From: Gemmatimonadales bacterium
GTDB lineage: Bacteria; Gemmatimonadota; Gemmatimonadetes; Gemmatimonadales; GWC2-71-9
Assembly: GCA_045403135.1 (NCBI GenBank)
Contig: JAXIPC010000009.1
Location: 6,014 to 70,013, forward strand
DNA: 64,000 nucleotides
Reading direction: 5' to 3'
Position numbers and translations under genes: made by a program. The notes below the pieces were generated by a model. It ran no database searches and was not told where the DNA came from. It worked only from the letters and a program-made list of their open reading frames with translations. This document shows, piece by piece, positions 1 through 64,000 of the stretch (positions are counted from its first letter, which is position 1; each line of letters starts with the position of its first letter).

Positions 1-274
1 GGTTTCTCCGGGCCGACCTGCTAGCCAGGGCCGGCCGAGTTCCCGAGGCGATACGGTGGTGGGAATCGATTGCGGAGCGGACGCCTTTCGAGCTGCCGTT
101 CCAGGCGCCCGCACTGCTGCGCATCGGGGCGGCATGGCGCTCGCTGGGGGATGCAGACCGCGGAGCGGCGGCCGAACAGCGAGCGGCGGTGTTGTGGGGC
201 AGCGGTCCCAAGTAGTAGCCTTACGGGCCGGGGTCGCGGATGCGCCGCGCGCCGTGCCGATCTCTCACTGGAGG

Positions 275-652
275 ATGGCGATGCGGGTGGTGCAAGCGAG
301 GCGGGTGGCCCTGGCGGGCCTGGTGGCGTTTTCGGCTACGGGCTGCATGGGGTGGCGGGTGCAGCAGGTCTCGCCCCGGGAGCTCCTCAGGGACAAATCG
401 ATCGAAGCCGTTCGGGTTAGTCGGGCGGACAAGTCCAGGGTCGAAATCTGGAGCCCAAGACTCGAAGGCGACAGCATCGTCGGCCACCCCACCGAACGGG
501 CCATCGCCCGCCTGGTGATGCCGCTCTCCCAGGTAGAGACGATCTCCACCCGCTACAAGAGCGTCGGCAAGACGCTTGTAATCGGCCTGGCGGTCATCGG
601 TGCGGTCGGCGTCTATGCCCTGCTGCAGAGTCTGAACCAGGGGGGGTTCTGA
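275..652 (+). CDS. hypothetical lipoprotein
   Basis: Inner part of ORF 56..652. ATG at 275 (second ATG at 281) follows GGAGG. N-terminus MAMRVVQARRVALAGLVAFSATGC has a signal peptide plus lipobox. Hydrophobic C-terminal helix. Confidence 0.5.
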   Translation: MAMRVVQARRVALAGLVAFSATGCMGWRVQQVSPRELLRDKSIEAVRVSRADKSRVEIWSPRLEGDSIVGHPTERAIARLVMPLSQVETISTRYKSVGKTLVIGLAVIGAVGVYALLQSLNQGGF

Positions 653-656
653 GCCC

Positions 657-1943
657 TCAGAGCCGCGTCTTGTGGGTTTCCGGCGCGAGGAGTGTCGCGA
701 TCACGGTGAGCACGCAGCTCGCGGCGATATAGGTCGCCACCGACCAGGACCCGAGCCGGGCCAGGAGCAAGGTGGCAATGAACGGCGCCAGTCCACCGGA
801 GAACACCGAGGTGAGCTGGTAGACCAGCGACGCTCCGCTGTACCGCACTCTCGTTGAAAAGAGCTCCGCGAAGTAGGCTGCCTGCGGGCCGTACATCGTG
901 TCGTGCCCCAGGTTCACCCCCAGCACGATCGCCAGCGCCACGAAGCCCGGTCCCTGCCCGACCAGCCAGAAGAACGGGAACGCGTACAGCAGGGAGAACA
1001 CAGCGCCCGCCAGGTAGATCGGTTTGCGGCCGAACCGGTCGGAGAGCGCTCCGAATATTGGAATGGTGAAGAGCCCCACCGTTGCACCGACCGCCACCCC
1101 ACTCAGCATGGTGCTCTTGGTGTAACCCAGCGCCTTCTCGCCGTAGCTCAGCACGAACACGGTATAGATGTAGAAGACCACGTTTTGCGCGAAGCGCATC
1201 CCCATCCCGATCAGGACCTCGCGAGGGTGATCCTTGAGCACCTGGATCAGCGGCGCCGCCGTAATGCCCTCCTGCTGCTTGAGCTCGGTGAACGCGGGCG
1301 TCTCGAGCAGCCGAAGTCGAACGAACAGCCCCACGGCAACCAGCACGGCGCTGGTCAGAAAGGGCACCCGCCAGCCCCACGCCAGGAACTCGGCCTCGGA
1401 GAGCCGGCTGGACAACAGGGCAAAGACCCCGGTCGCGAGCAAGAGACCCGCGGGTACCCCCATTTGCGGCCAGCTGCCATGAAAGCCGCGCCTGACCCCG
1501 CCGGAATGCTCGACCGCCATCAGCACCGCGCCGCCCCACTCGCCACCCACGCCGATGCCCTGGACGAATCGGAGCGCCACGAGAAGGACGGGCGCCCAGA
1601 CGCCGATCGACGAATAGGTCGGCAGTATCCCGATCAGCGCCGTCGCGGCGCCCATGAGTATGAGCGACCAGACTAGCATCGCCTTGCGGCCCACTTTGTC
1701 TCCATAGTGGCCGAAGACGGCGCCGCCCAGGGGCCGGGCCAGAAAGCCTACCGCGAACGTGCCGTACGCCGAGAGCGTGCCGGCCAGGCTGTCCAAATTG
1801 GGAAAGAAGAGCTTATTGAAGACCAGCGCGGCGGCCGTTCCGTAGAGGAAAAAGTCGTACCACTCGATCGCGGTGCCGATGAAGCTGGCGACGATGACCG
1901 TCGCGATGGAGCTGGTGGCCGCCGGACGGGAAGTCGGCGTCAC
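657..1943 (-). CDS. MFS transporter, metabolite:H+ symporter (MHS) type (KgtP/ProP/ShiA-like)
   Basis: 428 aa. N-terminal IEWYDFFLYG and GHYGDKVGRK motifs and about 12 hydrophobic segments are typical of the MHS family. GTG start at 1943 overlaps the stop of the upstream gene (GTGA). Confidence 0.85.
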   Translation of the reverse strand: MTPTSRPAATSSIATVIVASFIGTAIEWYDFFLYGTAAALVFNKLFFPNLDSLAGTLSAYGTFAVGFLARPLGGAVFGHYGDKVGRKAMLVWSLILMGAATALIGILPTYSSIGVWAPVLLVALRFVQGIGVGGEWGGAVLMAVEHSGGVRRGFHGSWPQMGVPAGLLLATGVFALLSSRLSEAEFLAWGWRVPFLTSAVLVAVGLFVRLRLLETPAFTELKQQEGITAAPLIQVLKDHPREVLIGMGMRFAQNVVFYIYTVFVLSYGEKALGYTKSTMLSGVAVGATVGLFTIPIFGALSDRFGRKPIYLAGAVFSLLYAFPFFWLVGQGPGFVALAIVLGVNLGHDTMYGPQAAYFAELFSTRVRYSGASLVYQLTSVFSGGLAPFIATLLLARLGSWSVATYIAASCVLTVIATLLAPETHKTRL

Positions 1944-3055
1944 CGATTTCGTGGCTCGTGTTTACGCTGCGCGACCTTGCTCAGGAGCGGGTACATCACG
2001 CGGAGGATGGGATCGAGAATGGGCCGGAGCGGTCGGAGTAGCGCTTTGACCCTTTCGAACCGGGGTGCAGGGTGGCGTTCCCGCGCCATGCGCCCGAGCG
2101 CCTGGAGGGTTTCGGGACGGTATCGGATCGGGATCGGCGCCAGCGACCCACCCGGCGGGTCGAGTGCCTCCAGCGCAGCCTGGAACCGGCTCTTGAAGCG
2201 ATTTCTGGCTTCCTCGCGGAAAGGTTGCATCGCTTCCGGAATCTTGCCGGTCGAATGGCGCCCCCGGCCAATCGTCGGATTGAGGTTGATTTCCCAGGTT
2301 TCGACCACACCGCCCCGCACCGAATAGTCGATCCGCCCGTACTCCACTTGGCCGGCGGCGAAAATGCGCCGGAGCTGGTCCTCATGGGGGTTCCCGAGGA
2401 CGTAAATGCGCTCCTCGTCGAGCATTTCCCGGGTGAAATCGGTGCCGGAGTGCTTGAGGGCCCAGGACCGGCCGTGGTTGAGCGACCGGGGAATGATCTC
2501 CGCCCCCACGATGAACGCCGCGTACTTGCGATAGTAACCCTCCGAATCCACGGTCTCGTAGAACTCCACCACGAGCAGGTTCTCCAGCCGGAGCCCCCGC
2601 ACCAGCGCCCGCCCCAGCTCGGCCTCGAGCTCGGGCGGACTGTTGAGGAGTCCGGTGGCCGCGCTGGTATGGCGGTGTTCTTCCCGGAGAAACACCGGAT
2701 AGCGGAGTCCAGAGAATTCGCCCACGGCACGCGCGGCGCGGTGCCGGTTGAGCCCGACGCGGTAAAGCTCTTCGAGCAGGTCGTAGCGGCGCAGAGTCTT
2801 CTCGGGATGATTGAGCACCCGCACGCCCTGCCCCGCCCCGGTCAGCTGCTCGTATACCTCACCCAGCAGCCGCCGCCCCTCCGGCTCGAGCTGGTCGAGC
2901 GCGGAGAGGATATAGGCGCCCGCGGGCAGGCTGGTCCGGTTCGGCAAGTCCTCGTAGGGCAGCACCTCCATTCGCCCGGCCAGGCCAGCGCCCCAGAGGG
3001 CGAGGTAGTCTTCGATCCCGAATGCTGTATCGCGCGGCACCACGAAGTGGATCAC
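1940..3055 (-). CDS. ATP-grasp-like putative ligase, paralog A (uncharacterised family)
   Basis: 371 aa. Starts GTG-ATC-CAC-TTC (VIHF) in a GTGA overlap with the symporter stop. Carries PVFLREE, LLVVEFYET and YGRIDY..VETWEINLNPT, the last resembling the R-x-D ... E-[IV]-N-x-x-P Mg/ATP motif of ATP-grasp enzymes. About half its residues are shared with paralogs B and C, by eye. Confidence 0.7.
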   Translation of the reverse strand: MIHFVVPRDTAFGIEDYLALWGAGLAGRMEVLPYEDLPNRTSLPAGAYILSALDQLEPEGRRLLGEVYEQLTGAGQGVRVLNHPEKTLRRYDLLEELYRVGLNRHRAARAVGEFSGLRYPVFLREEHRHTSAATGLLNSPPELEAELGRALVRGLRLENLLVVEFYETVDSEGYYRKYAAFIVGAEIIPRSLNHGRSWALKHSGTDFTREMLDEERIYVLGNPHEDQLRRIFAAGQVEYGRIDYSVRGGVVETWEINLNPTIGRGRHSTGKIPEAMQPFREEARNRFKSRFQAALEALDPPGGSLAPIPIRYRPETLQALGRMARERHPAPRFERVKALLRPLRPILDPILRVMYPLLSKVAQRKHEPRNR

Positions 3056-4443
3056 GCGGTGGCCACCGCTCGCTCGCCCCGGGAGAGGATCGCCGCCGCG
3101 CTCATGTCCCCGGTCACGTTGATGATGGTCTTGAAGATGTCGGGAATCGCGTCGACCGCCTCGAGAATCACGATCCCTTCGATGGGAAGTCCCAGCGCCA
3201 GGTAGGCCGGCAGACTCCGGAAGGCGGAGCCTCCTCCCGGGACGCCCACCCGGCTGAAGGTCATGATCACGATCGTGACCAGAAACGTGGCGACCCCCGT
3301 GGCCGACAGAGGCACGCCGAACACATGTGCCACGAAGAGCAGCCGCACCGGGCCGGTGATGGTCCCGTTCAACTTGAAGGTCGACACGGCGAACGGGAGG
3401 ATGAACCCGGTGGCGGCGGGAGGCAGCTTGAGCTCGTCCCTGGCCCCTTCCACCATGGCCGGGAGCGCGGCAATCGACGACCGGCTGCCGGCCGCCACCA
3501 CCTGGGCCGGCGCCACGGCGCGGGCGAAACGGCGAACCGAGACGCGGCCCACGACTGCCGTGAGGGGATAGAGGATGATGGTGAACGCAATCATCAGAAT
3601 GCAGGAGATCACCACGAACGCCCCCATGTAGCCCGCCGCGGTGATGCCGGCCCCGGCCGCCATCACGAAGGCGAGCGCGAATACGCCGAGGGGCGTGATC
3701 ACCATGATCCAGCGGACCAGCACCATCGTCGCCTCGCCCATCGCCTGACCAATCCGGTACAGCAGGTCACGGTGCTCCGCAGGCACCCGGGTCGCGGCCA
3801 ATGCGAAGAGCACGGTAAAGACCAGCAGTGGGAGGATCTGGTCGCTCGCGGCCGAGGCAAAGACGTTGGTGGGAATGAGGTCGATCAGCCACCCGCTGAT
3901 CGAGGAATGTCCTCCCTGACTGGCGGCGCGGGCCGCTTCCGGAACGACCGTCCCCGCCAGTAGCGAAGAGGCCATTTCCGGAGTGGTTGGAAACAGGGCG
4001 ATCAGCGGAGGCGCGGTGACGATGCTGAAGAGGCCGGCAAGGAGGAGCAGGGCGACGAAGACCAGGATCGTCTTCCCACCCAGAGCCGCAATCGAGCCGT
4101 GGCCTTGCGATTTCATCACCGCCACGAACATCTGGGTGATCACCAGCGGAAACACGGTCATGCGGAGCAGAGTCACCCACATCTGCCCGATTGGTGAGAC
4201 CCAGTCCACCAGCAGATTGGCGCGGGAATCGGGGAAGCCGTGCAACACGGCTCCGGCCGCGAGCCCGACCGCCAATGCCAACAGCGACCAGGCGGTCAGT
4301 CGCTGGGCGCGCGAGCGGGATCCGTCTGGTGGCGGGCCTACCGTATTCGGTTCGATCGGGCCGCCTGGGCGGGCGTGAGGGTGCCGTAAAAGCCGGTGCC
4401 TGAAGAATATGGCCCATGGAAGAATGGTGCCAACTCGGACCAT
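3052..4443 (-). CDS. dicarboxylate/amino acid:cation symporter (DAACS, GltP-like), copy 1
   Basis: Multi-TM protein with SRSSIAALPAMVEG and IINVTGDMSAA motifs; paralog of 7905..9140. Start is uncertain. The first in-frame ATG is 4443, but alignment to copy 2 begins at CTG 4299 (LTAWSL versus MTAWSL). The ORF-track start at 4647 is unlikely. Confidence 0.8.
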   Translation of the reverse strand: MVRVGTILPWAIFFRHRLLRHPHARPGGPIEPNTVGPPPDGSRSRAQRLTAWSLLALAVGLAAGAVLHGFPDSRANLLVDWVSPIGQMWVTLLRMTVFPLVITQMFVAVMKSQGHGSIAALGGKTILVFVALLLLAGLFSIVTAPPLIALFPTTPEMASSLLAGTVVPEAARAASQGGHSSISGWLIDLIPTNVFASAASDQILPLLVFTVLFALAATRVPAEHRDLLYRIGQAMGEATMVLVRWIMVITPLGVFALAFVMAAGAGITAAGYMGAFVVISCILMIAFTIILYPLTAVVGRVSVRRFARAVAPAQVVAAGSRSSIAALPAMVEGARDELKLPPAATGFILPFAVSTFKLNGTITGPVRLLFVAHVFGVPLSATGVATFLVTIVIMTFSRVGVPGGGSAFRSLPAYLALGLPIEGIVILEAVDAIPDIFKTIINVTGDMSAAAILSRGERAVATA

Positions 4444-4506
4444 GCGGGATGAGAAAGGTGCCGCCCGCGCGCTCGAAGGTCGATCGTGCGGGCGGTGGCG
4501 TTGTGA

Positions 4507-4512
4507 TAGATT
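4507..4512 (+). promoter_or_regulatory. -10-like hexamer TAGATT, 6 nt before ATG 4519 (possible leaderless transcript)
   Basis: AT-rich hexamer in GC-rich context, placed directly upstream of the start codon with no SD sequence. Confidence 0.2.
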
Positions 4513-4518
4513 GGGGCC

Positions 4519-5016
4519 ATGGCACAGCCAGCTGCGCCCGGCGAGCCGCCGCGTCGTCCGACCGTGACGGTTCTCCGCCGTGTGCTGCTCATGATCCTCC
4601 TGGTTGGCCTGAGCGGCACCGAAGCGGAATTGCTGCTCCTGGGGCATACCGAGGGTGCCTGGCAGGTGTCGCCGATCGTACTCATCGCGGTTTCCCTCGT
4701 GGTGCTGGCCTGGTACGGCGCCGCCGGCAGACCCGCGAGCCTCCGCGCGCTACGCGGGGTCATGGCCCTGTTGCTGGTGTCGGGCATCGTGGGCCTGTGG
4801 CTGCATTTCGCTGCCAATGTCGAGTGGGAGCGGGAGTCGAATCCCTCGCTCGGCGGCATTGCGCTCTATCGCGCGGCGCTGTCCGGCGCCATGCCCGTGC
4901 TGGCGCCGGGAACCATGATTCAACTGGCCCTGCTGGGCCTCGCCTTCACCTACCGTCACCCGGCGCTTACCGGGCCATCGCATGAACCATCGACCTCCTC
5001 CGCCGAGATCACCTGA
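4519..5016 (+). CDS. hypothetical integral membrane protein (about 4 TM)
   Basis: 165 aa with four clear hydrophobic helices (LLMILLVGL, IVLIAVSLVVLAW, MALLLVSGIVGLWL, IQLALLGLAF). Divergent from the symporter operon. Confidence 0.5.
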   Translation: MAQPAAPGEPPRRPTVTVLRRVLLMILLVGLSGTEAELLLLGHTEGAWQVSPIVLIAVSLVVLAWYGAAGRPASLRALRGVMALLLVSGIVGLWLHFAANVEWERESNPSLGGIALYRAALSGAMPVLAPGTMIQLALLGLAFTYRHPALTGPSHEPSTSSAEIT

Positions 5017-5017
5017 G

Positions 5018-5677
5018 ATGACACCCTTCGCCCTGTCCGTCGTCGCTTGCACCGCGCTGCTCTCCGGCATCACCGAACCCGCCGTGGCCCAGTTGGGCCG
5101 CCAACGGACGCTGCTCGAGCCGAACGTCACCCACGACAGCCTGATGCTTCGGCTGCCGCACCTGACGCCAGTCCTGGTCACCACCCTCCATGAGGCCAGG
5201 CCAATCCTGGGTCCGCTCCCCCTGGACAGCATTCTGGCCGCCGGCTCGCTCACGCCGAAGCAGCGCGAAGACCTTTATCGACTGATGTTCGTTCATGTCG
5301 ATGTCAACCGGGGGAGCGATGCGGAGCTGATGCTCATTCCCGGGATGACCACCGCGAGAGTCGGCACCATCAAGACTGGGAGACCCTGGAAGTCTTTCGA
5401 GGCGTTCCGCGCCGAGCTGGCCAAATCCGGCGGAGCCGAGGAAGCGGCGCGAATCGAGCAGTACCTGTTCATTCCCGTCGAGCTTAACAGTTTCACCGAT
5501 GACATCATGGACACGTTTGCCGGCATCGGCGTGGGCACCCGGCGGTGGAAGCGCGAGTTTGCCGAGTATCGACCGTGGAAGTCGCTGGAGCAGTTCGATC
5601 GGGAAATCGGCAAATACGTGCGGGGCAATCCCAAGGAGGTGCAACGGCTCAAGCGGTATGTGAATATCGCGCCGTGA
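5018..5677 (+). CDS. secreted protein with three ComEA-like helix-hairpin-helix repeats
   Basis: ATG 5018 gives the signal peptide MTPFALSVVACTALLSGITEPAVAQ. Three repeats follow the pattern (V/L)x(V/L)N..(D/E)..L...PG/GIG....I...RPW.S...F, for example VDVNRGSDAELMLIPGMTTARVGTIKTGRPWKSFEAF. Confidence 0.5.
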   Translation: MTPFALSVVACTALLSGITEPAVAQLGRQRTLLEPNVTHDSLMLRLPHLTPVLVTTLHEARPILGPLPLDSILAAGSLTPKQREDLYRLMFVHVDVNRGSDAELMLIPGMTTARVGTIKTGRPWKSFEAFRAELAKSGGAEEAARIEQYLFIPVELNSFTDDIMDTFAGIGVGTRRWKREFAEYRPWKSLEQFDREIGKYVRGNPKEVQRLKRYVNIAP

Positions 5678-6790
5678 TCACCCCGTGATACGCCGTACCG
5701 CTCGCCTCACTCTGAGCAGCAACGGTCCCGAGGCGCGAACGATCCGGTCCAAGAGCGGTTTGACCGGGCGGAGCAACGTCGCCAGGCCCGTGGGGAGCCA
5801 GGGGAGAGTCTTGGGGCGCACCATGCCCTCCAGCCCCCGGAGGGCTTCGGCGCTGTAGCTGATCGCGATCGGCTCCTCCGGGCCCCCGGTGTCCAGGGCT
5901 TCCAGCGCGGAGTGCAACCGCGAATAGAAGTGATCCATCGCCACGCGGCGCAACGGCGCCAGGGCCTCCGGCAAGTTGGAGACCCGCTCACCAGGAGCAG
6001 GACCAATCGTGGGATTCAGGTTGATTTCCCAGATTTCCACCGCGCCATTCAACAGCGCATAGTCGATTCGGCCGTACTCGATTCCCGCCAGCTCGACGAT
6101 GCTGCGCAGCTCCTGCTCGTGGGGATTGTTCAGGACGTAGGCACGTTCCTCGAGAATCGATGCTTCGGTAAACTCAGATCGGTCGAGCTTCACCATCCAT
6201 TGGTGAGAGCGGTTCAGGCCTCGGGGGATGATCTCCGATCCCACGACGAATGCTGGGTACCGTCGATAGAACCCGTCCGGGTCCATCGTGTCAGCGTACT
6301 CGATGACCAGGAGATCCACCGGATCGAAGCCGCGCACGATCGCGCGGCCCAGCTCCCCAGTGAGCTCTCCGGGAGAATGAATCAGCGGCGAGATCGGGCC
6401 GGTATGATGATGCTGCTCCCGGAGAAAGACCGGAAAACGCACGCCCGACAAGTCGCCCAGGGCACGGGCGACCCCGTGCCGGTTGAGGCCGGTTTGATGG
6501 AGCGTTTCGAGGAGCGGGAAGCGAAGCAGGGTCTTCGAGGGTGAGTTGATGATCCGAACCCGTGAAGTGGAGCGGCGGAGCTGGTCCTCCAGCTCAAGCA
6601 CCAGCCGCATCCCGCTGGCACTCAGCTGGTCGAGCGCGGAGAAGATGTAGGTCCCCTCCGGCAGACTCCGTCGGCTTGCCAGATCCTCGTAGTGCCACAG
6701 GGACATTCGGCCCGACAGGCCCAGGCCGTCGAGCGCCAGATAGTCCCGCACGCCGAATTCCTGGTGCCGGGGCACAAGGAAGTGGATCAC
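5678..6790 (-). CDS. ATP-grasp-like putative ligase, paralog B
   Basis: Trimmed from ORF 5678..7318. GTG 6790 (VIHFLVPR) forms a GTGA overlap with the stop of paralog C. Carries FPVFLREQ, LLVIEYADT and YGRIDYALLNGAVEIWEINLNPT. Confidence 0.7.
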   Translation of the reverse strand: MIHFLVPRHQEFGVRDYLALDGLGLSGRMSLWHYEDLASRRSLPEGTYIFSALDQLSASGMRLVLELEDQLRRSTSRVRIINSPSKTLLRFPLLETLHQTGLNRHGVARALGDLSGVRFPVFLREQHHHTGPISPLIHSPGELTGELGRAIVRGFDPVDLLVIEYADTMDPDGFYRRYPAFVVGSEIIPRGLNRSHQWMVKLDRSEFTEASILEERAYVLNNPHEQELRSIVELAGIEYGRIDYALLNGAVEIWEINLNPTIGPAPGERVSNLPEALAPLRRVAMDHFYSRLHSALEALDTGGPEEPIAISYSAEALRGLEGMVRPKTLPWLPTGLATLLRPVKPLLDRIVRASGPLLLRVRRAVRRITG

Positions 6791-7908
6791 GGGGTGGACC
6801 GAACGGCTCGGGACAGCCGCCGAGCCGCGCGCGCCACCAGCGGTGAGAACACCCTGGCCATCCGATCCAACAACGGCACAATCGGACGGAGGACCCTGGC
6901 CACCGGCACCAGCCACCCGCTCGGACCGCCGGTCCGAACCATCGGCGCCGCGGCCGCCAGGCATCCTGCGCTGTAGGCGAGAGGCAGCCTGACCGGCGGC
7001 CCTCCGGCATCCAGGCCACGAATGGCCGTCTCGAACCGGCCGAGGAAGTGCTGTCTTGCCACGTCCTTGATCCGGTCCAACGCCTCGGGAATGCGCTTGA
7101 AGTCGGGGCGCCGTCCTCGCCGGATAGTGGGGTTCAGATTGATCTCCCAGGTTTCCACCCTGCCTTCCCTCATGGCGTAGTCGATCCGGCCATACTCGAC
7201 CCCGGCGAGGTCGAAGATGGGACGAAGCTCCCGGGCGTGGGGATTTTCCAGGACGTACCTTCGTTCCTCCAGGAGCATCGCCTCGCTGAGCTCGTTCCGC
7301 TCGGCCTTGAGCATCCACTCAGGCCCGCGAACCAGGCCGTCGGCGATGATCTCCGAACCGAGCACGAATGCCGCGTACTTGCAGTAACGCCCGTCGGCAT
7401 TGCCGGTCTCGCAGAACTCGACCACCAGGAGTTCCCTGAGCCGAAAGCCCCGCAGCACCGAACGGCCCAGCTCCCGGTCCAACTCGGCTCGGGTACCGAC
7501 AAGCGGAGATAGCGCGCCGGTATGCTGGAATTCCTCGCGCAGGAAGACCGGGAACCGCAGGTCGGTGAGATCGTCCGTGGCGCGGACGGCGCGGTGCCGA
7601 TTGAGTCCCCCGCGATGGAGCGCGTCGAGCAGCTCCAGGCGAAGCAACGTCCGGGCCGGATGGTTGATCACCCGGCTGCCGGCGCCGGGCTGCTCGAGCT
7701 GATTCGCAAATTCCCCCGTCAGGCGCCTCCCCCCGGCGCTCAACTGGTCCAAGGCGGAAAAAATGTAGGTACCCGAGGTCGCGCTGGTGCGCCGAGGCAA
7801 ATCCTCGTAGCACAGCACCTCGAGCCGTGCTGCCAGAGCCGGAGCGTACAGCGTGAGGTAGTCCTGTATCCCGAAGTCCTGGGAGCGCGGCACGAGGAAG
7901 TAGATCAC
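6787..7908 (-). CDS. ATP-grasp-like putative ligase, paralog C
   Basis: Trimmed from ORF 6787..8745. GTG 7908 (VIYFLVPR) forms a GTGA overlap with the symporter stop. Carries FPVFLREE, LLVVEFCET and YGRIDYAMREGRVETWEINLNPT. Confidence 0.7.
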   Translation of the reverse strand: MIYFLVPRSQDFGIQDYLTLYAPALAARLEVLCYEDLPRRTSATSGTYIFSALDQLSAGGRRLTGEFANQLEQPGAGSRVINHPARTLLRLELLDALHRGGLNRHRAVRATDDLTDLRFPVFLREEFQHTGALSPLVGTRAELDRELGRSVLRGFRLRELLVVEFCETGNADGRYCKYAAFVLGSEIIADGLVRGPEWMLKAERNELSEAMLLEERRYVLENPHARELRPIFDLAGVEYGRIDYAMREGRVETWEINLNPTIRRGRRPDFKRIPEALDRIKDVARQHFLGRFETAIRGLDAGGPPVRLPLAYSAGCLAAAAPMVRTGGPSGWLVPVARVLRPIVPLLDRMARVFSPLVARAARRLSRAVRSTP

Positions 7909-9140
7909 GCCGGGGGCCCGGGCGCGGGTCGTCTGAAGAGAATCGTGGCCGCGCTCAGGTCTCCAGTGACGTTGATCAGCGTTTTGAACATGTCCGTGAT
8001 CGGCTCGATGGCGGCGAGTATCACCACGCCCTCGATCGGCGCGCCCGCCGAAACGTAAAGTGGCAGCGTCCAGAACGGGGTGCTTCCGCCGGGAATCCCC
8101 GGCGTAAAGAAGCTCTGCAGAAAGACGGTGCCCATGAACAGGGGGAGCCGGGCCGGATCGAGCGAGACGCCGAAGGCGTGGGTCAGCAGGAGCAGCTGCA
8201 CCGGGGCCGAGATGGTCCGGTTCAACTTGAAGATCGACACGGCCAGCGGGAGAACAAAGCCGGTCGCCGCGACCGGCAGCCGGAGCGCTTCGCGCCCGCC
8301 CTCGACCAGCGCAGGCAGCGAGGCCAGGGAGGATTGACTGCTCACCGCAACCAGCTGCGCCGGCGCCGCCGCGCGGGCAAAGAGCCGAATTGGTGTTTTT
8401 CCCAGCCAGACGGTGGCCGGGTAGAGCAGCAGGGTAAAGAGCAACAGGACCCCGCAGACAATGAGCGCGCAGGCCAGCATGAACCCCGCGGCGCCCCCTC
8501 CCGCGTTCAGCGCCATACCGAAGCTCAGGGCAAAGACGCCGGCCGGCGTGATCACCAGGATCCAGCGCACGACGAACCGCGTCGCGTCGGCGAGGCGCTG
8601 GAACACTCGCTCGACGGCCGCCCGGCGGGATCCGGGGAAGGTTCGTACCAGGAGCGCCAGGATCATCGCGCCGAGCAGCAGCACGAGCACATCGGCACCG
8701 CGCAGGGCCGAATCCAGACTCGCGGGGAGATAGCCCCTGAGCCAATCGGTCAGACCGAGTCGCGTGCCGAGTGCCGCCTGCGCCGCATCCGGTACCGCGA
8801 TGCTGGCCCGGAGCGCGGCGATTGTTCCCGGATCGGGGCGATAGAGCGCGATGATCGGCGGTGCGATGAGCAGTGTCAGCAGCCCCGCTGCGGCCAGCAT
8901 CGCGCCGAAGGTCGCGAGCGCTTTACCGCCCAGCCTGCCGATGTCGGGCGTCTGCAGTACGGCAACGACGGCCAGGCTGATGATCAGGGGAATGACCACG
9001 AGGCTCAGCACCCGCACCCAGATCTGACCGACTGGAGCGAGGACCCCGGCAGCCGATTCGACCCATGCCGCGTCGGATCCGTGCAACCCCATGCCGAGGC
9101 CAAGCCCCAGCGCCAACGCGCCCAGGGACCACGCCGTCAT
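7905..9140 (-). CDS. dicarboxylate/amino acid:cation symporter (DAACS, GltP-like), copy 2
   Basis: 411 aa multi-TM protein with SSQSSLASLPALVEG and LINVTGDLSAA motifs; paralog of 3052..4443. Confidence 0.85.
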   Translation of the reverse strand: MTAWSLGALALGLGLGMGLHGSDAAWVESAAGVLAPVGQIWVRVLSLVVIPLIISLAVVAVLQTPDIGRLGGKALATFGAMLAAAGLLTLLIAPPIIALYRPDPGTIAALRASIAVPDAAQAALGTRLGLTDWLRGYLPASLDSALRGADVLVLLLGAMILALLVRTFPGSRRAAVERVFQRLADATRFVVRWILVITPAGVFALSFGMALNAGGGAAGFMLACALIVCGVLLLFTLLLYPATVWLGKTPIRLFARAAAPAQLVAVSSQSSLASLPALVEGGREALRLPVAATGFVLPLAVSIFKLNRTISAPVQLLLLTHAFGVSLDPARLPLFMGTVFLQSFFTPGIPGGSTPFWTLPLYVSAGAPIEGVVILAAIEPITDMFKTLINVTGDLSAATILFRRPAPGPPA

Positions 9141-9341
9141 GGACGTGCTGCCAGACAGGCGGACAGGTTGTGGAGGCGGTTGCTCGTTCAGGAGCCGGTC
9201 CTTGGTGCCGGGTGGCGCTACGCTTCAGTCTGGGCGATAGTGACACGTCGAGGTGCGAGGATCATACCGGAAACCACGACGCCCGGGGGAGGCAGGATGA
9301 AGGCGGGCGGAGCCTGAATCGGGTCGCGCCCTCCGCGACCA

Positions 9342-9415
9342 TAGCAGGGGCGGGACTCGAACCCGCGACCCCGGCATTATGAGTGCCGTGCTCTAACCAG
9401 CTGAGCTACCCTGCC
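9342..9415 (-). tRNA. tRNA-Met (anticodon CAT), elongator type; Ile2/lysidine type not excluded
   Basis: Minus-strand cloverleaf: GGCAGGG TA GCTC AGCTGGTTA GAGC A CGGCA CTCATAA TGCCG GGGTC GCGGG TTCGAGT CCCGC CCCTGCT A. G1:U72 wobble pair. No GGG/CCC initiator anticodon stem. CCA is not encoded. Confidence 0.9.
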
Positions 9416-9461
9416 GGAATCGCGCAAAATAGCGCCCGCGCGCCACAATGTCACCCAGGCC

Positions 9462-10532
9462 CTACCGGTCTCGGAGTTTCGCGCCTTCACCTTTCTTGTA
9501 GTGGATCGTGGCGTCCCGGTTCAGTCCCAGCTCCTGCTGGATCGCCGGCGAGGTTCCCGGGATCGGGTGGCCCAGGACCATGCGGAGGCCGCGCCATTTG
9601 GTCTTGAGATCGGCCCAGAAATGCGAAGGGGCCCGGTGACCGTAGGCGCGGTACCGGCCCGGCGTCACCTTGCCCTTCTTCGCGACGTGCTTCGCGAACC
9701 CGTCGATCCAGTCGTCGAAATCCTGATGCAGATCGGGCTCGCCCGCCATGTGCTCCGCCTGGTTGTCGCTGTACTTTTTTCCCCGACCGAACTCGGCGAA
9801 CCGCCAGAGCGGATCCGGTACCTCGATACCACTGTACCGGCATTGCCAGACCAGGGGGGCATACGTGTCCCGCATGTCCTCGAACGGCTCCGCTTCGGTG
9901 TCGAAGTACTCGGGATGGCGCAGAATCCTAGGCAGGCCGTCGTCGTCCAGCTCGTCGCCCCCGCCGTCGCCGTAACAGAAGAACGCGGCGGAGCGGCCCT
10001 CAAGGTGGTTCCGGCTCAGCTCCTTCCACTCGCGAGAGTGCTCCAGCCGGATGGCGAGCGAGGGGTCCTTGTGCGCGATGAGGTCTTCCCGCGGGTTACC
10101 CCCGTTCATGCAGACCAGCCGGTCGAACATCGCCTTGAGGTTGCTGCTCACGCCGTACCAGTTCACCGGCCCGATGATGGCCCAGGCATCGGCAAGATCC
10201 AACCGTGAATACAGGTCGAGATTCCACATCAGATCGGGCTGGCCCGGATTGCCTCGTTCGTAGCAGTTGCAGGGCCAGACGCAGAGTGCCATCGAGGTCG
10301 AGACGCAGCCGTTGCAGGTGCGGATCTGCTCCCGGTTCCAGACGTTGCCGAGATCCTCGAGGTCGATCTCCCATTCCTTGGGCAGCCGGTCGGCCATGCG
10401 GAACATGAGCGTGCGGGCCTTCGAATCGATGCCCGGGCAGTCGTACTGCCGCCGGTTGGAGCCCGCGACGATGAGCACCCGGAAAGGCCTGTCGGCGGGA
10501 GAGAGTCTGCCGTTCGCGTCCCGTGGCTTCAC
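9462..10532 (-). CDS. flavodoxin-like fold (NAD(P)H-dependent FMN reductase family) protein with a Cys-rich insert and long C-terminal extension
   Basis: 356 aa, GTG start. The N-terminal FRVLIVAGSNRR strand-loop is typical of this fold. Has a CNGC-x7-C-x3-CNC cysteine cluster and IIGPVNWYGVSSNLKAMFDRL. The C-terminal ~150 aa has no recognisable family. Confidence 0.55.
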   Translation of the reverse strand: MKPRDANGRLSPADRPFRVLIVAGSNRRQYDCPGIDSKARTLMFRMADRLPKEWEIDLEDLGNVWNREQIRTCNGCVSTSMALCVWPCNCYERGNPGQPDLMWNLDLYSRLDLADAWAIIGPVNWYGVSSNLKAMFDRLVCMNGGNPREDLIAHKDPSLAIRLEHSREWKELSRNHLEGRSAAFFCYGDGGGDELDDDGLPRILRHPEYFDTEAEPFEDMRDTYAPLVWQCRYSGIEVPDPLWRFAEFGRGKKYSDNQAEHMAGEPDLHQDFDDWIDGFAKHVAKKGKVTPGRYRAYGHRAPSHFWADLKTKWRGLRMVLGHPIPGTSPAIQQELGLNRDATIHYKKGEGAKLRDR

Positions 10533-10544
10533 CGTCTCACGTGC

Positions 10545-12185
<1,641 letters not shown>

Positions 12186-12198
12186 GGGGACATTCGCG

Positions 12199-14118
12199 CT
12201 ACTTCGGCGACCTGGCCTGCTTGAGCACTTCGGCGACGTCGATCAGGTAGATCGAACTCCCCCGCGACACCTGCGAAGGGTAAGCAATGTACCTCCCATC
12301 GGGAGACAGCGAATAACCCCACTTGCTGTTGGTGTCCGCCCTGGTGATCAGGATGGGATGCTCCGGATCGGAGAGTTTCACCAGGGCGACGTGGGTCATC
12401 GGCATCCCACGCGGCTGAGCAATCATGGTCAAGCCGCTGCCGTCGGGGAGCCAGAAGGTCTCGTACCAGTACTCAAATGGGAGCATGAAGGACTGCGGCG
12501 GACCCAGCGATGCGCCTGCGGCATCGAACCGGTAGATGAGCTGGGTCTGCGGGGTGGCCCGCAGATAGACCGCAAGCTGTCGCCCGTCATGCGACCAGAC
12601 AACTTCTCCGGGGAGAGCGGTTCTCGAAAAGGTGCCCAGAGTCCTGGGCTGGCGACCGGGGCCGGCGGTCAGTTGAAGCCGAGAGGAATCGCCTATCGAT
12701 TCCATGTGGGCGATGCGATTCTGAAAGACGGCGATGCCTCGACCAACGCTCCCGTCGCCCGAAACCTCACCGATCAACCGGGACTCGCCACGAAGGTTCA
12801 TCGCCCGTACCTGCCAGCGCCCCGCCTTCACCTGAGTGAAATAGAATTCACCGTTGTACAAGCCGTAGTACATCCCACCCGGGCCGACCAGCCCGCCGCC
12901 ACGCCGCACACCGGTGGCGAGTTCTCGCCGGCTTCCGTCTTTGAGGCTCTGGCTCATAATCCGCCAGTTATCAGGGTCCCGCGTACTGCCCTCCCGATAA
13001 ACCATCTCCCCGTCCTGGGTTCCCATGGGAAAGGCGCCGCTACTTCCTCTCTCGAGACCCCGCGCGGTCGCTTTGACCTCGCCGCTCCGAGTGACCTGCA
13101 TCAGCACTGAATGGCCCTGTACCTCGCTCCACACATGGACGGCTTCCCCATCCGGTGTCCAGCTGTCGGCCCAGTCGTATGCCTCGCCGCTTGTGATCTG
13201 GCGGATGGGTCCTCCGTCGACGGGAGCGACCTTGATCGGTGCGACGTCGTTGCTCTTGATGCCGAGAAGGTACTTCCCGCCGACCGCAAATCCGCCTCGC
13301 GCCCAGACCCCACCTGGGAGCTCGACATCTCTGAGCCGGCGGCCATCGGCGGTAGAGATGTGAAGAATGCGTGGCTTGTTCCCTGTCGCAGGCTCCACGG
13401 TCACCGAGTACAGGTTGTCGGGCGTGAGGAATCCGAGTGGCTCCTGCGAACGGAAGACGACGGTTGGTGGGCCACCGTCCCGGGCGACGCGCTTCCGCAG
13501 GAATTCCCGCCCTTCCCGGGTCTGATACAGAATTGACCGTCCGTCCGGAGTCCAGGTCGGCCAGGTTAACCCGGGGCCAGGCTCCACCAGGGTGCGCGCG
13601 TTCCCCCCCTCGATCGGTACGACCTTGAGGGCCCGGGACGGCCATTCCATGTAAGCGACCCACCGGCCGTCCGGGGAAATGGCGGGAACGTGCGTCTGCC
13701 CGGGCTCGATCCCGTCGAGCGACACTTGTCTCATGGGAGCAGTGAATGTGCCGGTCCTGGTATCGAATGGGGCGCTCACGATGTAGTACCGGTCGTCTCC
13801 AGCACCGCGTCGCGGGAAGGTCGAGGAGAACAGGAGCCGGTCCCCCTGAGGGGTGAACCGGGGATCGGAGTAGTACCCCTTCTCGGTGGTCAGCTCTCGC
13901 ATCTCACCACCAGCCACCGGCCGGATCATCACCCGAGATTCCTGGTTGGAAATGTTTCGCACGAAGACCAGCCACCGCTCGTCAGGCGAAATCGTCGGTG
14001 ATACGGAGCTGACGGAGTCGGAAGTGAAGATTTGCCGGGCCACCGGGGGACTCTGGGCCGCTCCGGCCGAAGCGGGGGACATCAATGCGGTAGCAACGAT
14101 CGCGAGCGTTCGGATCAT
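12199..14118 (-). CDS. periplasmic PD40/TolB-like beta-propeller repeat protein
   Basis: Recurrent SPDGRW/SPDERW/TPDGRS/SPDGRY repeats. ATG 14118 gives the signal peptide MIRTLAIVATALMSPASAGA and has GGAG 8 nt upstream. Confidence 0.8.
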   Translation of the reverse strand: MIRTLAIVATALMSPASAGAAQSPPVARQIFTSDSVSSVSPTISPDERWLVFVRNISNQESRVMIRPVAGGEMRELTTEKGYYSDPRFTPQGDRLLFSSTFPRRGAGDDRYYIVSAPFDTRTGTFTAPMRQVSLDGIEPGQTHVPAISPDGRWVAYMEWPSRALKVVPIEGGNARTLVEPGPGLTWPTWTPDGRSILYQTREGREFLRKRVARDGGPPTVVFRSQEPLGFLTPDNLYSVTVEPATGNKPRILHISTADGRRLRDVELPGGVWARGGFAVGGKYLLGIKSNDVAPIKVAPVDGGPIRQITSGEAYDWADSWTPDGEAVHVWSEVQGHSVLMQVTRSGEVKATARGLERGSSGAFPMGTQDGEMVYREGSTRDPDNWRIMSQSLKDGSRRELATGVRRGGGLVGPGGMYYGLYNGEFYFTQVKAGRWQVRAMNLRGESRLIGEVSGDGSVGRGIAVFQNRIAHMESIGDSSRLQLTAGPGRQPRTLGTFSRTALPGEVVWSHDGRQLAVYLRATPQTQLIYRFDAAGASLGPPQSFMLPFEYWYETFWLPDGSGLTMIAQPRGMPMTHVALVKLSDPEHPILITRADTNSKWGYSLSPDGRYIAYPSQVSRGSSIYLIDVAEVLKQARSPK

Positions 14119-14156
14119 GTGAGTGCTCCGGGAGATGAGAGTCACTACCCCGCAAG

Positions 14157-14172
14157 CACAAGTGGCGTGCCG
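14157..14172 (-). promoter_or_regulatory. weak sigma-54 promoter candidate (CGGCACG-N4-TTGT)
   Basis: Minus strand reads CGGCACGCCACTTGTG. The -24 GG is present with correct spacing, but -12 is GT instead of GC. Lies about 40 nt upstream of ATG 14118 and directly downstream of a sigma-54 activator gene. Confidence 0.2.
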
Positions 14173-14248
14173 CATCTGTTGGTTGGGCTAAGTGGCTCAG
14201 GCCGAGCGGGTTCGACAGGTGCGGTGCGCTCCACCGGGCCCCCGAGGG

Positions 14249-15631
14249 TCAACTTTCGTGATCCCCCTGGTCAAGATCCTTTACTACGCTCGCGGACAAA
14301 CCGTACTTCTCGATCAGCCGGTCGAGGGTCGGCCGGGAGATGCCGAGCAGCTGGCAGGCCTGGCGTTTGTGACCGTGCACCTTGGCCAGAACCCTTCTGA
14401 CTTGCGCGCGTTCCGCGGCCTCCAGCGAGTCTCCCTCGATCCCGCCCGGGTCGGAGGCGCCGGTGCCTGCGCCCAGCGCCAGATGCTCCCGCCCAATGAC
14501 GCCGCCCCGCACCAGGACCATCGCCCGGTTGAGCGTATTCTCCAGCTCCCGTACGTTGCCCGGCCAGTCATAGCCAGTCAGAGCGGTGAGCGCTCTATCC
14601 GAAATCGCCACGTTGCCGAGGTGCATCTCGGCAGCAATCCGCTCGACGAAGTGCTGAACCAGGAGGGGAACGTCTTCGGGCCGCTCCCGGAGCGGCGGCA
14701 CCCGAATCTCCACCACCCGCAGCCGATAGTACAGGTCCTCTCGGAACCGTCCCTCCTTCACCAGCCTCTCGATGTCGCGATTGGTGGCCGTGAGCACCCT
14801 GGCCTCCGTTCGCCGGGGACGCTCGCTGCCGACCGGGTAGAACTCGTGCTCCTGGAGCACCCGGAGCAGCTTGGCCTGGAACGCCGGCGAGGTATCCCCG
14901 ATCTCGTCGAGGAAGAGGGTCCCCCGCCCCGCCAGCTCGAAGCGGCCCCGCCGCTCCGCCACCGCGCCGGTGAAGGCGCCCCGAACGTGGCCGAAGAGCT
15001 CTGATTCCAGCAACGTCTCCGCCACCGCCGTGCAGTTGAGCGCCACGAAGGGCTCGCCCGCCGATTTCGAATTGAAGTGGATCGCCCGCGCGATCAGCTC
15101 CTTGCCGGTCCCGGTCTCGCCCCGGATCAGCACCGGGGTCCGGCTGTCGGCAACCTGGCCGATGAGTTTGTAGGTGGCGATCATCGCCACGTGTCGTCCC
15201 ACCAGACGCTTCAGCTCGAAGGGCTCGGCCGCCTCCGCAACCAGCCGCCGCGCCTGCGCCCTGAGGGTCCGGTCCCGCAGGCACCGCCCTACGACGAGGT
15301 CGATCTGGTCGAGATCCAGTGGCTTGACCAGATAATCGTACGCCCCCGACTTCATCGCGGCGATTGCGGTACTCATGTCTTCATGGGCGGTGATTACGAT
15401 CACGTCGAGATCGGGGTGCGCGGCCCTCAGCCGTTCGAGCAGCTCGAGGCCCGACAGACCGGGCATCCGCACGTCCGTTATCACCAGGCCCGGCTCGAAT
15501 CCCGGGAGAGCCGCCACCGCCTCGGTGGCGTTGGAGACCGCCGTCACCTGATGGCCCGCTCCCGAGAGGTGGTCGCCGACGGTTTCTCGGATCGACGCGT
15601 CGTCGTCGACGACCATGATGCGCGCGCTCAT
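14249..15631 (-). CDS. sigma-54-dependent response regulator (NtrC family)
   Basis: REC domain (MVVDDD...DVRMPG), AAA+ sigma-54 interaction domain (GETGTGKELIARAIH, GAFTGA, ESELFGH) and a C-terminal Fis-type HTH. Confidence 0.92.
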   Translation of the reverse strand: MSARIMVVDDDASIRETVGDHLSGAGHQVTAVSNATEAVAALPGFEPGLVITDVRMPGLSGLELLERLRAAHPDLDVIVITAHEDMSTAIAAMKSGAYDYLVKPLDLDQIDLVVGRCLRDRTLRAQARRLVAEAAEPFELKRLVGRHVAMIATYKLIGQVADSRTPVLIRGETGTGKELIARAIHFNSKSAGEPFVALNCTAVAETLLESELFGHVRGAFTGAVAERRGRFELAGRGTLFLDEIGDTSPAFQAKLLRVLQEHEFYPVGSERPRRTEARVLTATNRDIERLVKEGRFREDLYYRLRVVEIRVPPLRERPEDVPLLVQHFVERIAAEMHLGNVAISDRALTALTGYDWPGNVRELENTLNRAMVLVRGGVIGREHLALGAGTGASDPGGIEGDSLEAAERAQVRRVLAKVHGHKRQACQLLGISRPTLDRLIEKYGLSASVVKDLDQGDHES

Positions 15632-17343
15632 GCCGCTCCGATCAGAGGCAGCTCGATTAGGAACTCCGCCCCGCCATCGTTCCCGCCGGGCGCGAGGGCG
15701 AGGCTCCCACCATTGTCTTCGATGGCTCGCTTTGCAAGCGACAGGCCAAGTCCGGTTCCGCTTGGCTTGGTGGTGAAGAAGGGACGGAAGATCTCCGTCT
15801 TTGCCTCGTCCAAGATGCCCCGTCCCGTATCGGCGATGCTGAGCCGGATCCGGTCATCCTGTCGGGCGGTCCTTACCCGGAGGATCCCTCCTTCGGGCAT
15901 GGCGTCCAGAGCGTTCAAGGCCAGGTTGAGGAGAGCGCCCTTCACCTGCGATGGATCGACCTCCACGGTATCCGGGCCGACCACGAAGGTCCGCTCCATC
16001 TGCACTCCCCGGCTCTCCGCCTGGCCGGCGAGAATCTCGAGGGTTTCATCGACCAGCAGATGCAGAGAACAGGAACACACTTCTCTGGGCCGTGTCCGAG
16101 TCAGATCGAGCACTCCCCGGACCACGCCATCCAGTCGCCCGACTTCCCCCAGGGCGATTTCCAGCGGCCTGCTGGTGGTCTCCGGCAATCTGCCGTCTCG
16201 CGCCTCCCGCTCGATCTTCTGGAGATTCAGTTTGATGGAGGTTAGGGGATTGCGGATTTCGTGGGACAGATGCGCTGCGAACTGGCCCAGCACCGCCATT
16301 TGCCGGCTCGATTCAACCTGGGCCAGCATCTCCCGGATTTTGGTCACCATCGTCTGGAACGAGGCGGTGAGGCGCCCGACTTCGTCGCGCCCCGAGGGGG
16401 GCAGCGCGGGCGCAAAGTCTCCCTGCCCGACCACGGCCGTCGCCGAGGTCAGCTCCTCGAGCGAACGCGTGGTGCGTCGGAGGAGCTGGCTGAAGACCAG
16501 CGTCGCCATGAGTCCCACACCGGCAAAGAGCAGCAGCGTCCACCGCCGCACCGCTGTGAACGGACCGGCGAATTCATCTAATGCCCCCGATACAACGACG
16601 GTCCATTTCGGCGAAGTAAGACTGACGAAGGAGGCCACCCGAAGCGAATCCCCGGATCGATACCGGAAGGTCCCGGCCGACCGATCGAGCGTGGCGGGTC
16701 CAAGCTCCCAGGCGCCCGTCGCGATCAGGGAATCATACCTGGCACCATTCATCATCCGGTCGGGGTGGTAAAGCACCCTGCCCCGCTCGCGGTCCAGCAC
16801 CATGCCGCGGCCGGTTTCGCCGAAGCCGGACGCGAGAAGATCGAGAGGAATAATCGCCGCGAGCACCGGTTGCAAAGAAACGCTCCCGAACGGCTTGGCC
16901 GACCCGGCGTCGCCAACCGGCTCAGCAATCGGATCGAGCCCACCAGGCAACGGCATCCCCGCGGACTCGCCGAGCTGATAGATCACCTTGCCATCGTGAT
17001 CCCGGTAAGTGAGCAAAGCGTAGCTGGCGCCCATCCGTGCCCAGGCGTCCTGGACGAATCGCGCGGCCTCCCGCTGGGCTCCGGGATCACTCTCGCCCCT
17101 GGCCCTGCCCGAGAGCCAGTGCCTCGTGTCCGCGTTCTCCGCGAGCAACAACAGGTCGGAGCGCAGCAGATTTGTGCGGCTCTGGATGGTTTCGGCCGCG
17201 CGCTGGGCGACGCGGGCGTTTTGCGCGGCGATCAGCGCCTCGAGCGCGCGAAGCGAACGGGCATACTCGATCCCGCCCAGGGCGAGCAGCGGGACAATGG
17301 CCAGAAGAAGGAAGAGCGCCAGGAGCTTGGCGCGGAGCGGCAT
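15628..17343 (-). CDS. sensor histidine kinase (periplasmic sensor, HAMP, HisKA, HATPase)
   Basis: N-terminal TM, extracytoplasmic domain, second TM, H-box HEIRNPLTSI, N-box LLNLALNALDAM and G-boxes DTGRGI / GTGLGLS. ATGA overlap with the regulator gene. Confidence 0.9.
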   Translation of the reverse strand: MPLRAKLLALFLLLAIVPLLALGGIEYARSLRALEALIAAQNARVAQRAAETIQSRTNLLRSDLLLLAENADTRHWLSGRARGESDPGAQREAARFVQDAWARMGASYALLTYRDHDGKVIYQLGESAGMPLPGGLDPIAEPVGDAGSAKPFGSVSLQPVLAAIIPLDLLASGFGETGRGMVLDRERGRVLYHPDRMMNGARYDSLIATGAWELGPATLDRSAGTFRYRSGDSLRVASFVSLTSPKWTVVVSGALDEFAGPFTAVRRWTLLLFAGVGLMATLVFSQLLRRTTRSLEELTSATAVVGQGDFAPALPPSGRDEVGRLTASFQTMVTKIREMLAQVESSRQMAVLGQFAAHLSHEIRNPLTSIKLNLQKIEREARDGRLPETTSRPLEIALGEVGRLDGVVRGVLDLTRTRPREVCSCSLHLLVDETLEILAGQAESRGVQMERTFVVGPDTVEVDPSQVKGALLNLALNALDAMPEGGILRVRTARQDDRIRLSIADTGRGILDEAKTEIFRPFFTTKPSGTGLGLSLAKRAIEDNGGSLALAPGGNDGGAEFLIELPLIGAA

Positions 17344-17354
17344 CCCGTAGCTTA

Positions 17355-18071
17355 CTATTCCCGTGCCCCCATCGCGAGGATCGCCTCCCGCGCCTGCCTG
17401 GCCAGCGCATCCCGCGCCTCGAAGTCCAGCCCGGCAGTGGGAATCGGCTCCCCGATCTTGAGGGTGACCGTACCGGGCTTGGGACTCCAGCTCCCCCGCG
17501 GCATCAGCTCGAAGGCGTCCTCGCAGAAGACCGGCACCACCGGCGCCCGGGCCGCGATCGCCAGCACGAACGGCCCCTTCTTGAACGGCTTGAGCCGGCC
17601 ATCGCGAGACCGCGTCCCTTCGGCAAACACGATCGCCGAGGTGCCTTCGTCACGGATGAACTTGGCTGCCTCGGCGTACGCCGCAAAAGAGGCGGAACGG
17701 TTGCGTCGATCAATGGGGATGTGCCGAGCGGCGCGCATCGCCTGGCCCATCAGCGGGATCCAGTCCATCCCTTTCTTGTAGACGAATCGAATGGTGCCGG
17801 GGAATTCCGCCAGGATGGCCCAGATATCCACGAACGAGGCATGGTTGGAGATGAAGACTTTGGGCTCCGGCGTGTTCAGCCGCTCGCGGCCTTCCACCCG
17901 CACCGTGATGCCGGTCCCGCGCAGCATGCCCTGCGCCCAGTGCCGCGCTCCCCAGTCATACACCCCGCCGGGCCGCTGCTTTACGCCGATCAGGGCGGCG
18001 AGCAGGACCTTACCCGCCGACCACGACATGTAGAAGATGAACGACGAGACATACCGCAGGAAGCCGATCAT
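17355..18071 (-). CDS. plsC: 1-acyl-sn-glycerol-3-phosphate acyltransferase
   Basis: NHASFVDIW (NHxxxxD) and FAEGTRS motifs. Confidence 0.85.
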   Translation of the reverse strand: MIGFLRYVSSFIFYMSWSAGKVLLAALIGVKQRPGGVYDWGARHWAQGMLRGTGITVRVEGRERLNTPEPKVFISNHASFVDIWAILAEFPGTIRFVYKKGMDWIPLMGQAMRAARHIPIDRRNRSASFAAYAEAAKFIRDEGTSAIVFAEGTRSRDGRLKPFKKGPFVLAIAARAPVVPVFCEDAFELMPRGSWSPKPGTVTLKIGEPIPTAGLDFEARDALARQAREAILAMGARE

Positions 18072-19009
18072 GCGAAATGATCGTATCCGCCGGGAGCCAC
18101 CGGCCGGCCGTCGAGCGCGAAGGTGACGCCGGCACCGGGACCGAACTCGCCGATCCGGGTGAGCGACAACTCGGCCGTTCCGGCGAACTCCGCCGGCATC
18201 GCCGCCAGCAGCTCGTAGTCTTCACCGCCCCATGCCGCGAACAGCGCGGGACGCTGTCCCGTGAGCGCGGCCTCGGCGCGGGCGGCTTGGTGCAGCGGCA
18301 GCTGGGCGAGCTCGATCCGAAGCGCCAGACTCGACGCGGCGGCGAGGTGACCCGCATCCGCGCCCAAACCGTCGCTCAGGTCCATCAGGGCGGTGGCGCC
18401 GTGATTCGCCAGCCAGCGGCCAGCGGGCAACCGGGGCACCGGGCGGGCGAAGCGCTCCCGCGCGGCGGAACCCGGCGCGCGACCAGCGCTCCAGGCGGCG
18501 AGCGCCGCACGCGCACCGCCCAGCTCGCCGGTGACCCAGAGCCCGTCACCTGCTCGGGCACCGCGCCGCGAAATCCCCGGCGCGGAGCGTCCCACCACGG
18601 TCACCGCGAGCGACATCGCCTCTCCTCGGGACAGATCCCCGCCGAGCACGAGACCGCCCACCGACTCGACCGCGGCGTCGACGCCCCGCATCACCGAGGC
18701 GAACGTCTCCTCCGGTTCCCTGGCGTTGGCCGTGAACGCCACCAGGACGCCGACACAATCGGCGGCCGCCGCGGCCAGATCGGAAAGGGCGCTCGCGGTG
18801 GAGCGCCAGCCGATTTCCTCGAGGGATAGCCAGTCCCGCCGGAAGTGAACGCCTTCGACGCTGACATCGGTGCTGAGGGCCAAGAGCTCACCGCCGACCG
18901 GCACCAGCGCCACGTCGCCGCCCAGCGCGCTCGCCCGCGGCCCCAGCACGTTTACAATGGCCCGGATGCGGTCGAACTCGGGGCCGCCGGCCAGCGGGAG
19001 CGGCGTCAC
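18068..19009 (-). CDS. thiL: thiamine-monophosphate kinase
   Basis: AIR-synthase-like fold signature: EFDRI...STDVSVEGVHF, ALSDLAA and later GDDYELL-like GGEDYELL. Confidence 0.85.
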   Translation of the reverse strand: MTPLPLAGGPEFDRIRAIVNVLGPRASALGGDVALVPVGGELLALSTDVSVEGVHFRRDWLSLEEIGWRSTASALSDLAAAAADCVGVLVAFTANAREPEETFASVMRGVDAAVESVGGLVLGGDLSRGEAMSLAVTVVGRSAPGISRRGARAGDGLWVTGELGGARAALAAWSAGRAPGSAARERFARPVPRLPAGRWLANHGATALMDLSDGLGADAGHLAAASSLALRIELAQLPLHQAARAEAALTGQRPALFAAWGGEDYELLAAMPAEFAGTAELSLTRIGEFGPGAGVTFALDGRPVAPGGYDHFA

Positions 19010-19015
19010 CGACGG

Positions 19016-20578
19016 CTACACCCGGGCCGGTGCCGGCAGCTCGTGGAGGATCGGCGGGCGGGCCGGGGCCGGCATCCGCCGCACCAGGTCCCAGTGACGC
19101 CAGATGTCGGGCAGCGCCGCCAGCAGGTCCATCGGCCGCATCGAACGGGCGCTGGTACGCCGGGCGGCCAGGTCCGCGCCCTCGCCCAGCGCCACCGCGG
19201 CGGTTGCCGCGGCAAGCACGTGGTCTTCGCCTTGTGCCGCCATCGCGGCGATAAGGCCGGAGAGGGTATCGCCGCTGCCGCCGGTGGCCAGGCCAGGGTT
19301 TCCCGCGGCCACGGTCAGCGCGCACCGGCCCGGCGTGGCAATGACCGTCGGCACGCCCTTGAGGAGGACCGTGGCACCGGCTCGCGCGGCGGCCGCTTCC
19401 GCCGCGCCCCAGGGATCCACGTCCACCAGCGACGCCTCCTCGGGGAAGAGCCCGCGAAACTCGCCGGCATGCGGTGTCAGGATGGCGTGCCGCCCGGCGA
19501 GCGCAGCCCGGAGCCGTTCTACCTGTCCTGCGAACGCGACCAGGGCATCGGCATCCAGGATCAGAGCGGCGCTCGCGGAAACCGCCGCGATGGCGGCGAT
19601 GATGAAGTCGGGACGCGAGGCCTTGCGTCCGAGTCCGGGCCCGATCACCACCGCGTCCCCCCGGGTGAGGAGGGAGACGGTCCGTCCGGAGGGCATCGCT
19701 TCGAAAGGCTGGGCGCAGGTTTGCAGGTCGGGCTCGGCGGACGCCGCGACGGTGACCGACCCCGCCGGCGCCACCAGGTGCACGAGCCCCGCTCCGGCCG
19801 CAAACGCGGCGCGAGCCGAGAGCCGGGCTGCGCCGAGCATCCCGTCGTCGCCCCCGACCACGATCACGCGTCCGCGGGTGCCCTTCTGCGAGTCGGCGGG
19901 GAACGGCGCCAGGTGTGCCGCGGCGGCCGACTCGGTGAACAGCGCCGGCCACGCCGACTCCGGCGACGGCAACCCGATATCCACCACCACGAGATCGCCC
20001 ACCTCGTCGCGCGCCAGAAGGTGGCCGCGCCGATACCCTCCGAAGGTGATGCTGAGCGCGGCGCGAAGCGGGCCCCGCTGGACCCCGTCGTCGAGCCCGA
20101 GTCCGCTCGGCCCGTCAATTCCGACGATCGGCGCCTCGAGGTCAGCCAGGCGCGGCAGGAGCACCGCCACCGCTCCTCGTGGCGCGCCCACGGCCCCGGT
20201 GCCCAGGAGCGAATCCACCACCAGTCCGGTGTTGGGCCAGGGACCGTCGGGAGCCACGTCCCGAACCCCGGCCTCATGGGCAAGGAGGGCCTGGGCTCGG
20301 GACAGCTCACCGGACGGCCGCGCCGGTGCCGTGACCCACACCGGCACGCCGGCCGCGTGGAGCGCGCGCGCGATGACCCAGCCGTCACCACCATTGTTGC
20401 CCGGCCCCGCCGCCACCAATACGCCCTGCCGGAGCCGGTCGGAGAAGCGCGCCGCGAGCACCGCCGCGGCGGCGCGTCCAGCGCATTCCATGAGGGCGGC
20501 AAGGGAGATGCCCTGAGATTCGGCGCGGCGGTCCCACGCGGCGGCCTGGCTGGAGGTAAGGACGGGGATGGTTGTCAT
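19016..20578 (-). CDS. nnr: bifunctional NAD(P)H-hydrate repair enzyme (epimerase / ADP-dependent dehydratase)
   Basis: N-terminal YjeF_N (GPGNNGGDG) and C-terminal carbohydrate-kinase-like domain (GGSGDTLSG). ATG 20578 (MTTIPVLT) chosen over the longer track start. Confidence 0.85.
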   Translation of the reverse strand: MTTIPVLTSSQAAAWDRRAESQGISLAALMECAGRAAAAVLAARFSDRLRQGVLVAAGPGNNGGDGWVIARALHAAGVPVWVTAPARPSGELSRAQALLAHEAGVRDVAPDGPWPNTGLVVDSLLGTGAVGAPRGAVAVLLPRLADLEAPIVGIDGPSGLGLDDGVQRGPLRAALSITFGGYRRGHLLARDEVGDLVVVDIGLPSPESAWPALFTESAAAAHLAPFPADSQKGTRGRVIVVGGDDGMLGAARLSARAAFAAGAGLVHLVAPAGSVTVAASAEPDLQTCAQPFEAMPSGRTVSLLTRGDAVVIGPGLGRKASRPDFIIAAIAAVSASAALILDADALVAFAGQVERLRAALAGRHAILTPHAGEFRGLFPEEASLVDVDPWGAAEAAAARAGATVLLKGVPTVIATPGRCALTVAAGNPGLATGGSGDTLSGLIAAMAAQGEDHVLAAATAAVALGEGADLAARRTSARSMRPMDLLAALPDIWRHWDLVRRMPAPARPPILHELPAPARV

Positions 20579-20585
20579 CGAAGAA

Positions 20586-20663
20586 GTGACCTGTGACCTG
20601 TGACCTGTGAGCTGTTCTTCCGCCACAAGTCACTGGTCACTGGTTACGGGTCACTGGTTACTG
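20586..20663. repeat. period-7 micro-tandem repeat arranged as imperfect inverted arms
   Basis: Left arm is GTGACCT x3 plus GTGAGCT (20586..20613). Right arm is GTCACTG/GTTACGG/GTTACTG x5 (20629..20663). The arms are complementary at 6 of 7 positions. The element fills the spacer between gene 20651..21046 and nnr. Confidence 0.85.
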
Positions 20664-21046
20664 CCTCCAGGAACGCCCTGCCACTCATAGCCCTCATCAA
20701 ACGCCTGCTCAAACCGGTAGACGCCGTGAAAATCCTCTACCCGGTCGCCCGGCTGAGTGACCAGCAGCCCGACCTCCACCAGCGCGTACACGATGCAGCC
20801 GAAATCGGCGGTGCCGCGAACGCCCCAGTGCTCCAGGACGGTGCGGGCGAGCAAACCGTATTGCTCCAGCGCGAAATCCCGGCAGGCGAGGGTGAGCTCG
20901 GGGCCGGTCACGTGGCGCCGCTCCGGCAGCTTGCTCTGGAGGTACTCGATGCTGGCCAGCATAAACAGGAAGGCGCGCTCGTCGTAGCGGCCGCCGTGCT
21001 GCCGAATCCGCTCGAGGATCTCACCCGCAAAGCGCAGCTCGTTCAT
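20651..21046 (-). CDS. conserved hypothetical protein (from memory resembles the Minf_1886/TIGR04138-type family)
   Basis: 131 aa with plausible codon usage and an ATGA overlap with the glyA stop. The last codons (SNQ*) are encoded by the period-7 repeat. Confidence 0.55.
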
Positions 21047-22320
21047 CCGGCGGCCGCCATGGCGCGCAGCGGGGCGCGCTCATACAGGGGGAATCCGCCG
21101 GCCAGCTCCTCCACCTCGCCCCGGACCCGATGGACGGTGGCATCGTCCCGGTGGGTGAGCACCTCGTCGATCAGCTCCGCGATGCGCTCCATCTCCGGCT
21201 CGCCCATGCCCCGGGTGGTGAGCGCCGGCGTGCCGAGCCGGATGCCGCTGGTCACGAAGGGCGACTGGGGGTCGTCGGGAATCGTGTTCTTGTTGACGGT
21301 GAGCCCGGAGCGCACCAGCAGCTCCTCGCCCGCTTTGCCGGTGAGGCCCTTGGGGCGCAGGTCCACCAGCATGACGTGGGTGTCGGTGCCCCCCGAGACG
21401 ATGGCAAAGCCGCGGTCCGCGAGCGACTGCGCCAGTCGCTGGGCATTGGCCACCACCTTGCGCGAGTAAGTCTTGAACGAGGGCTCCAGTGCCTCCGCGA
21501 ACGCCACCGCTTTGGCGGCGATGATGTGCATCAGGGGGCCGCCTTGGGTTCCCGGGAAGACCGACTTGTCCACCACCTTGGCCAGGCCGGCGCCACAGAG
21601 GATCAAGCCGCCCCGGGGACCCCGCAACGTCTTGTGGGTGGTGGTCGTGACGATGTGCGCGTGCGGGACCGGCGAGGGGTAGACCCCGCCCGCCACCAAC
21701 CCTGCGAAATGCGCCATGTCCACCAGGAACGATGCACCGACCTCGTCCGCGATGCTTCGGAACGCCGCGAAGTCGATGATTCTCGAATAGGCGCTGCCCC
21801 CCGCGATGATCAGCCTGGGCCGCTGCTCCCGGGCCAGTGCCCGGACCTGCTCGTACTCGATGAGGCCGGTGCCGGGATTCACGCCGTAGTGGCTGGCGCG
21901 CCAGATCACTCCGCTGTGGTTGACCGAGTGACCGTGTGACAGGTGCCCTCCATGGGGCAGCGACATGGCGAGCAGCAGCTCGCCCGGCTTGGCCAGCGCC
22001 ATGAAGGCCGCGAAGTTGGCTTGCGCCCCCGCGTGGGCCTGCACATTCGCGTGCTCGGCGTCGAAGAGCTTTCGGGCCCGGTCGATCGCGATCCGCTCGA
22101 CTTCGTCCACCACCTCGCAGCCGCCGTAGTAGCGCTTGCCCGGGTACCCCTCCGCGTACTTGTTGGTGAGCGGCGTGCCCATCGCATCGATCACCGCGCG
22201 GGAGGCGAAGTTCTCGCTGGCGATCAGCTCCAGCCCGTCACGCTGACGCTCCAGCTCCCGGTCTACCAGACGGGCGATCGCCGGGTCGGCGTCACGCAGC
22301 GGGGCGTTGTGATCAGGCAT
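21043..22320 (-). CDS. glyA: serine hydroxymethyltransferase
   Basis: [14 protein letters not shown] and [14 protein letters not shown] (PLP lysine) motifs. ATG 22320 chosen (MPDHNAPL). Confidence 0.95.
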
Positions 22321-22762
22321 CCGGTCGAGCCTCCTCGATCTTTGCCACCCGGCGCGCGTGCCGCCCGCCGGCAAAGGGCGTGCTGAGCCATTCCCTGAGA
22401 ATCGTCACGCCTTGCTCCTCGTCCAGAAAGCGGGCGGGCAGCACCAGGACGTTGGCGTCGTTGTGCTCCCGCGCCAGATGCGCGATCTCCGGCGTCCACG
22501 CGACGGCCGCACGCACCCCGGGGTGGCGGTTGGCCGCGTAGCTCATGCCGAGTCCGGTGCCGCAGAGCAGCACGCCGCGGGTGTTCTCGCCGGTTTCGAC
22601 GCGCTCCGCCACCCGATGGGCAAAGTCGGGGTAGTCCACCGACTCATCGCTGTAGGTCCCTACATCGATGGGCCGATACCCGAGCGATGCCAGCTCCTTC
22701 ACCAGCCGTTCCTTGAGCTGGAATCCCGCGTGATCGGCGCCGATGGGGATGGCCTCTGCCAT
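22313..22762 (-). CDS. rpiB: ribose-5-phosphate isomerase B
   Basis: [14 protein letters not shown] ... [15 protein letters not shown] pattern of the RpiB/LacAB family. Confidence 0.9.
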
Positions 22763-22840
22763 ACGTCTCCAATCTAAGGCGAGATAGCTCCGCGGCTAGG
22801 CGACAGACGGCTGAAAGCGCGAACGGTCGGGAATCCGGTT

Positions 22841-23908
22841 CTAGCCCCGGCCGTCAACCCACATCCGGCGCAACCCGCGCACCGAAGCGAGCCGCTCCTC
22901 CGCCAGGCGATCGGCCGCCTCGAACGATGGGATCCCGTCCCGCCGGGCGATCGCGAACACCTTGAGAATGGCGTCGTAGATTTCCCCCGCCTTCCGCTTG
23001 GCCCGCTCTATCGGCCAGCTCTCCAGCTCGCCGTAGACATTGATCAGGCCGCCGGCGTTGATCACGAAGTCGGGAGCGTACAGCATTCCTTTTTTCTCGA
23101 GCTCGACGCCGTGCCGGTCCTCGGCCAGCTGGTTGTTGGCGCCGCCGGCGACAATGGCCACCTTGAGCCGCTTGAGGGTATCGTCGTTGATGGTGGCGCC
23201 GAGCGCGCAGGGCGCGTAGATGTCACCGGGCTGATCGTAAATCGCGTCAGGGGCCACGGCGCGGGCGCCGAACTCGTCCACTGCCCGCTTGACCTTGGCG
23301 GCGTCGATGTCGGTCACCACGATGGCGGCGCCGTCCTGGTGCAGGTGCGAACAGAGATGGTAGGCCACTTTGCCGGCACCCTGCACCAGCACCGTCTTCC
23401 CGGCCAGGTTGTCCTTGCCCCAGCGCTGCATGGCGGCGGCCTTCATGCCCATGTAGACACCGTAGCTGGTGACCGGCGAGGGATCGCCCGAGAGATTCTG
23501 CAGGCCGGCCACATGCGCGGTTTCACTCCGCACGTACTCCATGTCGGCGGGCGAAGTGCCGATGTCCTCGGCCGTGATGTAGCGACCACCGAGCGATTCG
23601 ACGAAACGGCCGTGTGCGCGGAACAGCGGCTCGCGGTCGCTTCGCTTGTTGTCCCCGATGATCACCGACTTGCCGCCACCCAGGTCCAGCCCCGCCACCG
23701 CAGCCTTGTAGGTCATGCCCCGCGCCAGCCGGAGCACATCGGTCAGCGCTTCGTCGGCCGAGGCATAGTGCCAGAAGCGGGTGCCGCCCAGCGCCGGCCC
23801 CAGGGTGGTGTCGTGAATGGCGATGATACCGAGATATCCGCACGACGGCTCATGGCAGAAGACGACCTGCTCGTGGCCCCAGCCTTTCATCTCTCCGAGA
23901 ACGTCCAT
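22841..23908 (-). CDS. leucine dehydrogenase (Glu/Leu/Phe/Val dehydrogenase family)
   Basis: IAIHDTTLGPALGGTRFW, LARGMTYKAAVAGLDLGGGKSVIIGD and the GAGKVA Rossmann motif. Confidence 0.88.
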   Translation of the reverse strand: MDVLGEMKGWGHEQVVFCHEPSCGYLGIIAIHDTTLGPALGGTRFWHYASADEALTDVLRLARGMTYKAAVAGLDLGGGKSVIIGDNKRSDREPLFRAHGRFVESLGGRYITAEDIGTSPADMEYVRSETAHVAGLQNLSGDPSPVTSYGVYMGMKAAAMQRWGKDNLAGKTVLVQGAGKVAYHLCSHLHQDGAAIVVTDIDAAKVKRAVDEFGARAVAPDAIYDQPGDIYAPCALGATINDDTLKRLKVAIVAGGANNQLAEDRHGVELEKKGMLYAPDFVINAGGLINVYGELESWPIERAKRKAGEIYDAILKVFAIARRDGIPSFEAADRLAEERLASVRGLRRMWVDGRG

Positions 23909-23916
23909 GGTCCCTC

Positions 23917-23988
23917 TCAGGGATCAGGAATCAGGAGTCAGGTGTCAGAGTACTACCTGACCCCTGACCCCTGAATCCTGACCCCTAG
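23917..23988. repeat. period-7 micro-tandem repeat arranged as inverted arms
   Basis: Left arm is TCAGGNN x4 plus TCAGAG (23917..23950). Right arm is CCTGANN x4 plus CCTAG (23956..23988). The 5-bp cores are complementary. Fills almost the whole hbd-to-ldh spacer. Confidence 0.85.
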
Positions 23989-24827
23989 TAGGTGTAGAAT
24001 CCCCGCCCGCTCTTCCGTCCCAGGTGTCCTGCCGCCACCATCTTCCGGAGCAGCGGGCAGGGCCGGTACTTCGGATCACCCAGTCCCCGGTGCATCACCT
24101 CGAGAATCGCAAGGCACACGTCGAGTCCGATGAAGTCGGCCAGGGCCAGCGGCCCCATCGGGTGTGCCATTCCGAGCTTCATCACGGTGTCGACCGCCTC
24201 GGGCGTGGCGACGCCTTCCATGACGGCGAACATCGCTTCGTTCAGCATGGGCATCAGAATCCGGTTGGCCACGAATCCGGGGTAGTCGTTCACCTCGACC
24301 GGCGTCTTGCCCAGCGCCTTGGCCACCTCAAGCGTGCGGTGCGTCGTGGCGTCCGACGTCGCGTGGCCGCGGATCACCTCGACCAGCTGCATCACCGGCA
24401 CCGGATTCATGAAGTGCATGCCGATCACCTGCGCAGGCCGGTTGGTCCGGGCGGCGATTTCCGTGATGGAGATCGAGCTGGTATTGCTCGCCAGGATGGC
24501 TTCGGGCCGCGTCACCCGGTCCAGGGTGCGGAAGATCTCGAACTTGAGCTCGGGCCGCTCGGTGGCGGCCTCCACCACGAGCTCGGCGCCCGATGCCGCC
24601 TCGAGCGCGGTCGAGCTCGCGATACGGCCCAGGATGGCTCCCGGCGCGTCCGCGGCAATGGTGCCCTTCTTCACCTGGCGCTCGAGATTGGCCGTGATGG
24701 CGGCGACGCCGTGCCGTAGCGCCTCCTCCGACACGTCGACCAGCGTCACGCTCCAGCCGTGCTGAGCGAACACGTGGGCGATTCCGTTGCCCATCGTGCC
24801 CGCGCCCACTACGCCCACCTGGCTCAC
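23985..24827 (-). CDS. hbd: 3-hydroxybutyryl-CoA dehydrogenase
   Basis: [19 protein letters not shown]-binding motif and the downstream [13 protein letters not shown] motif. GTG 24827 forms a GTGA overlap with the CPBP gene stop. The track ORF is over-extended. Confidence 0.88.
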
Positions 24828-25666
24828 GTGGTGCTCCCCCGAATCGTTCGACGCCCCACCACAATCGCCCCGGCGGCCAGGCACAGCGAAGCGAACAGGC
24901 CGCCTTCGGGACCGAAACCACCGCCGGTGAGCCACGCCGGGCCGCGCATGATGTAATCGAGCCATGGGATCGGCAGCAGCAGCCCGCTCACCGGCGCCGC
25001 CAGACCCGCCAAGGCCAGGTTCCACCCGAAGTGGGCGCCCGTGGCGGTCCAGAGCCCTCCAGGCGTGAAGAACGCCAGGCCGAGGAACACGCCGGCCAGG
25101 GCGATGTTGGCCACCGCGAGCAGCGAGACGCCCTCGTTCAGCAGGTGCGCACCGGCGAAGAGGACGGCGAGCCCCAGGAGCGCGAGCCCGCGCCCGAAGG
25201 CCCTGGAGAGCGCCACCAGCGGCACACCGCGAAAGATCAGCTCCTCAACGAACGCCGCGGGCAGGAGGAGGACACCGGTCACGCCGATCGCGCCGAACCA
25301 GCCCATCACGGTCCCCCCATCTTCCTGCCATTCGGCCTTGCCGAGCGCCACCGCCGCCGCCATTGCCGACGCGGCCAGCACCGTGCCAAGCAGAAACCCG
25401 CGCCCGAATCCCCGGATCCCCTGCCGCACCGGCACCAGCCCGAAATCCGCCGCGGAGAGCTTGAGCGCGCGCCGTCCCACCAGCCAGGTCAAGGCAACGA
25501 AGACCGCGAGCAACACGAGGGTCTGCATCGCTACGAGCGAAAGCGCCCCACCGGTCAGAGCGGGGCGCGTGAGGGACGCGATCAACAGGATCAGCGACAG
25601 CGAAAGGGCGTACCCCCCACCAAGGAATACCAGAGACCAAACGACCGCCTTGAGGCGGACGGTCAA
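24824..25666 (-). CDS. CPBP family (CAAX-type) intramembrane glutamic endopeptidase
   Basis: Multi-TM protein with EELIFRG, FAGAHL and HFGWN motifs. TTG start in a TTGA overlap with the thiolase stop. Confidence 0.8.
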
Positions 25667-26850
25667 AGCGCCTCGACCGCCAGTGCCACGGCATTGCCGC
25701 CGCCCAGGCAGAGCGTCGCAAGGCCGGTCGAGACCTTTCGGTCCCGCATCGCGTACAGCAGCGTGGTGAGCACCCGTGCCCCGCTTGCCCCGATCGGATG
25801 TCCCAGCGCGATCGCGCCGCCATGCACGTTCACCCGGTCCCAGTCCCAGCCGATGGCACGGCCGTCGGCAAGCGCCTGCACCGCGAATGCTTCGTTGGCC
25901 TCGATCAGCCCGTAGTCGGCAATGGTGCCGCCGGTTTTCTTGAGGAGGTTCTTCACCGCTTCGATCGGGGCGAAGAACAGATCCTTGGGGTCGCCCCCAC
26001 CGGTCGCGTAGGCGATGATCCTCGCCATGGGGGCGAGTCCATTGGCCTTTGCGAACGCCAGCGACGCGACCACCAGCGCGCTGGCGCCGTCGTTGAGCCC
26101 CGGCGCATTGCCCGCCGTGACCGTGCCGTCCTTCTGGAACACCGGCTTGAGCTTGGCCAGCGTGGCGACGGTGGTGTCCTTTCGCGGGCCTTCGTCCTGC
26201 GAAATGGTCGCCGGGCCTCCCTTGCCGGGAACCTCGACCGGCACGATCTCCGCGGCAAACCTGCAGGCCTCCATCGCCGCCACCGCCTTGCGGTGGCTGT
26301 GGAACGCGAATTCGTCCTGCTCAGCGCGAGTGATGCCGGCCTTCTCGGCGGTGTATTCCGCGTAGGAGCCCATGTGCACGCTGCCGAAGGAATCCCACAA
26401 TCCGTCATGGATCATTCCGTCCAGCACCGTCTGGTTGCCGGCCTTGATGCCGCCGCGGAGCCCGAAGAGATAATGGGGTGAGGCGCTCATCGCCTCCATT
26501 CCACCCGCCACCACGCACTGCGCGTCACCCGCCTTGACGGACTGTGCCGCGAGCATCACGGCCTTGAGGCCGGAGCCGCAGACCTTGTTGATGGTGACCG
26601 CGGGAATGGTGCCGGACAGCCCAGCGTGGATCATGGCCTGGCGCCCCGATGCCTGACCGGCTCCGCCCTGCAGCACGTGCCCCAAGATCACGTCGTCGAC
26701 GGCGCCGGGTGCGGCACCCGAGCGCCGCAGCGCCTCCCGCACGACGATCGCGCCGAGTTGTGGGGCGGTGAGCGAGGACAGACCGCCCAGGTACTTGCCG
26801 ATGGGAGTCCGGCAGGCGGAGAGGATGACTGGAGTTGTTGCGTCGGACAC
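25663..26850 (-). CDS. acetyl-CoA C-acetyltransferase (thiolase II)
   Basis: ACRTPIGKY, VNKVCGSGLKA (active Cys), NVHGGAIALGHPIGASG and the terminal CLGGG. GTG 26850 gives a typical 395 aa length. The track ORF is over-extended by 200 codons. Confidence 0.92.
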   Translation of the reverse strand: MSDATTPVILSACRTPIGKYLGGLSSLTAPQLGAIVVREALRRSGAAPGAVDDVILGHVLQGGAGQASGRQAMIHAGLSGTIPAVTINKVCGSGLKAVMLAAQSVKAGDAQCVVAGGMEAMSASPHYLFGLRGGIKAGNQTVLDGMIHDGLWDSFGSVHMGSYAEYTAEKAGITRAEQDEFAFHSHRKAVAAMEACRFAAEIVPVEVPGKGGPATISQDEGPRKDTTVATLAKLKPVFQKDGTVTAGNAPGLNDGASALVVASLAFAKANGLAPMARIIAYATGGGDPKDLFFAPIEAVKNLLKKTGGTIADYGLIEANEAFAVQALADGRAIGWDWDRVNVHGGAIALGHPIGASGARVLTTLLYAMRDRKVSTGLATLCLGGGNAVALAVEAL

Positions 26851-26884
26851 GGGGTGCTCGGTTGAGGTTGTAGAAGGAAACCTA

Positions 26885-26962
26885 GACGGGAGGACTGGAA
26901 GACGGGAGGACGGGAGGACGGGAAGATCATCCCGTCTTCCCGTCGTCCCGCCTTCCCGCCCT
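26885..26962. repeat. period-8 micro-tandem repeat arranged as inverted arms
   Basis: Left arm is GACGGGAG/GACTGGAA x5 (26885..26924), loop GATCAT, right arm is CCCGTCTT/CCCGTCGT/CCCGCCTT/CCCGCCCT (26931..26962). Lies in the thrS-to-thiolase spacer. Confidence 0.85.
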
Positions 26963-28883
26963 ACGGCACCAGCGCCCGCGTCGCAATCTCCCGGGTCACC
27001 CGTTCCACGAACCCCCCTACCGGCATCACCTCCTGCTTGTTCCCCGCCCCGCGCACCCGCACGGCCACCGCGTCGTTGTCGACCTCGCGCTGGCCCACGA
27101 TTCCCATATAGGGCACCTTCTGCACCTCGCCCTCGCGAATCCGGTAGTTGAGGGTCTCGTGGCCGGCGCCGAGCTGGGCGCGGATCCCCGCGCCGCGGAG
27201 CCGCCGCGTCACCCGCTCCGCGCCCTCCCGCTGCTCCTCGCTGATCGGAATGATCCGCACCTGCTCCGGCGCCAGCCACACCGGGAAGGCGCCGGCGAAG
27301 TGCTCGATCAGAATCGCCATGAATCGCTCGAACGAGCCGCTCACCGCGCGGTGGATCACCACCGGCCGGTGATCGGTGTTGTCCTCGCCGACGTATTTGA
27401 GGTCGAACCGCTCCGGGGCGGCATAGTCCAGCTGGATGGTGCCGAGCTGCCACTTCCGCCCGATCGAATCGGCGACGTCGAAGTCGATCTTCGGCCCGTA
27501 GAACGCGCCGTCGCCCGGCTTCAACTCATAGGGGAGCCCCGTGGCGTCGAGCGCGGCCTGGAGCCCTGACTCCGCGCGATCCCAGAGGGAGTCGTCGCCC
27601 ACCCGCACCTCCGGCCGGGTGGCAAACTTGAGCGTCGCGCTCAGCCCGAACGTCTTGTAGTAGGCCAGAATGAACTCGACCAGGCGCCGCACTTCCTCCG
27701 CGATCTGCCGCTCCATCAGGAAGACGTGACAGTCGTCCTGCTGAAATTGCCGCACCCGGGTGAGTCCGGAGAGCGCGCCCGACACCTCGTTCCGGTGCAG
27801 TACGTCGTAGGTGATAATCCGGAGCGGCAGCTCGCGGTACGAGTGCTTCTTGGCCAGGTACATCAGGTAGTGCGACGGACAATTCATCGGCTTCAGCGAG
27901 AAGTCGTGCTCCCCGGTTTCCGCGTCGAGCACCAGGAACATGTGCTCCCGGTACTTGCCCCAGTGGCCCGACTGCTCCCACAGCCCCTTGTTATAGAGGA
28001 GCGGAGTGCGCACTTCCTTGTAGTCGTCCCGCTGCAGCTCCCGGAGGTACTCGTTCAGGGCGTTCACCATCGTGGTGCCGCGATCGGTCCAGAACACGGC
28101 CCCGGGCGCGAAGGGGTGAAACATGAAGAGGTCCAGCTCCTTGCCCACGCGGCGATGATCCCGCTTGCGCGATTCCTCGAGCCGGTGCAGGTAGGCGTCA
28201 AGGTCTTCCTTCTTGAACCAGGCGGTGCCGTAGATTCGCTGCAGCATCTGCCGCTTCTCGTCGCCCCGCCAGTACGCCCCGGCGCCGTGCAACAGCTTGA
28301 AATGCTTGAGCCGGCCGGTACCCGGGAGGTGGGGGCCCCGGCACAGATCCACGAACGGCCCGTCGGTGTAGACGCTGATGGTTTCGTCGGAACCTAGCTC
28401 GGCGATGCGCTCCAGTTTGAGCTTGTCGTCGGCAAATCGGCGGTTGGCCTCGTGCCGGTCCACCACCTCGCGAACGAACGGATAGTCCTTGGCCGCAACG
28501 TCGCGCATCACCCCCTCGATCTGCTCCAGATCCTCGGGAGTGAACGGACGGGCCACGTCGAAATCGTAGTAGAACCCGTCTTCGATCGACGGGCCGAAGC
28601 CGATACCGGCCTCGGGAAAGATCTGCCGGACCGCGGTGGCCATCACGTGGGCCGCGGAGTGCCGGAGCAGGTCGAGCGCGGCGGGATCGCGATCGGTCAG
28701 GATCGCAACGGTGGCGTCTTCCTCGATCGGCCGAGCCAGGTCGCGGATCTGATCGTTGACTCGAATCGCCAGCGCGGCGCGCGCCAATCCCGGCCCGATC
28801 TGCGCCGCGAGCTCCCGCCCCGTCGTGCCCGAGGGCACTTCGCGCACACTCCCGTCCGGCAGGGTGAGGCGGATGGTGCTCAC
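26961..28883 (-). CDS. thrS: threonine--tRNA ligase
   Basis: TGS domain N-terminus (IRLTLPDGSVREV), second additional domain HSAAHVM, class II core and anticodon-binding domain; 640 aa. Confidence 0.96.
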   Translation of the reverse strand: MSTIRLTLPDGSVREVPSGTTGRELAAQIGPGLARAALAIRVNDQIRDLARPIEEDATVAILTDRDPAALDLLRHSAAHVMATAVRQIFPEAGIGFGPSIEDGFYYDFDVARPFTPEDLEQIEGVMRDVAAKDYPFVREVVDRHEANRRFADDKLKLERIAELGSDETISVYTDGPFVDLCRGPHLPGTGRLKHFKLLHGAGAYWRGDEKRQMLQRIYGTAWFKKEDLDAYLHRLEESRKRDHRRVGKELDLFMFHPFAPGAVFWTDRGTTMVNALNEYLRELQRDDYKEVRTPLLYNKGLWEQSGHWGKYREHMFLVLDAETGEHDFSLKPMNCPSHYLMYLAKKHSYRELPLRIITYDVLHRNEVSGALSGLTRVRQFQQDDCHVFLMERQIAEEVRRLVEFILAYYKTFGLSATLKFATRPEVRVGDDSLWDRAESGLQAALDATGLPYELKPGDGAFYGPKIDFDVADSIGRKWQLGTIQLDYAAPERFDLKYVGEDNTDHRPVVIHRAVSGSFERFMAILIEHFAGAFPVWLAPEQVRIIPISEEQREGAERVTRRLRGAGIRAQLGAGHETLNYRIREGEVQKVPYMGIVGQREVDNDAVAVRVRGAGNKQEVMPVGGFVERVTREIATRALVP

Positions 28884-29029
28884 CGGCTGTCCTCGGTGGC
28901 GGGAGCGACGACCGTCGGGGTGGTGCGCTCCATCGCAAAAAAGAGCACCAGGCCCGTCACCACGATCAGCGCCAGCAACAAGAGCCGGCCGATCGGTGGT
29001 CGGCCGGGTCGTCGGGGGGCTTCGGGCAT
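28880..29029 (-). CDS. possible 49-aa single-TM peptide translationally coupled to thrS
   Basis: ATG 29029. Sequence is MPEAPRRPGRPPIGRLLLLALIVVTGLVLFFAMERTTPTVVAPATEDSR. Its stop overlaps the thrS GTG (GTGA). Support is only ORF plus hydrophobic helix plus coupling geometry. Confidence 0.3.
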   Translation of the reverse strand: MPEAPRRPGRPPIGRLLLLALIVVTGLVLFFAMERTTPTVVAPATEDSR

Positions 29030-29077
29030 CGTCCGGTCTCGATTCTCGGGGCGAAGTCGGGGTATTAAGTTAACCGC

Positions 29078-29524
29078 ATGCAACCGCGTGTCACACGCCG
29101 CTTTCGGCCCGCCAGCCGCACCCCTGTAGGACCGTGGGCGCTGCTCGGTTTTGGAGCCGGCCTCGCCGCCGGTTTTCTCCTCGGTGAGGTGTTCGGCGGC
29201 GGCGGAACCGCCCGGGTCGGACGCTTGGTCGGGGGATTGAAACGCCGGCCCCTCGCGGAGCGCCCCGCCGACCGAGCCACCACGATCCTGGCGGTTCTCG
29301 AGGCGGAGCCCGAGCTGGCCGGACTGCGATTCTCCCTGGTCCCGGCCATCCGCGGCGGCCTCGAGCTGCGCGGCTGGGTGCCCAGTCGCGCCGCGCGTTC
29401 GCGGGCGCTGCGCCTGGCCCATGCGGCTTCCGGCGGCCTGCCGCTGCTCGATCGCCTCCTCGTGCGCGGTGAAGACGACGGGACCGCCAACCTCGTCCTC
29501 GACGACGAGTCCCGCTCGGCATGA
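29078..29524 (+). CDS. hypothetical membrane-anchored protein with BON-like C-terminal region
   Basis: 148 aa with one TM (WALLGFGAGLAAGFLLG), then LELRGWVPSRAARSRALRLA...LLDRLLV resembling a BON domain. ATGA overlap with the valS start. Preferred over the antisense ORF 28880..29545. Confidence 0.5.
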   Translation: MQPRVTRRFRPASRTPVGPWALLGFGAGLAAGFLLGEVFGGGGTARVGRLVGGLKRRPLAERPADRATTILAVLEAEPELAGLRFSLVPAIRGGLELRGWVPSRAARSRALRLAHAASGGLPLLDRLLVRGEDDGTANLVLDDESRSA

Positions 29525-32238
29525 CGGATACGCCGCTCCCGCCACAGTACGATCCGACCGGCCTCGAAAAAGAGCTCTACGGGCAGTGGGAGCGGCGCGG
29601 CTTGTTCGAGCCCCGCTCAGACCACACCACCAGCGGGTCCGCCCGTCCGCCCGACCGCCCGTACGTCATCATGATGCCCCCTCCCAACGTCACCGCAACG
29701 CTTCACATGGGGCACGGGCTCACTCTGTCCATTCAGGACGTGCTGATCCGCTTCGAGCGCATGCGCGGGCGCGATGCGCTGTGGTTGCCCGGCACGGATC
29801 ACGCCGGCATTGCCACCCAGAATGCGGTCGAGAAGCTGCTCGCGAAAGAAGGCAAGACCCGGTTCGACATCGGCCGGACGGCGTTCGAGCTGCGAGTACG
29901 GCAGCACGTCGAGGAAACCGGCCCCGCGATTCTCAGTCAGGTCCGTGCCCTCGGGGCGAGCTGCGACTGGCACCGGCTCTACTACACGCTGGACGACGGT
30001 CTCTCGGGCGCGGTGCGCCGGGTGTTCGTTTCGTACTACGAGCGCGGCTTGATCTATCGCGGCAAGTACATCATCAACTGGTGCCCCCGCTGCCTCACCG
30101 CGCTCTCCAACGAGGAGGCGGAGAAGACCGAGACCGACGGGAAGATCTGGCACGTGCGCTACCCGCTGGAAGGCGGCGGGTTCATCACCGTCGCGACCAC
30201 CCGCCCCGAGACCATCCTCGGCGACACCGGCATTGCGGTGCACCCTGAGGACCCCCGCTACGCCGCGCTCATCGGCCGGAATGCGATCCTGCCGTTGGCG
30301 GACCGGCCCATTCCGATCGTGGGTGACGAGGCCGTCGAGCCGGCCTTCGGTTCCGGCGCGGTGAAGGTGACGCCGGCGCACGATCCCACCGACTTCGAGA
30401 TCGGCAAGCGCCACCAGCTCCCGCCGCTCGACGTGATGACCCCCGATGCGCGGATGAACGATGCGGTGCCGCCGAAATACCGCGGCCTCGATCGCTACGC
30501 CGCCCGGAAAGCGGTGGTGTCGGATCTCGAAGCGCTCGGACTGGTCGACAAGGTCGAGGGCCACCGCCACGCGGTGGGCCGCTGTTACCGCTGCGACACG
30601 GTAGTGGAGCCCCGGCTTTCGGACCAGTGGTTCGTCAAGATGAAGCCGCTGGCCGAGCCGTCGCTCCGCGCATACCAGGAGGGCAGGCTTCGGTTCATTC
30701 CCGAGCACCGGGGTGCCGAGTACGCGCAATGGATGACGAACATCCGCGACTGGTGTATTTCGCGTCAGCTCTGGTGGGGGCACCGCATTCCGGTCTGGTA
30801 CTGCGAGGCCGAATCCTGCGGCGCCGTGAGCGCGAGCATCACGGCGCTCTCCGCCTGTCCGAAGTGCCGCGGTCCGGTGCGCCAGGACGAGGACGTCCTC
30901 GACACCTGGTTCTCTTCGCAGCTGGTCCCCTTCTCCAGTCTCGGATGGCCCCAGCACACGGTCGACCTGGCGCGATTCTACCCCGGAGACACGCTGGTCA
31001 CCGGCCCGGAGATTCTCTTCTTCTGGGTGGCCCGCATGGTCATGGCGGGGCTGGCATTCCAAAATGAGGTGCCGTTCCGCACTGTGTACCTGCACGGCAC
31101 CGTGCGCGACACGCAGCACCGCAAGATGTCCAAGTCTTTCGGGAACGGGATCGATCCGCTCGACGTGGTGGCCCGCTATGGCGCCGATGCGCTCCGCTAC
31201 ACCGTGGTGTCGGGTCTCTCGGTCGGGACCGACCTCATTCTCGATCCCAAGGATCTCGACGCCTCCTTCGCGCCGGGGCGAAACTTCGCCAACAAGCTCT
31301 GGAACGTCGGCCGGCTGATCCTTTCGCACCTGGACGGCCCGGTGCGGCCGCTTGCAGGCGGGCACGCCGGCGTCATCGAGAAACGCGAGCTCACCCTCGC
31401 CGACCGCTGGATCATCGCCCGCTGCGACGAGACGGTGCGCGAGGCGACCGCCGCCTACGAGCGCTTTCGACTGAACGATGCGGCCTTAGCCGTGCACCGA
31501 TTTCTCTGGAGCGATCTGGCCGACTGGTACCTCGAGGTGATCAAGCCTCGCCTGTACGGTGACCAGTCCGGCGGCGACGTAGCGCGCGCGGTGGTCACCC
31601 GGACGTTCGACGTGGCCCTCCGGCTCCTCCACCCGGTCATGCCCTTCATCACCGAGACGCTGTGGCGCCGCCTACCCGGCCACAGCGACGCCGAATCGGT
31701 GTCGATCGCCCCGTGGCCGGCGGCCGATCGTCGCGCGGCGGACGGCTCGGCGCTGCGACGGTTTGCGGTTCTTCAGGAGCTGGTCGGCGCGATCCGCTCG
31801 ATCCGGGCCGAATATGCCGTGCCCCCCGGCCATGCCGTGCGGGCCCGCGTGGCCACCCCGAGCGCGGAGGCTCGGGCGGTGCTCGCCGAGGATGCTGCTA
31901 CCGTCGCTCGCCTGGCCAAGCTTGCCGCGCTCGACGCAGGCGGGGAAGCCGGAGAGCCGCTGGAGGGCGCCGCCCACGCCATGCTCCCAGACGGCACCGC
32001 GGTGAGCGTCCCCCTCGGTGATCTGGTCGATCTTCGGAAGGAATGCGCCCGGATCGGCACCGAGATGGACCGCCTCAACGGCGCGATCCGCGGGCAGGAA
32101 ACGAAGCTGGGCAACGAACAGTTTACCGGGAAGGCCCCGGCGGCAGTGGTGGAACGGGAGCGGGAGAAGCTCGCGGCGTGGCGCGAGCAAGCCGCTGCCC
32201 TCGCCGAGAAGCGTCGCCGGCTCGGCTGCCCGGTGTGA
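29521..32238 (+). CDS. valS: valine--tRNA ligase
   Basis: PPPNVTATLHMGHG (HIGH), KMSKS, CP1 editing domain and C-terminal coiled coil; 905 aa. Confidence 0.97.
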   Translation: MTDTPLPPQYDPTGLEKELYGQWERRGLFEPRSDHTTSGSARPPDRPYVIMMPPPNVTATLHMGHGLTLSIQDVLIRFERMRGRDALWLPGTDHAGIATQNAVEKLLAKEGKTRFDIGRTAFELRVRQHVEETGPAILSQVRALGASCDWHRLYYTLDDGLSGAVRRVFVSYYERGLIYRGKYIINWCPRCLTALSNEEAEKTETDGKIWHVRYPLEGGGFITVATTRPETILGDTGIAVHPEDPRYAALIGRNAILPLADRPIPIVGDEAVEPAFGSGAVKVTPAHDPTDFEIGKRHQLPPLDVMTPDARMNDAVPPKYRGLDRYAARKAVVSDLEALGLVDKVEGHRHAVGRCYRCDTVVEPRLSDQWFVKMKPLAEPSLRAYQEGRLRFIPEHRGAEYAQWMTNIRDWCISRQLWWGHRIPVWYCEAESCGAVSASITALSACPKCRGPVRQDEDVLDTWFSSQLVPFSSLGWPQHTVDLARFYPGDTLVTGPEILFFWVARMVMAGLAFQNEVPFRTVYLHGTVRDTQHRKMSKSFGNGIDPLDVVARYGADALRYTVVSGLSVGTDLILDPKDLDASFAPGRNFANKLWNVGRLILSHLDGPVRPLAGGHAGVIEKRELTLADRWIIARCDETVREATAAYERFRLNDAALAVHRFLWSDLADWYLEVIKPRLYGDQSGGDVARAVVTRTFDVALRLLHPVMPFITETLWRRLPGHSDAESVSIAPWPAADRRAADGSALRRFAVLQELVGAIRSIRAEYAVPPGHAVRARVATPSAEARAVLAEDAATVARLAKLAALDAGGEAGEPLEGAAHAMLPDGTAVSVPLGDLVDLRKECARIGTEMDRLNGAIRGQETKLGNEQFTGKAPAAVVEREREKLAAWREQAAALAEKRRRLGCPV

Positions 32239-33509
32239 GACGCACCCGTGCGGTCCTGCTGATGGTGGCCGCCGGCTGCGCCCGCATCCTGGCGCCGCCC
32301 GGCGGACCGGCGGACCGAGTGCCTCCCGGAATCATCTCCACCCTTCCCGATTCCCTCGCCGTCCTCCCCGCTTTCAAGGATGACGTGGAGTTCCGCTTCG
32401 ATGAGGTGATCGCGGAAGGAGGCAACCCGAATTTCGGACTCGGCACCGGAGACCTCGAGAGGCTGGTGCTGGTTTCTCCTTCGGCAGGCGTCCCCCAGGT
32501 CCATTGGCGGCGGGACCGGATCACCGCACGGCCCCGTGGCGGCTGGCGGCCCAACACCGTCTATCGCGTGGAGCTCCTGCCGGGCCTGTCCGACCTGTCC
32601 AACAACCGTCTCGCCCGAGGCAGGGTCGTCACCTTTACCACCGGAGCGCCGCTTCCCACCGCGAGGCTCCGGGGACTCGTGGTGGATTGGAGCACGGTGC
32701 GGCCGCTCCGCGGAGGATTGGTCGAGGCGATCCATCTTCCCGACAGCCTCGGTTACCGGACCGTCAGCGATTCCGTGGGGCGCTTCGACATGGGACCGGT
32801 GCCTGAAGGGGAGTACCTGGTCTACGCGGTTCAGGATCAGAATACCAACCGGCTTCGGGAGAGCCGCGAGTCGTTCGACTCGGTGCGGGTGGCCGCGGGA
32901 GGCTCGGACGTGGGCGAGCTCTGGATCTACCGGCACGATTCGACGATGGTCCGGCTCTCCAGCGCGGTCCTGAACGACTCGCTCTCGCTCCAGCTGTCCT
33001 TTTCGCAGCAGCTCAATCCCTATCAGCGCCTCCCGGCGGATTCGGTGCAGGTGCTTCGGCTGCCCGACTCGACCGCGGTACCGGTCCTGGCAATCCTGCC
33101 CAAGGGTCAATTCGACACCCTCTACCCGTTGGTCCGCTCGACCGATACCGCCGGGGCTCGAGCCGACACCCTTCGCCTGAGTCAGGACAGCGTTCGCGCC
33201 GACTCGATCGCGCGAGCGCGCGAAGCCGCCGCCATCCGGATTCCCGGTGCCCAGCGCCGCCGGGCAGCGGCAATCGACACCACCGGCACCGGCCCGCTGC
33301 GCACCAAGCCGCCGCTGTTCGACCGGCTGTACCTGAGGACCGCCTCCCGGCTCAAGCCCGGATCGGATTACTTGGTTGTAGTGCGCGGAATCCAGAACCT
33401 GAGCCGCGTACCTGCGACAGTGCGCCTGGTGGCGCGGATCCCCGAGGAAAAGCCGCCACCCGCGGACTCCCTCAAGGCCAAACCGGACACCATCAAGCCA
33501 CCCCTATGA
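32235..33509 (+). CDS. lipoprotein with Ig-like (SbsA/Big-type) domains, function unknown
   Basis: GTG 32235 forms a GTGA overlap with the valS stop. N-terminus VRRTRAVLLMVAAGC has a lipobox. Beta-rich repeats follow. Confidence 0.6.
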   Translation: MRRTRAVLLMVAAGCARILAPPGGPADRVPPGIISTLPDSLAVLPAFKDDVEFRFDEVIAEGGNPNFGLGTGDLERLVLVSPSAGVPQVHWRRDRITARPRGGWRPNTVYRVELLPGLSDLSNNRLARGRVVTFTTGAPLPTARLRGLVVDWSTVRPLRGGLVEAIHLPDSLGYRTVSDSVGRFDMGPVPEGEYLVYAVQDQNTNRLRESRESFDSVRVAAGGSDVGELWIYRHDSTMVRLSSAVLNDSLSLQLSFSQQLNPYQRLPADSVQVLRLPDSTAVPVLAILPKGQFDTLYPLVRSTDTAGARADTLRLSQDSVRADSIARAREAAAIRIPGAQRRRAAAIDTTGTGPLRTKPPLFDRLYLRTASRLKPGSDYLVVVRGIQNLSRVPATVRLVARIPEEKPPPADSLKAKPDTIKPPL

Positions 33510-34867
33510 AGGACTCCCGCCGCACGCTGCCGTCAGTCGACCGGCTGCTCAACGAGCCGGGTATCCGTGGCCTGATGGACATCGCGCCACGGAACCTCGT
33601 CGTGGCCGCCGTGCGGGAGTCGATCGCCGCAGCGCGAAGCGGCCGCTCGCCAACGGTTCCCGACTGGCTGTCCGACGTAACCGAGCGAGTGGCCCGGCGT
33701 ACCAGCCCATCCCTGCACTCCGTCCTCAACGCCACTGGTGTGGTGCTCCATACCAACCTCGGCCGCTCGCCGCTTGCGCCGCGCGCGTTGGAGTCCCTGC
33801 TCGCCGTCGCCGCCGGCTACAGCACGCTCGAGCTCGACAGCGCCACGGGAACCCGCGGCAGTCGCACCGACCACTGCGCCTCGCTGCTCGCCGGGCTGGC
33901 CGGCGCTGAAGACGCCCTGGTGGTGAACAACGCCGCGGGTGCCCTGGTGCTGGCGCTCAACGCGATGGCCGCCGGGCGTGAGGTCCTGATTTCCCGGGGC
34001 GAGCTGATCGAGATCGGCGGCTCGTTCCGGATCCCCGACATCCTGGAGAAGAGCGGCGCCGTGCTCCGGGAAGTGGGCACCACCAATCGGACCCATCTCG
34101 ACGACTACCGTCGCGCCCTCTCGGATCGGACCGGGGCCATCCTCACGGTACACCGTTCCAATTTCGAGCAGACCGGCTTCGTGGCCACACCGGAGCCCTC
34201 GCAGCTGGCCGCGCTGGCTCACTCGGCGCACGTGGCCTACCTCTACGACGTGGGCGGCGGACTCCTGGCGGATCTGTCTCCCTGGAATCTCACCGGTGAG
34301 CCCAGGGTGCCAGACGCGGTGGCCACCGGCGCCGACCTCGTACTCTTCAGCGGAGACAAACTCCTCGGCGGCCCCCAGGCCGGATGCCTCGTCGGCGTGG
34401 GTGCACGCGTCTCGGAAGCCCGCCGGAATCCATTTGCCCGGGCGATGCGAGCCGACAAGCTGACCCTTGCCGCGCTGGAAGCGACGCTCGCTCTGTACCA
34501 CGATCCGAGCCAGGCGATCCGGGAAATCCCGGTGCTCCGGATGCTCACGCTGGGCGCCGATGAGCTCGAGCGCCGCGCGACGACGCTGCTCCGAGCCATC
34601 GCCTTACCGGGCCGGGCTGCGCTGGTGCACGGGTTCTCCGCGGTTGGAGGCGGATCGTTCCCGGGCGCCGAGCTCGCTACAACCCTCGTCGCGATCGATC
34701 CTGGCTCGGTCGGCGCGTCGGGTATGGCGCTGCGGCTCCGGCTGGGCACGCCGCCGGTCATTCCGCGAGTGCAGGACGAGCGCGTGATCCTGGATCCGCG
34801 CACCCTGCCCGAGACGATGCTTCAGGAAGTCGGCGCGGTCGTTAGCGTCGCGCTGGACGACTCGTGA
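33506..34867 (+). CDS. selA: L-seryl-tRNA(Sec) selenium transferase
   Basis: LPSVDRLL, NATGVVLHTNLGRS, SRGELIEIGGSFRIPD, EVGTTNRTH and FSGDKLLGGPQAG (PLP lysine) match SelA along its full length. Confidence 0.9.
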   Translation: MKDSRRTLPSVDRLLNEPGIRGLMDIAPRNLVVAAVRESIAAARSGRSPTVPDWLSDVTERVARRTSPSLHSVLNATGVVLHTNLGRSPLAPRALESLLAVAAGYSTLELDSATGTRGSRTDHCASLLAGLAGAEDALVVNNAAGALVLALNAMAAGREVLISRGELIEIGGSFRIPDILEKSGAVLREVGTTNRTHLDDYRRALSDRTGAILTVHRSNFEQTGFVATPEPSQLAALAHSAHVAYLYDVGGGLLADLSPWNLTGEPRVPDAVATGADLVLFSGDKLLGGPQAGCLVGVGARVSEARRNPFARAMRADKLTLAALEATLALYHDPSQAIREIPVLRMLTLGADELERRATTLLRAIALPGRAALVHGFSAVGGGSFPGAELATTLVAIDPGSVGASGMALRLRLGTPPVIPRVQDERVILDPRTLPETMLQEVGAVVSVALDDS

Positions 34868-35436
34868 CGGATCGACCGCCGAGCGCCCTTGCGTCCTTGC
34901 GCCCGGGCGTTTTTCTCGACCGCGACGGAACCATTGTCGGCGACCCGGGGTACCTGCGAGACCCCGAGCATGTCGAGCTTTTCCCGGGGGCCGGCGCCGC
35001 GATCGCCCGGCTCAACGCAGCCGGCCGGCCCGTCATCGTGGTCACCAACCAATCGGGGATTTCCCGGGGCATGGTTTCGGAGCAGGACTATCGCGAGGTA
35101 GCCGCGCGGCTCGACTGTCTTCTCTCCCCCTTCGGCGCCCGCATCGACGCAACGTACGTCTGCCCGCACGCGCCGGAACGGGACGGTCCTTGCGCGTGCC
35201 GAAAGCCCGGGCTCGAGCTCTTTCAGCGGGCGGCAGCGGACCACCACCTCGACCTCGGCGCAACGTGGTGGGTGGGCGACCGGCTGAGCGACCTGCTCCC
35301 GGCGGCCGCGCTGGGTGGGAAGGGAGTGCTGGTGGAAACCGGCGAGGGCCCGGCACACCGGGCAGCCTCGCTCGACCGGGGATTCACGGTGGCAAGCGGG
35401 CTAGGTGCGGCGGTGGACCGGATCCTCTCGGTCTGA
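34864..35436 (+). CDS. gmhB: HAD-IIIA phosphatase, D-glycero-D-manno-heptose-1,7-bisphosphate phosphatase-like
   Basis: FLDRDGT, VVTNQSGISRG, CPH....CxCRKP zinc motif and VGDRLSD. Confidence 0.8.
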   Translation: MTDRPPSALASLRPGVFLDRDGTIVGDPGYLRDPEHVELFPGAGAAIARLNAAGRPVIVVTNQSGISRGMVSEQDYREVAARLDCLLSPFGARIDATYVCPHAPERDGPCACRKPGLELFQRAAADHHLDLGATWWVGDRLSDLLPAAALGGKGVLVETGEGPAHRAASLDRGFTVASGLGAAVDRILSV

Positions 35437-35437
35437 G

Positions 35438-36427
35438 TTATCGCCGGCGTTGCTCCACCAGGCGGTCCTGCGCGGGGTCCCAGCGCCACCTCGGATGGGC
35501 GCCCTGAAGGGTGACACCCCCCATCTGTCGGGCCACGCCGGACAGCTCGCACCAGTCCGCCCGATCGGCCAGCACCCTGGTACCCTGTGCGGTGAGCCAG
35601 ACCTGACGGTCGCGCAGCTCGGAGTCGGGCAGCCGGCTCAATCGAGGATGGCCCCCGGCCAGGAGCGGACTCAGCCCGGTGGCAAGATCCCGGATGACCG
35701 CGTAGAACATCGAGTCCCCCATGAACGGCCGGGGCTCCCGGTCCTGCACCCTCAGAAAAGCGCGCCCCGGGCTGGTCGCGCCGCTCTGAATCTCCTCCAG
35801 CGCCATCTGGGCCGTGCGCGAGAGGCCGTTGGTCGTCGAGGGATACTCGGCCAGGTATCTCGACAGCGCCTCGGGGAGAAAGGGCAAGGCCCGAGTCTTC
35901 GACCGCGCCAGCGCAACCAGGTCCCGGGGATGCGGCGCGTTCAGCGCGGCCCAGGTCTCCTCGGCAAGCTGGAATTGCCGCCGGGTGATCTGCTGCCGGG
36001 TGGGCAGCAGGGTGGCGAGCTGTGCCGGCATGAGTTGCCCCAATCCGACAAAGCGGTCCACGCCCGGGAACCCACCGATGCAGATGAGGGAGAGTCTTGC
36101 GCGGTCGGCCACCGGCTTGAGACGCTGCAGGAGGTAGACCAGGATCGTTTGGTCATACAGATCCGCCTCGAACCAGAGCACCGTCTCGTGGTACTGCTCG
36201 GCCTGGTCCACCCGCCAGTCGGAGCCCCTGATCTCCCGGTAGGTCTCGGTCATCGGCACACCGAAGCGCCTGGACAGGTACGCGGCGCGCTCCCGTTGCC
36301 GATCAGCTTCACGGGCATGAGGATGGAGCGGCCCCTCGCACAGCACGTCACTCCAGCGAATCTTGTCGCCGGGCAGGCCGGCCTGGTCAAGCTTCTCGAG
36401 GATGTCGTCCCCGCAGCGAATGTGCAG
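35438..36427 (-). CDS. DUF1835-like domain protein; start codon unresolved
   Basis: The homology-like N-terminus LHIRCGDDILEKL begins at CTG 36427. No ATG/GTG/TTG lies in frame between 36427 and the purN start. The next upstream ATG (36577) would overlap purN by 104 nt and add a low-complexity Arg/Pro/Thr tail. Confidence 0.6.
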   Translation of the reverse strand: MHIRCGDDILEKLDQAGLPGDKIRWSDVLCEGPLHPHAREADRQRERAAYLSRRFGVPMTETYREIRGSDWRVDQAEQYHETVLWFEADLYDQTILVYLLQRLKPVADRARLSLICIGGFPGVDRFVGLGQLMPAQLATLLPTRQQITRRQFQLAEETWAALNAPHPRDLVALARSKTRALPFLPEALSRYLAEYPSTTNGLSRTAQMALEEIQSGATSPGRAFLRVQDREPRPFMGDSMFYAVIRDLATGLSPLLAGGHPRLSRLPDSELRDRQVWLTAQGTRVLADRADWCELSGVARQMGGVTLQGAHPRWRWDPAQDRLVEQRRR

Positions 36428-36455
36428 GAAGGGACGCGGGTCCGGGAGCTTGGCG

Positions 36456-36467
36456 AGTTTATATTTG
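36456..36467. promoter_or_regulatory. AT-rich bidirectional promoter core (TATATT on plus, TATAAA on minus)
   Basis: AGTTTATATTTG is the only AT-rich patch in the 46-nt divergent spacer. The plus-strand -10-like hexamer ends 8 nt before the purN ATG. Confidence 0.3.
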
Positions 36468-36473
36468 CGCGCT

Positions 36474-37079
36474 ATGCGCTTGCGGGTCGTGGTCGTGGTG
36501 TCAGGCAGAGGCAGCAATCTGGCGGCCCTCCTCGGCGCCCTCGGGCCAGGCGCCCCGGCGCAAGTCGTCCTGGTCATGAGCGACCGGGCCCAGGCCGGCG
36601 GTCTCGACGTGGCGCGCCAGGCGGGAATCCCGACCCAGGTCTTGAATGATATCGCCGACGCCGGGGAATGGCGGAGCGCCCTCGAGGGAACCGCCGCCGG
36701 CCTCGTGGTCCTGGCGGGGTACCTCAAGCGGGTCCCGGAGGCGGTAGTGCGCGCCTGGCGCGGCAGAATCATCAACATCCATCCGGCCCTGCTCCCCCGT
36801 CACGGTGGGCCTGGAATGTACGGACGGCGGGTGCACCAGGCCGTTCTGGACAGCGGCGAAGCGGAATCGGGCGCCACGGTCCACCTGGTCACCGAGGAAT
36901 ACGACCAGGGTCCGGTCCTGGGCCAGGCCACGGTTCCGGTTCTGCCCGGTGACACGGCTGAAGAATTGGCGGCGCGGGTCCTCGCCGCGGAGCATCGGTT
37001 GTTGCCGGCTGCGGTGCTGGCGGCGGCGAAGGCCGGCCGGCCGGTGAAGTTCGAGGTGGAAAGCTCCCTAGCTCCCTAG
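36474..37079 (+). CDS. purN: phosphoribosylglycinamide formyltransferase
   Basis: MRLRVVVVVSGRGSNLAAL, NIHPALLP and HLVTEEYDQGPV motifs. ATG 36474 chosen. Confidence 0.92.
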   Translation: MRLRVVVVVSGRGSNLAALLGALGPGAPAQVVLVMSDRAQAGGLDVARQAGIPTQVLNDIADAGEWRSALEGTAAGLVVLAGYLKRVPEAVVRAWRGRIINIHPALLPRHGGPGMYGRRVHQAVLDSGEAESGATVHLVTEEYDQGPVLGQATVPVLPGDTAEELAARVLAAEHRLLPAAVLAAAKAGRPVKFEVESSLAP

Positions 37080-37106
37080 CTCCCTGGCTTCCTGGTTCAC
37101 TGGCCT
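37062..37106. repeat. decaying period-8 direct repeat filling the purN-purH junction
   Basis: AGCTCCCT x3, then GGCTTCCT, GGTTCACT, GGCCT, then the purH ATG. The first units encode the purN C-terminus and its TAG stop. Confidence 0.85.
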
Positions 37107-38633
37107 ATGCGTGCCCTCATCTCGGTAAGCGATAAGCGCGGTATCGTGGACTTCGCGCGCGGGCTGATCGAGCTCGGGTGGGAAGTCGTCTCCACCGGCG
37201 GCACTGCCGCCGCCCTCAAGAAGGCGGGGCTGCCGGTCACGACCGTCGATCAGGTCACCGGCTTTCCCGAGATACTGGACGGACGGGTGAAGACGTTGCA
37301 CCCCGCCATCCACGCGGGGCTGCTGGCCCGGCCCCACATCGAAGGCCATCGCCGCGAGCTGGAAACCCACGGCATCCTGCCCTTCAACCTGGTGGCGGTC
37401 AACCTCTATCCCTTTCAGGCCACCATCGCCGATCCCTCGGCCACGCTCGAAGACGCCATCGAGAACATCGATGTCGGGGGCCCCTCAATGCTCCGCTCCG
37501 CCGCCAAGAACTACGAGAATGTGATCCCGGTGGTGGACCCGACCGACTACCGCTGGGTATTGGACGGGCTGCACAAGGGACCGATAACGGACGATTGCAG
37601 GCGCGCGCTCGCCGCCAAGGTCTACGGCCACACGGCGGAGTACGATACCGCGGTCGCGGGCTACCTGACCGCCCGCGGCGAAGGGCTTCCGCCCCGTATC
37701 AATCTCTCGGTGGAGCGGATGCAGGAGCTCCGCTACGGCGAGAACCCGCAGCAGCGCGCCGCGCTCTATGCCACCGAGGAGCCGCGGGGGATCCGGGACT
37801 TGACGCAGCGCCAGGGCAAGGAACTCTCCTTCAACAATCTGATGGACATTGACGCCGCCACCGCCGCGGTGGGCGCGTGGAACAACCGCCCGGCCTGCGC
37901 GATCATCAAGCACACTACACCGTGCGGCATCGCGGTGGGACGCACCGCGCTCGAGGCCCTCAACAAGGCCCGCTCGACCGATCGGGTGGCGTCGTTCGGC
38001 GGAGTCGTTGCCTGCAACACGGTGGTAGACCGCGAAATGGCTGAGTCGCTCCGCGATCTCTTCGTCGAGGTGATCGCCGCGCCCTCCATTCCGGAAGCCG
38101 CGCTCGCCGTCTTTGCCGAGAAGAAAAACCTGCGCGTAGTGGAGCTCCCGATCGGCACCCCGGCCGGTTCACTCGACTGGAAGAGTGTGCGGGGCGGGTT
38201 CCTGGTGCAGGACCGATTCACCTTCGATCCCTCGGAAGAGGGCTGGAAGGTGGTGACCACGCGGGGTCCATCCCCGGAGGAATGGAACGACCTGCGCTTT
38301 GCCTGGGCGGCCGTGGCCGCCGTCAAATCCAACGCGATCCTGGTGGCGCACAACGAGCAGGCGATCGGCATCGGCGCCGGACAGATGAGCCGGGTGGACG
38401 CGGTTTTCTTTTCGATCCACAAGGCCCGACAGCAACAACACACCACCGAGGGCGCGGCCCTGGCCTCCGATGGGTTCTTTCCGTTCCCCGACGCCGTCGA
38501 GGAGGCGGCCCGCGCCGGGATCCGGGCAATCATCCAGCCCGGCGGCTCGGTTCGGGATCCGGAAGTCATCGCCGCCGCGAACCGATACGGGATCGCAATG
38601 GTGCTGACGGGGAAACGGATGTTCCGGCACTAG
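37107..38633 (+). CDS. purH: bifunctional AICAR formyltransferase / IMP cyclohydrolase
   Basis: MRALISVSDKRGIVDFA, GGTAAAL, KTLHPAIHAGLL and the C-terminal FFPFPD...GGSVRD. Confidence 0.96.
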   Translation: MRALISVSDKRGIVDFARGLIELGWEVVSTGGTAAALKKAGLPVTTVDQVTGFPEILDGRVKTLHPAIHAGLLARPHIEGHRRELETHGILPFNLVAVNLYPFQATIADPSATLEDAIENIDVGGPSMLRSAAKNYENVIPVVDPTDYRWVLDGLHKGPITDDCRRALAAKVYGHTAEYDTAVAGYLTARGEGLPPRINLSVERMQELRYGENPQQRAALYATEEPRGIRDLTQRQGKELSFNNLMDIDAATAAVGAWNNRPACAIIKHTTPCGIAVGRTALEALNKARSTDRVASFGGVVACNTVVDREMAESLRDLFVEVIAAPSIPEAALAVFAEKKNLRVVELPIGTPAGSLDWKSVRGGFLVQDRFTFDPSEEGWKVVTTRGPSPEEWNDLRFAWAAVAAVKSNAILVAHNEQAIGIGAGQMSRVDAVFFSIHKARQQQHTTEGAALASDGFFPFPDAVEEAARAGIRAIIQPGGSVRDPEVIAAANRYGIAMVLTGKRMFRH

Positions 38634-38654
38634 TCGGGGAGCTAACCAGGAACC

Positions 38655-40949
38655 ATGCCCGAAACCCAGCGCACTCCCCCGCCCTACGCCTACGCCGCCC
38701 TCACCGGTGTCCTGGTTCTCGTGGTGTACGTGGCCACTCTGGCGCCGACGACGGCCTTCTGGGATACCTCCGAATACATCGCGGCGGCCAAGACACTGGG
38801 CATCCCGCACCCGCCGGGCAATCCGCTCTTCGTGCTGATGGCGCACGTCTTCGGGCTCCTGCCACTGTCCGGCTCCTACGCGGGACGAATCAACCTGTTC
38901 GCCGCGGTCACCAGCGCGCTGTCCGCGGGGCTCTGGTTTCTGGTGGCCGAGCGTTGGTTGCGGAACATCGCCACCGACCGCACCATCCGGCTGGGGGCCG
39001 CGTTCGCCGGCGTGCTGGTCGGCGCGGTCTCGTGGACGGTGTGGAACCAGTCGACCGTCAACGAGAAGGTCTACACCCTGTCGATGCTCTCCATGGCGGT
39101 GGTGACCTGGCTCGCGGTGCACTGGGGTGACGACGAGGCGGGGTCGCACCGGGATCGGTGGCTCATCCTGATCGGGTTCGTCATCGCGCTGTCCAGCACC
39201 AATCATATGATGGGCGTCCTGGCGCTTCCGGCTGTTGCCATCTACGTGCTGTGGACCGATTGGCGGGTCCTCCTCAAGCCGTGGGCCGCCCTCATGGGCT
39301 GGCTCCTGCTCCTGGGTGTGTCCGGCAAGCTGGGGCAGCTCATCGTCGTGCTCCTGCGCAGAGCCCCCGCCGACGGGCCGACGCTGGTGGGCGGTCTCGT
39401 GCTGCTCGGGCTCCTGGTTTGGGCGCTGATCGAAGACCGCAAGAACCCCCTGCTCTATCTGGGCATCGCCGCCGTGGTCGTGGGCCTGACTCCGAACTAT
39501 GTCTTCCTCCCGATCCGGGCCGGACAGTTGCCGCCGATCAACGAGGGCGAGCCGGTCGGGTTCTTCAGCCAGGCGCTGATGGACGTGCTCAACCGGGTGC
39601 AGTACGGCAAGCCGCCGGTCACCCAGCGACAGGCTGATATCGGGGCGCAGTTCGCCAACTACTGGCAGTACTTCAGCTGGCAGTTCAGCCGCGACTGGGG
39701 CGCCCTGCGCCCGGTGTTCACGGCCCTCTTCGCCGTGCTCGGGGTGAGCGGGCTGTGGTCCATGCTCAAGAAGGACCGCCGGGCCGGGTTCGCCGCCCTC
39801 GCCATGATCCTCACGCTGACCGTCGCCCTGATCTGGTACCTGAATTTCAGGTACGGCTTCTCGATCTACCCGGACCGTCCGGAGCTGGACCGCGAGGTGC
39901 GCGAACGGGATTACTTCTTTATCTGCTCGTTTGCCTTCTTCGGCACCCTCGTAGCCGCCGGCCTCGGCGCTCTGGCACAAACCACGGCGCAGGGCCTGCG
40001 CACTCGGTGGGCCGCCATCCCGGTGCTCGGGCTGGCCCTCGTCCCGCTGTTCGGCAACCGTCTCACGGCGAGCCGCGCCGGAGAATACGTCGCGCGGGAC
40101 TTTGCCCGCGACCTGCTCGAATCGGTGGAGCCCTACGCCATCCTCATCACCGCCGGAGACAACGATACCTTTCCGCTCTGGTACGCCCAGGAAGTCGAAC
40201 GCATTCGAACCGACGTGACGCTGGCCAACCTGTCGCTGATGAACACCGAGTGGCACCTGCGCCAGATCCGCCGGCGCACCACGCCTGACTTCGATCCCGC
40301 GACTTCGGTCGATCTCTGGAAGCCCCGGACCGATACGGCCGCTGTGACACTGGGGGTGCCGGGACCGGCGGGGTGGCCCAAGCCCACTACACCGGTGTTC
40401 ATCCAGACCGAGGCGGAGCTCGACAGCCTGCCGGAGTACTCCCGGGTGCCCAAGGACAAGGGATTCCCTTTCGGCGAGGTGGTGATCTTGTTCGGGAATG
40501 AGATTATCGACCGGAAGGACCTCGCCACCGTCCTCCTGATTCGTGACAACATCGGCAAGCGCCCGATCTACTTCGCCTGGAGCGCCGCAGACTACCCCGA
40601 CCGGACCCTCGGCTTGAGCGAGTACCTGCTTTCGCAGGGTCTGGTTCGCAAGCTTTCCACCAAGCGGCTCGAACCAGGGCAGAACACCATCCTCACCCCG
40701 ATGGCCTACGCCGACCTCGCCCGAACCAAGGCCCTTCTCGAAGCCTATCGCTGGCAAAGCGCCACCCGCGAGCGGCCCCGCGGCTGGGTGGATGCTCCAT
40801 CCGCGTCGATCCTTCGGCTCTACTCCATCATCTACGGCGGGATGGCGGCGACCCTGCGGGAACACGGCGACAGCGCTCTCGCCGATCGGGCCGATTCAAT
40901 CAGCAGCCGGGTGGACTCCGAGGTCCGGAAGGCCGGGCAATTCCGCTAG
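38655..40949 (+). CDS. DUF2723-like polytopic membrane protein (GT-C-like glycosyltransferase fold family)
   Basis: 764 aa with many TM helices. N-terminal FWDTSEYIAAAKTLGIPHPPGNPLF is the hallmark I recall for DUF2723. The 898-aa antisense ORF is rejected. Confidence 0.7.
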   Translation: MPETQRTPPPYAYAALTGVLVLVVYVATLAPTTAFWDTSEYIAAAKTLGIPHPPGNPLFVLMAHVFGLLPLSGSYAGRINLFAAVTSALSAGLWFLVAERWLRNIATDRTIRLGAAFAGVLVGAVSWTVWNQSTVNEKVYTLSMLSMAVVTWLAVHWGDDEAGSHRDRWLILIGFVIALSSTNHMMGVLALPAVAIYVLWTDWRVLLKPWAALMGWLLLLGVSGKLGQLIVVLLRRAPADGPTLVGGLVLLGLLVWALIEDRKNPLLYLGIAAVVVGLTPNYVFLPIRAGQLPPINEGEPVGFFSQALMDVLNRVQYGKPPVTQRQADIGAQFANYWQYFSWQFSRDWGALRPVFTALFAVLGVSGLWSMLKKDRRAGFAALAMILTLTVALIWYLNFRYGFSIYPDRPELDREVRERDYFFICSFAFFGTLVAAGLGALAQTTAQGLRTRWAAIPVLGLALVPLFGNRLTASRAGEYVARDFARDLLESVEPYAILITAGDNDTFPLWYAQEVERIRTDVTLANLSLMNTEWHLRQIRRRTTPDFDPATSVDLWKPRTDTAAVTLGVPGPAGWPKPTTPVFIQTEAELDSLPEYSRVPKDKGFPFGEVVILFGNEIIDRKDLATVLLIRDNIGKRPIYFAWSAADYPDRTLGLSEYLLSQGLVRKLSTKRLEPGQNTILTPMAYADLARTKALLEAYRWQSATRERPRGWVDAPSASILRLYSIIYGGMAATLREHGDSALADRADSISSRVDSEVRKAGQFR

Positions 40950-40973
40950 TTTGAAGGATGCTCGAGCCTGCCA

Positions 40974-41060
40974 GGCGTGGTGGCCGAGTGGTTTAAGGCA
41001 GCGGTCTTGAAAACCGCCAAGGGGGAAACCCCTTCGTGAGTTCGAATCTCACCCACGCCG
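40974..41060 (+). tRNA. tRNA-Ser (anticodon TGA)
   Basis: GGCGTGG TG GCC GAGTGGTTTAA GGC A GCGGT CTTGAAA ACCGC, long variable arm CAAGGGGGAAACCCCTTC, then GTGAG TTCGAAT CTCAC CCACGCC G. Type II tRNA. Confidence 0.9.
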
Positions 41061-41174
41061 TCACGACCGTGTCCCGATCGGCCGATAACTCGTCTCCAGC
41101 ACACGGGATTGGACCCGGGCGGACCCATCGGCCCGCGGACACCCATGCGCGATCTATGGGACGAGGAGGAACAC

Positions 41175-41765
41175 GTGTCACTCACTGAGCGGCGCGGTGC
41201 GGGTATACGATGTACGGTCACAGTCCTATTGGTCGGCCTGGCCCTGGGATGCGGGAAGGCGGAGCGGGTCGACCCAACCGAGGCCACGTTCGCCGAATTC
41301 ACCAAACGCATCGACGACTTCGTCGCCCTTCGTAACCGGCTGGCCGATTCCGTGGGTCAGCTCGACCCCACCGGAACCCCTGCCGAGATTACTGCCCGTT
41401 CGACCAGACTCGCCAACGCCATCATCGCGGCGCGGCCCAACGCCAAGCCCGGGGACATCTTTACACCCGAGGTGGCGACCGTCATCGCAACGCTGATCAA
41501 GGAGGAGTACAGTCGCCGGCCTCCACCTGTCATCGAGCAGCGCGGAGACGCCCAGGAGGAGTTGCCGGACTTCGTCCCCCGGGTCGACTCCCTGTATCCG
41601 ACCACCTATCCGCTGGCCACCTTCCCCGCGACCCTGTTGCCGCTGTTGCCACGGCTGCCCGAGCAGCTGGAGTACAGGGTCGTGGGCCGATACCTCGTCC
41701 TCCGCGATGTCGAGGCCAATCTCATCATCGACCTCATGCCGAACGCGCTTCCGGCGGTGGAGTAG
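41175..41765 (+). CDS. hypothetical lipoprotein
   Basis: GTG 41175 lies 4 nt after GAGGAGGA (alternative ATG at 41145). Lipobox LVGLALGC. No recognisable domain. Confidence 0.55.
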   Translation: MSLTERRGAGIRCTVTVLLVGLALGCGKAERVDPTEATFAEFTKRIDDFVALRNRLADSVGQLDPTGTPAEITARSTRLANAIIAARPNAKPGDIFTPEVATVIATLIKEEYSRRPPPVIEQRGDAQEELPDFVPRVDSLYPTTYPLATFPATLLPLLPRLPEQLEYRVVGRYLVLRDVEANLIIDLMPNALPAVE

Positions 41766-41777
41766 GAAACCGACGCC

Positions 41778-42656
41778 ATGAAACTACTTTTTCGAAATGT
41801 CCTCGCGGCTCTGACCCTCTGGCTGCCGGCCTCGGCCGTCGCGCAAGAGGTGACCCTTCCCCAGCGCAAGGGTTCGGTACGGTTCGCGGTCCTCGGGGAC
41901 GTCGGCACCGGTGATAAGGCGCAGTACACCGTGGCCAACCAGATCGCCACCTTCCGCAAGAAGTTCCCGTTCACCTTCGCGATCATGCTGGGCGACAACC
42001 TGTACGGGAGCGATCGTCCGCAGGACTACCAGAGGAAATTCGAGGTCCCCTACAAGCCGTTGCTCGACGACGGTGTGGAGTTCCACGCCGCGCTCGGAAA
42101 TCACGACGACCCCAATCAGCGGTATTACAAACCCTTCAACCTGGGAGGGCAGCGCTACACGACCTTCAAGAAGGGCAGCGTCCGGTTTTTTGTGCTCGAC
42201 AGCAATTACCTGGACCCCGAGCAGGTCAAATGGCTGGAGAAGGAGCTCGCAGCCTCGGGATCGGACTGGAAGATTGCCTACTTCCACCATCCCCTGTATA
42301 CCACCGCTCGGCGAGGCCCGGAGGTCGAGCTGCGCACCATCCTGGAGCCGATCTTCGTGAAGCACGGCGTCGAAGTGGTCTTCCAGGGCCACGAGCACAT
42401 TTACGAGCGGATCAAGCCGCAGAAGGGGATCTATTACTTCACCGCCGGCGGCTCCGCCAAACTCCGGTCCGGGGACACCCGGCCCGGTGAGCTGGTGGAG
42501 GTCGGATTCGCAACCGATCGGAGCTTTATGCTGGTCGAGATAGATGGGGACGAGCTCTACTATCAGACCATCAGCGGCGCGGGCAAGACGGTCGACAAGG
42601 GGGTGATTCGCCGGCGCGCAAGCGCGAAGCCGCCGCTTCCCCCGTACCCAAGGTGA
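41778..42656 (+). CDS. secreted calcineurin-like metallophosphoesterase (purple-acid-phosphatase-like)
   Basis: Signal peptide MKLLFRNVLAALTLWLPASAVA. Motifs GDVG, GDNLY, GNHD, FHHPLY and GHEHIYER. Confidence 0.85.
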   Translation: MKLLFRNVLAALTLWLPASAVAQEVTLPQRKGSVRFAVLGDVGTGDKAQYTVANQIATFRKKFPFTFAIMLGDNLYGSDRPQDYQRKFEVPYKPLLDDGVEFHAALGNHDDPNQRYYKPFNLGGQRYTTFKKGSVRFFVLDSNYLDPEQVKWLEKELAASGSDWKIAYFHHPLYTTARRGPEVELRTILEPIFVKHGVEVVFQGHEHIYERIKPQKGIYYFTAGGSAKLRSGDTRPGELVEVGFATDRSFMLVEIDGDELYYQTISGAGKTVDKGVIRRRASAKPPLPPYPR

Positions 42657-42753
42657 CGGCGTCCAAGGCCCTCCCAAAGGCCAAGGCTGCGGTACCGGCT
42701 CCGGCGAAGCCCAAGCCGAGCCCGAACTAGGCTGACTTGATCCGCTGGGGCCC

Positions 42754-42769
42754 TGGCACACCTCTAGCC
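42754..42769 (+). promoter_or_regulatory. sigma-54 promoter candidate TGGCAC-N5-TAGC
   Basis: TGGCACACCTCTAGCC has a perfect -24 element and GG-N10-GC spacing. The -12 reads TAGC against consensus TTGC. Lies 42 nt upstream of the start of 42811..43269. Confidence 0.35.
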
Positions 42770-42810
42770 TGTATACAGTCAAGAATCTTGACACTCAGCT
42801 AGGGATACAA

Positions 42811-43269
42811 TTGCCAAATCGGTCGCTCTCGCGCGCTGTCGTTGCTCTCTGCCTGCCGGTTCTCACCTCGGCGTGCGGCTCTCTCGCGCCCAACGAGAAT
42901 GCCCTGCCCCCCGGCGCTATGCTGATGGCCACACCCGCCGTTTATCTCGAGTGGCACGCGAAGACGGAGCAATGCAGTGGCCGAACCGGGAGCTTTTCGA
43001 CCCTCAAATTCTATGTGGTTCCAGGAGTTGAGACCTTCCCCACCCGCGACGGGCTCAAGGTCGGGGAGTGGGTAACTGAGGGCGCCTCGAGCCGAATCGT
43101 AGTTGCCGGGAAATATCAGGACCACGAAATGGTGGTGCGGCACGAGATGCTCCATTCCCTTCTCCGCGCTGACGGACATCCGTCGGAGTACTTCGTCAAC
43201 CGGTGTCAGTTGACATGGGAATCGTGGAATAGCGCTCTCGGGAGTGTGGCACAGGGATCACACGACTGA
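42811..43269 (+). CDS. small lipoprotein with HExxH motif (putative metallopeptidase-like)
   Basis: TTG start. Lipobox LPVLTSAC. HEMLH at VVRHEMLHSLL. Visibly lower GC than its neighbours. Confidence 0.5.
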   Translation: MPNRSLSRAVVALCLPVLTSACGSLAPNENALPPGAMLMATPAVYLEWHAKTEQCSGRTGSFSTLKFYVVPGVETFPTRDGLKVGEWVTEGASSRIVVAGKYQDHEMVVRHEMLHSLLRADGHPSEYFVNRCQLTWESWNSALGSVAQGSHD

Positions 43270-43344
43270 ACATCAGCCAGCAACACTGTTGCGTCAACAC
43301 AACAGACTCATGACCGATGAGCCTGATGCTGGCCTCCTGCGTCG

Positions 43345-44004
43345 TTACCGTCTCCACTCCCGCACCACGCGCGCCCGCTTGACATAGTCGAGCTTCGGAT
43401 ACAGCCGCCCGAGATAGACGTTCCCTTTCACTTCGATCGAATCCTGGGACGGACAAGTGCCCTGGCTCCCGCGCCGGCAGGAGTACTCGGCATACATCGA
43501 GTCGACCAGCTCGATCCCGGAGCGGACCTCGCCGATGGGCGGGAAACCAAAGGTGCTGGTCGTATCCAATCGGAGGTTTGCGCCAGTATTGATGTAGAGC
43601 TGCACCGACCGCGTGTTAGGCCCCGACCGGGCATAGGATACCCGCCCGCGGGTGTTGCTCTGCTTCACCGGCTCGTCCGGCAGACGCCGCTCGCCCCACA
43701 CCGAGGAGAGCGCCGGATCGCCCGCGATCCCCCACTGCACCACGAAACCGGGTACCACCCGGAAGAAGCGAGCCCCGTCGTAGTAGCCATGGGTCACTAG
43801 AAAATGGAGACGGTCGACGCCCAGCGGAGACCAGTCGCGATGGGCCGACACCAGGACGTTTCCGCGATTGGTCTCGAAGGCCACAACGAAGCTGTCCGGA
43901 GCGACCCAGGCCAGGTCCTTGGGGGTCGGTGCGAGGAGGGGTGAATGCCGGCTGCACGCCAGCGAAAGAGCAGCAAGAGAGAGGACCGTTGGCCAAGGGC
44001 GCAT
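43345..44004 (-). CDS. cyclophilin-type peptidyl-prolyl cis-trans isomerase, lipoprotein
   Basis: FETNRGNVLV...YYDGARFFRVVPGFVVQWG cyclophilin core. ATG 44004 gives MRPWPTVLSLAALSLAC (lipobox). Confidence 0.85.
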   Translation of the reverse strand: MRPWPTVLSLAALSLACSRHSPLLAPTPKDLAWVAPDSFVVAFETNRGNVLVSAHRDWSPLGVDRLHFLVTHGYYDGARFFRVVPGFVVQWGIAGDPALSSVWGERRLPDEPVKQSNTRGRVSYARSGPNTRSVQLYINTGANLRLDTTSTFGFPPIGEVRSGIELVDSMYAEYSCRRGSQGTCPSQDSIEVKGNVYLGRLYPKLDYVKRARVVREWRR

Positions 44005-44050
44005 ACCCAAATGTCGACATCTCGCTCGCAATTTGGCACCCCAGCTCTCT

Positions 44051-44098
44051 TAGCGTCCTAGTGTCCTAGTGTCCTAGTGTCTTAGCGTCTTAGCGTTT
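44051..44098. repeat. six tandem 8-mers TAG(C/T)GTC(C/T)
   Basis: TAGCGTCC TAGTGTCC TAGTGTCC TAGTGTCT TAGCGTCT TAGCGTTT. A TAG every 8 nt puts a stop twice in each plus-strand frame. Confidence 0.9.
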
Positions 44099-44403
44099 CA
44101 CCGGACTGGGTAGAGGGGGATCCACAAATCCGGGAGCCGTATGTTTCGGGATATCCACATCGACCGCTGTGCACGCAACTGCATCCGATTGTTCGACTTA
44201 CCACCAGCACTCTAAGCACGATTCACACCAGATGACGACAACTGTCGAGCGGTGTGGAACACGGCGTGGGAGAATCGCTTACGGGGGAACCCATCGGTGG
44301 GCGCCCGGGGTACGCTCCCGCATTGTGAGAGGGAAAGCGGTTGCGTAAGTCGTGGCGGGGTGGCAATTTCACAACCCGCGGTTCGGTTCACACCGCGTTG
44401 CTG

Positions 44404-44493
44404 GGAGTGGTGGCCGAGAGGCTTAAGGCACCGGTTTGCTAAACCGGCATAGGGGGTCAACCTCTATCGAGGGTTCGAATCCCTCCCGCTCCG
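44404..44493 (+). tRNA. tRNA-Ser (anticodon GCT)
   Basis: GGAGTGG TG GCC GAGAGGCTTAA GGC A CCGGT TTGCTAA ACCGG, long variable arm, then GAGGG TTCGAAT CCCTC CCGCTCC G. Confidence 0.9.
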
Positions 44494-44515
44494 TTCCCCC
44501 CGTCAGGCCCCCAAC

Positions 44516-46276
44516 GTGATCACGGATTCCTCCGACTTGCTCGCCGAGCTCGCTCCGCTCCTCAGCGACGTCTCCCTGGACGTTCCCTGGGCGCTCATCG
44601 AGTCCTTCTCCACTCGGAAACGGGAGCACCCGGACGACGTGCGCGCCGCCGCCGGCCAGATCATCGCCAGGCTTGGGGCGCTCGGCGTCCCGGTCACCGT
44701 GCACGAGCCGGAGATCTATCTGAGCCTGCCGGGCAAAGCCCGGGTGGAAGCGGCGGGGAACTCCTTCCGGGCGAAACCACTTGCCATGAGCCGCTCGGTT
44801 CCGGACGGGCTCACGGCGCCGCTCGTCTACGTGGCCACCGCGTTCGATCCGAACACCGACCAGGTCATTACCGGCCCCGCCGTCGGCGATACCAGCAGCG
44901 ACCTTCGCGGCAAGCTCGTACTGGCACACGGATTCGGGATGTCGTCAATGGCCCGGCACTTCGAGGAGCGCGGAGCCCTCGGGCTGATCGCGGTGCATCC
45001 AGGGAAGAATCCGCATTGGGGCATCTGCAGCACGGTCTGGGGGTCTCCCGATCTCCGGGACCTGCCCCGGAAGCCCGCGTTCGTCGTCGTCTCGGTGAGT
45101 CATGAGGACGGACTCGCTCTGATCGAGCAGGCCCGGGCGGGAAGCTCTGCGACCGTCACGGCCGAGCTCGAAGAGGGCTGGTTTGCATCCCCGATCCCTG
45201 TGGTGACCATCCCCGGTACCGAGGAACCCGACGCCTTCGTGCTCCTGCACGGACACTACGACTCCTGGGACGTCGGCGTGGGCGACAACGCGGTCGGCAA
45301 CGCGACCCTGCTCGAGATTGCCCGGGTGCTCTGGAAACACCGGGCGTCGCTCAAGCGTTCGGTGCGCATTGCCTGGTGGCCGGGGCACTCCACCGGCCGA
45401 TATGCCGGCAGCACCTGGTTCGCGGATCACTATGCCATCGACCTGTACGAATACTGCATCGCCCAGGTCAATTGCGATTCACCCGGGTGCCGCTGGGCCA
45501 CGGAATACATCGACGTCTCCTGGATGTCGGAAACAGAGGAATGGGCCCAGACGGTGATTCGTCGGATTACGGGCAAGGAGTCCAGGGGGGAGCGGCCCCA
45601 CCAGGCGGGCGACTATTCCTTCAACAACATCGGCCTCTCGTCGTATTTCATGCTGCTCTCGACCATGTCGCCCGGACTCCGGAAGGAGAAGGGTTACTAC
45701 GTCGTGGGCGGATGCGGCGGCAATATCGCGTGGCACACCGAGGAGGACACTCTCGAGATCGCCGACCGGGACATCCTGCTCACCGACATCAAGATCTACC
45801 TCGCGGCCGTGGCGGGAGCGGCGAACGCGGCGGTGACCCCCTTCGATTTCCGTCGGACCGTGGAAGAATTCGGCCGGACCCTCGATCGCTACGAGAGCGC
45901 ATGCGGCGGCGAGTTCAGCTTCGACGCGGCGCGCACCGCGCTCGCCGAGCTCGCGGCCTCCCTGGAGCGATTCTCTCCGCATTGCGCCGCGATCTCGGCG
46001 CATGGCGTGCGGGATCCTCGCGTGAAGCGAGCTAATGCGGCGATTCGCCGGCTGGCGCGCCTCCTGGTTCCAATCAACTTCACCACCGGGCCGGCTTTTT
46101 TCCACGATCCGGCCGAGACCATACCGCCGTTGCCTGACCTGGCGCCGGCCGAGCTGCTGGGCAGGGCGCCTGCCGGACGGCGGGGCTTCATCAAGACCCA
46201 TCTCACGCGGGGCCAGAACCGGCTGGTGGCGGCACTGCGGGACGGCCGCCGCGAAGTGGACGGTGCGATCGGATGA
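44516..46276 (+). CDS. M28 family metallopeptidase with PA (protease-associated) domain
   Basis: HGHYDSWDVGVGDNAVGNA and WWPGHSTGRYAGS motifs of the M28 zinc site, with a PA-like insert before them. GTG start 22 nt after the tRNA. Confidence 0.75.
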   Translation: MITDSSDLLAELAPLLSDVSLDVPWALIESFSTRKREHPDDVRAAAGQIIARLGALGVPVTVHEPEIYLSLPGKARVEAAGNSFRAKPLAMSRSVPDGLTAPLVYVATAFDPNTDQVITGPAVGDTSSDLRGKLVLAHGFGMSSMARHFEERGALGLIAVHPGKNPHWGICSTVWGSPDLRDLPRKPAFVVVSVSHEDGLALIEQARAGSSATVTAELEEGWFASPIPVVTIPGTEEPDAFVLLHGHYDSWDVGVGDNAVGNATLLEIARVLWKHRASLKRSVRIAWWPGHSTGRYAGSTWFADHYAIDLYEYCIAQVNCDSPGCRWATEYIDVSWMSETEEWAQTVIRRITGKESRGERPHQAGDYSFNNIGLSSYFMLLSTMSPGLRKEKGYYVVGGCGGNIAWHTEEDTLEIADRDILLTDIKIYLAAVAGAANAAVTPFDFRRTVEEFGRTLDRYESACGGEFSFDAARTALAELAASLERFSPHCAAISAHGVRDPRVKRANAAIRRLARLLVPINFTTGPAFFHDPAETIPPLPDLAPAELLGRAPAGRRGFIKTHLTRGQNRLVAALRDGRREVDGAIG

Positions 46277-47823
46277 GGGTGTCCCCGTGGCTTGTTCCGC
46301 TCTTCCTCCTCGGGTGCGGGGACAAATCCGCTTTGGCGTCCAACACCCTTCGCCTCGCCCTCATCAACGATCCGATCCTGAATCCGGTTCTCGCCCCGGA
46401 CCTCGGGTCTATCCTGGTCAACAAGGTGATCTTTCCGGGCCTGGTGCGGCCGGACGAGCAGCTCCGCCCGGTGCCGGACCTCGCGACGTCGTGGACGGTC
46501 TCGGAGGACGGTACGGTCTACACCTTCGCCCTGCGGCGCGGGGTAAAATGGCATGATGGGGTTCCCTTCTCCGCCCGCGACGTGCAGTTCACCTTCGAGC
46601 GCATCCTCGACCCGAAAGCGGGCGGGTTCCTCTGGTCGGACTACACCACCGTCGCGCGGGTGGAAGCACCCGATTCATTCACCGTTCGTTTCGTCTTGAA
46701 GACTCCGTTCGCAGCGTTCCTCACCCTGCTGGGATACAATACCGGCATCATTCCGGAACACGCCTTCAAGGGAATGCCGATTGCGAACAACACGGCCTTC
46801 AATCGGGGAAAGCCGATCGGGACCGGTCCCTTCCGCGCGGTCGCCGCGGTGCCCGGGTCGTCGCTCACGCTCGAACCCAATCCCGACTACTACGGGCCCC
46901 GACCGAAGCTCGCCGGCATCACCTTCAAGCTGGTCCCCGATGCCAATGCCCAGATCGCCGCGCTTCGGGCTGGAGAGCTCGACCTGGTGACGCTCGAGCC
47001 CGCCAGCCTTCCCGGCGTGGATGGGGTGGCCGGCATCGTGATCCGGCAAGCCACCGTGCCCCAGCATTATTTCGTGGGATTCAATCAGCGCCTGCCCCTC
47101 TTCAGGCCGCCCCGAGTGCGGCGCGCCCTGGAGCTGGCCGCGAACCGCCGGGCGATCGTCGATGGCGTGCTGAAGGGCGCTGCGGACCTTCCCGTAGGGA
47201 CGATTCCGGTCGCGATGGGAGACTGGTTCGCCGATTCGCTGCCTCGCGCCGCCACCGACACCGCGCAGGCGCTCCAGCTGCTGGAGGTGGAGGGATGGCG
47301 GCGTGGACCCGATAGACTGCTCCGGAACGCCAAAGGAGAGCCGTTCCGGTTTACCCTCCGGGTCGACAAGGGCAATCCCAGCCGGGAGCAATCCGCCCTG
47401 GCGCTGCAGCAGGACTGGAAATCCATCGGCATGGACGTGAGCATCGAGACCGTCGAGTTTGCCGCTCTGGTCCGCGACAACCTGCAGCCGGGCAAGTACG
47501 ACGCGATTTTGATCTGGTGGACCACACCGCCGGATCCTGATCAGTATTCCTACTACGCGACCGGACAGATCAACAACAACGTGGCCTACTCGAACCGGCG
47601 TGCCGACAGCCTGCTCCTGGCAGGAAAACAGGAGACCGATCCTGCCCATCGACGCGCCCTCTACAACGCCTTCCAGGCGCTCGAGCTCGAGGACCCACCG
47701 GTGCTCGTCCTCTATTACCCGCGGGAGATCCAGGCCATGACCGGCCGCCTGTCCGGATTCCCCCGGCTCGGCATCCGCGACGCGCTCCGGCACACCGAGA
47801 TGTTCTCCTTCGCCGAGCGGTGA
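46273..47823 (+). CDS. ABC transporter substrate-binding lipoprotein, peptide/nickel (family 5, DppA/OppA-like)
   Basis: Lipobox LFLLGC. Family-5 SBP pattern (WHDGVPFSARDV...). ATGA overlap with the peptidase stop. Confidence 0.85.
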   Translation: MRVSPWLVPLFLLGCGDKSALASNTLRLALINDPILNPVLAPDLGSILVNKVIFPGLVRPDEQLRPVPDLATSWTVSEDGTVYTFALRRGVKWHDGVPFSARDVQFTFERILDPKAGGFLWSDYTTVARVEAPDSFTVRFVLKTPFAAFLTLLGYNTGIIPEHAFKGMPIANNTAFNRGKPIGTGPFRAVAAVPGSSLTLEPNPDYYGPRPKLAGITFKLVPDANAQIAALRAGELDLVTLEPASLPGVDGVAGIVIRQATVPQHYFVGFNQRLPLFRPPRVRRALELAANRRAIVDGVLKGAADLPVGTIPVAMGDWFADSLPRAATDTAQALQLLEVEGWRRGPDRLLRNAKGEPFRFTLRVDKGNPSREQSALALQQDWKSIGMDVSIETVEFAALVRDNLQPGKYDAILIWWTTPPDPDQYSYYATGQINNNVAYSNRRADSLLLAGKQETDPAHRRALYNAFQALELEDPPVLVLYYPREIQAMTGRLSGFPRLGIRDALRHTEMFSFAER

Positions 47824-48773
47824 ACGGTCTCAGGTTTTTCGCGCGGCGGCTCCTGCAAGGCCTCCTGATCCTCTGGATCGTCACCAGCGCCACATTCGTG
47901 CTGATGCATCTGTCGCCGGGAGGTCCCGCCATGCTGGCGGACCCGAAGCTCGGCCCGGTCGAGCGAGCGGCGATCGAACAGCGCCTCGGGCTCAATCTTC
48001 CACTTCCCGCGCAGTACCTCGCCTGGCACCGCAATCTCCTCAAGGGAGATCTCGGACAGAGCTATTTGTATCAGACGCCCGCGAGCCGGACGGTGCTCGA
48101 GCGAGTGCCGAATACGCTGTTGCTCGCGGGGATCGCGCTGATCGTCAGCATCCTGATCTCCCTCCCGCTCGGGATCCGCGCCGGCCTGAACCCCGGCAGT
48201 GTCATCGACCGGCTGCTCGAGCTGGTGAGCTTCGCCGCGCTCTCGCTCCCGACCTTCTGGTACGGGATCCTTCTGATCATCCCGTTCGCCGCCCTGTGGC
48301 ACCTGCTGCCGGCGGGAGGCATCGCGACGCCTGGATTGGAGGGTTCCTTCACGGATCGGGTCCGCCACCTGATCCTGCCGGTGGCGGTGCTCGCGCTCCC
48401 GATCACGGCCGAGCTGCTGCGCTACGTCCGAAGCGGCATCGCGTCCGTCGCCACGGCACCCCACATCCCGCTCGCGCGGGCAAAGGGCCTGTCCGAACGG
48501 CTGGTCATCCGCCGGCACCTGCTCCGGAACGGGCTGCTGCCGCTGGTCACCGTATTGGGCCTGCAGGCGCCGCTGCTCGTGGGTGGCGCGGCCATCACCG
48601 AGACCGTCTTTTCCTGGCCCGGGATGGGCCGCCTTGGCGTGGAGGCGGCACTCGGCAGGGACTATCCCGTCGTGATGGCCACGACACTCGTTGTCGCGGC
48701 GGGTGTCGTCGCCGTGAACATCCTGCTCGACCTGGTGTATCGATGGATCGACCCCCGCGTGCGGATCGAGTGA
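47820..48773 (+). CDS. ABC transporter permease (DppB/OppB-like)
   Basis: 317 aa, about 6 TM, with an EAA-like loop region (ARAKGLSERLVIRRH). Confidence 0.85.
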   Translation: MNGLRFFARRLLQGLLILWIVTSATFVLMHLSPGGPAMLADPKLGPVERAAIEQRLGLNLPLPAQYLAWHRNLLKGDLGQSYLYQTPASRTVLERVPNTLLLAGIALIVSILISLPLGIRAGLNPGSVIDRLLELVSFAALSLPTFWYGILLIIPFAALWHLLPAGGIATPGLEGSFTDRVRHLILPVAVLALPITAELLRYVRSGIASVATAPHIPLARAKGLSERLVIRRHLLRNGLLPLVTVLGLQAPLLVGGAAITETVFSWPGMGRLGVEAALGRDYPVVMATTLVVAAGVVAVNILLDLVYRWIDPRVRIE

Positions 48774-48776
48774 ACG

Positions 48777-49577
48777 GTGCGCAAACTCTCCCTCCCTCTG
48801 CCCGCGATTCTGCTCCTGGCATTGCTGGCATTCTCATGGGCCGGACCGCTGGTACACCGTGCCGACCCCGATACGCTGGATTTGAGCCGGATCGCCGGCC
48901 CGCCTTCGCCGGACCATCCACTCGGCACCGATGAAAGCGGTCGGGACGTTCTGGCGCGGCTGATGGCCGGAGGACGCGTGTCCCTCGCCATCGGCACCGT
49001 GGCGGCCGCGGTGGCGCTGGTGCTGGGTGTACTGGTCGGGGGCTTCGCAGGATGGCGAGGTGGCCGGGTGGAGGGTCTCCTGATGCGCGCGACGGACGCG
49101 GCCATGGCCGTTCCGGTTCTCTTCGCCGCGCTTGCCATTCTCTCCCTCTTCGGCAGCAGTCCCCCGCTGCTGATTGGAATCATCGGCGCGACCGCGTGGA
49201 TGGGCATTGCCCGTCTGGTCCGGGCGGAAGTGGCGGTGCTCCGCCACGCCGATTTCGTCGTCGCGGCGCGGGCGCTCGGACGCGCGGGCACCAGCATCTT
49301 CCTGCACCATCTTCTTCCCCAGCTGGTGCCGGTGCTGACCGTGGCCGCGAGCGTCGGTGTGGCCCACGCCATTCTCACCGAGTCGGCCCTCTCCTACCTC
49401 GGGCTCGGAGTGCAGCCGCCGCGGGCAAGCTGGGGCAACATGCTGACCGGCGCCCAGGCTTCGCTTTACACCGCCCCGCGCCTGGCCATCTGGCCCGGTG
49501 TGATGATCCTCCTGACGACGCTGTCCTGCAACGGTCTCGGGAGGTGGCTGCGCCGGCGCACCGGGTGGCACGGATAG
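48777..49577 (+). CDS. ABC transporter permease (DppC/OppC-like)
   Basis: 266 aa. GTDESGRDVLARL N-terminal motif and AARALGRAGTSIFLHHLLP EAA loop. Confidence 0.85.
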   Translation: MRKLSLPLPAILLLALLAFSWAGPLVHRADPDTLDLSRIAGPPSPDHPLGTDESGRDVLARLMAGGRVSLAIGTVAAAVALVLGVLVGGFAGWRGGRVEGLLMRATDAAMAVPVLFAALAILSLFGSSPPLLIGIIGATAWMGIARLVRAEVAVLRHADFVVAARALGRAGTSIFLHHLLPQLVPVLTVAASVGVAHAILTESALSYLGLGVQPPRASWGNMLTGAQASLYTAPRLAIWPGVMILLTTLSCNGLGRWLRRRTGWHG

Positions 49578-49600
49578 CGGCCTCCCATTACCATCGGCCC

Positions 49601-51037
49601 ATGATTCTCACCACGCCCAGGGTCCGCTTTGCCCCGTCGCCAACCGGCTATCTGCACGTCGGCGGCGCGCGCACGGCCCTGTACAACTGGCTCTACGCCA
49701 AAAGGACCGGTGGTACCTTCGTGCTTCGCATCGAGGATACCGATTCGGAGCGAAGCACCGAGGCGAATACCCAGGTCATACTCGACGGGCTCACCTGGCT
49801 CGGGCTCGATTGGAATGAGGGCCCGATCTTTCAGGGCGCGGAGGTGGAGCGCCACCGGCGGGATGCCGAGCGGCTCCTGGCCGAGGGGAAGGCCTACCGC
49901 TGTTTCTGCACCAGGGAGGAGCTCGAGACTCAGCGTAAGGCGACCGCCGGCGGGAGTGAGAACTTCAAGTACGACCGCCGCTGCGACCGGCTACCGGCCG
50001 CCGAGGTGGCCGCCCGAGTAGCGAGGGGCATGCCCAGCGTCATCCGCTTCCGGGTGCCGCAGGAAGACATCGCCTGGTCGGATGCGGTCCACGACCGGAT
50101 CAGCTTCCACGGCCGGGACCTGGACGACATGGTCATCCTGCGCAGCGACCGGACGCCGATCTACAACATGGCGGTCGTCTCCGACGACATCGCAATGCGG
50201 ATCACCCACGTGATCCGCGGCGACGACCATATCTCCAACACACCAAAGCAGATCGCCCTCTACCAGGCGCTGGGCGCGCCGATGCCGGTGTTCGCGCATG
50301 TGCCGATGATCCTCGGCGCCGACGGGAAGAAGCTGTCCAAACGCCACGGCGCCACGGCCGTGGGCGATTACCAGGATCAGGGGATCCTCCCCGCCGCCAT
50401 GCGGAACTTCCTGGCGCTCCTGGGCTGGTCACCCGGGGAGGACCGCGAGATCATGTCGCAGGAGGAGATGGTCTCCCTCTTCACGCTGGAGGCGATTCAG
50501 AAGAAGCCCGCCGTGTTCGACACCACCAAGCTCGAGTGGATGAACGGGCAGTATCTCTCCCGGCTGCCTACCGCGGAGTTGGTGGCCCCCGTCGCGCGCG
50601 AGCTGGAGCGTATGCAGGTCCACTTCGGCGGGCCCCACCTGTTGCCTCCCTACATCGACGCAGTGAAGTCCCGCGCCCGCACGATCCTCGAGATGGCCCA
50701 GCGGGTGGCGGTGCGACTCGACTCCCGTCACGTCATCATCGACGACAAGGGCCGGAAGCTCAAAGCGAAGATGGGCGACGGATTCATCCAGAGCATCAGG
50801 ACGGCCCTCGAGATCCTGCGCCCGCTGGACGACGCGCACTGGACCCCGGACCTTATTCTCGAGACGCTCAAGGCTCGGGCGGAATCGGGAGGGATGAAGC
50901 TGGGTGATCTGCTGCAGCCGATCCGGGTGGCGCTCACCGGCTCCACGGTGTCGGAGCCGGTGAACGAGCTGCTGGCGGTGGTGGGGAGATCGTCCTCGCT
51001 GGCCCGGCTGACTCGAGCCGCCGAGCGATCATGGTGA
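49601..51037 (+). CDS. gltX: glutamate--tRNA ligase
   Basis: RFAPSPTGYLHVGGARTALYNW (HIGH region) and KLSKRHG (KMSKS). ATG 49601 chosen; the track ORF is over-extended by 183 codons. Confidence 0.95.
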   Translation: MILTTPRVRFAPSPTGYLHVGGARTALYNWLYAKRTGGTFVLRIEDTDSERSTEANTQVILDGLTWLGLDWNEGPIFQGAEVERHRRDAERLLAEGKAYRCFCTREELETQRKATAGGSENFKYDRRCDRLPAAEVAARVARGMPSVIRFRVPQEDIAWSDAVHDRISFHGRDLDDMVILRSDRTPIYNMAVVSDDIAMRITHVIRGDDHISNTPKQIALYQALGAPMPVFAHVPMILGADGKKLSKRHGATAVGDYQDQGILPAAMRNFLALLGWSPGEDREIMSQEEMVSLFTLEAIQKKPAVFDTTKLEWMNGQYLSRLPTAELVAPVARELERMQVHFGGPHLLPPYIDAVKSRARTILEMAQRVAVRLDSRHVIIDDKGRKLKAKMGDGFIQSIRTALEILRPLDDAHWTPDLILETLKARAESGGMKLGDLLQPIRVALTGSTVSEPVNELLAVVGRSSSLARLTRAAERSW

Positions 51038-51916
51038 TTTGGTCGTGTCCTTCTTTTCCGGCTTGAGCTTCTGATTCCGCTCCAGCTCCTTCTGCCGCTC
51101 CCGCTCCGCCCGCAACTCCCGAATCGCCCGCTTGAAATCCTCCAGATTCTGTGCCCGGGTCGAGGCGCGCGCGAGATCCTCCCGGATCAGCGCCAGGCGG
51201 TTGGCCTGGGAGTATTCCATGGTGACGCCGCCGCCCTTGATGGGCAGCAGGGCCAGCACTGCGGCCGGAATCTTGAGGCCCCCGAGGTAGATGTACTTGC
51301 TGTCGAGGCCGAAGGTCTTGCCGAGGATCTGAGTGGTCCAGCTCGGCAGGGCGGCGCCGGGCTGGGCCGGCGCGCTCAGAATCGAATCGATAAACTGCTG
51401 CACGATGGCGCTCACGGCGCTGTCCACCAGCTGAGCGTGGGTCTGGGCCAGCGTCTGGGCCAGCTCGCGCGGTGGCGCGGGCAAGGGCCGCACCCAGAGT
51501 TTTCCTTCGCCCATCGCAGGCCCGATCCGGCGGACTCCAGGGCCTGCGCCGGTGTCGGGGCGGGCCGGAGGGGCAGGAGTGGGCTCCAGGACCACAACCG
51601 GTGGCGCCGCCGGCGCCGACTGAACCACTTCCGGCTCAGGGGCCGGAGCCGGTTCCTGCTCCGGGCGCGGGGTGATACCCGAAGCCCGACCCCGGGTCGC
51701 CGCACCGCCAGGCTGCTGGAAGGGCATGTCGAATGCCCGCTGCCCCTCGGCACCCCGCGGCAGGAGGTAGACCCGCGCCGGCGGGAGGCGGCCCGGTGGG
51801 GCGTAGGCGCCCACCTTGACGAGAAACAGCAGCGCGTGGACGCCGACGCTGATCGCGATCGCCCACGTCGACCACCGCTTCGGGCGGGGGAGCCAGAGGC
51901 TACGCGGTTGCCGCAA
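51029..51916 (-). CDS. hypothetical membrane-anchored protein with Pro-rich spacer (TonB-like N-terminus, unrelated C-terminus)
   Basis: TM helix WAIAISVGVHALLFLV, then a PAPAPEPE-type Pro-rich linker, a globular region and a KE-rich tail. Confidence 0.5.
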   Translation of the reverse strand: MRQPRSLWLPRPKRWSTWAIAISVGVHALLFLVKVGAYAPPGRLPPARVYLLPRGAEGQRAFDMPFQQPGGAATRGRASGITPRPEQEPAPAPEPEVVQSAPAAPPVVVLEPTPAPPARPDTGAGPGVRRIGPAMGEGKLWVRPLPAPPRELAQTLAQTHAQLVDSAVSAIVQQFIDSILSAPAQPGAALPSWTTQILGKTFGLDSKYIYLGGLKIPAAVLALLPIKGGGVTMEYSQANRLALIREDLARASTRAQNLEDFKRAIRELRAERERQKELERNQKLKPEKKDTTKSP

Positions 51917-53102
51917 CCCCGCCTCCCCGAGGGGCGCTCGCGAGGGCCAGCCCCAGGCGCCCGACCGCTTCCGTAATACGTTCGGGACTCACCGTGAGGG
52001 CGATGCGTAAATACCCTTCACCGGCGGGACCGAAGGCCCGGCCGGGGAGCGTCACGACGCCATGGACCTCGAGCGCGTGCCGGGAGAACGGCGCCGACGC
52101 CACGCCGTCGGGCAGCGGAATCCACAGGTACATCGCGGCTCTGGGACTCTCGACCTCGAAGCCGGCCGTGCGGAGCGCCGCCACGCCGGCGTCGCGCCGT
52201 TCCTGCAGCAGCGCACGGACCGGGGCCACCAGCGCCTCGGCGCCATCGAGCGCCACCGCTCCCGCCTTCTGCAGCGCCAGGAACGGGCCCGTGTCCACGT
52301 AGGATTTGACCTTGCTCAGGGCCCCAATCAGCTCGGGACGCCCCGCGGCCCACCCCAGCCGCCAGCCGGTCATGGAGAAACTCTTGGAAAGGGAGAAGAA
52401 CTCGACCGCCACATCGCGTGCACCCGGTACTTCGAAGATGCTCGGCGCGATGTACCCGTCGTACGTGAGGTCGCAGTAGGCGTTGTCGTAAGCCAGGAGG
52501 ATACCGTGTTTCCGGCACACCGCCACTAACCGCTCCAGATACTCCAGCGGCGCCACCGCGGCCGTGGGATTGTTGGGATAATTGATGTAGACCAGGCGGG
52601 TCCGCTCCAGAACGGCCTTCGGCACTCGATCCAGCTCGAGCAGGAAGTCTTCGGTGGCGGAGAGAGGATAGACATAGGGCGCGGCGCCCGAGAGGATGGT
52701 GCCGCCGATGTACGCCTGGTATCCCGGCTCCGGGAGAATCACCACATTGCCCGGATTCGCGACCGCGTACGGGAGATGGGCCAACCCCTCCTTCGATCCG
52801 ATCAGCGGAAGCACTCCCGTCGCGGGATCGAAACGCTGGCCGAACCGCCGCTCCAGGTAGTCACTGCATGCCTTCCGGAACGCGGGCAACCCTTGCTGAA
52901 ATCCGTATTTGCTCAGGGCCGGGTCGTTCAAGGCTTCCCGGAGCGCTTCGACGACGACCGCGGGCGGAGGCGTGTCATTGTCACCCGCGCCCAGATCGAT
53001 AACATCGACGCCCGCTTCGAGCAGCCGCCGCTTGATCATCGGAATCTCGGCCAGGGGATACCCGGGGAGTGCCGCGAGTCGCTCGCTGAACCGAAAGTTC
53101 AT
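51900..53102 (-). CDS. class I/II PLP-dependent aminotransferase (LL-diaminopimelate aminotransferase-like)
   Basis: YINYPNNPT, SLSKSFSMTGWRLGW (PLP lysine) and N-terminal LPGYPLAEI resembling DapL/DapC-type enzymes. Confidence 0.75.
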   Translation of the reverse strand: MNFRFSERLAALPGYPLAEIPMIKRRLLEAGVDVIDLGAGDNDTPPPAVVVEALREALNDPALSKYGFQQGLPAFRKACSDYLERRFGQRFDPATGVLPLIGSKEGLAHLPYAVANPGNVVILPEPGYQAYIGGTILSGAAPYVYPLSATEDFLLELDRVPKAVLERTRLVYINYPNNPTAAVAPLEYLERLVAVCRKHGILLAYDNAYCDLTYDGYIAPSIFEVPGARDVAVEFFSLSKSFSMTGWRLGWAAGRPELIGALSKVKSYVDTGPFLALQKAGAVALDGAEALVAPVRALLQERRDAGVAALRTAGFEVESPRAAMYLWIPLPDGVASAPFSRHALEVHGVVTLPGRAFGPAGEGYLRIALTVSPERITEAVGRLGLALASAPRGGGVAATA

Positions 53103-53719
53103 TGGCCTTTCCCCATGACGGGATTGCGAAGAACGCCGACGCCGGACACTTCGACCTCGACCACGTCGCCGTGGGCGAGTGGACCGACCCCTGCGGGCGT
53201 CCCGGTCGCCACCAGATCACCCGGCTCGAGTGTCATGACCCCGGAGATGTAGGCCAGCAGCACGGGGATGGAAAACACCATATCGGACGTCTTTCCCCGC
53301 TGCCGCTCCTGCCCGTTCACCCGCGCCACGACCTCCAGCCTCCGCCAGTCCAGCCCGCCGACGACCGCGGGGCCCACCGGGCAAAACGTGTCGAATCCCT
53401 TGGCCCGGGTCCACTGGCCGTCGGACCTTTGCAGATCGCGGGCCGTGACGTCGTTCAGACACACAAACCCTCCAATGCCTCTCTCCGCCTCATCCGCGAG
53501 TACTCCGCGTAATCTGCGTCCCACAACTACGCCGATCTCCGCCTCGAACTCCACCCGGCTCGACGCCTCCGGCAAGACGATCGCTTCGCCGTCGCCAATG
53601 ATCGCGCTGGGCGGTTTCAGGAAGAGGAGCGGCGCGGCGGGCACCTCGTTCCCCAGCTCCCTGGCGTGGTCGGCGTAGTTGCGTCCGACGCAGACGATCT
53701 TCGTGGGCGACGGCCTCAT
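53099..53719 (-). CDS. fumarylacetoacetate hydrolase (FAH) family protein
   Basis: KIVCVGRNYADHARE, LFLKPPSA, EAEIGVVVG and TPAGVG motifs. ATG 53719 chosen. Confidence 0.85.
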   Translation of the reverse strand: MRPSPTKIVCVGRNYADHARELGNEVPAAPLLFLKPPSAIIGDGEAIVLPEASSRVEFEAEIGVVVGRRLRGVLADEAERGIGGFVCLNDVTARDLQRSDGQWTRAKGFDTFCPVGPAVVGGLDWRRLEVVARVNGQERQRGKTSDMVFSIPVLLAYISGVMTLEPGDLVATGTPAGVGPLAHGDVVEVEVSGVGVLRNPVMGKGQ

Positions 53720-53720
53720 G

Positions 53721-56222
53721 TCAGACGCTTGCTCCGATCCCATGCCGGGCAAAGAAATCCTCACATTTGGTTCGCACCTCGGCCCACGACCCCATGACCC
53801 GCTCGGCGCGGGGCAACCCGGACAGCAGCAAAGGCCCGTAGCGCTTCACCACCACCCGTCGGTCGAGCAGGATCACCACGCCGGCGTCGGTGCGGGTGCG
53901 GATCAGCCGTCCGAAGCCCTGCTTCAGCTTGAGGGCGGCGTGGGGCAGCAGGTACCCCATGAACCCGTCCTCCCCCTGCTCCGCCAGGCGCTCCAGCCGG
54001 GCGGCCGTCAACGGCTCCGACGGCACCTTGAAAGGTAGCTTGCAGAGCAGCAGGACCCGGAGCGCGCGCCCGGGAACGTCCACACCCTCCCAGAACGAGT
54101 CGGTGCCCAGCAGGATCGCGTTCCCCGCCTCCCGGAAGCGCCGCAGGAGGAGGTCCCGGGTTCGCTCCCCCTGGACGAGAATCGGCCAGCGTGGCGGGAG
54201 TGACGCGCGGAGCTCGGCGGCCGCGCGCCGAAGGGCCGCATGGCTCGTGAACAGCGCAAACATCCCACCGTCGGAGGCCCAGGCCAGCTCCGTGATGGCC
54301 CGAACGACGCACGCATCGTGGGCCGCCTCATCCTCCCGTGGATCGGGGAGATCGTTGGGGATTCCGAACAGGCACTGTTCCGGGTAGTTGAACGGCGAGG
54401 GGAGGATTTCGCGGACGGTCACCGGGGTGGGCGGGAGCGAGAGCCCCACCCGCGACTCCAGAAAATCGAACTCTCCACCTGCCGCCAGCGTGGCGCTGGT
54501 CATCACGACGGTCTTCACCCGGTCGAAGAGCGACTCACGCAGCACCGGCGCGAGGTCCAGTGGCACCGCGGCCAGCGCCAGCTGTTGTCCCTTGGGCCCG
54601 GTTCGTTCCATCCAGCGCACCGTGGGCACCCCGCCAGGACTCGGCCGCAGAGTCCGGTTGAGACCGTCGCTCACCGCTTCGAGCCGCCGCACCACCCCGC
54701 GGAGCTCGCCGAGAATCTGGGTGCGTCGCTCGGTCAGCTCCGCCTGCGACATCCGGTCGGCGATGGTTTCCACGTCGTCCCGCATCCGGCGGAAGGCCCC
54801 GAGCACACCGTCGAGCTCGAAGGTCAATCCTTCGCTCCAGATTGGTGCTTTCGCGAAGTCCGCGTCGAGCCGGTAGGGCGAGCCATTCCCTTCGAGGTGG
54901 GCGTGCATTCGGAGGAACATCGCCTCGGACCCGCGGCGCGCGTCAGCCAGCGCGGGCAGCAGGCGCTGGGTGAGCAGGTCGAGGCTCGCCCGGGAGAGCA
55001 GGTCCATCTGGCTCTTGAGCTCATAGCCCAGCGTGGGCAGCAGACCCTTGCCGTTTCGCTCGAGCCGGCCCAGCAGCCGCCGGACGCCGCGGGTGGACAC
55101 CGAGGCGCCGAGGTGGTTCGCCGCGACGTCTTCCAGGTGGTGCGCCTCGTCCAGGACCAATCTCTGGTAGGGGGGAAGCACCGCCGCTTCGTCCCAGTTT
55201 TCCTGTGCGCCACGGATCGCGAGGTCGGCGGCCAGTAGGTGGTGATTCACCACGACGACGTCCGCTTCCGCCGCCGCCCGTTTGGCCTTGAAGAGAAAAC
55301 AGCGCTCGAAGTGCGGGCACCGGAGCCGGGAGCAGAGGTCCGGCTCGGCCGCCACCTCGTCCCAAACCTCGCTGCTCGGCTGCACCGCAAGGTCGCCGAG
55401 GGTCCCGTCGGCCGTGCGGCTGGCCCACTCCGACAAACCGAGGAGCTCCTGGAGCTTTTCGGGCTCGAGCAACGACTGCTGCCCCGCCACCGCCGTGCCG
55501 AGCCGGGCGAGGCAGAGGTAGTTTCGCCATCCCTTGAGCAGCGCGAACGTGGGCGTGTGCGATTCGTCCGCGAGCGCATCCCTGAGCAGGGGAAGATCCT
55601 TGCCCACCAGCTGTTCCTGCAGGTTGATCGTGTTGGTGGAGATCACGGTGCGTTCGCCGTTGGCCCGGGCCCAGGCCAGCGCCGGCACCAGATAGGCAAA
55701 CGACTTCCCGATCCCGGTGCCCGCCTCGAGCAGCACGACGCCGCCGTCGTTGTACGCGTCGGCAACGTGCGCCGCCATGTCCCGCTGGCCCTGGCGGTCC
55801 TCGAACGCGCCCATCCGCGCGGCGACCGGTCCGCGCTCCCCCAGCGTCTCCACCACGCCCAGCGGATCGATCCGGGTTTCGGCTTTGACGCGCGGTACCT
55901 CGACCACCACGTACAGCTCGGTCGCGTCGTTGTTGACGATCGCGAAGCCGATACCTCCGTCGTGCAGCCGCGCCGCGATGGAGAGGTCCGCCGGGGACGG
56001 CTCCAGCAATCCGCCGGGATGATTGTGGAGGAGCATCTCGCCCCGGTCGGCGATACCGGGGAGGGCCAGCACCTCCTCCGCGGTGCCGCGCGCCACGGGC
56101 CGGACCGCGGTGATCGCACCCGCGGGGTCGACCGTACCGACGAAGCACACCTCGCGCCCGCGCGCGGCGCGAATCTCCTCGGCGATCCTGACCCGCACCG
56201 CCGGCGCGAGCCGGTCGATCAC
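53721..56222 (-). CDS. DinG/XPD-family Fe-S DNA helicase with N-terminal JAB/MPN (JAMM) domain
   Basis: GTG 56222 (VIDRLAP) forms a GTGA overlap with the upstream stop. N-terminal ~130 aa has E...HNHPGGLLEPSPAD, which equals HxHx7Sx2D. Then Walker A EAGTGIGKS, four Cys (NYLC, CSRLRCPHFERC), DEAH (LVLDEAHHL) and C-terminal helicase motifs (GTDSFWEGVD, QGFGRLIR). Confidence 0.8.
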   Translation of the reverse strand: MIDRLAPAVRVRIAEEIRAARGREVCFVGTVDPAGAITAVRPVARGTAEEVLALPGIADRGEMLLHNHPGGLLEPSPADLSIAARLHDGGIGFAIVNNDATELYVVVEVPRVKAETRIDPLGVVETLGERGPVAARMGAFEDRQGQRDMAAHVADAYNDGGVVLLEAGTGIGKSFAYLVPALAWARANGERTVISTNTINLQEQLVGKDLPLLRDALADESHTPTFALLKGWRNYLCLARLGTAVAGQQSLLEPEKLQELLGLSEWASRTADGTLGDLAVQPSSEVWDEVAAEPDLCSRLRCPHFERCFLFKAKRAAAEADVVVVNHHLLAADLAIRGAQENWDEAAVLPPYQRLVLDEAHHLEDVAANHLGASVSTRGVRRLLGRLERNGKGLLPTLGYELKSQMDLLSRASLDLLTQRLLPALADARRGSEAMFLRMHAHLEGNGSPYRLDADFAKAPIWSEGLTFELDGVLGAFRRMRDDVETIADRMSQAELTERRTQILGELRGVVRRLEAVSDGLNRTLRPSPGGVPTVRWMERTGPKGQQLALAAVPLDLAPVLRESLFDRVKTVVMTSATLAAGGEFDFLESRVGLSLPPTPVTVREILPSPFNYPEQCLFGIPNDLPDPREDEAAHDACVVRAITELAWASDGGMFALFTSHAALRRAAAELRASLPPRWPILVQGERTRDLLLRRFREAGNAILLGTDSFWEGVDVPGRALRVLLLCKLPFKVPSEPLTAARLERLAEQGEDGFMGYLLPHAALKLKQGFGRLIRTRTDAGVVILLDRRVVVKRYGPLLLSGLPRAERVMGSWAEVRTKCEDFFARHGIGASV

Positions 56223-57517
56223 GTCTTGAGTTCCTTCTTCTTCGCGGCGGGAAAGAGCACGTTGTTGAGGATCAGCCGGTAACCCGGCGAGTGGGGATGG
56301 GTGCTGAGGTCGGTGGGCGCGTCGCCCACCTGGTGCTGGGGATCTTCGGGGTCGTGGCCGCCCAGGAAGGTCCAGGTGCCCTGGCCCCGCTCGCCGTGGA
56401 TGTACTTGGCCCACGGGGAGCCCGGCTCGTCGGCCAGCACCGTCACCCCGGGCTTCAGGGCGGTCTTGTTGAACGAGGTGGTGAGCCCGTAGAAATCCGG
56501 GATCACTTGCCGGTGGTTTTGCACCAGCATCGTCGGAACCGGGTCGATCTTGGCGCTGAAGTTGAACAGCGTGAACGCGCCCAGCGGCTGGCGCCGATCG
56601 GGAGAGTTGACCTGGTGCCCGTCGATTTCGGAGTAGACCGCCATCGAGGGCGACAGCTCGAGCCGCGCGTTCTGAAACGCGAGCGCGCGCTCCCACTTCA
56701 TTTTGTCGGCGGCCGCCACATCCATCGGCGTGCCGTCGGCAAAGCTCGCGGCGATATCGACGGCGTCGCTCGCGAGCGCGAGGTCCAGCGTCTCCGTGGC
56801 GGTGCACATCGCGAACAGGAACCCGCCCCGCTCCACGAATGCCGAAATGGTCCGCGCCACCGCCTTCTTCTCGGCCGGCACATTGGCAAAGCCGAGCTGA
56901 CGGGCGGTGCGCTGGTTCCGGTCCACCATTTCCTGGAGCCACGGCGCCCCGGCGTAGGTCAGGTAGAACTTGGAGTACTGGCCGGTGAAATCCTCGTGAT
57001 GCAGGTGGAGCCAGTCGTAGGTGCGGAGTCGGTCGCCGATCACCTCGGGATCCCAGACCTTGTCGAAGGCAATGCCGGCGTACTGCAGGGCCATCGTGAC
57101 GGCGTCGTCCCAGGGCGCGGCGTTGGGGGGCGCGTAGACCGCTACCTTAGGCGCCTTTTCGAGCGGCACCGCGTCCATGTTGCCCTGGGCGAGCTCCGCC
57201 CGGATCTCGGCGGCTTGACCGTCGTCCATAATGGTGGCCGACACGCCGGCCACCGCGGCATCGCGCTGCGTGGCCGTGTCGGCCGGCAGGAGGAAGGAGC
57301 CGTTCCGATAGTTGAGGAACCACTCCGCCTTGCCGCCCCGCTCGAGCACCCGGAACGTGACGCCGTAGGCCTTGAGGTGATCGCCTTGCGTCTCGTCCAT
57401 GGGCACAAGCAGCCAGGTGGCGCGGGACCGCCGCGCTCCGGGAATCCCCGGATTCCCGGATCCCCGGATCCCCACGGCGCCGATCGCCGCCGCCCGCACG
57501 AACTCACGACGCTTCAT
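56219..57517 (-). CDS. Tat-signal protein of unknown function (family I recall being mis-annotated asparagine synthetase B; possible class-I GATase-like fold)
   Basis: ATG 57517 forms an ATGA overlap with the TPR gene stop. MKRREFVRAAAIGAVG is a twin-arginine motif. Conserved MDETQGDHLKAYG...WFLNYRNGSFL. An alternative cytoplasmic start exists at ATG 57400. Confidence 0.6.
   Translation of the reverse strand: MKRREFVRAAAIGAVGIRGSGNPGIPGARRSRATWLLVPMDETQGDHLKAYGVTFRVLERGGKAEWFLNYRNGSFLLPADTATQRDAAVAGVSATIMDDGQAAEIRAELAQGNMDAVPLEKAPKVAVYAPPNAAPWDDAVTMALQYAGIAFDKVWDPEVIGDRLRTYDWLHLHHEDFTGQYSKFYLTYAGAPWLQEMVDRNQRTARQLGFANVPAEKKAVARTISAFVERGGFLFAMCTATETLDLALASDAVDIAASFADGTPMDVAAADKMKWERALAFQNARLELSPSMAVYSEIDGHQVNSPDRRQPLGAFTLFNFSAKIDPVPTMLVQNHRQVIPDFYGLTTSFNKTALKPGVTVLADEPGSPWAKYIHGERGQGTWTFLGGHDPEDPQHQVGDAPTDLSTHPHSPGYRLILNNVLFPAAKKKELKT
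57438..57473. repeat. period-8 micro-tandem repeat inside a coding region (signal peptide)
   Basis: CCGGGAAT CCCCGGAT TCCCGGAT CCCCGGAT CCCC. On the minus strand it encodes GIRGSGNPGIPG. Confidence 0.8.
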
Positions 57518-59235
57518 GTGGCCGGCACCGCTCCCCGCGCGACATCGAGCAGCCGCCGAGCCTGGGGAACCACGGCGCTGGTGGGCCACGTGACCAGCAG
57601 ATGCTCGAGGGCGGCGATGGCCTGCTCCTGGCGCGCGGTCTTGAGCAGCAGGCCGGCCAACGCAAACTCAGCCGCCGCAGCGCTCGCGGGGACGCCTTGT
57701 TCCACGACGGTGCGATAGAGCCGCTCGGCTTCGGCATTGTGACCAAGGCCGGCGTGCACTCTCCCGGCCATCAGCAAGAGCTCGCCACCACCGTGATCCG
57801 GCGCCAGGGTCGGCGCCAACTCCGCCAGAGCCACGGCCGCGCCGGCGCTGTCCCGCCGCTCCAGCCGGTAGAGGGCGTCGCCGAGCGCGGGAAGCGAGTC
57901 TTCCTCGATCACCTGCAGAAGCCCGAGGACCGAGATCCGTTCGGTGGCTGCGGGGCGGTCTCCGGTGAAAGGACCCGCTTCGGTGAGCATCGCCCGCGCC
58001 ACGGTGAGATCACCGCGATAGAGCGCGATTCTTCCCCGCACCGCCTGCGCATCCACCGAGCTGTCCGCGACCAGCAGGCTGTCGGCCTGGGCCAGCCGTC
58101 CGTTGCGGATCCATCCCAGCGCCAGCCGAAGGGCCAGGCGCTGGCGGTCCTCCGCGCCGAGGATCGGAGCCAGCTCGCGGAATCGGCGGTCCGCCTCCTC
58201 CACCCCGCCTTCGTCCACCAGCACGCTCACCAGCGTCGATGTGGCGCTCGCCGCCATCGAGGGAGTGGCGGCGGGGTCGCCGGCGAGCGTGGCGAGCAGC
58301 CGCCGCGCCGCGGTCTGGTCGCCCGCATCGGCGTACGCCTGCGCCGCCTCGAGCCGGATCCGCGCCCGTTGGGGACCCTGGGCACGGTCGCCCATGAGCT
58401 CGAGCACCCGGGCACGGGCGGCATAGTGCTCGGCGGTAGAGGAAGCCCGCAGATCGTCCAGGATTTCCTGCAATGCCTCCACACCGCCGGTGCCGCCGGT
58501 CGAGACAGCGGCCTCAATGCGCTTGGCGCCGGTGAGTGGCTCGCCCCAGCGAATCAGCAGGGCGGATGCGAGCCGCTCGCCGGTCAGGTCTCCATCCTTG
58601 CCCAGCTCGCGGAGGAGCGTGGTCCGCCCCGGTGGAGGCACCTGTCCCAGAATGGAGAGCGCCGCCCCGCGATAACCCGGCACTTTCCGGATCGCGAGCG
58701 ACCATTCGCGGGCCGCCCCGGCGTAGTCGCCCTCCGCGGCGGCGAGCTGTCCCAGCTCGGCGGCCATCGCGTCGGGCCGGCCTAGCTTCTGCCGCCCCAG
58801 CAAGTAGGCCGCTTTCGCGCTGGCGCGGTCGCGGGCGCTGTAGGCCGACAGGCCCCATTCCTGATAGGGCATTTCACTGGCCGGCTCGAGCGCGGCCCAG
58901 CGCTCGACCGCGACCCGTGCGCTGTCCGGCTGGCGCGCCGCGGTCCACACCCGGATGGCTACACCCAGCACCCCGGGCGAAGGATCGCGCTGGACCGCCG
59001 CCTGCATCGGCGCGATCATCTCGGCCAGCCGCCCAAGCGGGGTCAGCGCGCGCTCCAGGCCCAGGAGCGCGGACAAATCGTCCGGCCGAGCGGCGAGATG
59101 AGTCCGCCACGCCGACGCCGCGCCGGCGTAATCGCCGCGGCGCTCGAGATCCATCGCGCGGGTGGTGGCATCCTGCGCATTCGCAACGGCCGTCAGGCCC
59201 AGCGCGACCAGCGAGCACATCCCCACTCGCTTCAC
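57514..59235 (-). CDS. secreted TPR repeat protein
   Basis: GTG 59235 forms a GTGA overlap with the upstream stop. Signal peptide VKRVGMCSLVALGLTAVANA, then Ala/Leu/Arg-rich TPR-like helical repeats throughout. Confidence 0.7.
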   Translation of the reverse strand: MKRVGMCSLVALGLTAVANAQDATTRAMDLERRGDYAGAASAWRTHLAARPDDLSALLGLERALTPLGRLAEMIAPMQAAVQRDPSPGVLGVAIRVWTAARQPDSARVAVERWAALEPASEMPYQEWGLSAYSARDRASAKAAYLLGRQKLGRPDAMAAELGQLAAAEGDYAGAAREWSLAIRKVPGYRGAALSILGQVPPPGRTTLLRELGKDGDLTGERLASALLIRWGEPLTGAKRIEAAVSTGGTGGVEALQEILDDLRASSTAEHYAARARVLELMGDRAQGPQRARIRLEAAQAYADAGDQTAARRLLATLAGDPAATPSMAASATSTLVSVLVDEGGVEEADRRFRELAPILGAEDRQRLALRLALGWIRNGRLAQADSLLVADSSVDAQAVRGRIALYRGDLTVARAMLTEAGPFTGDRPAATERISVLGLLQVIEEDSLPALGDALYRLERRDSAGAAVALAELAPTLAPDHGGGELLLMAGRVHAGLGHNAEAERLYRTVVEQGVPASAAAAEFALAGLLLKTARQEQAIAALEHLLVTWPTSAVVPQARRLLDVARGAVPAT

Positions 59236-62200
59236 GGGGCGCCTCCGGTGAGGCGGCGGAAGTAGTCGGTGACCAGCCTCCGCTCTTCGGGAGAGAGCCG
59301 CTGCAGCTGCTCCCACGTCGGTAACCGAATTTCTCCGTCCCGGCCCGAGAGCTGGGCGCGCAGCGAAGGGGGCAGCCGGATCTCGCCCGGCTTGGCGCTT
59401 TCGCTCTGGCGTTCCTTCCGCTCGTCCTCCTCCCGGCCGGTGAGCGTGCGGCCGGCATCGAGCATCCGGCGGAACAACCGCTCCTGGCGCGCCACCATTT
59501 CGCGGTCGAGCCGGCCGCGCTCGAGCGCGCGCGCCAGGTCACGCGCCTCGTCTCCCATCGGCTTGGCCTCGGCCTGTCCTTGGGCGCGGAGCCGCTCCAG
59601 CTCTTGGGCCAGTGCCCGCTGCCTGGCGGCCAGCGACTGCAGCTGCTGCTGAATGGAGGCGGAGCCCGCCATGGGCAACAATCCGTTGGCATCCTGGCTG
59701 ATCTGGCCCTGCTGATTGGCCAGCTTGGTCATTCGTTCCATCGCCTCGGCGAAGCCCGAGCCGCTCCCAGCGCCGGAGACGTCGTCCCTCGCGCGGAGCA
59801 GCCCGTACGCCGCCACATTGAGCGCATCCACCGCGTCTCCCGCGCGGTCGGCCGATTCCCGCGGGTTTCCCGAGGCACTGGCCGCCGCTTCGCGGGCGCG
59901 CGTCATCTGCTGCCGGGCCTCCGCGAGCGCCGCCAGAATCTGGGGCGAGACCAGTGCGTTCTTCCCGGTGGCGGCGCCGACCTGCTCCAGGAGTTTCTGA
60001 ACGCCTTCCTCGAGGGCCCCTTCGGCGTTGCGCGCCGCGGCCTGCGTGCCGCTTTGCCGGAATTGCTCCGTCACCGCGAGCTGCCGCTCGGCAAGCCGGG
60101 TGGTTTCCAGCAGCGCACGATCCAGCTGCGCGACGACCTCCTCGCGCCATTCCTGTTGCTGGCCCTCGCGCTGCTCTTGCACCTGTTCCTTCACCGCTTT
60201 CATCTTGCCGGCGGCCTGCTGGCCGGACTTCTGCGCCTGGCCGGATTGCTTGCGCTCGGCCGCCTGCGCCGCCTGATGCATATCCCTGGCGGCGTCGCGC
60301 GCCTCCTCGGCCGCCCGCTTCATGGCCTCCTGGCGCTGCTCGGCCTCCATCTGCTTGGCGGCCTGCTCGAGCCCGGCGGCCACCGAGTCGGCTCGCCGTG
60401 CCATGGCGCGCTCCTCCGCGGCGGCGCGGGCGCTGTCGGTGGCGGTCACCTGCTTGTTCCAGGTGTCCTGCTGCTCGGCCAGCTCACGGGTCTCCTGCTC
60501 CAGCGCGGCGAGCTGGCCCTCGAGCGCCGCCCGTTTGAACATCTCCCGGCTGCGCTCCAGCGCCTCGCGGAGCTTCTGCTGGCTCTCCCCGAGCCTCCGC
60601 ACCGCGTCCTTGGTCCGCTCGCGGTCCAGCGCCTTGAGGGCCTCCTGGAGCTCGGCGAGCTGCCGGCGAAGCTCGGGCGACAGCGCTTGCTCCAGCTGAT
60701 CCTGGACCTCCTTGAGACGCCGCTGAAAGGCCGAATCCGAGAGACCCGCGCGTTCCGCCGTCTTGCGTAGTTCTTCCAGTGCCTTCTGCACCTGTTCCGC
60801 CTGTTCGATCAGCTGCTCCTGACGCTCCGCCACCGTCTCCGCCTTCTTGGCGGACTCGAAGTCGAGCGCGCTCTCCGCCCCGCGCTGCTGGGCACGCCCA
60901 AGGTCTTCGGTTTGCCGCTGCGCGTTCCGGCTTTCGGCCACGAGGGAATCGAGCTGCTTCTGGATTTCGCGCGCCCGGTCCTGCTCCGCCACGCGGAGCT
61001 CGGGCCTGGTCGGCACGATGATCGCGACTTCGCGTGACCGGCCGGTTTGCCCCGCAGGAGAGTTGTCGCGGACCCGGGCCACGATGCGCAGCGTGTCGCC
61101 GGCCACCAGGCCGAGCGCTGCCGGATCCACGGAGGCCGGAAGAATCGCCCGGTCCAGCGCCTGAGCGGGAAGCGGGAGGCGCTCCTCCGAAAGCGCTCGC
61201 GTGCCGCCGCCGTGCGACACCCGGCGCTCCAGCATGATTTCCGTCAGCCCATGATCGTCGTGGGCGTCGAGCACCAGCGGGAGCGAGCCCACCAGGGGCG
61301 CGACGGTGTCGCCGGCGGGAACCGGGATCTCGACCACCGGCGCCAGATCCGGAAGGATGCGCACCAACAGCACGACGTCGTCGCCGGTGAGCGGCTCACC
61401 GTCCTCGCCGCGGAGCACCAGGCGATAGGCCCCGGAAGACACCGGGGCGAAGCTGCCCGCGAAACGCGCCCCATCGAGCGGCAGCGCCGCGCGCATGGCG
61501 CCGAGCTCCCAGCGCGCGGTGCCGAGCGGCACGGTGGCTTCGCCTCGCGCGTGGAGCCGGCTTCCGGCCGGGAGCAGGAGCGTGTCAACCCCCACCGGGG
61601 CCGGCTCGTTCTCGAGCTTCAGGTAGGCGGGATACTGAATGGTCACCGCAAACGCAGCGAGGAAGGCCGGCCGCCGCACGGTGACCTCGAGCGTATCGGA
61701 GGAGCGCCGGCCGTCGGTGATATGCGCGAAGAGCGCTTCGGTGAGCGGCCCGGCGAGGCGGCGGGCTCGTCCCAGCGAGTCGAGCGGCACGGAGATCGGC
61801 TCCCAGGTGGTGCCGGGCGATCGCGTCCACAGCGTCACCGCGCGGCGGCCGGGCGCCGAGACCAGGAGAGCCACCGAGTCTCCCGTACGGATCAGCTGCC
61901 GGTCCGCGGTCAGCCGGAGCGGACTCGCCATCATTTCCAGCGCCAGCCGGGGCCGCCAGAGCAGCGCCGCCGGCCCCCGACGAATCCCGGCAGCGCCCAA
62001 TAGCAATCCGCAGCCGACCACGCCCGTAGCGGCGCCGGTAAGCAGCCTGCCGATCCGGCTGCGTTCCCGGCCGAGGGCGGCGGGTGCGCGCGTTGCCACG
62101 TCCAGTGCCGTCGCCCGGTCGGCGGCCGCGCGAAGGCCATGGCTGGTACCCTCGCTCGGTGGCTCCAGCAAACCGCGCAGCGCGCCGCTGCGCCACTCCA

Positions 62201-62477
62201 TCTGCTCTTCGAGTCGCGCGGCCAGCCGATGCGAACCCAATCCGCGCGCGGAGCGGAATACCAGCACCAGACAGATCGCTCCGGCGAGGATCGCCGCGAC
62301 CCACGTGGCCGGCACCCACAGCGGCGAGCGCAACAGACCGGCCCGCGCGCTCCAGGCCGCCAGCGCCAGCACGAGCAGCAGGCCGGCGAGTGCGGCGACG
62401 CCGCCCAGCCACGCCATGCGCCACACCAGGGGGCGCGCGCTGGCGCGGAGGGCCTGCTCGGTCTGGCCGCCGGTCAC
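59232..62477 (-). CDS. giant membrane-anchored coiled-coil protein (DUF4175-like)
   Basis: GTG 62477 forms a GTGA overlap with the upstream stop. Has N-terminal TM helices, a beta-rich middle, about 450 aa of Q/E/A/R coiled coil, and a C-terminal LSPEERRLVTDYFRRL motif. Confidence 0.7.
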   Translation of the reverse strand: MTGGQTEQALRASARPLVWRMAWLGGVAALAGLLLVLALAAWSARAGLLRSPLWVPATWVAAILAGAICLVLVFRSARGLGSHRLAARLEEQMEWRSGALRGLLEPPSEGTSHGLRAAADRATALDVATRAPAALGRERSRIGRLLTGAATGVVGCGLLLGAAGIRRGPAALLWRPRLALEMMASPLRLTADRQLIRTGDSVALLVSAPGRRAVTLWTRSPGTTWEPISVPLDSLGRARRLAGPLTEALFAHITDGRRSSDTLEVTVRRPAFLAAFAVTIQYPAYLKLENEPAPVGVDTLLLPAGSRLHARGEATVPLGTARWELGAMRAALPLDGARFAGSFAPVSSGAYRLVLRGEDGEPLTGDDVVLLVRILPDLAPVVEIPVPAGDTVAPLVGSLPLVLDAHDDHGLTEIMLERRVSHGGGTRALSEERLPLPAQALDRAILPASVDPAALGLVAGDTLRIVARVRDNSPAGQTGRSREVAIIVPTRPELRVAEQDRAREIQKQLDSLVAESRNAQRQTEDLGRAQQRGAESALDFESAKKAETVAERQEQLIEQAEQVQKALEELRKTAERAGLSDSAFQRRLKEVQDQLEQALSPELRRQLAELQEALKALDRERTKDAVRRLGESQQKLREALERSREMFKRAALEGQLAALEQETRELAEQQDTWNKQVTATDSARAAAEERAMARRADSVAAGLEQAAKQMEAEQRQEAMKRAAEEARDAARDMHQAAQAAERKQSGQAQKSGQQAAGKMKAVKEQVQEQREGQQQEWREEVVAQLDRALLETTRLAERQLAVTEQFRQSGTQAAARNAEGALEEGVQKLLEQVGAATGKNALVSPQILAALAEARQQMTRAREAAASASGNPRESADRAGDAVDALNVAAYGLLRARDDVSGAGSGSGFAEAMERMTKLANQQGQISQDANGLLPMAGSASIQQQLQSLAARQRALAQELERLRAQGQAEAKPMGDEARDLARALERGRLDREMVARQERLFRRMLDAGRTLTGREEDERKERQSESAKPGEIRLPPSLRAQLSGRDGEIRLPTWEQLQRLSPEERRLVTDYFRRLTGGAP

Positions 62478-63127
62478 CGGCCGCCTCCGACCGCGTAGAC
62501 GAACAGGTTTACTCCCATGCGCAATGCGGCCTCGCGCTTCTCGGGCGGGTCCTTGTGAACCTCGGGGTCTTCCCACCCGTCTCCCAGATCGGTTTCATAG
62601 CTGTAGTACACGACGAGCCGGCCCTCGAGAAAGATCCCGAAGCCCTGCGCGGGCTTGCCGTCATGCTCGTGAATCTTGGGAATTCCCCGAGGGAATTCGT
62701 ACACCAGATGATAAATGGGGTGGTCCAGCGGCACCTCGACGAGCGGCCGATCGGGAAAGAGCCGCGCCAGCTCTCGGCGAATCGATTCGTTCATCCCGTA
62801 GTTGTCATCGGCGTGGAGGAAGCCGCCTTGCTGGAGATACCGGCGCAGCGTCGCGAGCTCGGTCTCATTCCAACGCACGTTGCCATGCCCCGTCATGTAC
62901 AGGTACGGCAGCTGCCAGACGTCGGCATCGGCGAGCGTCACCACGCGCTCGCGCGGCGCAACGGGCAGCGTGGTGCGCTCCGCCAACGCCGTGAGCAGAT
63001 TGGGCAGGCTCGACGGATTAGCGTACCAGTCGCCGCCGCCGTCGTAGTGCAGCCGCCCGATGGTGAGCGGTGGCTGCGCTGTTGCGGTGGGTGTCGCGAG
63101 CGCGAGCGCCAGCAGGGCTCGTCTCAT
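62474..63127 (-). CDS. DUF4159-like secreted protein
   Basis: Signal peptide MRRALLALALATPTATA. HYDGGGDWYANPSSLPNL, LPYLYMTGHG and GGFLHADDNYG match what I recall as DUF4159. Confidence 0.7.
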   Translation of the reverse strand: MRRALLALALATPTATAQPPLTIGRLHYDGGGDWYANPSSLPNLLTALAERTTLPVAPRERVVTLADADVWQLPYLYMTGHGNVRWNETELATLRRYLQQGGFLHADDNYGMNESIRRELARLFPDRPLVEVPLDHPIYHLVYEFPRGIPKIHEHDGKPAQGFGIFLEGRLVVYYSYETDLGDGWEDPEVHKDPPEKREAALRMGVNLFVYAVGGGR

Positions 63128-63969
63128 GGCTTCGGCTGCTCCACGGCCAGGCGGTAGGCGTCGTTGCGGGGCACGCCGAAGAGATCGGTCAACAGGGCGG
63201 CCACTTCCTTCCGGGAGACGCCGGCCTCCAGCAGCCGCGCCGCGGCCGGGCCGGCGCGAACGGCGGAATCGTCATTCGGCGCCGCGGCCGCGCCGCCGAC
63301 CAGCACCGTGCATTCGCCGCGCGCGCCCTCGCCGTCACGGCGGTAGTGCGCGCCAAGCTCCTCCAGGGATCCCTGGCGGAATTCTTCGTGGATCTTGGTG
63401 AGCTCCCGGGCCACGACGGCGCTCCGTTCCCCGCCGCAGACCGCCGCGAGATCGGCGAGCAGCGCTTCGACCCGGCCGGGCGCTTCGAAGAGCACGGTGG
63501 TCCACTCCTCCCGCGCGATTCGCGCCAGGAACCGGCCACGCTCCGGACCCTTGCGGGGCAGGAACCCCAGGAAAAGGTACCGGTCCGCGGGAAAACCCCC
63601 CGCCGAGAGTGCCGCGGCGACCGCGGACGGCCCGGGAATGGGGACGATACCGAATCCGGCCTTCCGCACCGTCCGCACCAGTTCCGCCCCGGGATCGCTG
63701 ACGGCTGGTGTGCCGGCGTCGGTCACCAGCGCCACATCCTCACCCGCTTCGAGGGCCCGGAGTACCGCGCGGGCCGACCCCGGCCCCGAATGCGCGTGCG
63801 AGGAAATCCAGCGCGGATGGGCACCGAGGTGGGAGAGAAGCTTTCGGCTGTGTCGGGTGTCTTCCGCGACCACGACCGGCACGCGGCGGAGCGTCTCCGC
63901 GGCCCGCGCGGTCAGGTCGCCAAGATGGCCGAGCGGAGTGGCGACGACGAAGAGTGTCCCGCTCGGCAC
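63124..63969 (-). CDS. rsmI: 16S rRNA (cytidine1402-2'-O)-methyltransferase
   Basis: GTLFVVATPLGHLGDLTARA, AEDTRHSRKLL and LVTDAGTPAVSDPG. GTG start. ATGA overlap with the downstream DUF4159-like gene. Confidence 0.9.
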   Translation of the reverse strand: MPSGTLFVVATPLGHLGDLTARAAETLRRVPVVVAEDTRHSRKLLSHLGAHPRWISSHAHSGPGSARAVLRALEAGEDVALVTDAGTPAVSDPGAELVRTVRKAGFGIVPIPGPSAVAAALSAGGFPADRYLFLGFLPRKGPERGRFLARIAREEWTTVLFEAPGRVEALLADLAAVCGGERSAVVARELTKIHEEFRQGSLEELGAHYRRDGEGARGECTVLVGGAAAAPNDDSAVRAGPAAARLLEAGVSRKEVAALLTDLFGVPRNDAYRLAVEQPKP

Positions 63970-64000
63970 GGCATCACGCAGCGAGGTGTTTGGCGATTTT

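Follow-up and report, generated by a model that had tools for sequence, protein, structure and literature searches.

Several kinds of short tandem repeat are known from bacterial non-coding DNA. Closest to the arrays reported here are the LSSR5-11, repeats with units of 5–11 bp and an excess of heptamers (Mrazek, Guo and Shah 2007, summarised in PMC4679880 and PMC4692102). As these summaries describe them, LSSR5-11 consist of short head-to-tail units, are longer than expected by chance, lie mostly in non-coding DNA, usually carry different units at different loci and are commonest as heptamers in most genomes; polymerase slippage has been proposed as their cause. The arrays in the DNA that we analysed, a stretch of 64 kb (the window) from a member of the Gemmatimonadales, agree with this description: their units fall within 5–11 bp, they exceed chance in the 64 kb, the number of units varies between strains, heptamers are the commonest array class in 2.3 Mb of loci collected for comparison, and slippage is the cause that we propose as well. 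Unlike LSSR5-11 in the summarised account, octamers dominate in the window (4/6 loci), and at every second locus the array is accompanied by a complementary arm. Gemmatimonadota are absent from the literature that we found on such repeats.

In heterocystous cyanobacteria, STRR form heptamer hairpins between co-transcribed genes, for example hupS and hupL, and roles in transcript stability, translational coupling and termination have been proposed (PMC2670836). The window arrays resemble them as short tandem repeats in gene spacers that are able to form a hairpin; however, STRR belong to a few genome-wide unit families (PMC2670836), whereas the units of the window, from another phylum, vary by locus. 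Unit families of the STRR type were not found among the six window loci and are partly present in three relatives (L006, L007 and L012). Geobacter metallireducens carries paired repeats, namely TCTCCGTS[Y] ×3 on opposite strands, (GGACCGG)×4 and (MTYCTGA)×5 (PMC2700814). These are likewise three to five tandem 7–9-mers between genes, often as two opposite-strand sites at variable distance, but they form families of 16–49 copies with one consensus each and have been read as regulator sites (PMC2700814), while the window loci lack a common consensus. The GGGAATC repeats of Xanthomonas and the GGGGAYT repeats of Nostoc are non-coding and located near gene ends; they occur at the same gene pairs in related species, are highly variable in length and sequence and are sometimes arranged as inverted pairs (PMC4692102). 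In those genomes one genome-wide motif dominates and the repeats are defined by quadruplex formation (PMC4692102), a property that most of the window arrays appear to lack.

In Haemophilus influenzae, the hmw (ATCTTTC)n repeat of the 5′ UTR forms a hairpin that is cut by RNase III; the transcribed heptamer array is one arm of this long RNA hairpin and its copy number tunes expression (PMC12721329). Its second arm is rich in G and not repetitive, the setting is the 5′ UTR of a surface adhesin gene, and phase variation was established by experiment (PMC12721329). In the window, by contrast, arrays make up both arms, the neighbouring genes have housekeeping functions and the hairpins are predicted ones. 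REP stem-loops occupy intercistronic spacers in operons of enterobacteria and protect the upstream mRNA; they are conserved palindromes of 20–40 nt, present in hundreds of copies and mobilised by RAYT transposases. The MIRU of mycobacteria have units of 40–100 bp and extend into the stop and start codons on either side. Like REP/BIME and MIRU, the window arrays are palindromic or tandem elements in intercistronic spacers, but they are built of 7–8-nt units. An earlier note on this DNA knew of no described element class that matches; with LSSR, cyanobacterial STRR, the paired repeats of Geobacter and the GGGAATC arrays of Xanthomonas and Nostoc, such classes had already been described.

Tandem arrays in the 64-kb window

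The genome is very compact with 67% G+C, and its nearest genomes are Gemmatimonadales assemblies. The gene map of the window comprises 52 genes, with 94.4% coding and 5.6% non-coding DNA. Arrays were called with Tandem Repeats Finder, which recovered all six arrays of the earlier note at the coordinates given there, with 82–95% matches, 3.6–6 copies and a period of 7 at 2/6 loci and of 8 at 4/6 loci; higher-order periods of 14 and 16 nt are present inside the arrays. For a census, overlaps were merged and a period of 7 or 8, at least 3 copies and a score of at least 40 were required. The window contains seven such arrays vs ∼0.04 expected by chance (in 100 windows simulated with a first-order Markov model, four arrays qualified in total), and the same criteria returned no array with any other period in the window. 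Five of the six arrays fall into the non-coding 5.6% (binomial p ∼3e-6, calculated by hand), so that the proposal of a non-random, spacer-building period-7/8 class was borne out. Four arrays (loci 1–4) fill stop-to-start spacers between genes on the same strand, one lies upstream of a cyclophilin gene and the sixth is located in a coding sequence, as had been implied. According to the earlier note the arrays often absorb the stop codon; the upstream stop is found within the array at three loci (1, 2 and 4), and at locus 3 it overlaps the array end as stated there. With regard to phase-variable contingency loci, the arrays do change in copy number, and their neighbours are housekeeping rather than surface genes.

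Independent Logan contigs of run SRR25641404 match loci 1 and 2 at 100% identity and homologues of the arrays are present in other samples too; the arrays are therefore not assembly artefacts. The six window loci have no unit, core or ends in common. Common motifs were considered for loci 1 and 2 (GGTCA) and for loci 3 and 4 (GGGAG), and were discarded as being within chance for 7–8-mers in all rotations and on both strands, by our own estimate. The content of Shine-Dalgarno or anti-Shine-Dalgarno sequence was also rejected as a unit feature, being inconsistent across loci. Rfam at gathering thresholds gave three tRNAs only in the window and no match at the arrays.

In a terminator scan of the window the array hairpins were not among the terminator-like sites and none was followed by a T-run; intrinsic (Rho-independent) terminators were rejected on the missing U run. 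A terminator-like core between the arms was observed in one relative (L012, 17520–17700). The flanks of the array hairpins are inverted complements or unrelated, without terminal inverted repeats and never with direct target-site duplications, which led us to reject a MITE or insertion element, and a Pfam/NCBIfam scan of the ORFs flanking the six loci found no transposase adjoining the arrays. REP/BIME (REPIN) elements were rejected as well, as the hairpins of loci 1–3 have no unit, loop or flanks in common.

Two-armed arrays at loci 1–3

A second, complementary arm follows the first at three loci. The arrays and their neighbouring genes are:

19016–20578, minus strand: nnr (YjeF_N + Carb_kinase), downstream of locus 1
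20579–20663, minus strand: locus 1, two-armed heptamer hairpin (MFE −37.8 kcal/mol, z −4.0, 0/200 shuffles as stable)
20651–21046, minus strand: Minf_1886-family protein (TIGR04138), 131 aa, upstream of locus 1
22841–23908, minus strand: Glu/Leu/Phe/Val dehydrogenase, downstream of locus 2
23909–23988, minus strand: locus 2, two-armed heptamer hairpin (MFE −58.9, z −7.1)
23985–24827, minus strand: 3-hydroxyacyl-CoA dehydrogenase, upstream of locus 2
25663–26850, minus strand: acetyl-CoA acetyltransferase (thiolase), downstream of locus 3
26885–26962, minus strand: locus 3, two-armed octamer hairpin (MFE −71.1, z −5.3)
26961–28883, minus strand: threonyl-tRNA synthetase (ThrRS), upstream of locus 3

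Locus 1 occupies the entire 72-nt spacer from the Minf_1886-family gene to nnr, and Tandem Repeats Finder places its arms at 20586–20615 (GTGACCT ×4.3) and 20629–20663 (GTCACTG ×5.0). In the sense direction the 5′ arm (20629–20663) reads CAGTAAC CAGTGAC CCGTAAC CAGTGAC CAGTGAC and is followed by the loop (20616–20628) and the 3′ arm (20586–20615, CACAGGT ×3–4). The upstream stop TGA (20651–20653) lies in the second unit, the final codons and the stop of the Minf_1886-family gene being array units, and the ATG of nnr is located 7 nt past the end of the 3′ arm. Locus 2 occupies the 76-nt spacer between the stop of the 3-hydroxyacyl-CoA dehydrogenase gene (TAG, 23985–23987) and the ATG of the Leu/Glu dehydrogenase (23906–23908), with arms at 23917–23948 (TCAGGAA/TCAGGAG, ∼×3.7) and 23956–23986 (CCTGACC ×4.4) according to Tandem Repeats Finder. 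Its sense 5′ arm is GGGTCAG GATTCAG GGGTCAG GGGTCAG, its loop TAGTAC(T) and its sense 3′ arm CTGACAC CTGACTC CTGATTC CTGATCC. Locus 3 directly follows the ThrRS stop (TAG, 26961–26963), and the GTG start of the thiolase gene (26848–26850) is found 34 nt downstream. Here Tandem Repeats Finder gives the arms as 26885–26923 (GACGGGAG ×4.9) and 26930–26958 (TCCCGTCT ×3.6); the unit consists of a 7-nt paired core (GACGGGA / TCCCGTC) and one variable unpaired nucleotide.

Folding confirmed the bulged hairpins described earlier for these loci (z −4.0, −7.1 and −5.3): loci 1–3 fold into long hairpins that are interrupted once in each unit by a bulge or mismatch and have energies between −38 and −71 kcal/mol (z −4 to −7). 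Each hairpin begins at the stop codon of the upstream gene and ends shortly ahead of the following start. Comparing sense and antisense folding for 14 hairpins, the sense strand was better in 7 and the antisense strand in 7, and the number of G-U pairs (36 vs 31 for sense/antisense) gave no strand-specific RNA signal either. This lack of asymmetry is as compatible with a cause at the level of DNA as with a function of the RNA. We also modelled the hairpins with the footprint of a terminating ribosome forced unpaired. The predicted unpaired probability of the downstream initiation region increased from 0.39 to 0.57 at locus 1 and from 0.27 to 0.42 at locus 2, and the model predicted no gain in accessibility for the start region at locus 3.

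Single-armed arrays at loci 4–6

The remaining three arrays have one arm, and folding found no significant structure at loci 4–6. Half of the loci (3/6) are structureless, an observation that speaks against a structure-based reading of the arrays.

36474–37079, plus strand: purN (formyltransferase), upstream of locus 4, with array-built C-terminal tail and stop
37062–37106, plus strand: locus 4, single-armed octamer array (z +0.6, no significant fold)
37107–38633, plus strand: purH, downstream of locus 4
44051–44098, no strand assigned: locus 5, single-armed octamer array of 6 units (TAGCGTCC / TAGTGTCC / TAGCGTCT)
56219–57517, minus strand: 432-aa conserved Gemmatimonadales protein containing locus 6
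57438–57473, minus strand: locus 6, in-frame octamer array

At locus 4, called by Tandem Repeats Finder as 37062–37104 with AGCTCCCT ×4–5.2, three copies of AGCTCCCT are followed by GGCTTCCT GGTTCACT GGCCT. The last 5 codons of purN and its TAG stop (37077–37079) come from the array, which also makes up the entire 27-nt spacer before the ATG of purH (37107). One unit of this array that is degenerate in the window is perfect in the relative L172. Locus 5 (44051–44093, TAGTGTCC ×5.4 by Tandem Repeats Finder) is located in non-coding DNA between two divergent genes; the cyclophilin ATG (44002–44004, minus strand) follows 47 nt downstream on one side and a tRNA-Ser gene (44404–44493, plus strand) ∼300 nt downstream on the other. 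It has 6 units in the window vs 7 in L172, which is 95% identical.

Locus 6 was called as 57444–57473 with ATCCCCGG ×3.8 by Tandem Repeats Finder; its sense units GGGGATCC GGGGATCC GGGAATCC GGGGATTCCC encode the peptide VGIRGSGNPGIPG. The array maps to a hypervariable stretch that separates a twin-arginine-like signal peptide (MKRREFV...) from the conserved mature protein (WLLVPMD...). Copy number is 3.8 in the window, 3.6 in L163 and 6.4 in L164, where a 16-nt period is present, and the unit variants differ. The units GGGGATCC/GGGAATCC appear nearly equal to the quadruplex-capable motif of Xanthomonas and Nostoc (PMC4692102), and locus 6 may likewise form a quadruplex. Judged by the letters, at least four G-tracts of at least three Gs with short loops are present at locus 6 (four on its sense strand) and its orthologues and in the sense 5′ arm of locus 3; they are missing from loci 1 and 5 and from the orthologous locus-3 arrays (GTCGGTAG).

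Arrays in related genomes

Exact-protein look-ups for ValRS, purH and ThrRS gave no match, those with two short proteins returned the same strain only (100% identity), and a scan of metagenome contigs with ThrRS found no close strain (best 77–82% amino-acid identity). Close relatives were obtained only by homologue searches with three other proteins. In many Gemmatimonadales assemblies two-armed arrays of period 6–9 follow right after stop codons; the heptamer period prevails, and the arrangement in which the hairpin has the stop codon at its 5′ base and is followed by the start just past its 3′ base is repeated in several lineages. Relatives often carry arrays at the spacers that are occupied in the window, but built of other units, and in array-less relatives the corresponding spacers are just 9–60 nt long. 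Several units of relatives also contain TGA, and in L011 the C-terminal tail and stop of a dehydrogenase are rewritten by an array.

The claim that each locus has its own unit holds within the window, where none is common to the six loci, but not in relatives, where a unit recurs at several loci of one genome. L006 contains two loci, 2 kb apart, that have (GTGAACG)n, a GGGGGC..CTCCC core hairpin and (CGTTTAC)n in common, together with a third, partial copy 18 kb away; in L007, (GAGGACT)3, a 17-nt loop and (CTCAGTC)3 are found at two loci 21.7 kb apart, and in L012 a TGTCGAC unit is present at two loci. Furthermore, the unit of window locus 2 equals that of the purN–purH array of L009. The locus-2 array itself is wholly missing in L165/L166 and L167, and its presence or absence among the relatives is independent of phylogeny. 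The hairpin is dispensable in these genomes, a second observation against a structure-based reading.

The locus-3 array is kept at one site across 84% DNA identity. The core in the ThrRS–thiolase spacer is GTCGGTA/TACCGAC in four relatives vs GACGGGA/TCCCGTC in the window, so that the octamer unit is altered at two positions between species at 84–91% DNA identity. This shift corresponds to two double-sided compensatory changes in every unit pair. Both are swaps without a wobble intermediate, which is awkward for stepwise selection on RNA. Within the arrays 14/38 unpaired linker bases deviate from the majority vs 6/266 paired bases (Fisher p 5e-10, for one locus family in related genomes). Repeat number varies between orthologous spacers, a comparison that the earlier note had proposed: L165 and L166, two samples of one species, are 99.6% identical with an identical thiolase protein, yet their numbers of CTACCGAC units in one of the arms are exactly two apart; between L168 and L170 the difference is about one unit per arm. 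Arms can be unequal, with 4 vs 6 units in L165. In the loops of L165–L170, inspected by eye, we saw no inversion of the spacer, a hallmark of template switching.

Discussion

The observation made in the earlier note, that is the arrays, their positions and their hairpins, is confirmed, and its interpretation is partly supported. We consider it moderately probable that the arrays are hypervariable, slippage-built repeats of a known bacterial kind, that the pairing of their arms is maintained and that the two-armed ones are intercistronic stem-loops. The patterns suggest that replication slippage would create and resize arrays in the scarce non-coding gaps, often beginning around the stop codon of the gene that precedes the gap. 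In two-armed arrays the arms evolve in concert, unit changes reaching all copies and the other arm, and one unpaired base per unit drifts while the arms stay matched. The pairing of the hairpin itself is therefore maintained. It may be kept by selection on the stem-loop, by intrastrand template switching as a DNA-level homogenisation of the arms, or by both; template switching has been described to homogenise the arms of inverted repeats (PMC8604942, PMC7202029, PMC13100816).

Loci 1–4 are located between same-strand genes and, assuming transcription, would presumably be part of polycistronic mRNAs, in which two-armed arrays would form bulged stem-loops of 25–35 bp. The 5′ base of such a stem-loop would hold the upstream stop and its 3′ base would end 7–34 nt before the next start. 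The likeliest effect would be that of an intercistronic RNA structure, serving as a barrier to 3′ exonucleases or as a substrate of RNase III. Precedents are the STRR hairpin between hupS and hupL, for which the same roles have been proposed (PMC2670836), and the Haemophilus hairpin that RNase III cuts (PMC12721329). The stem-loop may partly mask the downstream initiation region, upstream translation would help to open it, and a change in copy number would tune the strength of the structure. Single-armed arrays (loci 4–6) would be the same mutational product without structure.

It is possible, though we hold it to be rather doubtful, that the arrays are a purely neutral by-product of slippage and hairpin-guided template switching, which would make and homogenise quasi-palindromic arrays in any non-coding DNA that tolerates them, and that the RNA hairpins have no selected role. 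Folding without sense/antisense asymmetry (7 vs 7), array presence that is not bound to phylogeny, the viability of array-less relatives and the coexistence of single-armed and coding arrays with hairpins all agree with such an origin; the compensatory swaps have no wobble intermediates, in other systems arms have been documented to homogenise in the absence of selection (PMC8604942), and the excess of heptamers is general in bacteria as far as PMC4679880 summarises it. However, copying from arm to arm should erase the mismatch in each unit, whereas the unpaired position stays unpaired and is the most variable one. The persistence of the locus-3 array at one site across 84% DNA identity and the repeated placement of stop and start at the two hairpin bases in several lineages also argue against neutrality. 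Small mobile palindromic elements of the REP/REPIN or MITE type that insert after stop codons, with arms that are tandem repeats only by coincidence, could account for the units and cores recurring within L006, L007 and L012 and for the unit shared by window locus 2 and the purN–purH array of L009. We regard them as improbable: the six window loci lack a common unit, core or ends, the flanks are inverted complements and not direct repeats, with neither target-site duplications nor terminal inverted repeats, no transposase was found among the ORFs that flank the arrays, and homologous arrays gain or lose units without moving from their sites. By our own estimate, chance identity of heptamers is not a rare event in a set of ∼25 units.

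The earlier note proposed frame-independent translation barriers that combine stops in all frames with RNA structure. Three-frame stops on both strands were described at 20586 and 23917 and are indeed present there and also at 44051 (loci 1, 2 and 5), arrays overlap gene ends, and TGA is contained in several units of relatives. As a property of the class the claim fails with 3/6 loci: stops within the units are missing from loci 3 and 6 and cover only two frames at locus 4, and locus 6 is translated. A random 7- or 8-mer unit of intergenic composition carries stops in all three frames in 19–22% of cases, hence 3/6 loci is not significant, and the stops on both strands follow trivially from two complementary arms. 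Moreover, a natural stop is already present before or in the array, and no gene next to locus 5 reads into it. Barriers of this kind are thus very improbable to us, and stop-bearing units are better explained by survivorship, because an array that overlaps a gene end and becomes longer or shorter by 7 or 8 nt still ends the protein only when a stop is available in each frame. We give equally little credence to binding sites of a regulatory protein or to G-quadruplex elements. Paired tandem 7–9-mers are annotated as putative global regulator sites in Geobacter metallireducens (PMC2700814), but the units in our arrays vary from locus to locus and are quickly replaced even among close relatives, so that no single factor could follow. 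For quadruplexes, the G-tracts of locus 6 and of the sense 5′ arm of locus 3 recall those of Xanthomonas (PMC4692102), but loci 1 and 5 and the orthologous locus-3 arrays are devoid of them.

In a bolder idea, which we consider unlikely, free-living bacteria would use two-armed arrays in their housekeeping operons as intercistronic devices that can be tuned, with stop and start on the two sides of the base of a hairpin that is cut or protected as double-stranded RNA and with gain and loss of units by slippage continuously resetting the expression ratio of neighbouring genes. If this were true, they would be contingency loci outside pathogens, and the compensatory change in every unit would be selected. 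Even without function, slippage together with arm homogenisation can yield textbook ‘covariation’, which would matter for structure prediction. The arrays form a clean natural series, with copy change within a species, replacement of units between species that is matched in both arms, and loss or gain at one site, and this series could be used to separate selection on RNA hairpins from DNA-level homogenisation of arms. They also call for caution in annotation: arrays rewrite C-terminal tails and stops (purN, the Minf_1886-family gene and the L011 dehydrogenase) and mimic RNA structures supported by covariation. For the biology of the window the result is modest, the elements being of a known type; it extends the poorly understood phenomenon of heptamer and octamer repeats to the Gemmatimonadota, a widespread soil phylum.

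Tandem arrays in the window and their position

Tandem Repeats Finder reported all six arrays that the earlier note had placed in this DNA, and their sequences were as described. Rfam matched nothing in the window but three tRNA genes; these are listed below together with the loci.

Array loci and tRNA genes in the window
Locus 1, 20579–20663, minus strand: two-armed array between a Minf_1886-family gene and nnr
Locus 2, 23909–23988, minus strand: two-armed array between two dehydrogenase genes
Locus 3, 26885–26962, minus strand: two-armed array between ThrRS and thiolase genes
Locus 4, 37062–37106, plus strand: single-armed octamer array between purN and purH
Locus 5, 44051–44098: single-armed octamer array 47 nt ahead of a cyclophilin gene; a tRNA-Ser lies in the same divergent region
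Locus 6, 57438–57473, minus strand: single-armed octamer array in frame within a gene, encoding VGIRGSGNPGIPG
9342–9415: tRNA Met-CAT
40974–41060: tRNA Ser-TGA
44404–44493: tRNA Ser-GCT

With overlaps merged, the window holds seven arrays with at least three copies, every one of period 7 or 8; 100 composition-matched simulations gave four such arrays altogether. Non-coding sequence makes up 5.6% of the window and contains five of the six arrays, and four arrays fill same-strand stop-to-start spacers. At three loci (1, 2 and 4) the array encloses the stop codon; at locus 3 the stop codon overlaps the array end. Loci 1 and 2 recur without a difference in independently assembled Logan contigs (run SRR25641404). 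These are real, non-random arrays restricted to non-coding or tolerant sequence.

The window (67% G+C) has its closest valyl-tRNA synthetases (ValRS) in Gemmatimonadales metagenome-assembled genomes (best ∼79–83% amino-acid identity), and the gene order around ValRS is conserved in Gemmatimonadales: nnr, Minf_1886-family gene, glyA, Leu/Glu dehydrogenase, 3-hydroxyacyl-CoA dehydrogenase, thiolase, ThrRS, ValRS and, continuing after ValRS, purN and purH. Spacers are rare in this genome, since our codon-usage gene map gives 52 genes with 94.4% coding sequence and 4-nt stop/start overlaps at ∼21 of 51 junctions. Seven tRNA-free same-strand spacers reach at least 60 nt, three of them being array hairpins. 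The 688 nt between convergent genes at 42657–43344 carry no gene in our map; a 91-aa gene is called at the matching place in L172, a contig 95% identical to the window (L-numbers denote homologous loci or contigs fetched from other genomes).

Stable hairpins at the two-armed loci

On the sense strand, loci 1, 2 and 3 form long stems that are interrupted once per unit by a bulge or mismatch (−37.8, −58.9 and −71.1 kcal/mol; z-scores −4.0, −7.1 and −5.3), and none of 200 shuffles was as stable. The upstream stop codon is held in or adjoins the hairpin base, and 7, 10 and 34 nt separate the end of the 3′ arm from the following start codon. Loci 4, 5 and 6 show no significant fold. Intrinsic terminators were rejected as an identity for these hairpins: no T-run follows them, and a terminator scan does not flag them. 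The array-less spacer 12107–12198 (minus-strand sense) has ordinary strong hairpins, a 24-bp hairpin with GCGAA twice in its arm followed by a second one, G8-TAGCTTT-C8 (MFE −47.4 kcal/mol, z −3.7).

The arrays had also been proposed as possible translation barriers presenting stops in all frames. Such stops occur at loci 1, 2 and 5; locus 3 has no unit-borne stop, locus 4 has stops in two frames only and locus 6 has none whatever. A random unit yields all-frame stops in ∼20% of cases, so three of six loci is no significant excess. Survivorship is the simpler account: arrays overlap gene ends and lengthen or shorten in steps of 7 or 8 nt, and the upstream protein would still be terminated in every register only where the units contain stops.

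Concerted and compensated change in close relatives

Close relatives with 77–95% DNA identity to the window were collected by homologue searches and contig look-ups. All those compared carry a two-armed octamer array in the ThrRS–thiolase spacer. The paired 7-nt core is GACGGGA/TCCCGTC in the window and GTCGGTA/TACCGAC in L165–L171, and both differences (T-A to A-T; T-A to G-C) are matched in the opposite arm in every unit pair. Variation in these arrays centers on a single unpaired position per unit: 14 of 38 linker bases deviate versus 6 of 266 paired bases (p 5e-10), counted over related genomes that are not fully independent. The locus-1 unit likewise differs (GAGGTGA/TCTCACC in L166, CAGTGAC/GGTCACA in the window) with arms that match in each difference.

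L165 and L166 are 99.6% identical and encode identical thiolase proteins, yet the 3′ arms of their ThrRS–thiolase arrays are exactly two units apart in length; L168 and L170 differ at locus 2 by about one unit per arm. At locus 4, L172 has four perfect units, against three perfect and one degenerate in the window; at locus 5 it has seven units versus six, of different variants. Repeat number does vary between orthologous spacers (L165/L166, L168/L170, L172 versus window), a point raised in the earlier note. Array length changes in whole-unit steps, evolution of the arrays is concerted, and the two-armed loci retain complementarity.

The window and L168/L170 share a homologous locus-2 array, which L165/L166 and L167 lack; their spacers measure 19 and 9 nt, respectively. 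As the flanks give the tree ((window, L165/166), (L167, L168)), presence of the array is split across both clades and does not track phylogeny. The array-less allele (TATGGGTGAGAGGTAA...; L165/L166/L167) is common to both clades, as is the array-bearing one; this points to recombination, to a polymorphism of the ancestor or to precise loss that happened repeatedly.

The coding array at locus 6 (57438–57473; L163 938–966; L164 1419–1468) has 3.8 copies in the window, 3.6 in L163 and 6.4 in L164, its unit variants being homogenized inside each genome (GGGGATCC, GGGGAGCC and GGGGATTC/GGGGAACC, respectively). Its sense strand has at least four G-tracts in all three genomes, and the Xanthomonas GGGAATC repeat is nearly identical to this G-quadruplex motif. 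The encoded peptide separates a twin-arginine-like signal peptide from the conserved mature protein; across 60 homologues the stretch after the signal peptide is hypervariable, and the mature protein is 76–97% identical.

Arrays in distant relatives

Other Gemmatimonadales carry two-armed arrays of period 6–9 in their ValRS-centered loci, immediately 3′ of stop codons, frequently in the same spacers as in the window and with unrelated units.

Arrays of other Gemmatimonadales
Upstream of nnr: L006, L007
Between two dehydrogenases: L011, the first arm lengthening the upstream protein
After ThrRS: L004, L012, L010
Between purN and purH: L009
After ValRS: L011, L020, period 9

Array-less relatives have spacers of only 9–60 nt here; the arrays therefore do build spacers. 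In L012 (17520–17700), heptamer arms GCTGAAG/TTCAGCC (up to eight copies) surround a canonical terminator-like core, AAAGCCCCGG-TTCG-CCGGGGCTTTGGTTTG, which suggests that arrays can extend outward from a pre-existing hairpin. In L005, L006, L007, L011 and L036 a ∼70-aa four-cysteine zinc-ribbon ORF lies between the Minf_1886-family gene and nnr; it is missing in the window (20579–20650) and L166, where the array hairpin alone parts both genes.

Among loci totaling 2.3 Mb and fetched from many phyla, 7 was the commonest short period, in agreement with the heptamer excess described for bacteria generally (PMC4679880, PMC4692102). Dense heptamer arrays were seen in unrelated bacteria: L077 (rumen assembly RUG12186; eight arrays in 22 kb with related units AGCTTAA, AAGCCTA and AAGCTGA), L112 (34% G+C; AATTACG arrays at two loci, a second array after each), L123 and L135.

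Origin, maintenance and possible role

Replication slippage probably creates and resizes the arrays; this fits the higher-order periods of 14 and 16 nt inside them and the cases in which one arm differs by whole units. Plain slippage would homogenize all eight positions alike, so something more must maintain pairing, be it selection acting on the stem-loop or intrastrand template switching, a process known to homogenize inverted-repeat arms (PMC8604942, PMC7202029, PMC13100816). It speaks against pure arm-to-arm copying that the unpaired position remains unpaired and variable. Two observations speak against simple RNA-level selection: neither compensatory change at locus 3 has a wobble intermediate, and 14 hairpins show no sense-strand preference (sense versus antisense: stability 7 versus 7, G-U pairs 36 versus 31). 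Mobile elements were considered as a rival reading. Hints of dispersal, or else of genome-specific preferred units, come from L006, where two loci have a common unit and core hairpin, from L007 and L012, in each of which one unit recurs at two loci, and from the window locus-2 unit, which is also that of the L009 purN–purH array. Yet in the loci compared the arrays lack target duplications and conserved ends, the window loci have nothing in common and homologous arrays alter in place. A mobile origin appears unlikely on these loci, and the arrays are not classed as MITEs or REP/BIME elements. We read the arrays as slippage-built, structure-maintained quasi-palindromes.

Judging by analogy from STRR hairpins (PMC2670836) and from the repeat hairpin of Haemophilus hmw (PMC12721329), the two-armed arrays would most probably act as intercistronic stem-loops in operon mRNA, serving as a decay barrier or RNase III site and partly masking the next start. 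A terminating ribosome would lift this masking: in the model, start accessibility goes up at locus 1 (0.39 to 0.57) and locus 2 (0.27 to 0.42) and stays the same at locus 3. It seems unlikely that housekeeping operons use the hairpins as tunable expression devices.

The earlier note knew of no described class for these elements, but they are by definition long simple sequence repeats with 5–11-bp units, and their mode of action may resemble that of STRR hairpins in cyanobacteria and of the paired tandem repeats known from Geobacter metallireducens (PMC2700814). The novelty lies in the phylum, in octamers being the predominant class, and in evolution documented as concerted and compensated, with polymorphism inside species as well.
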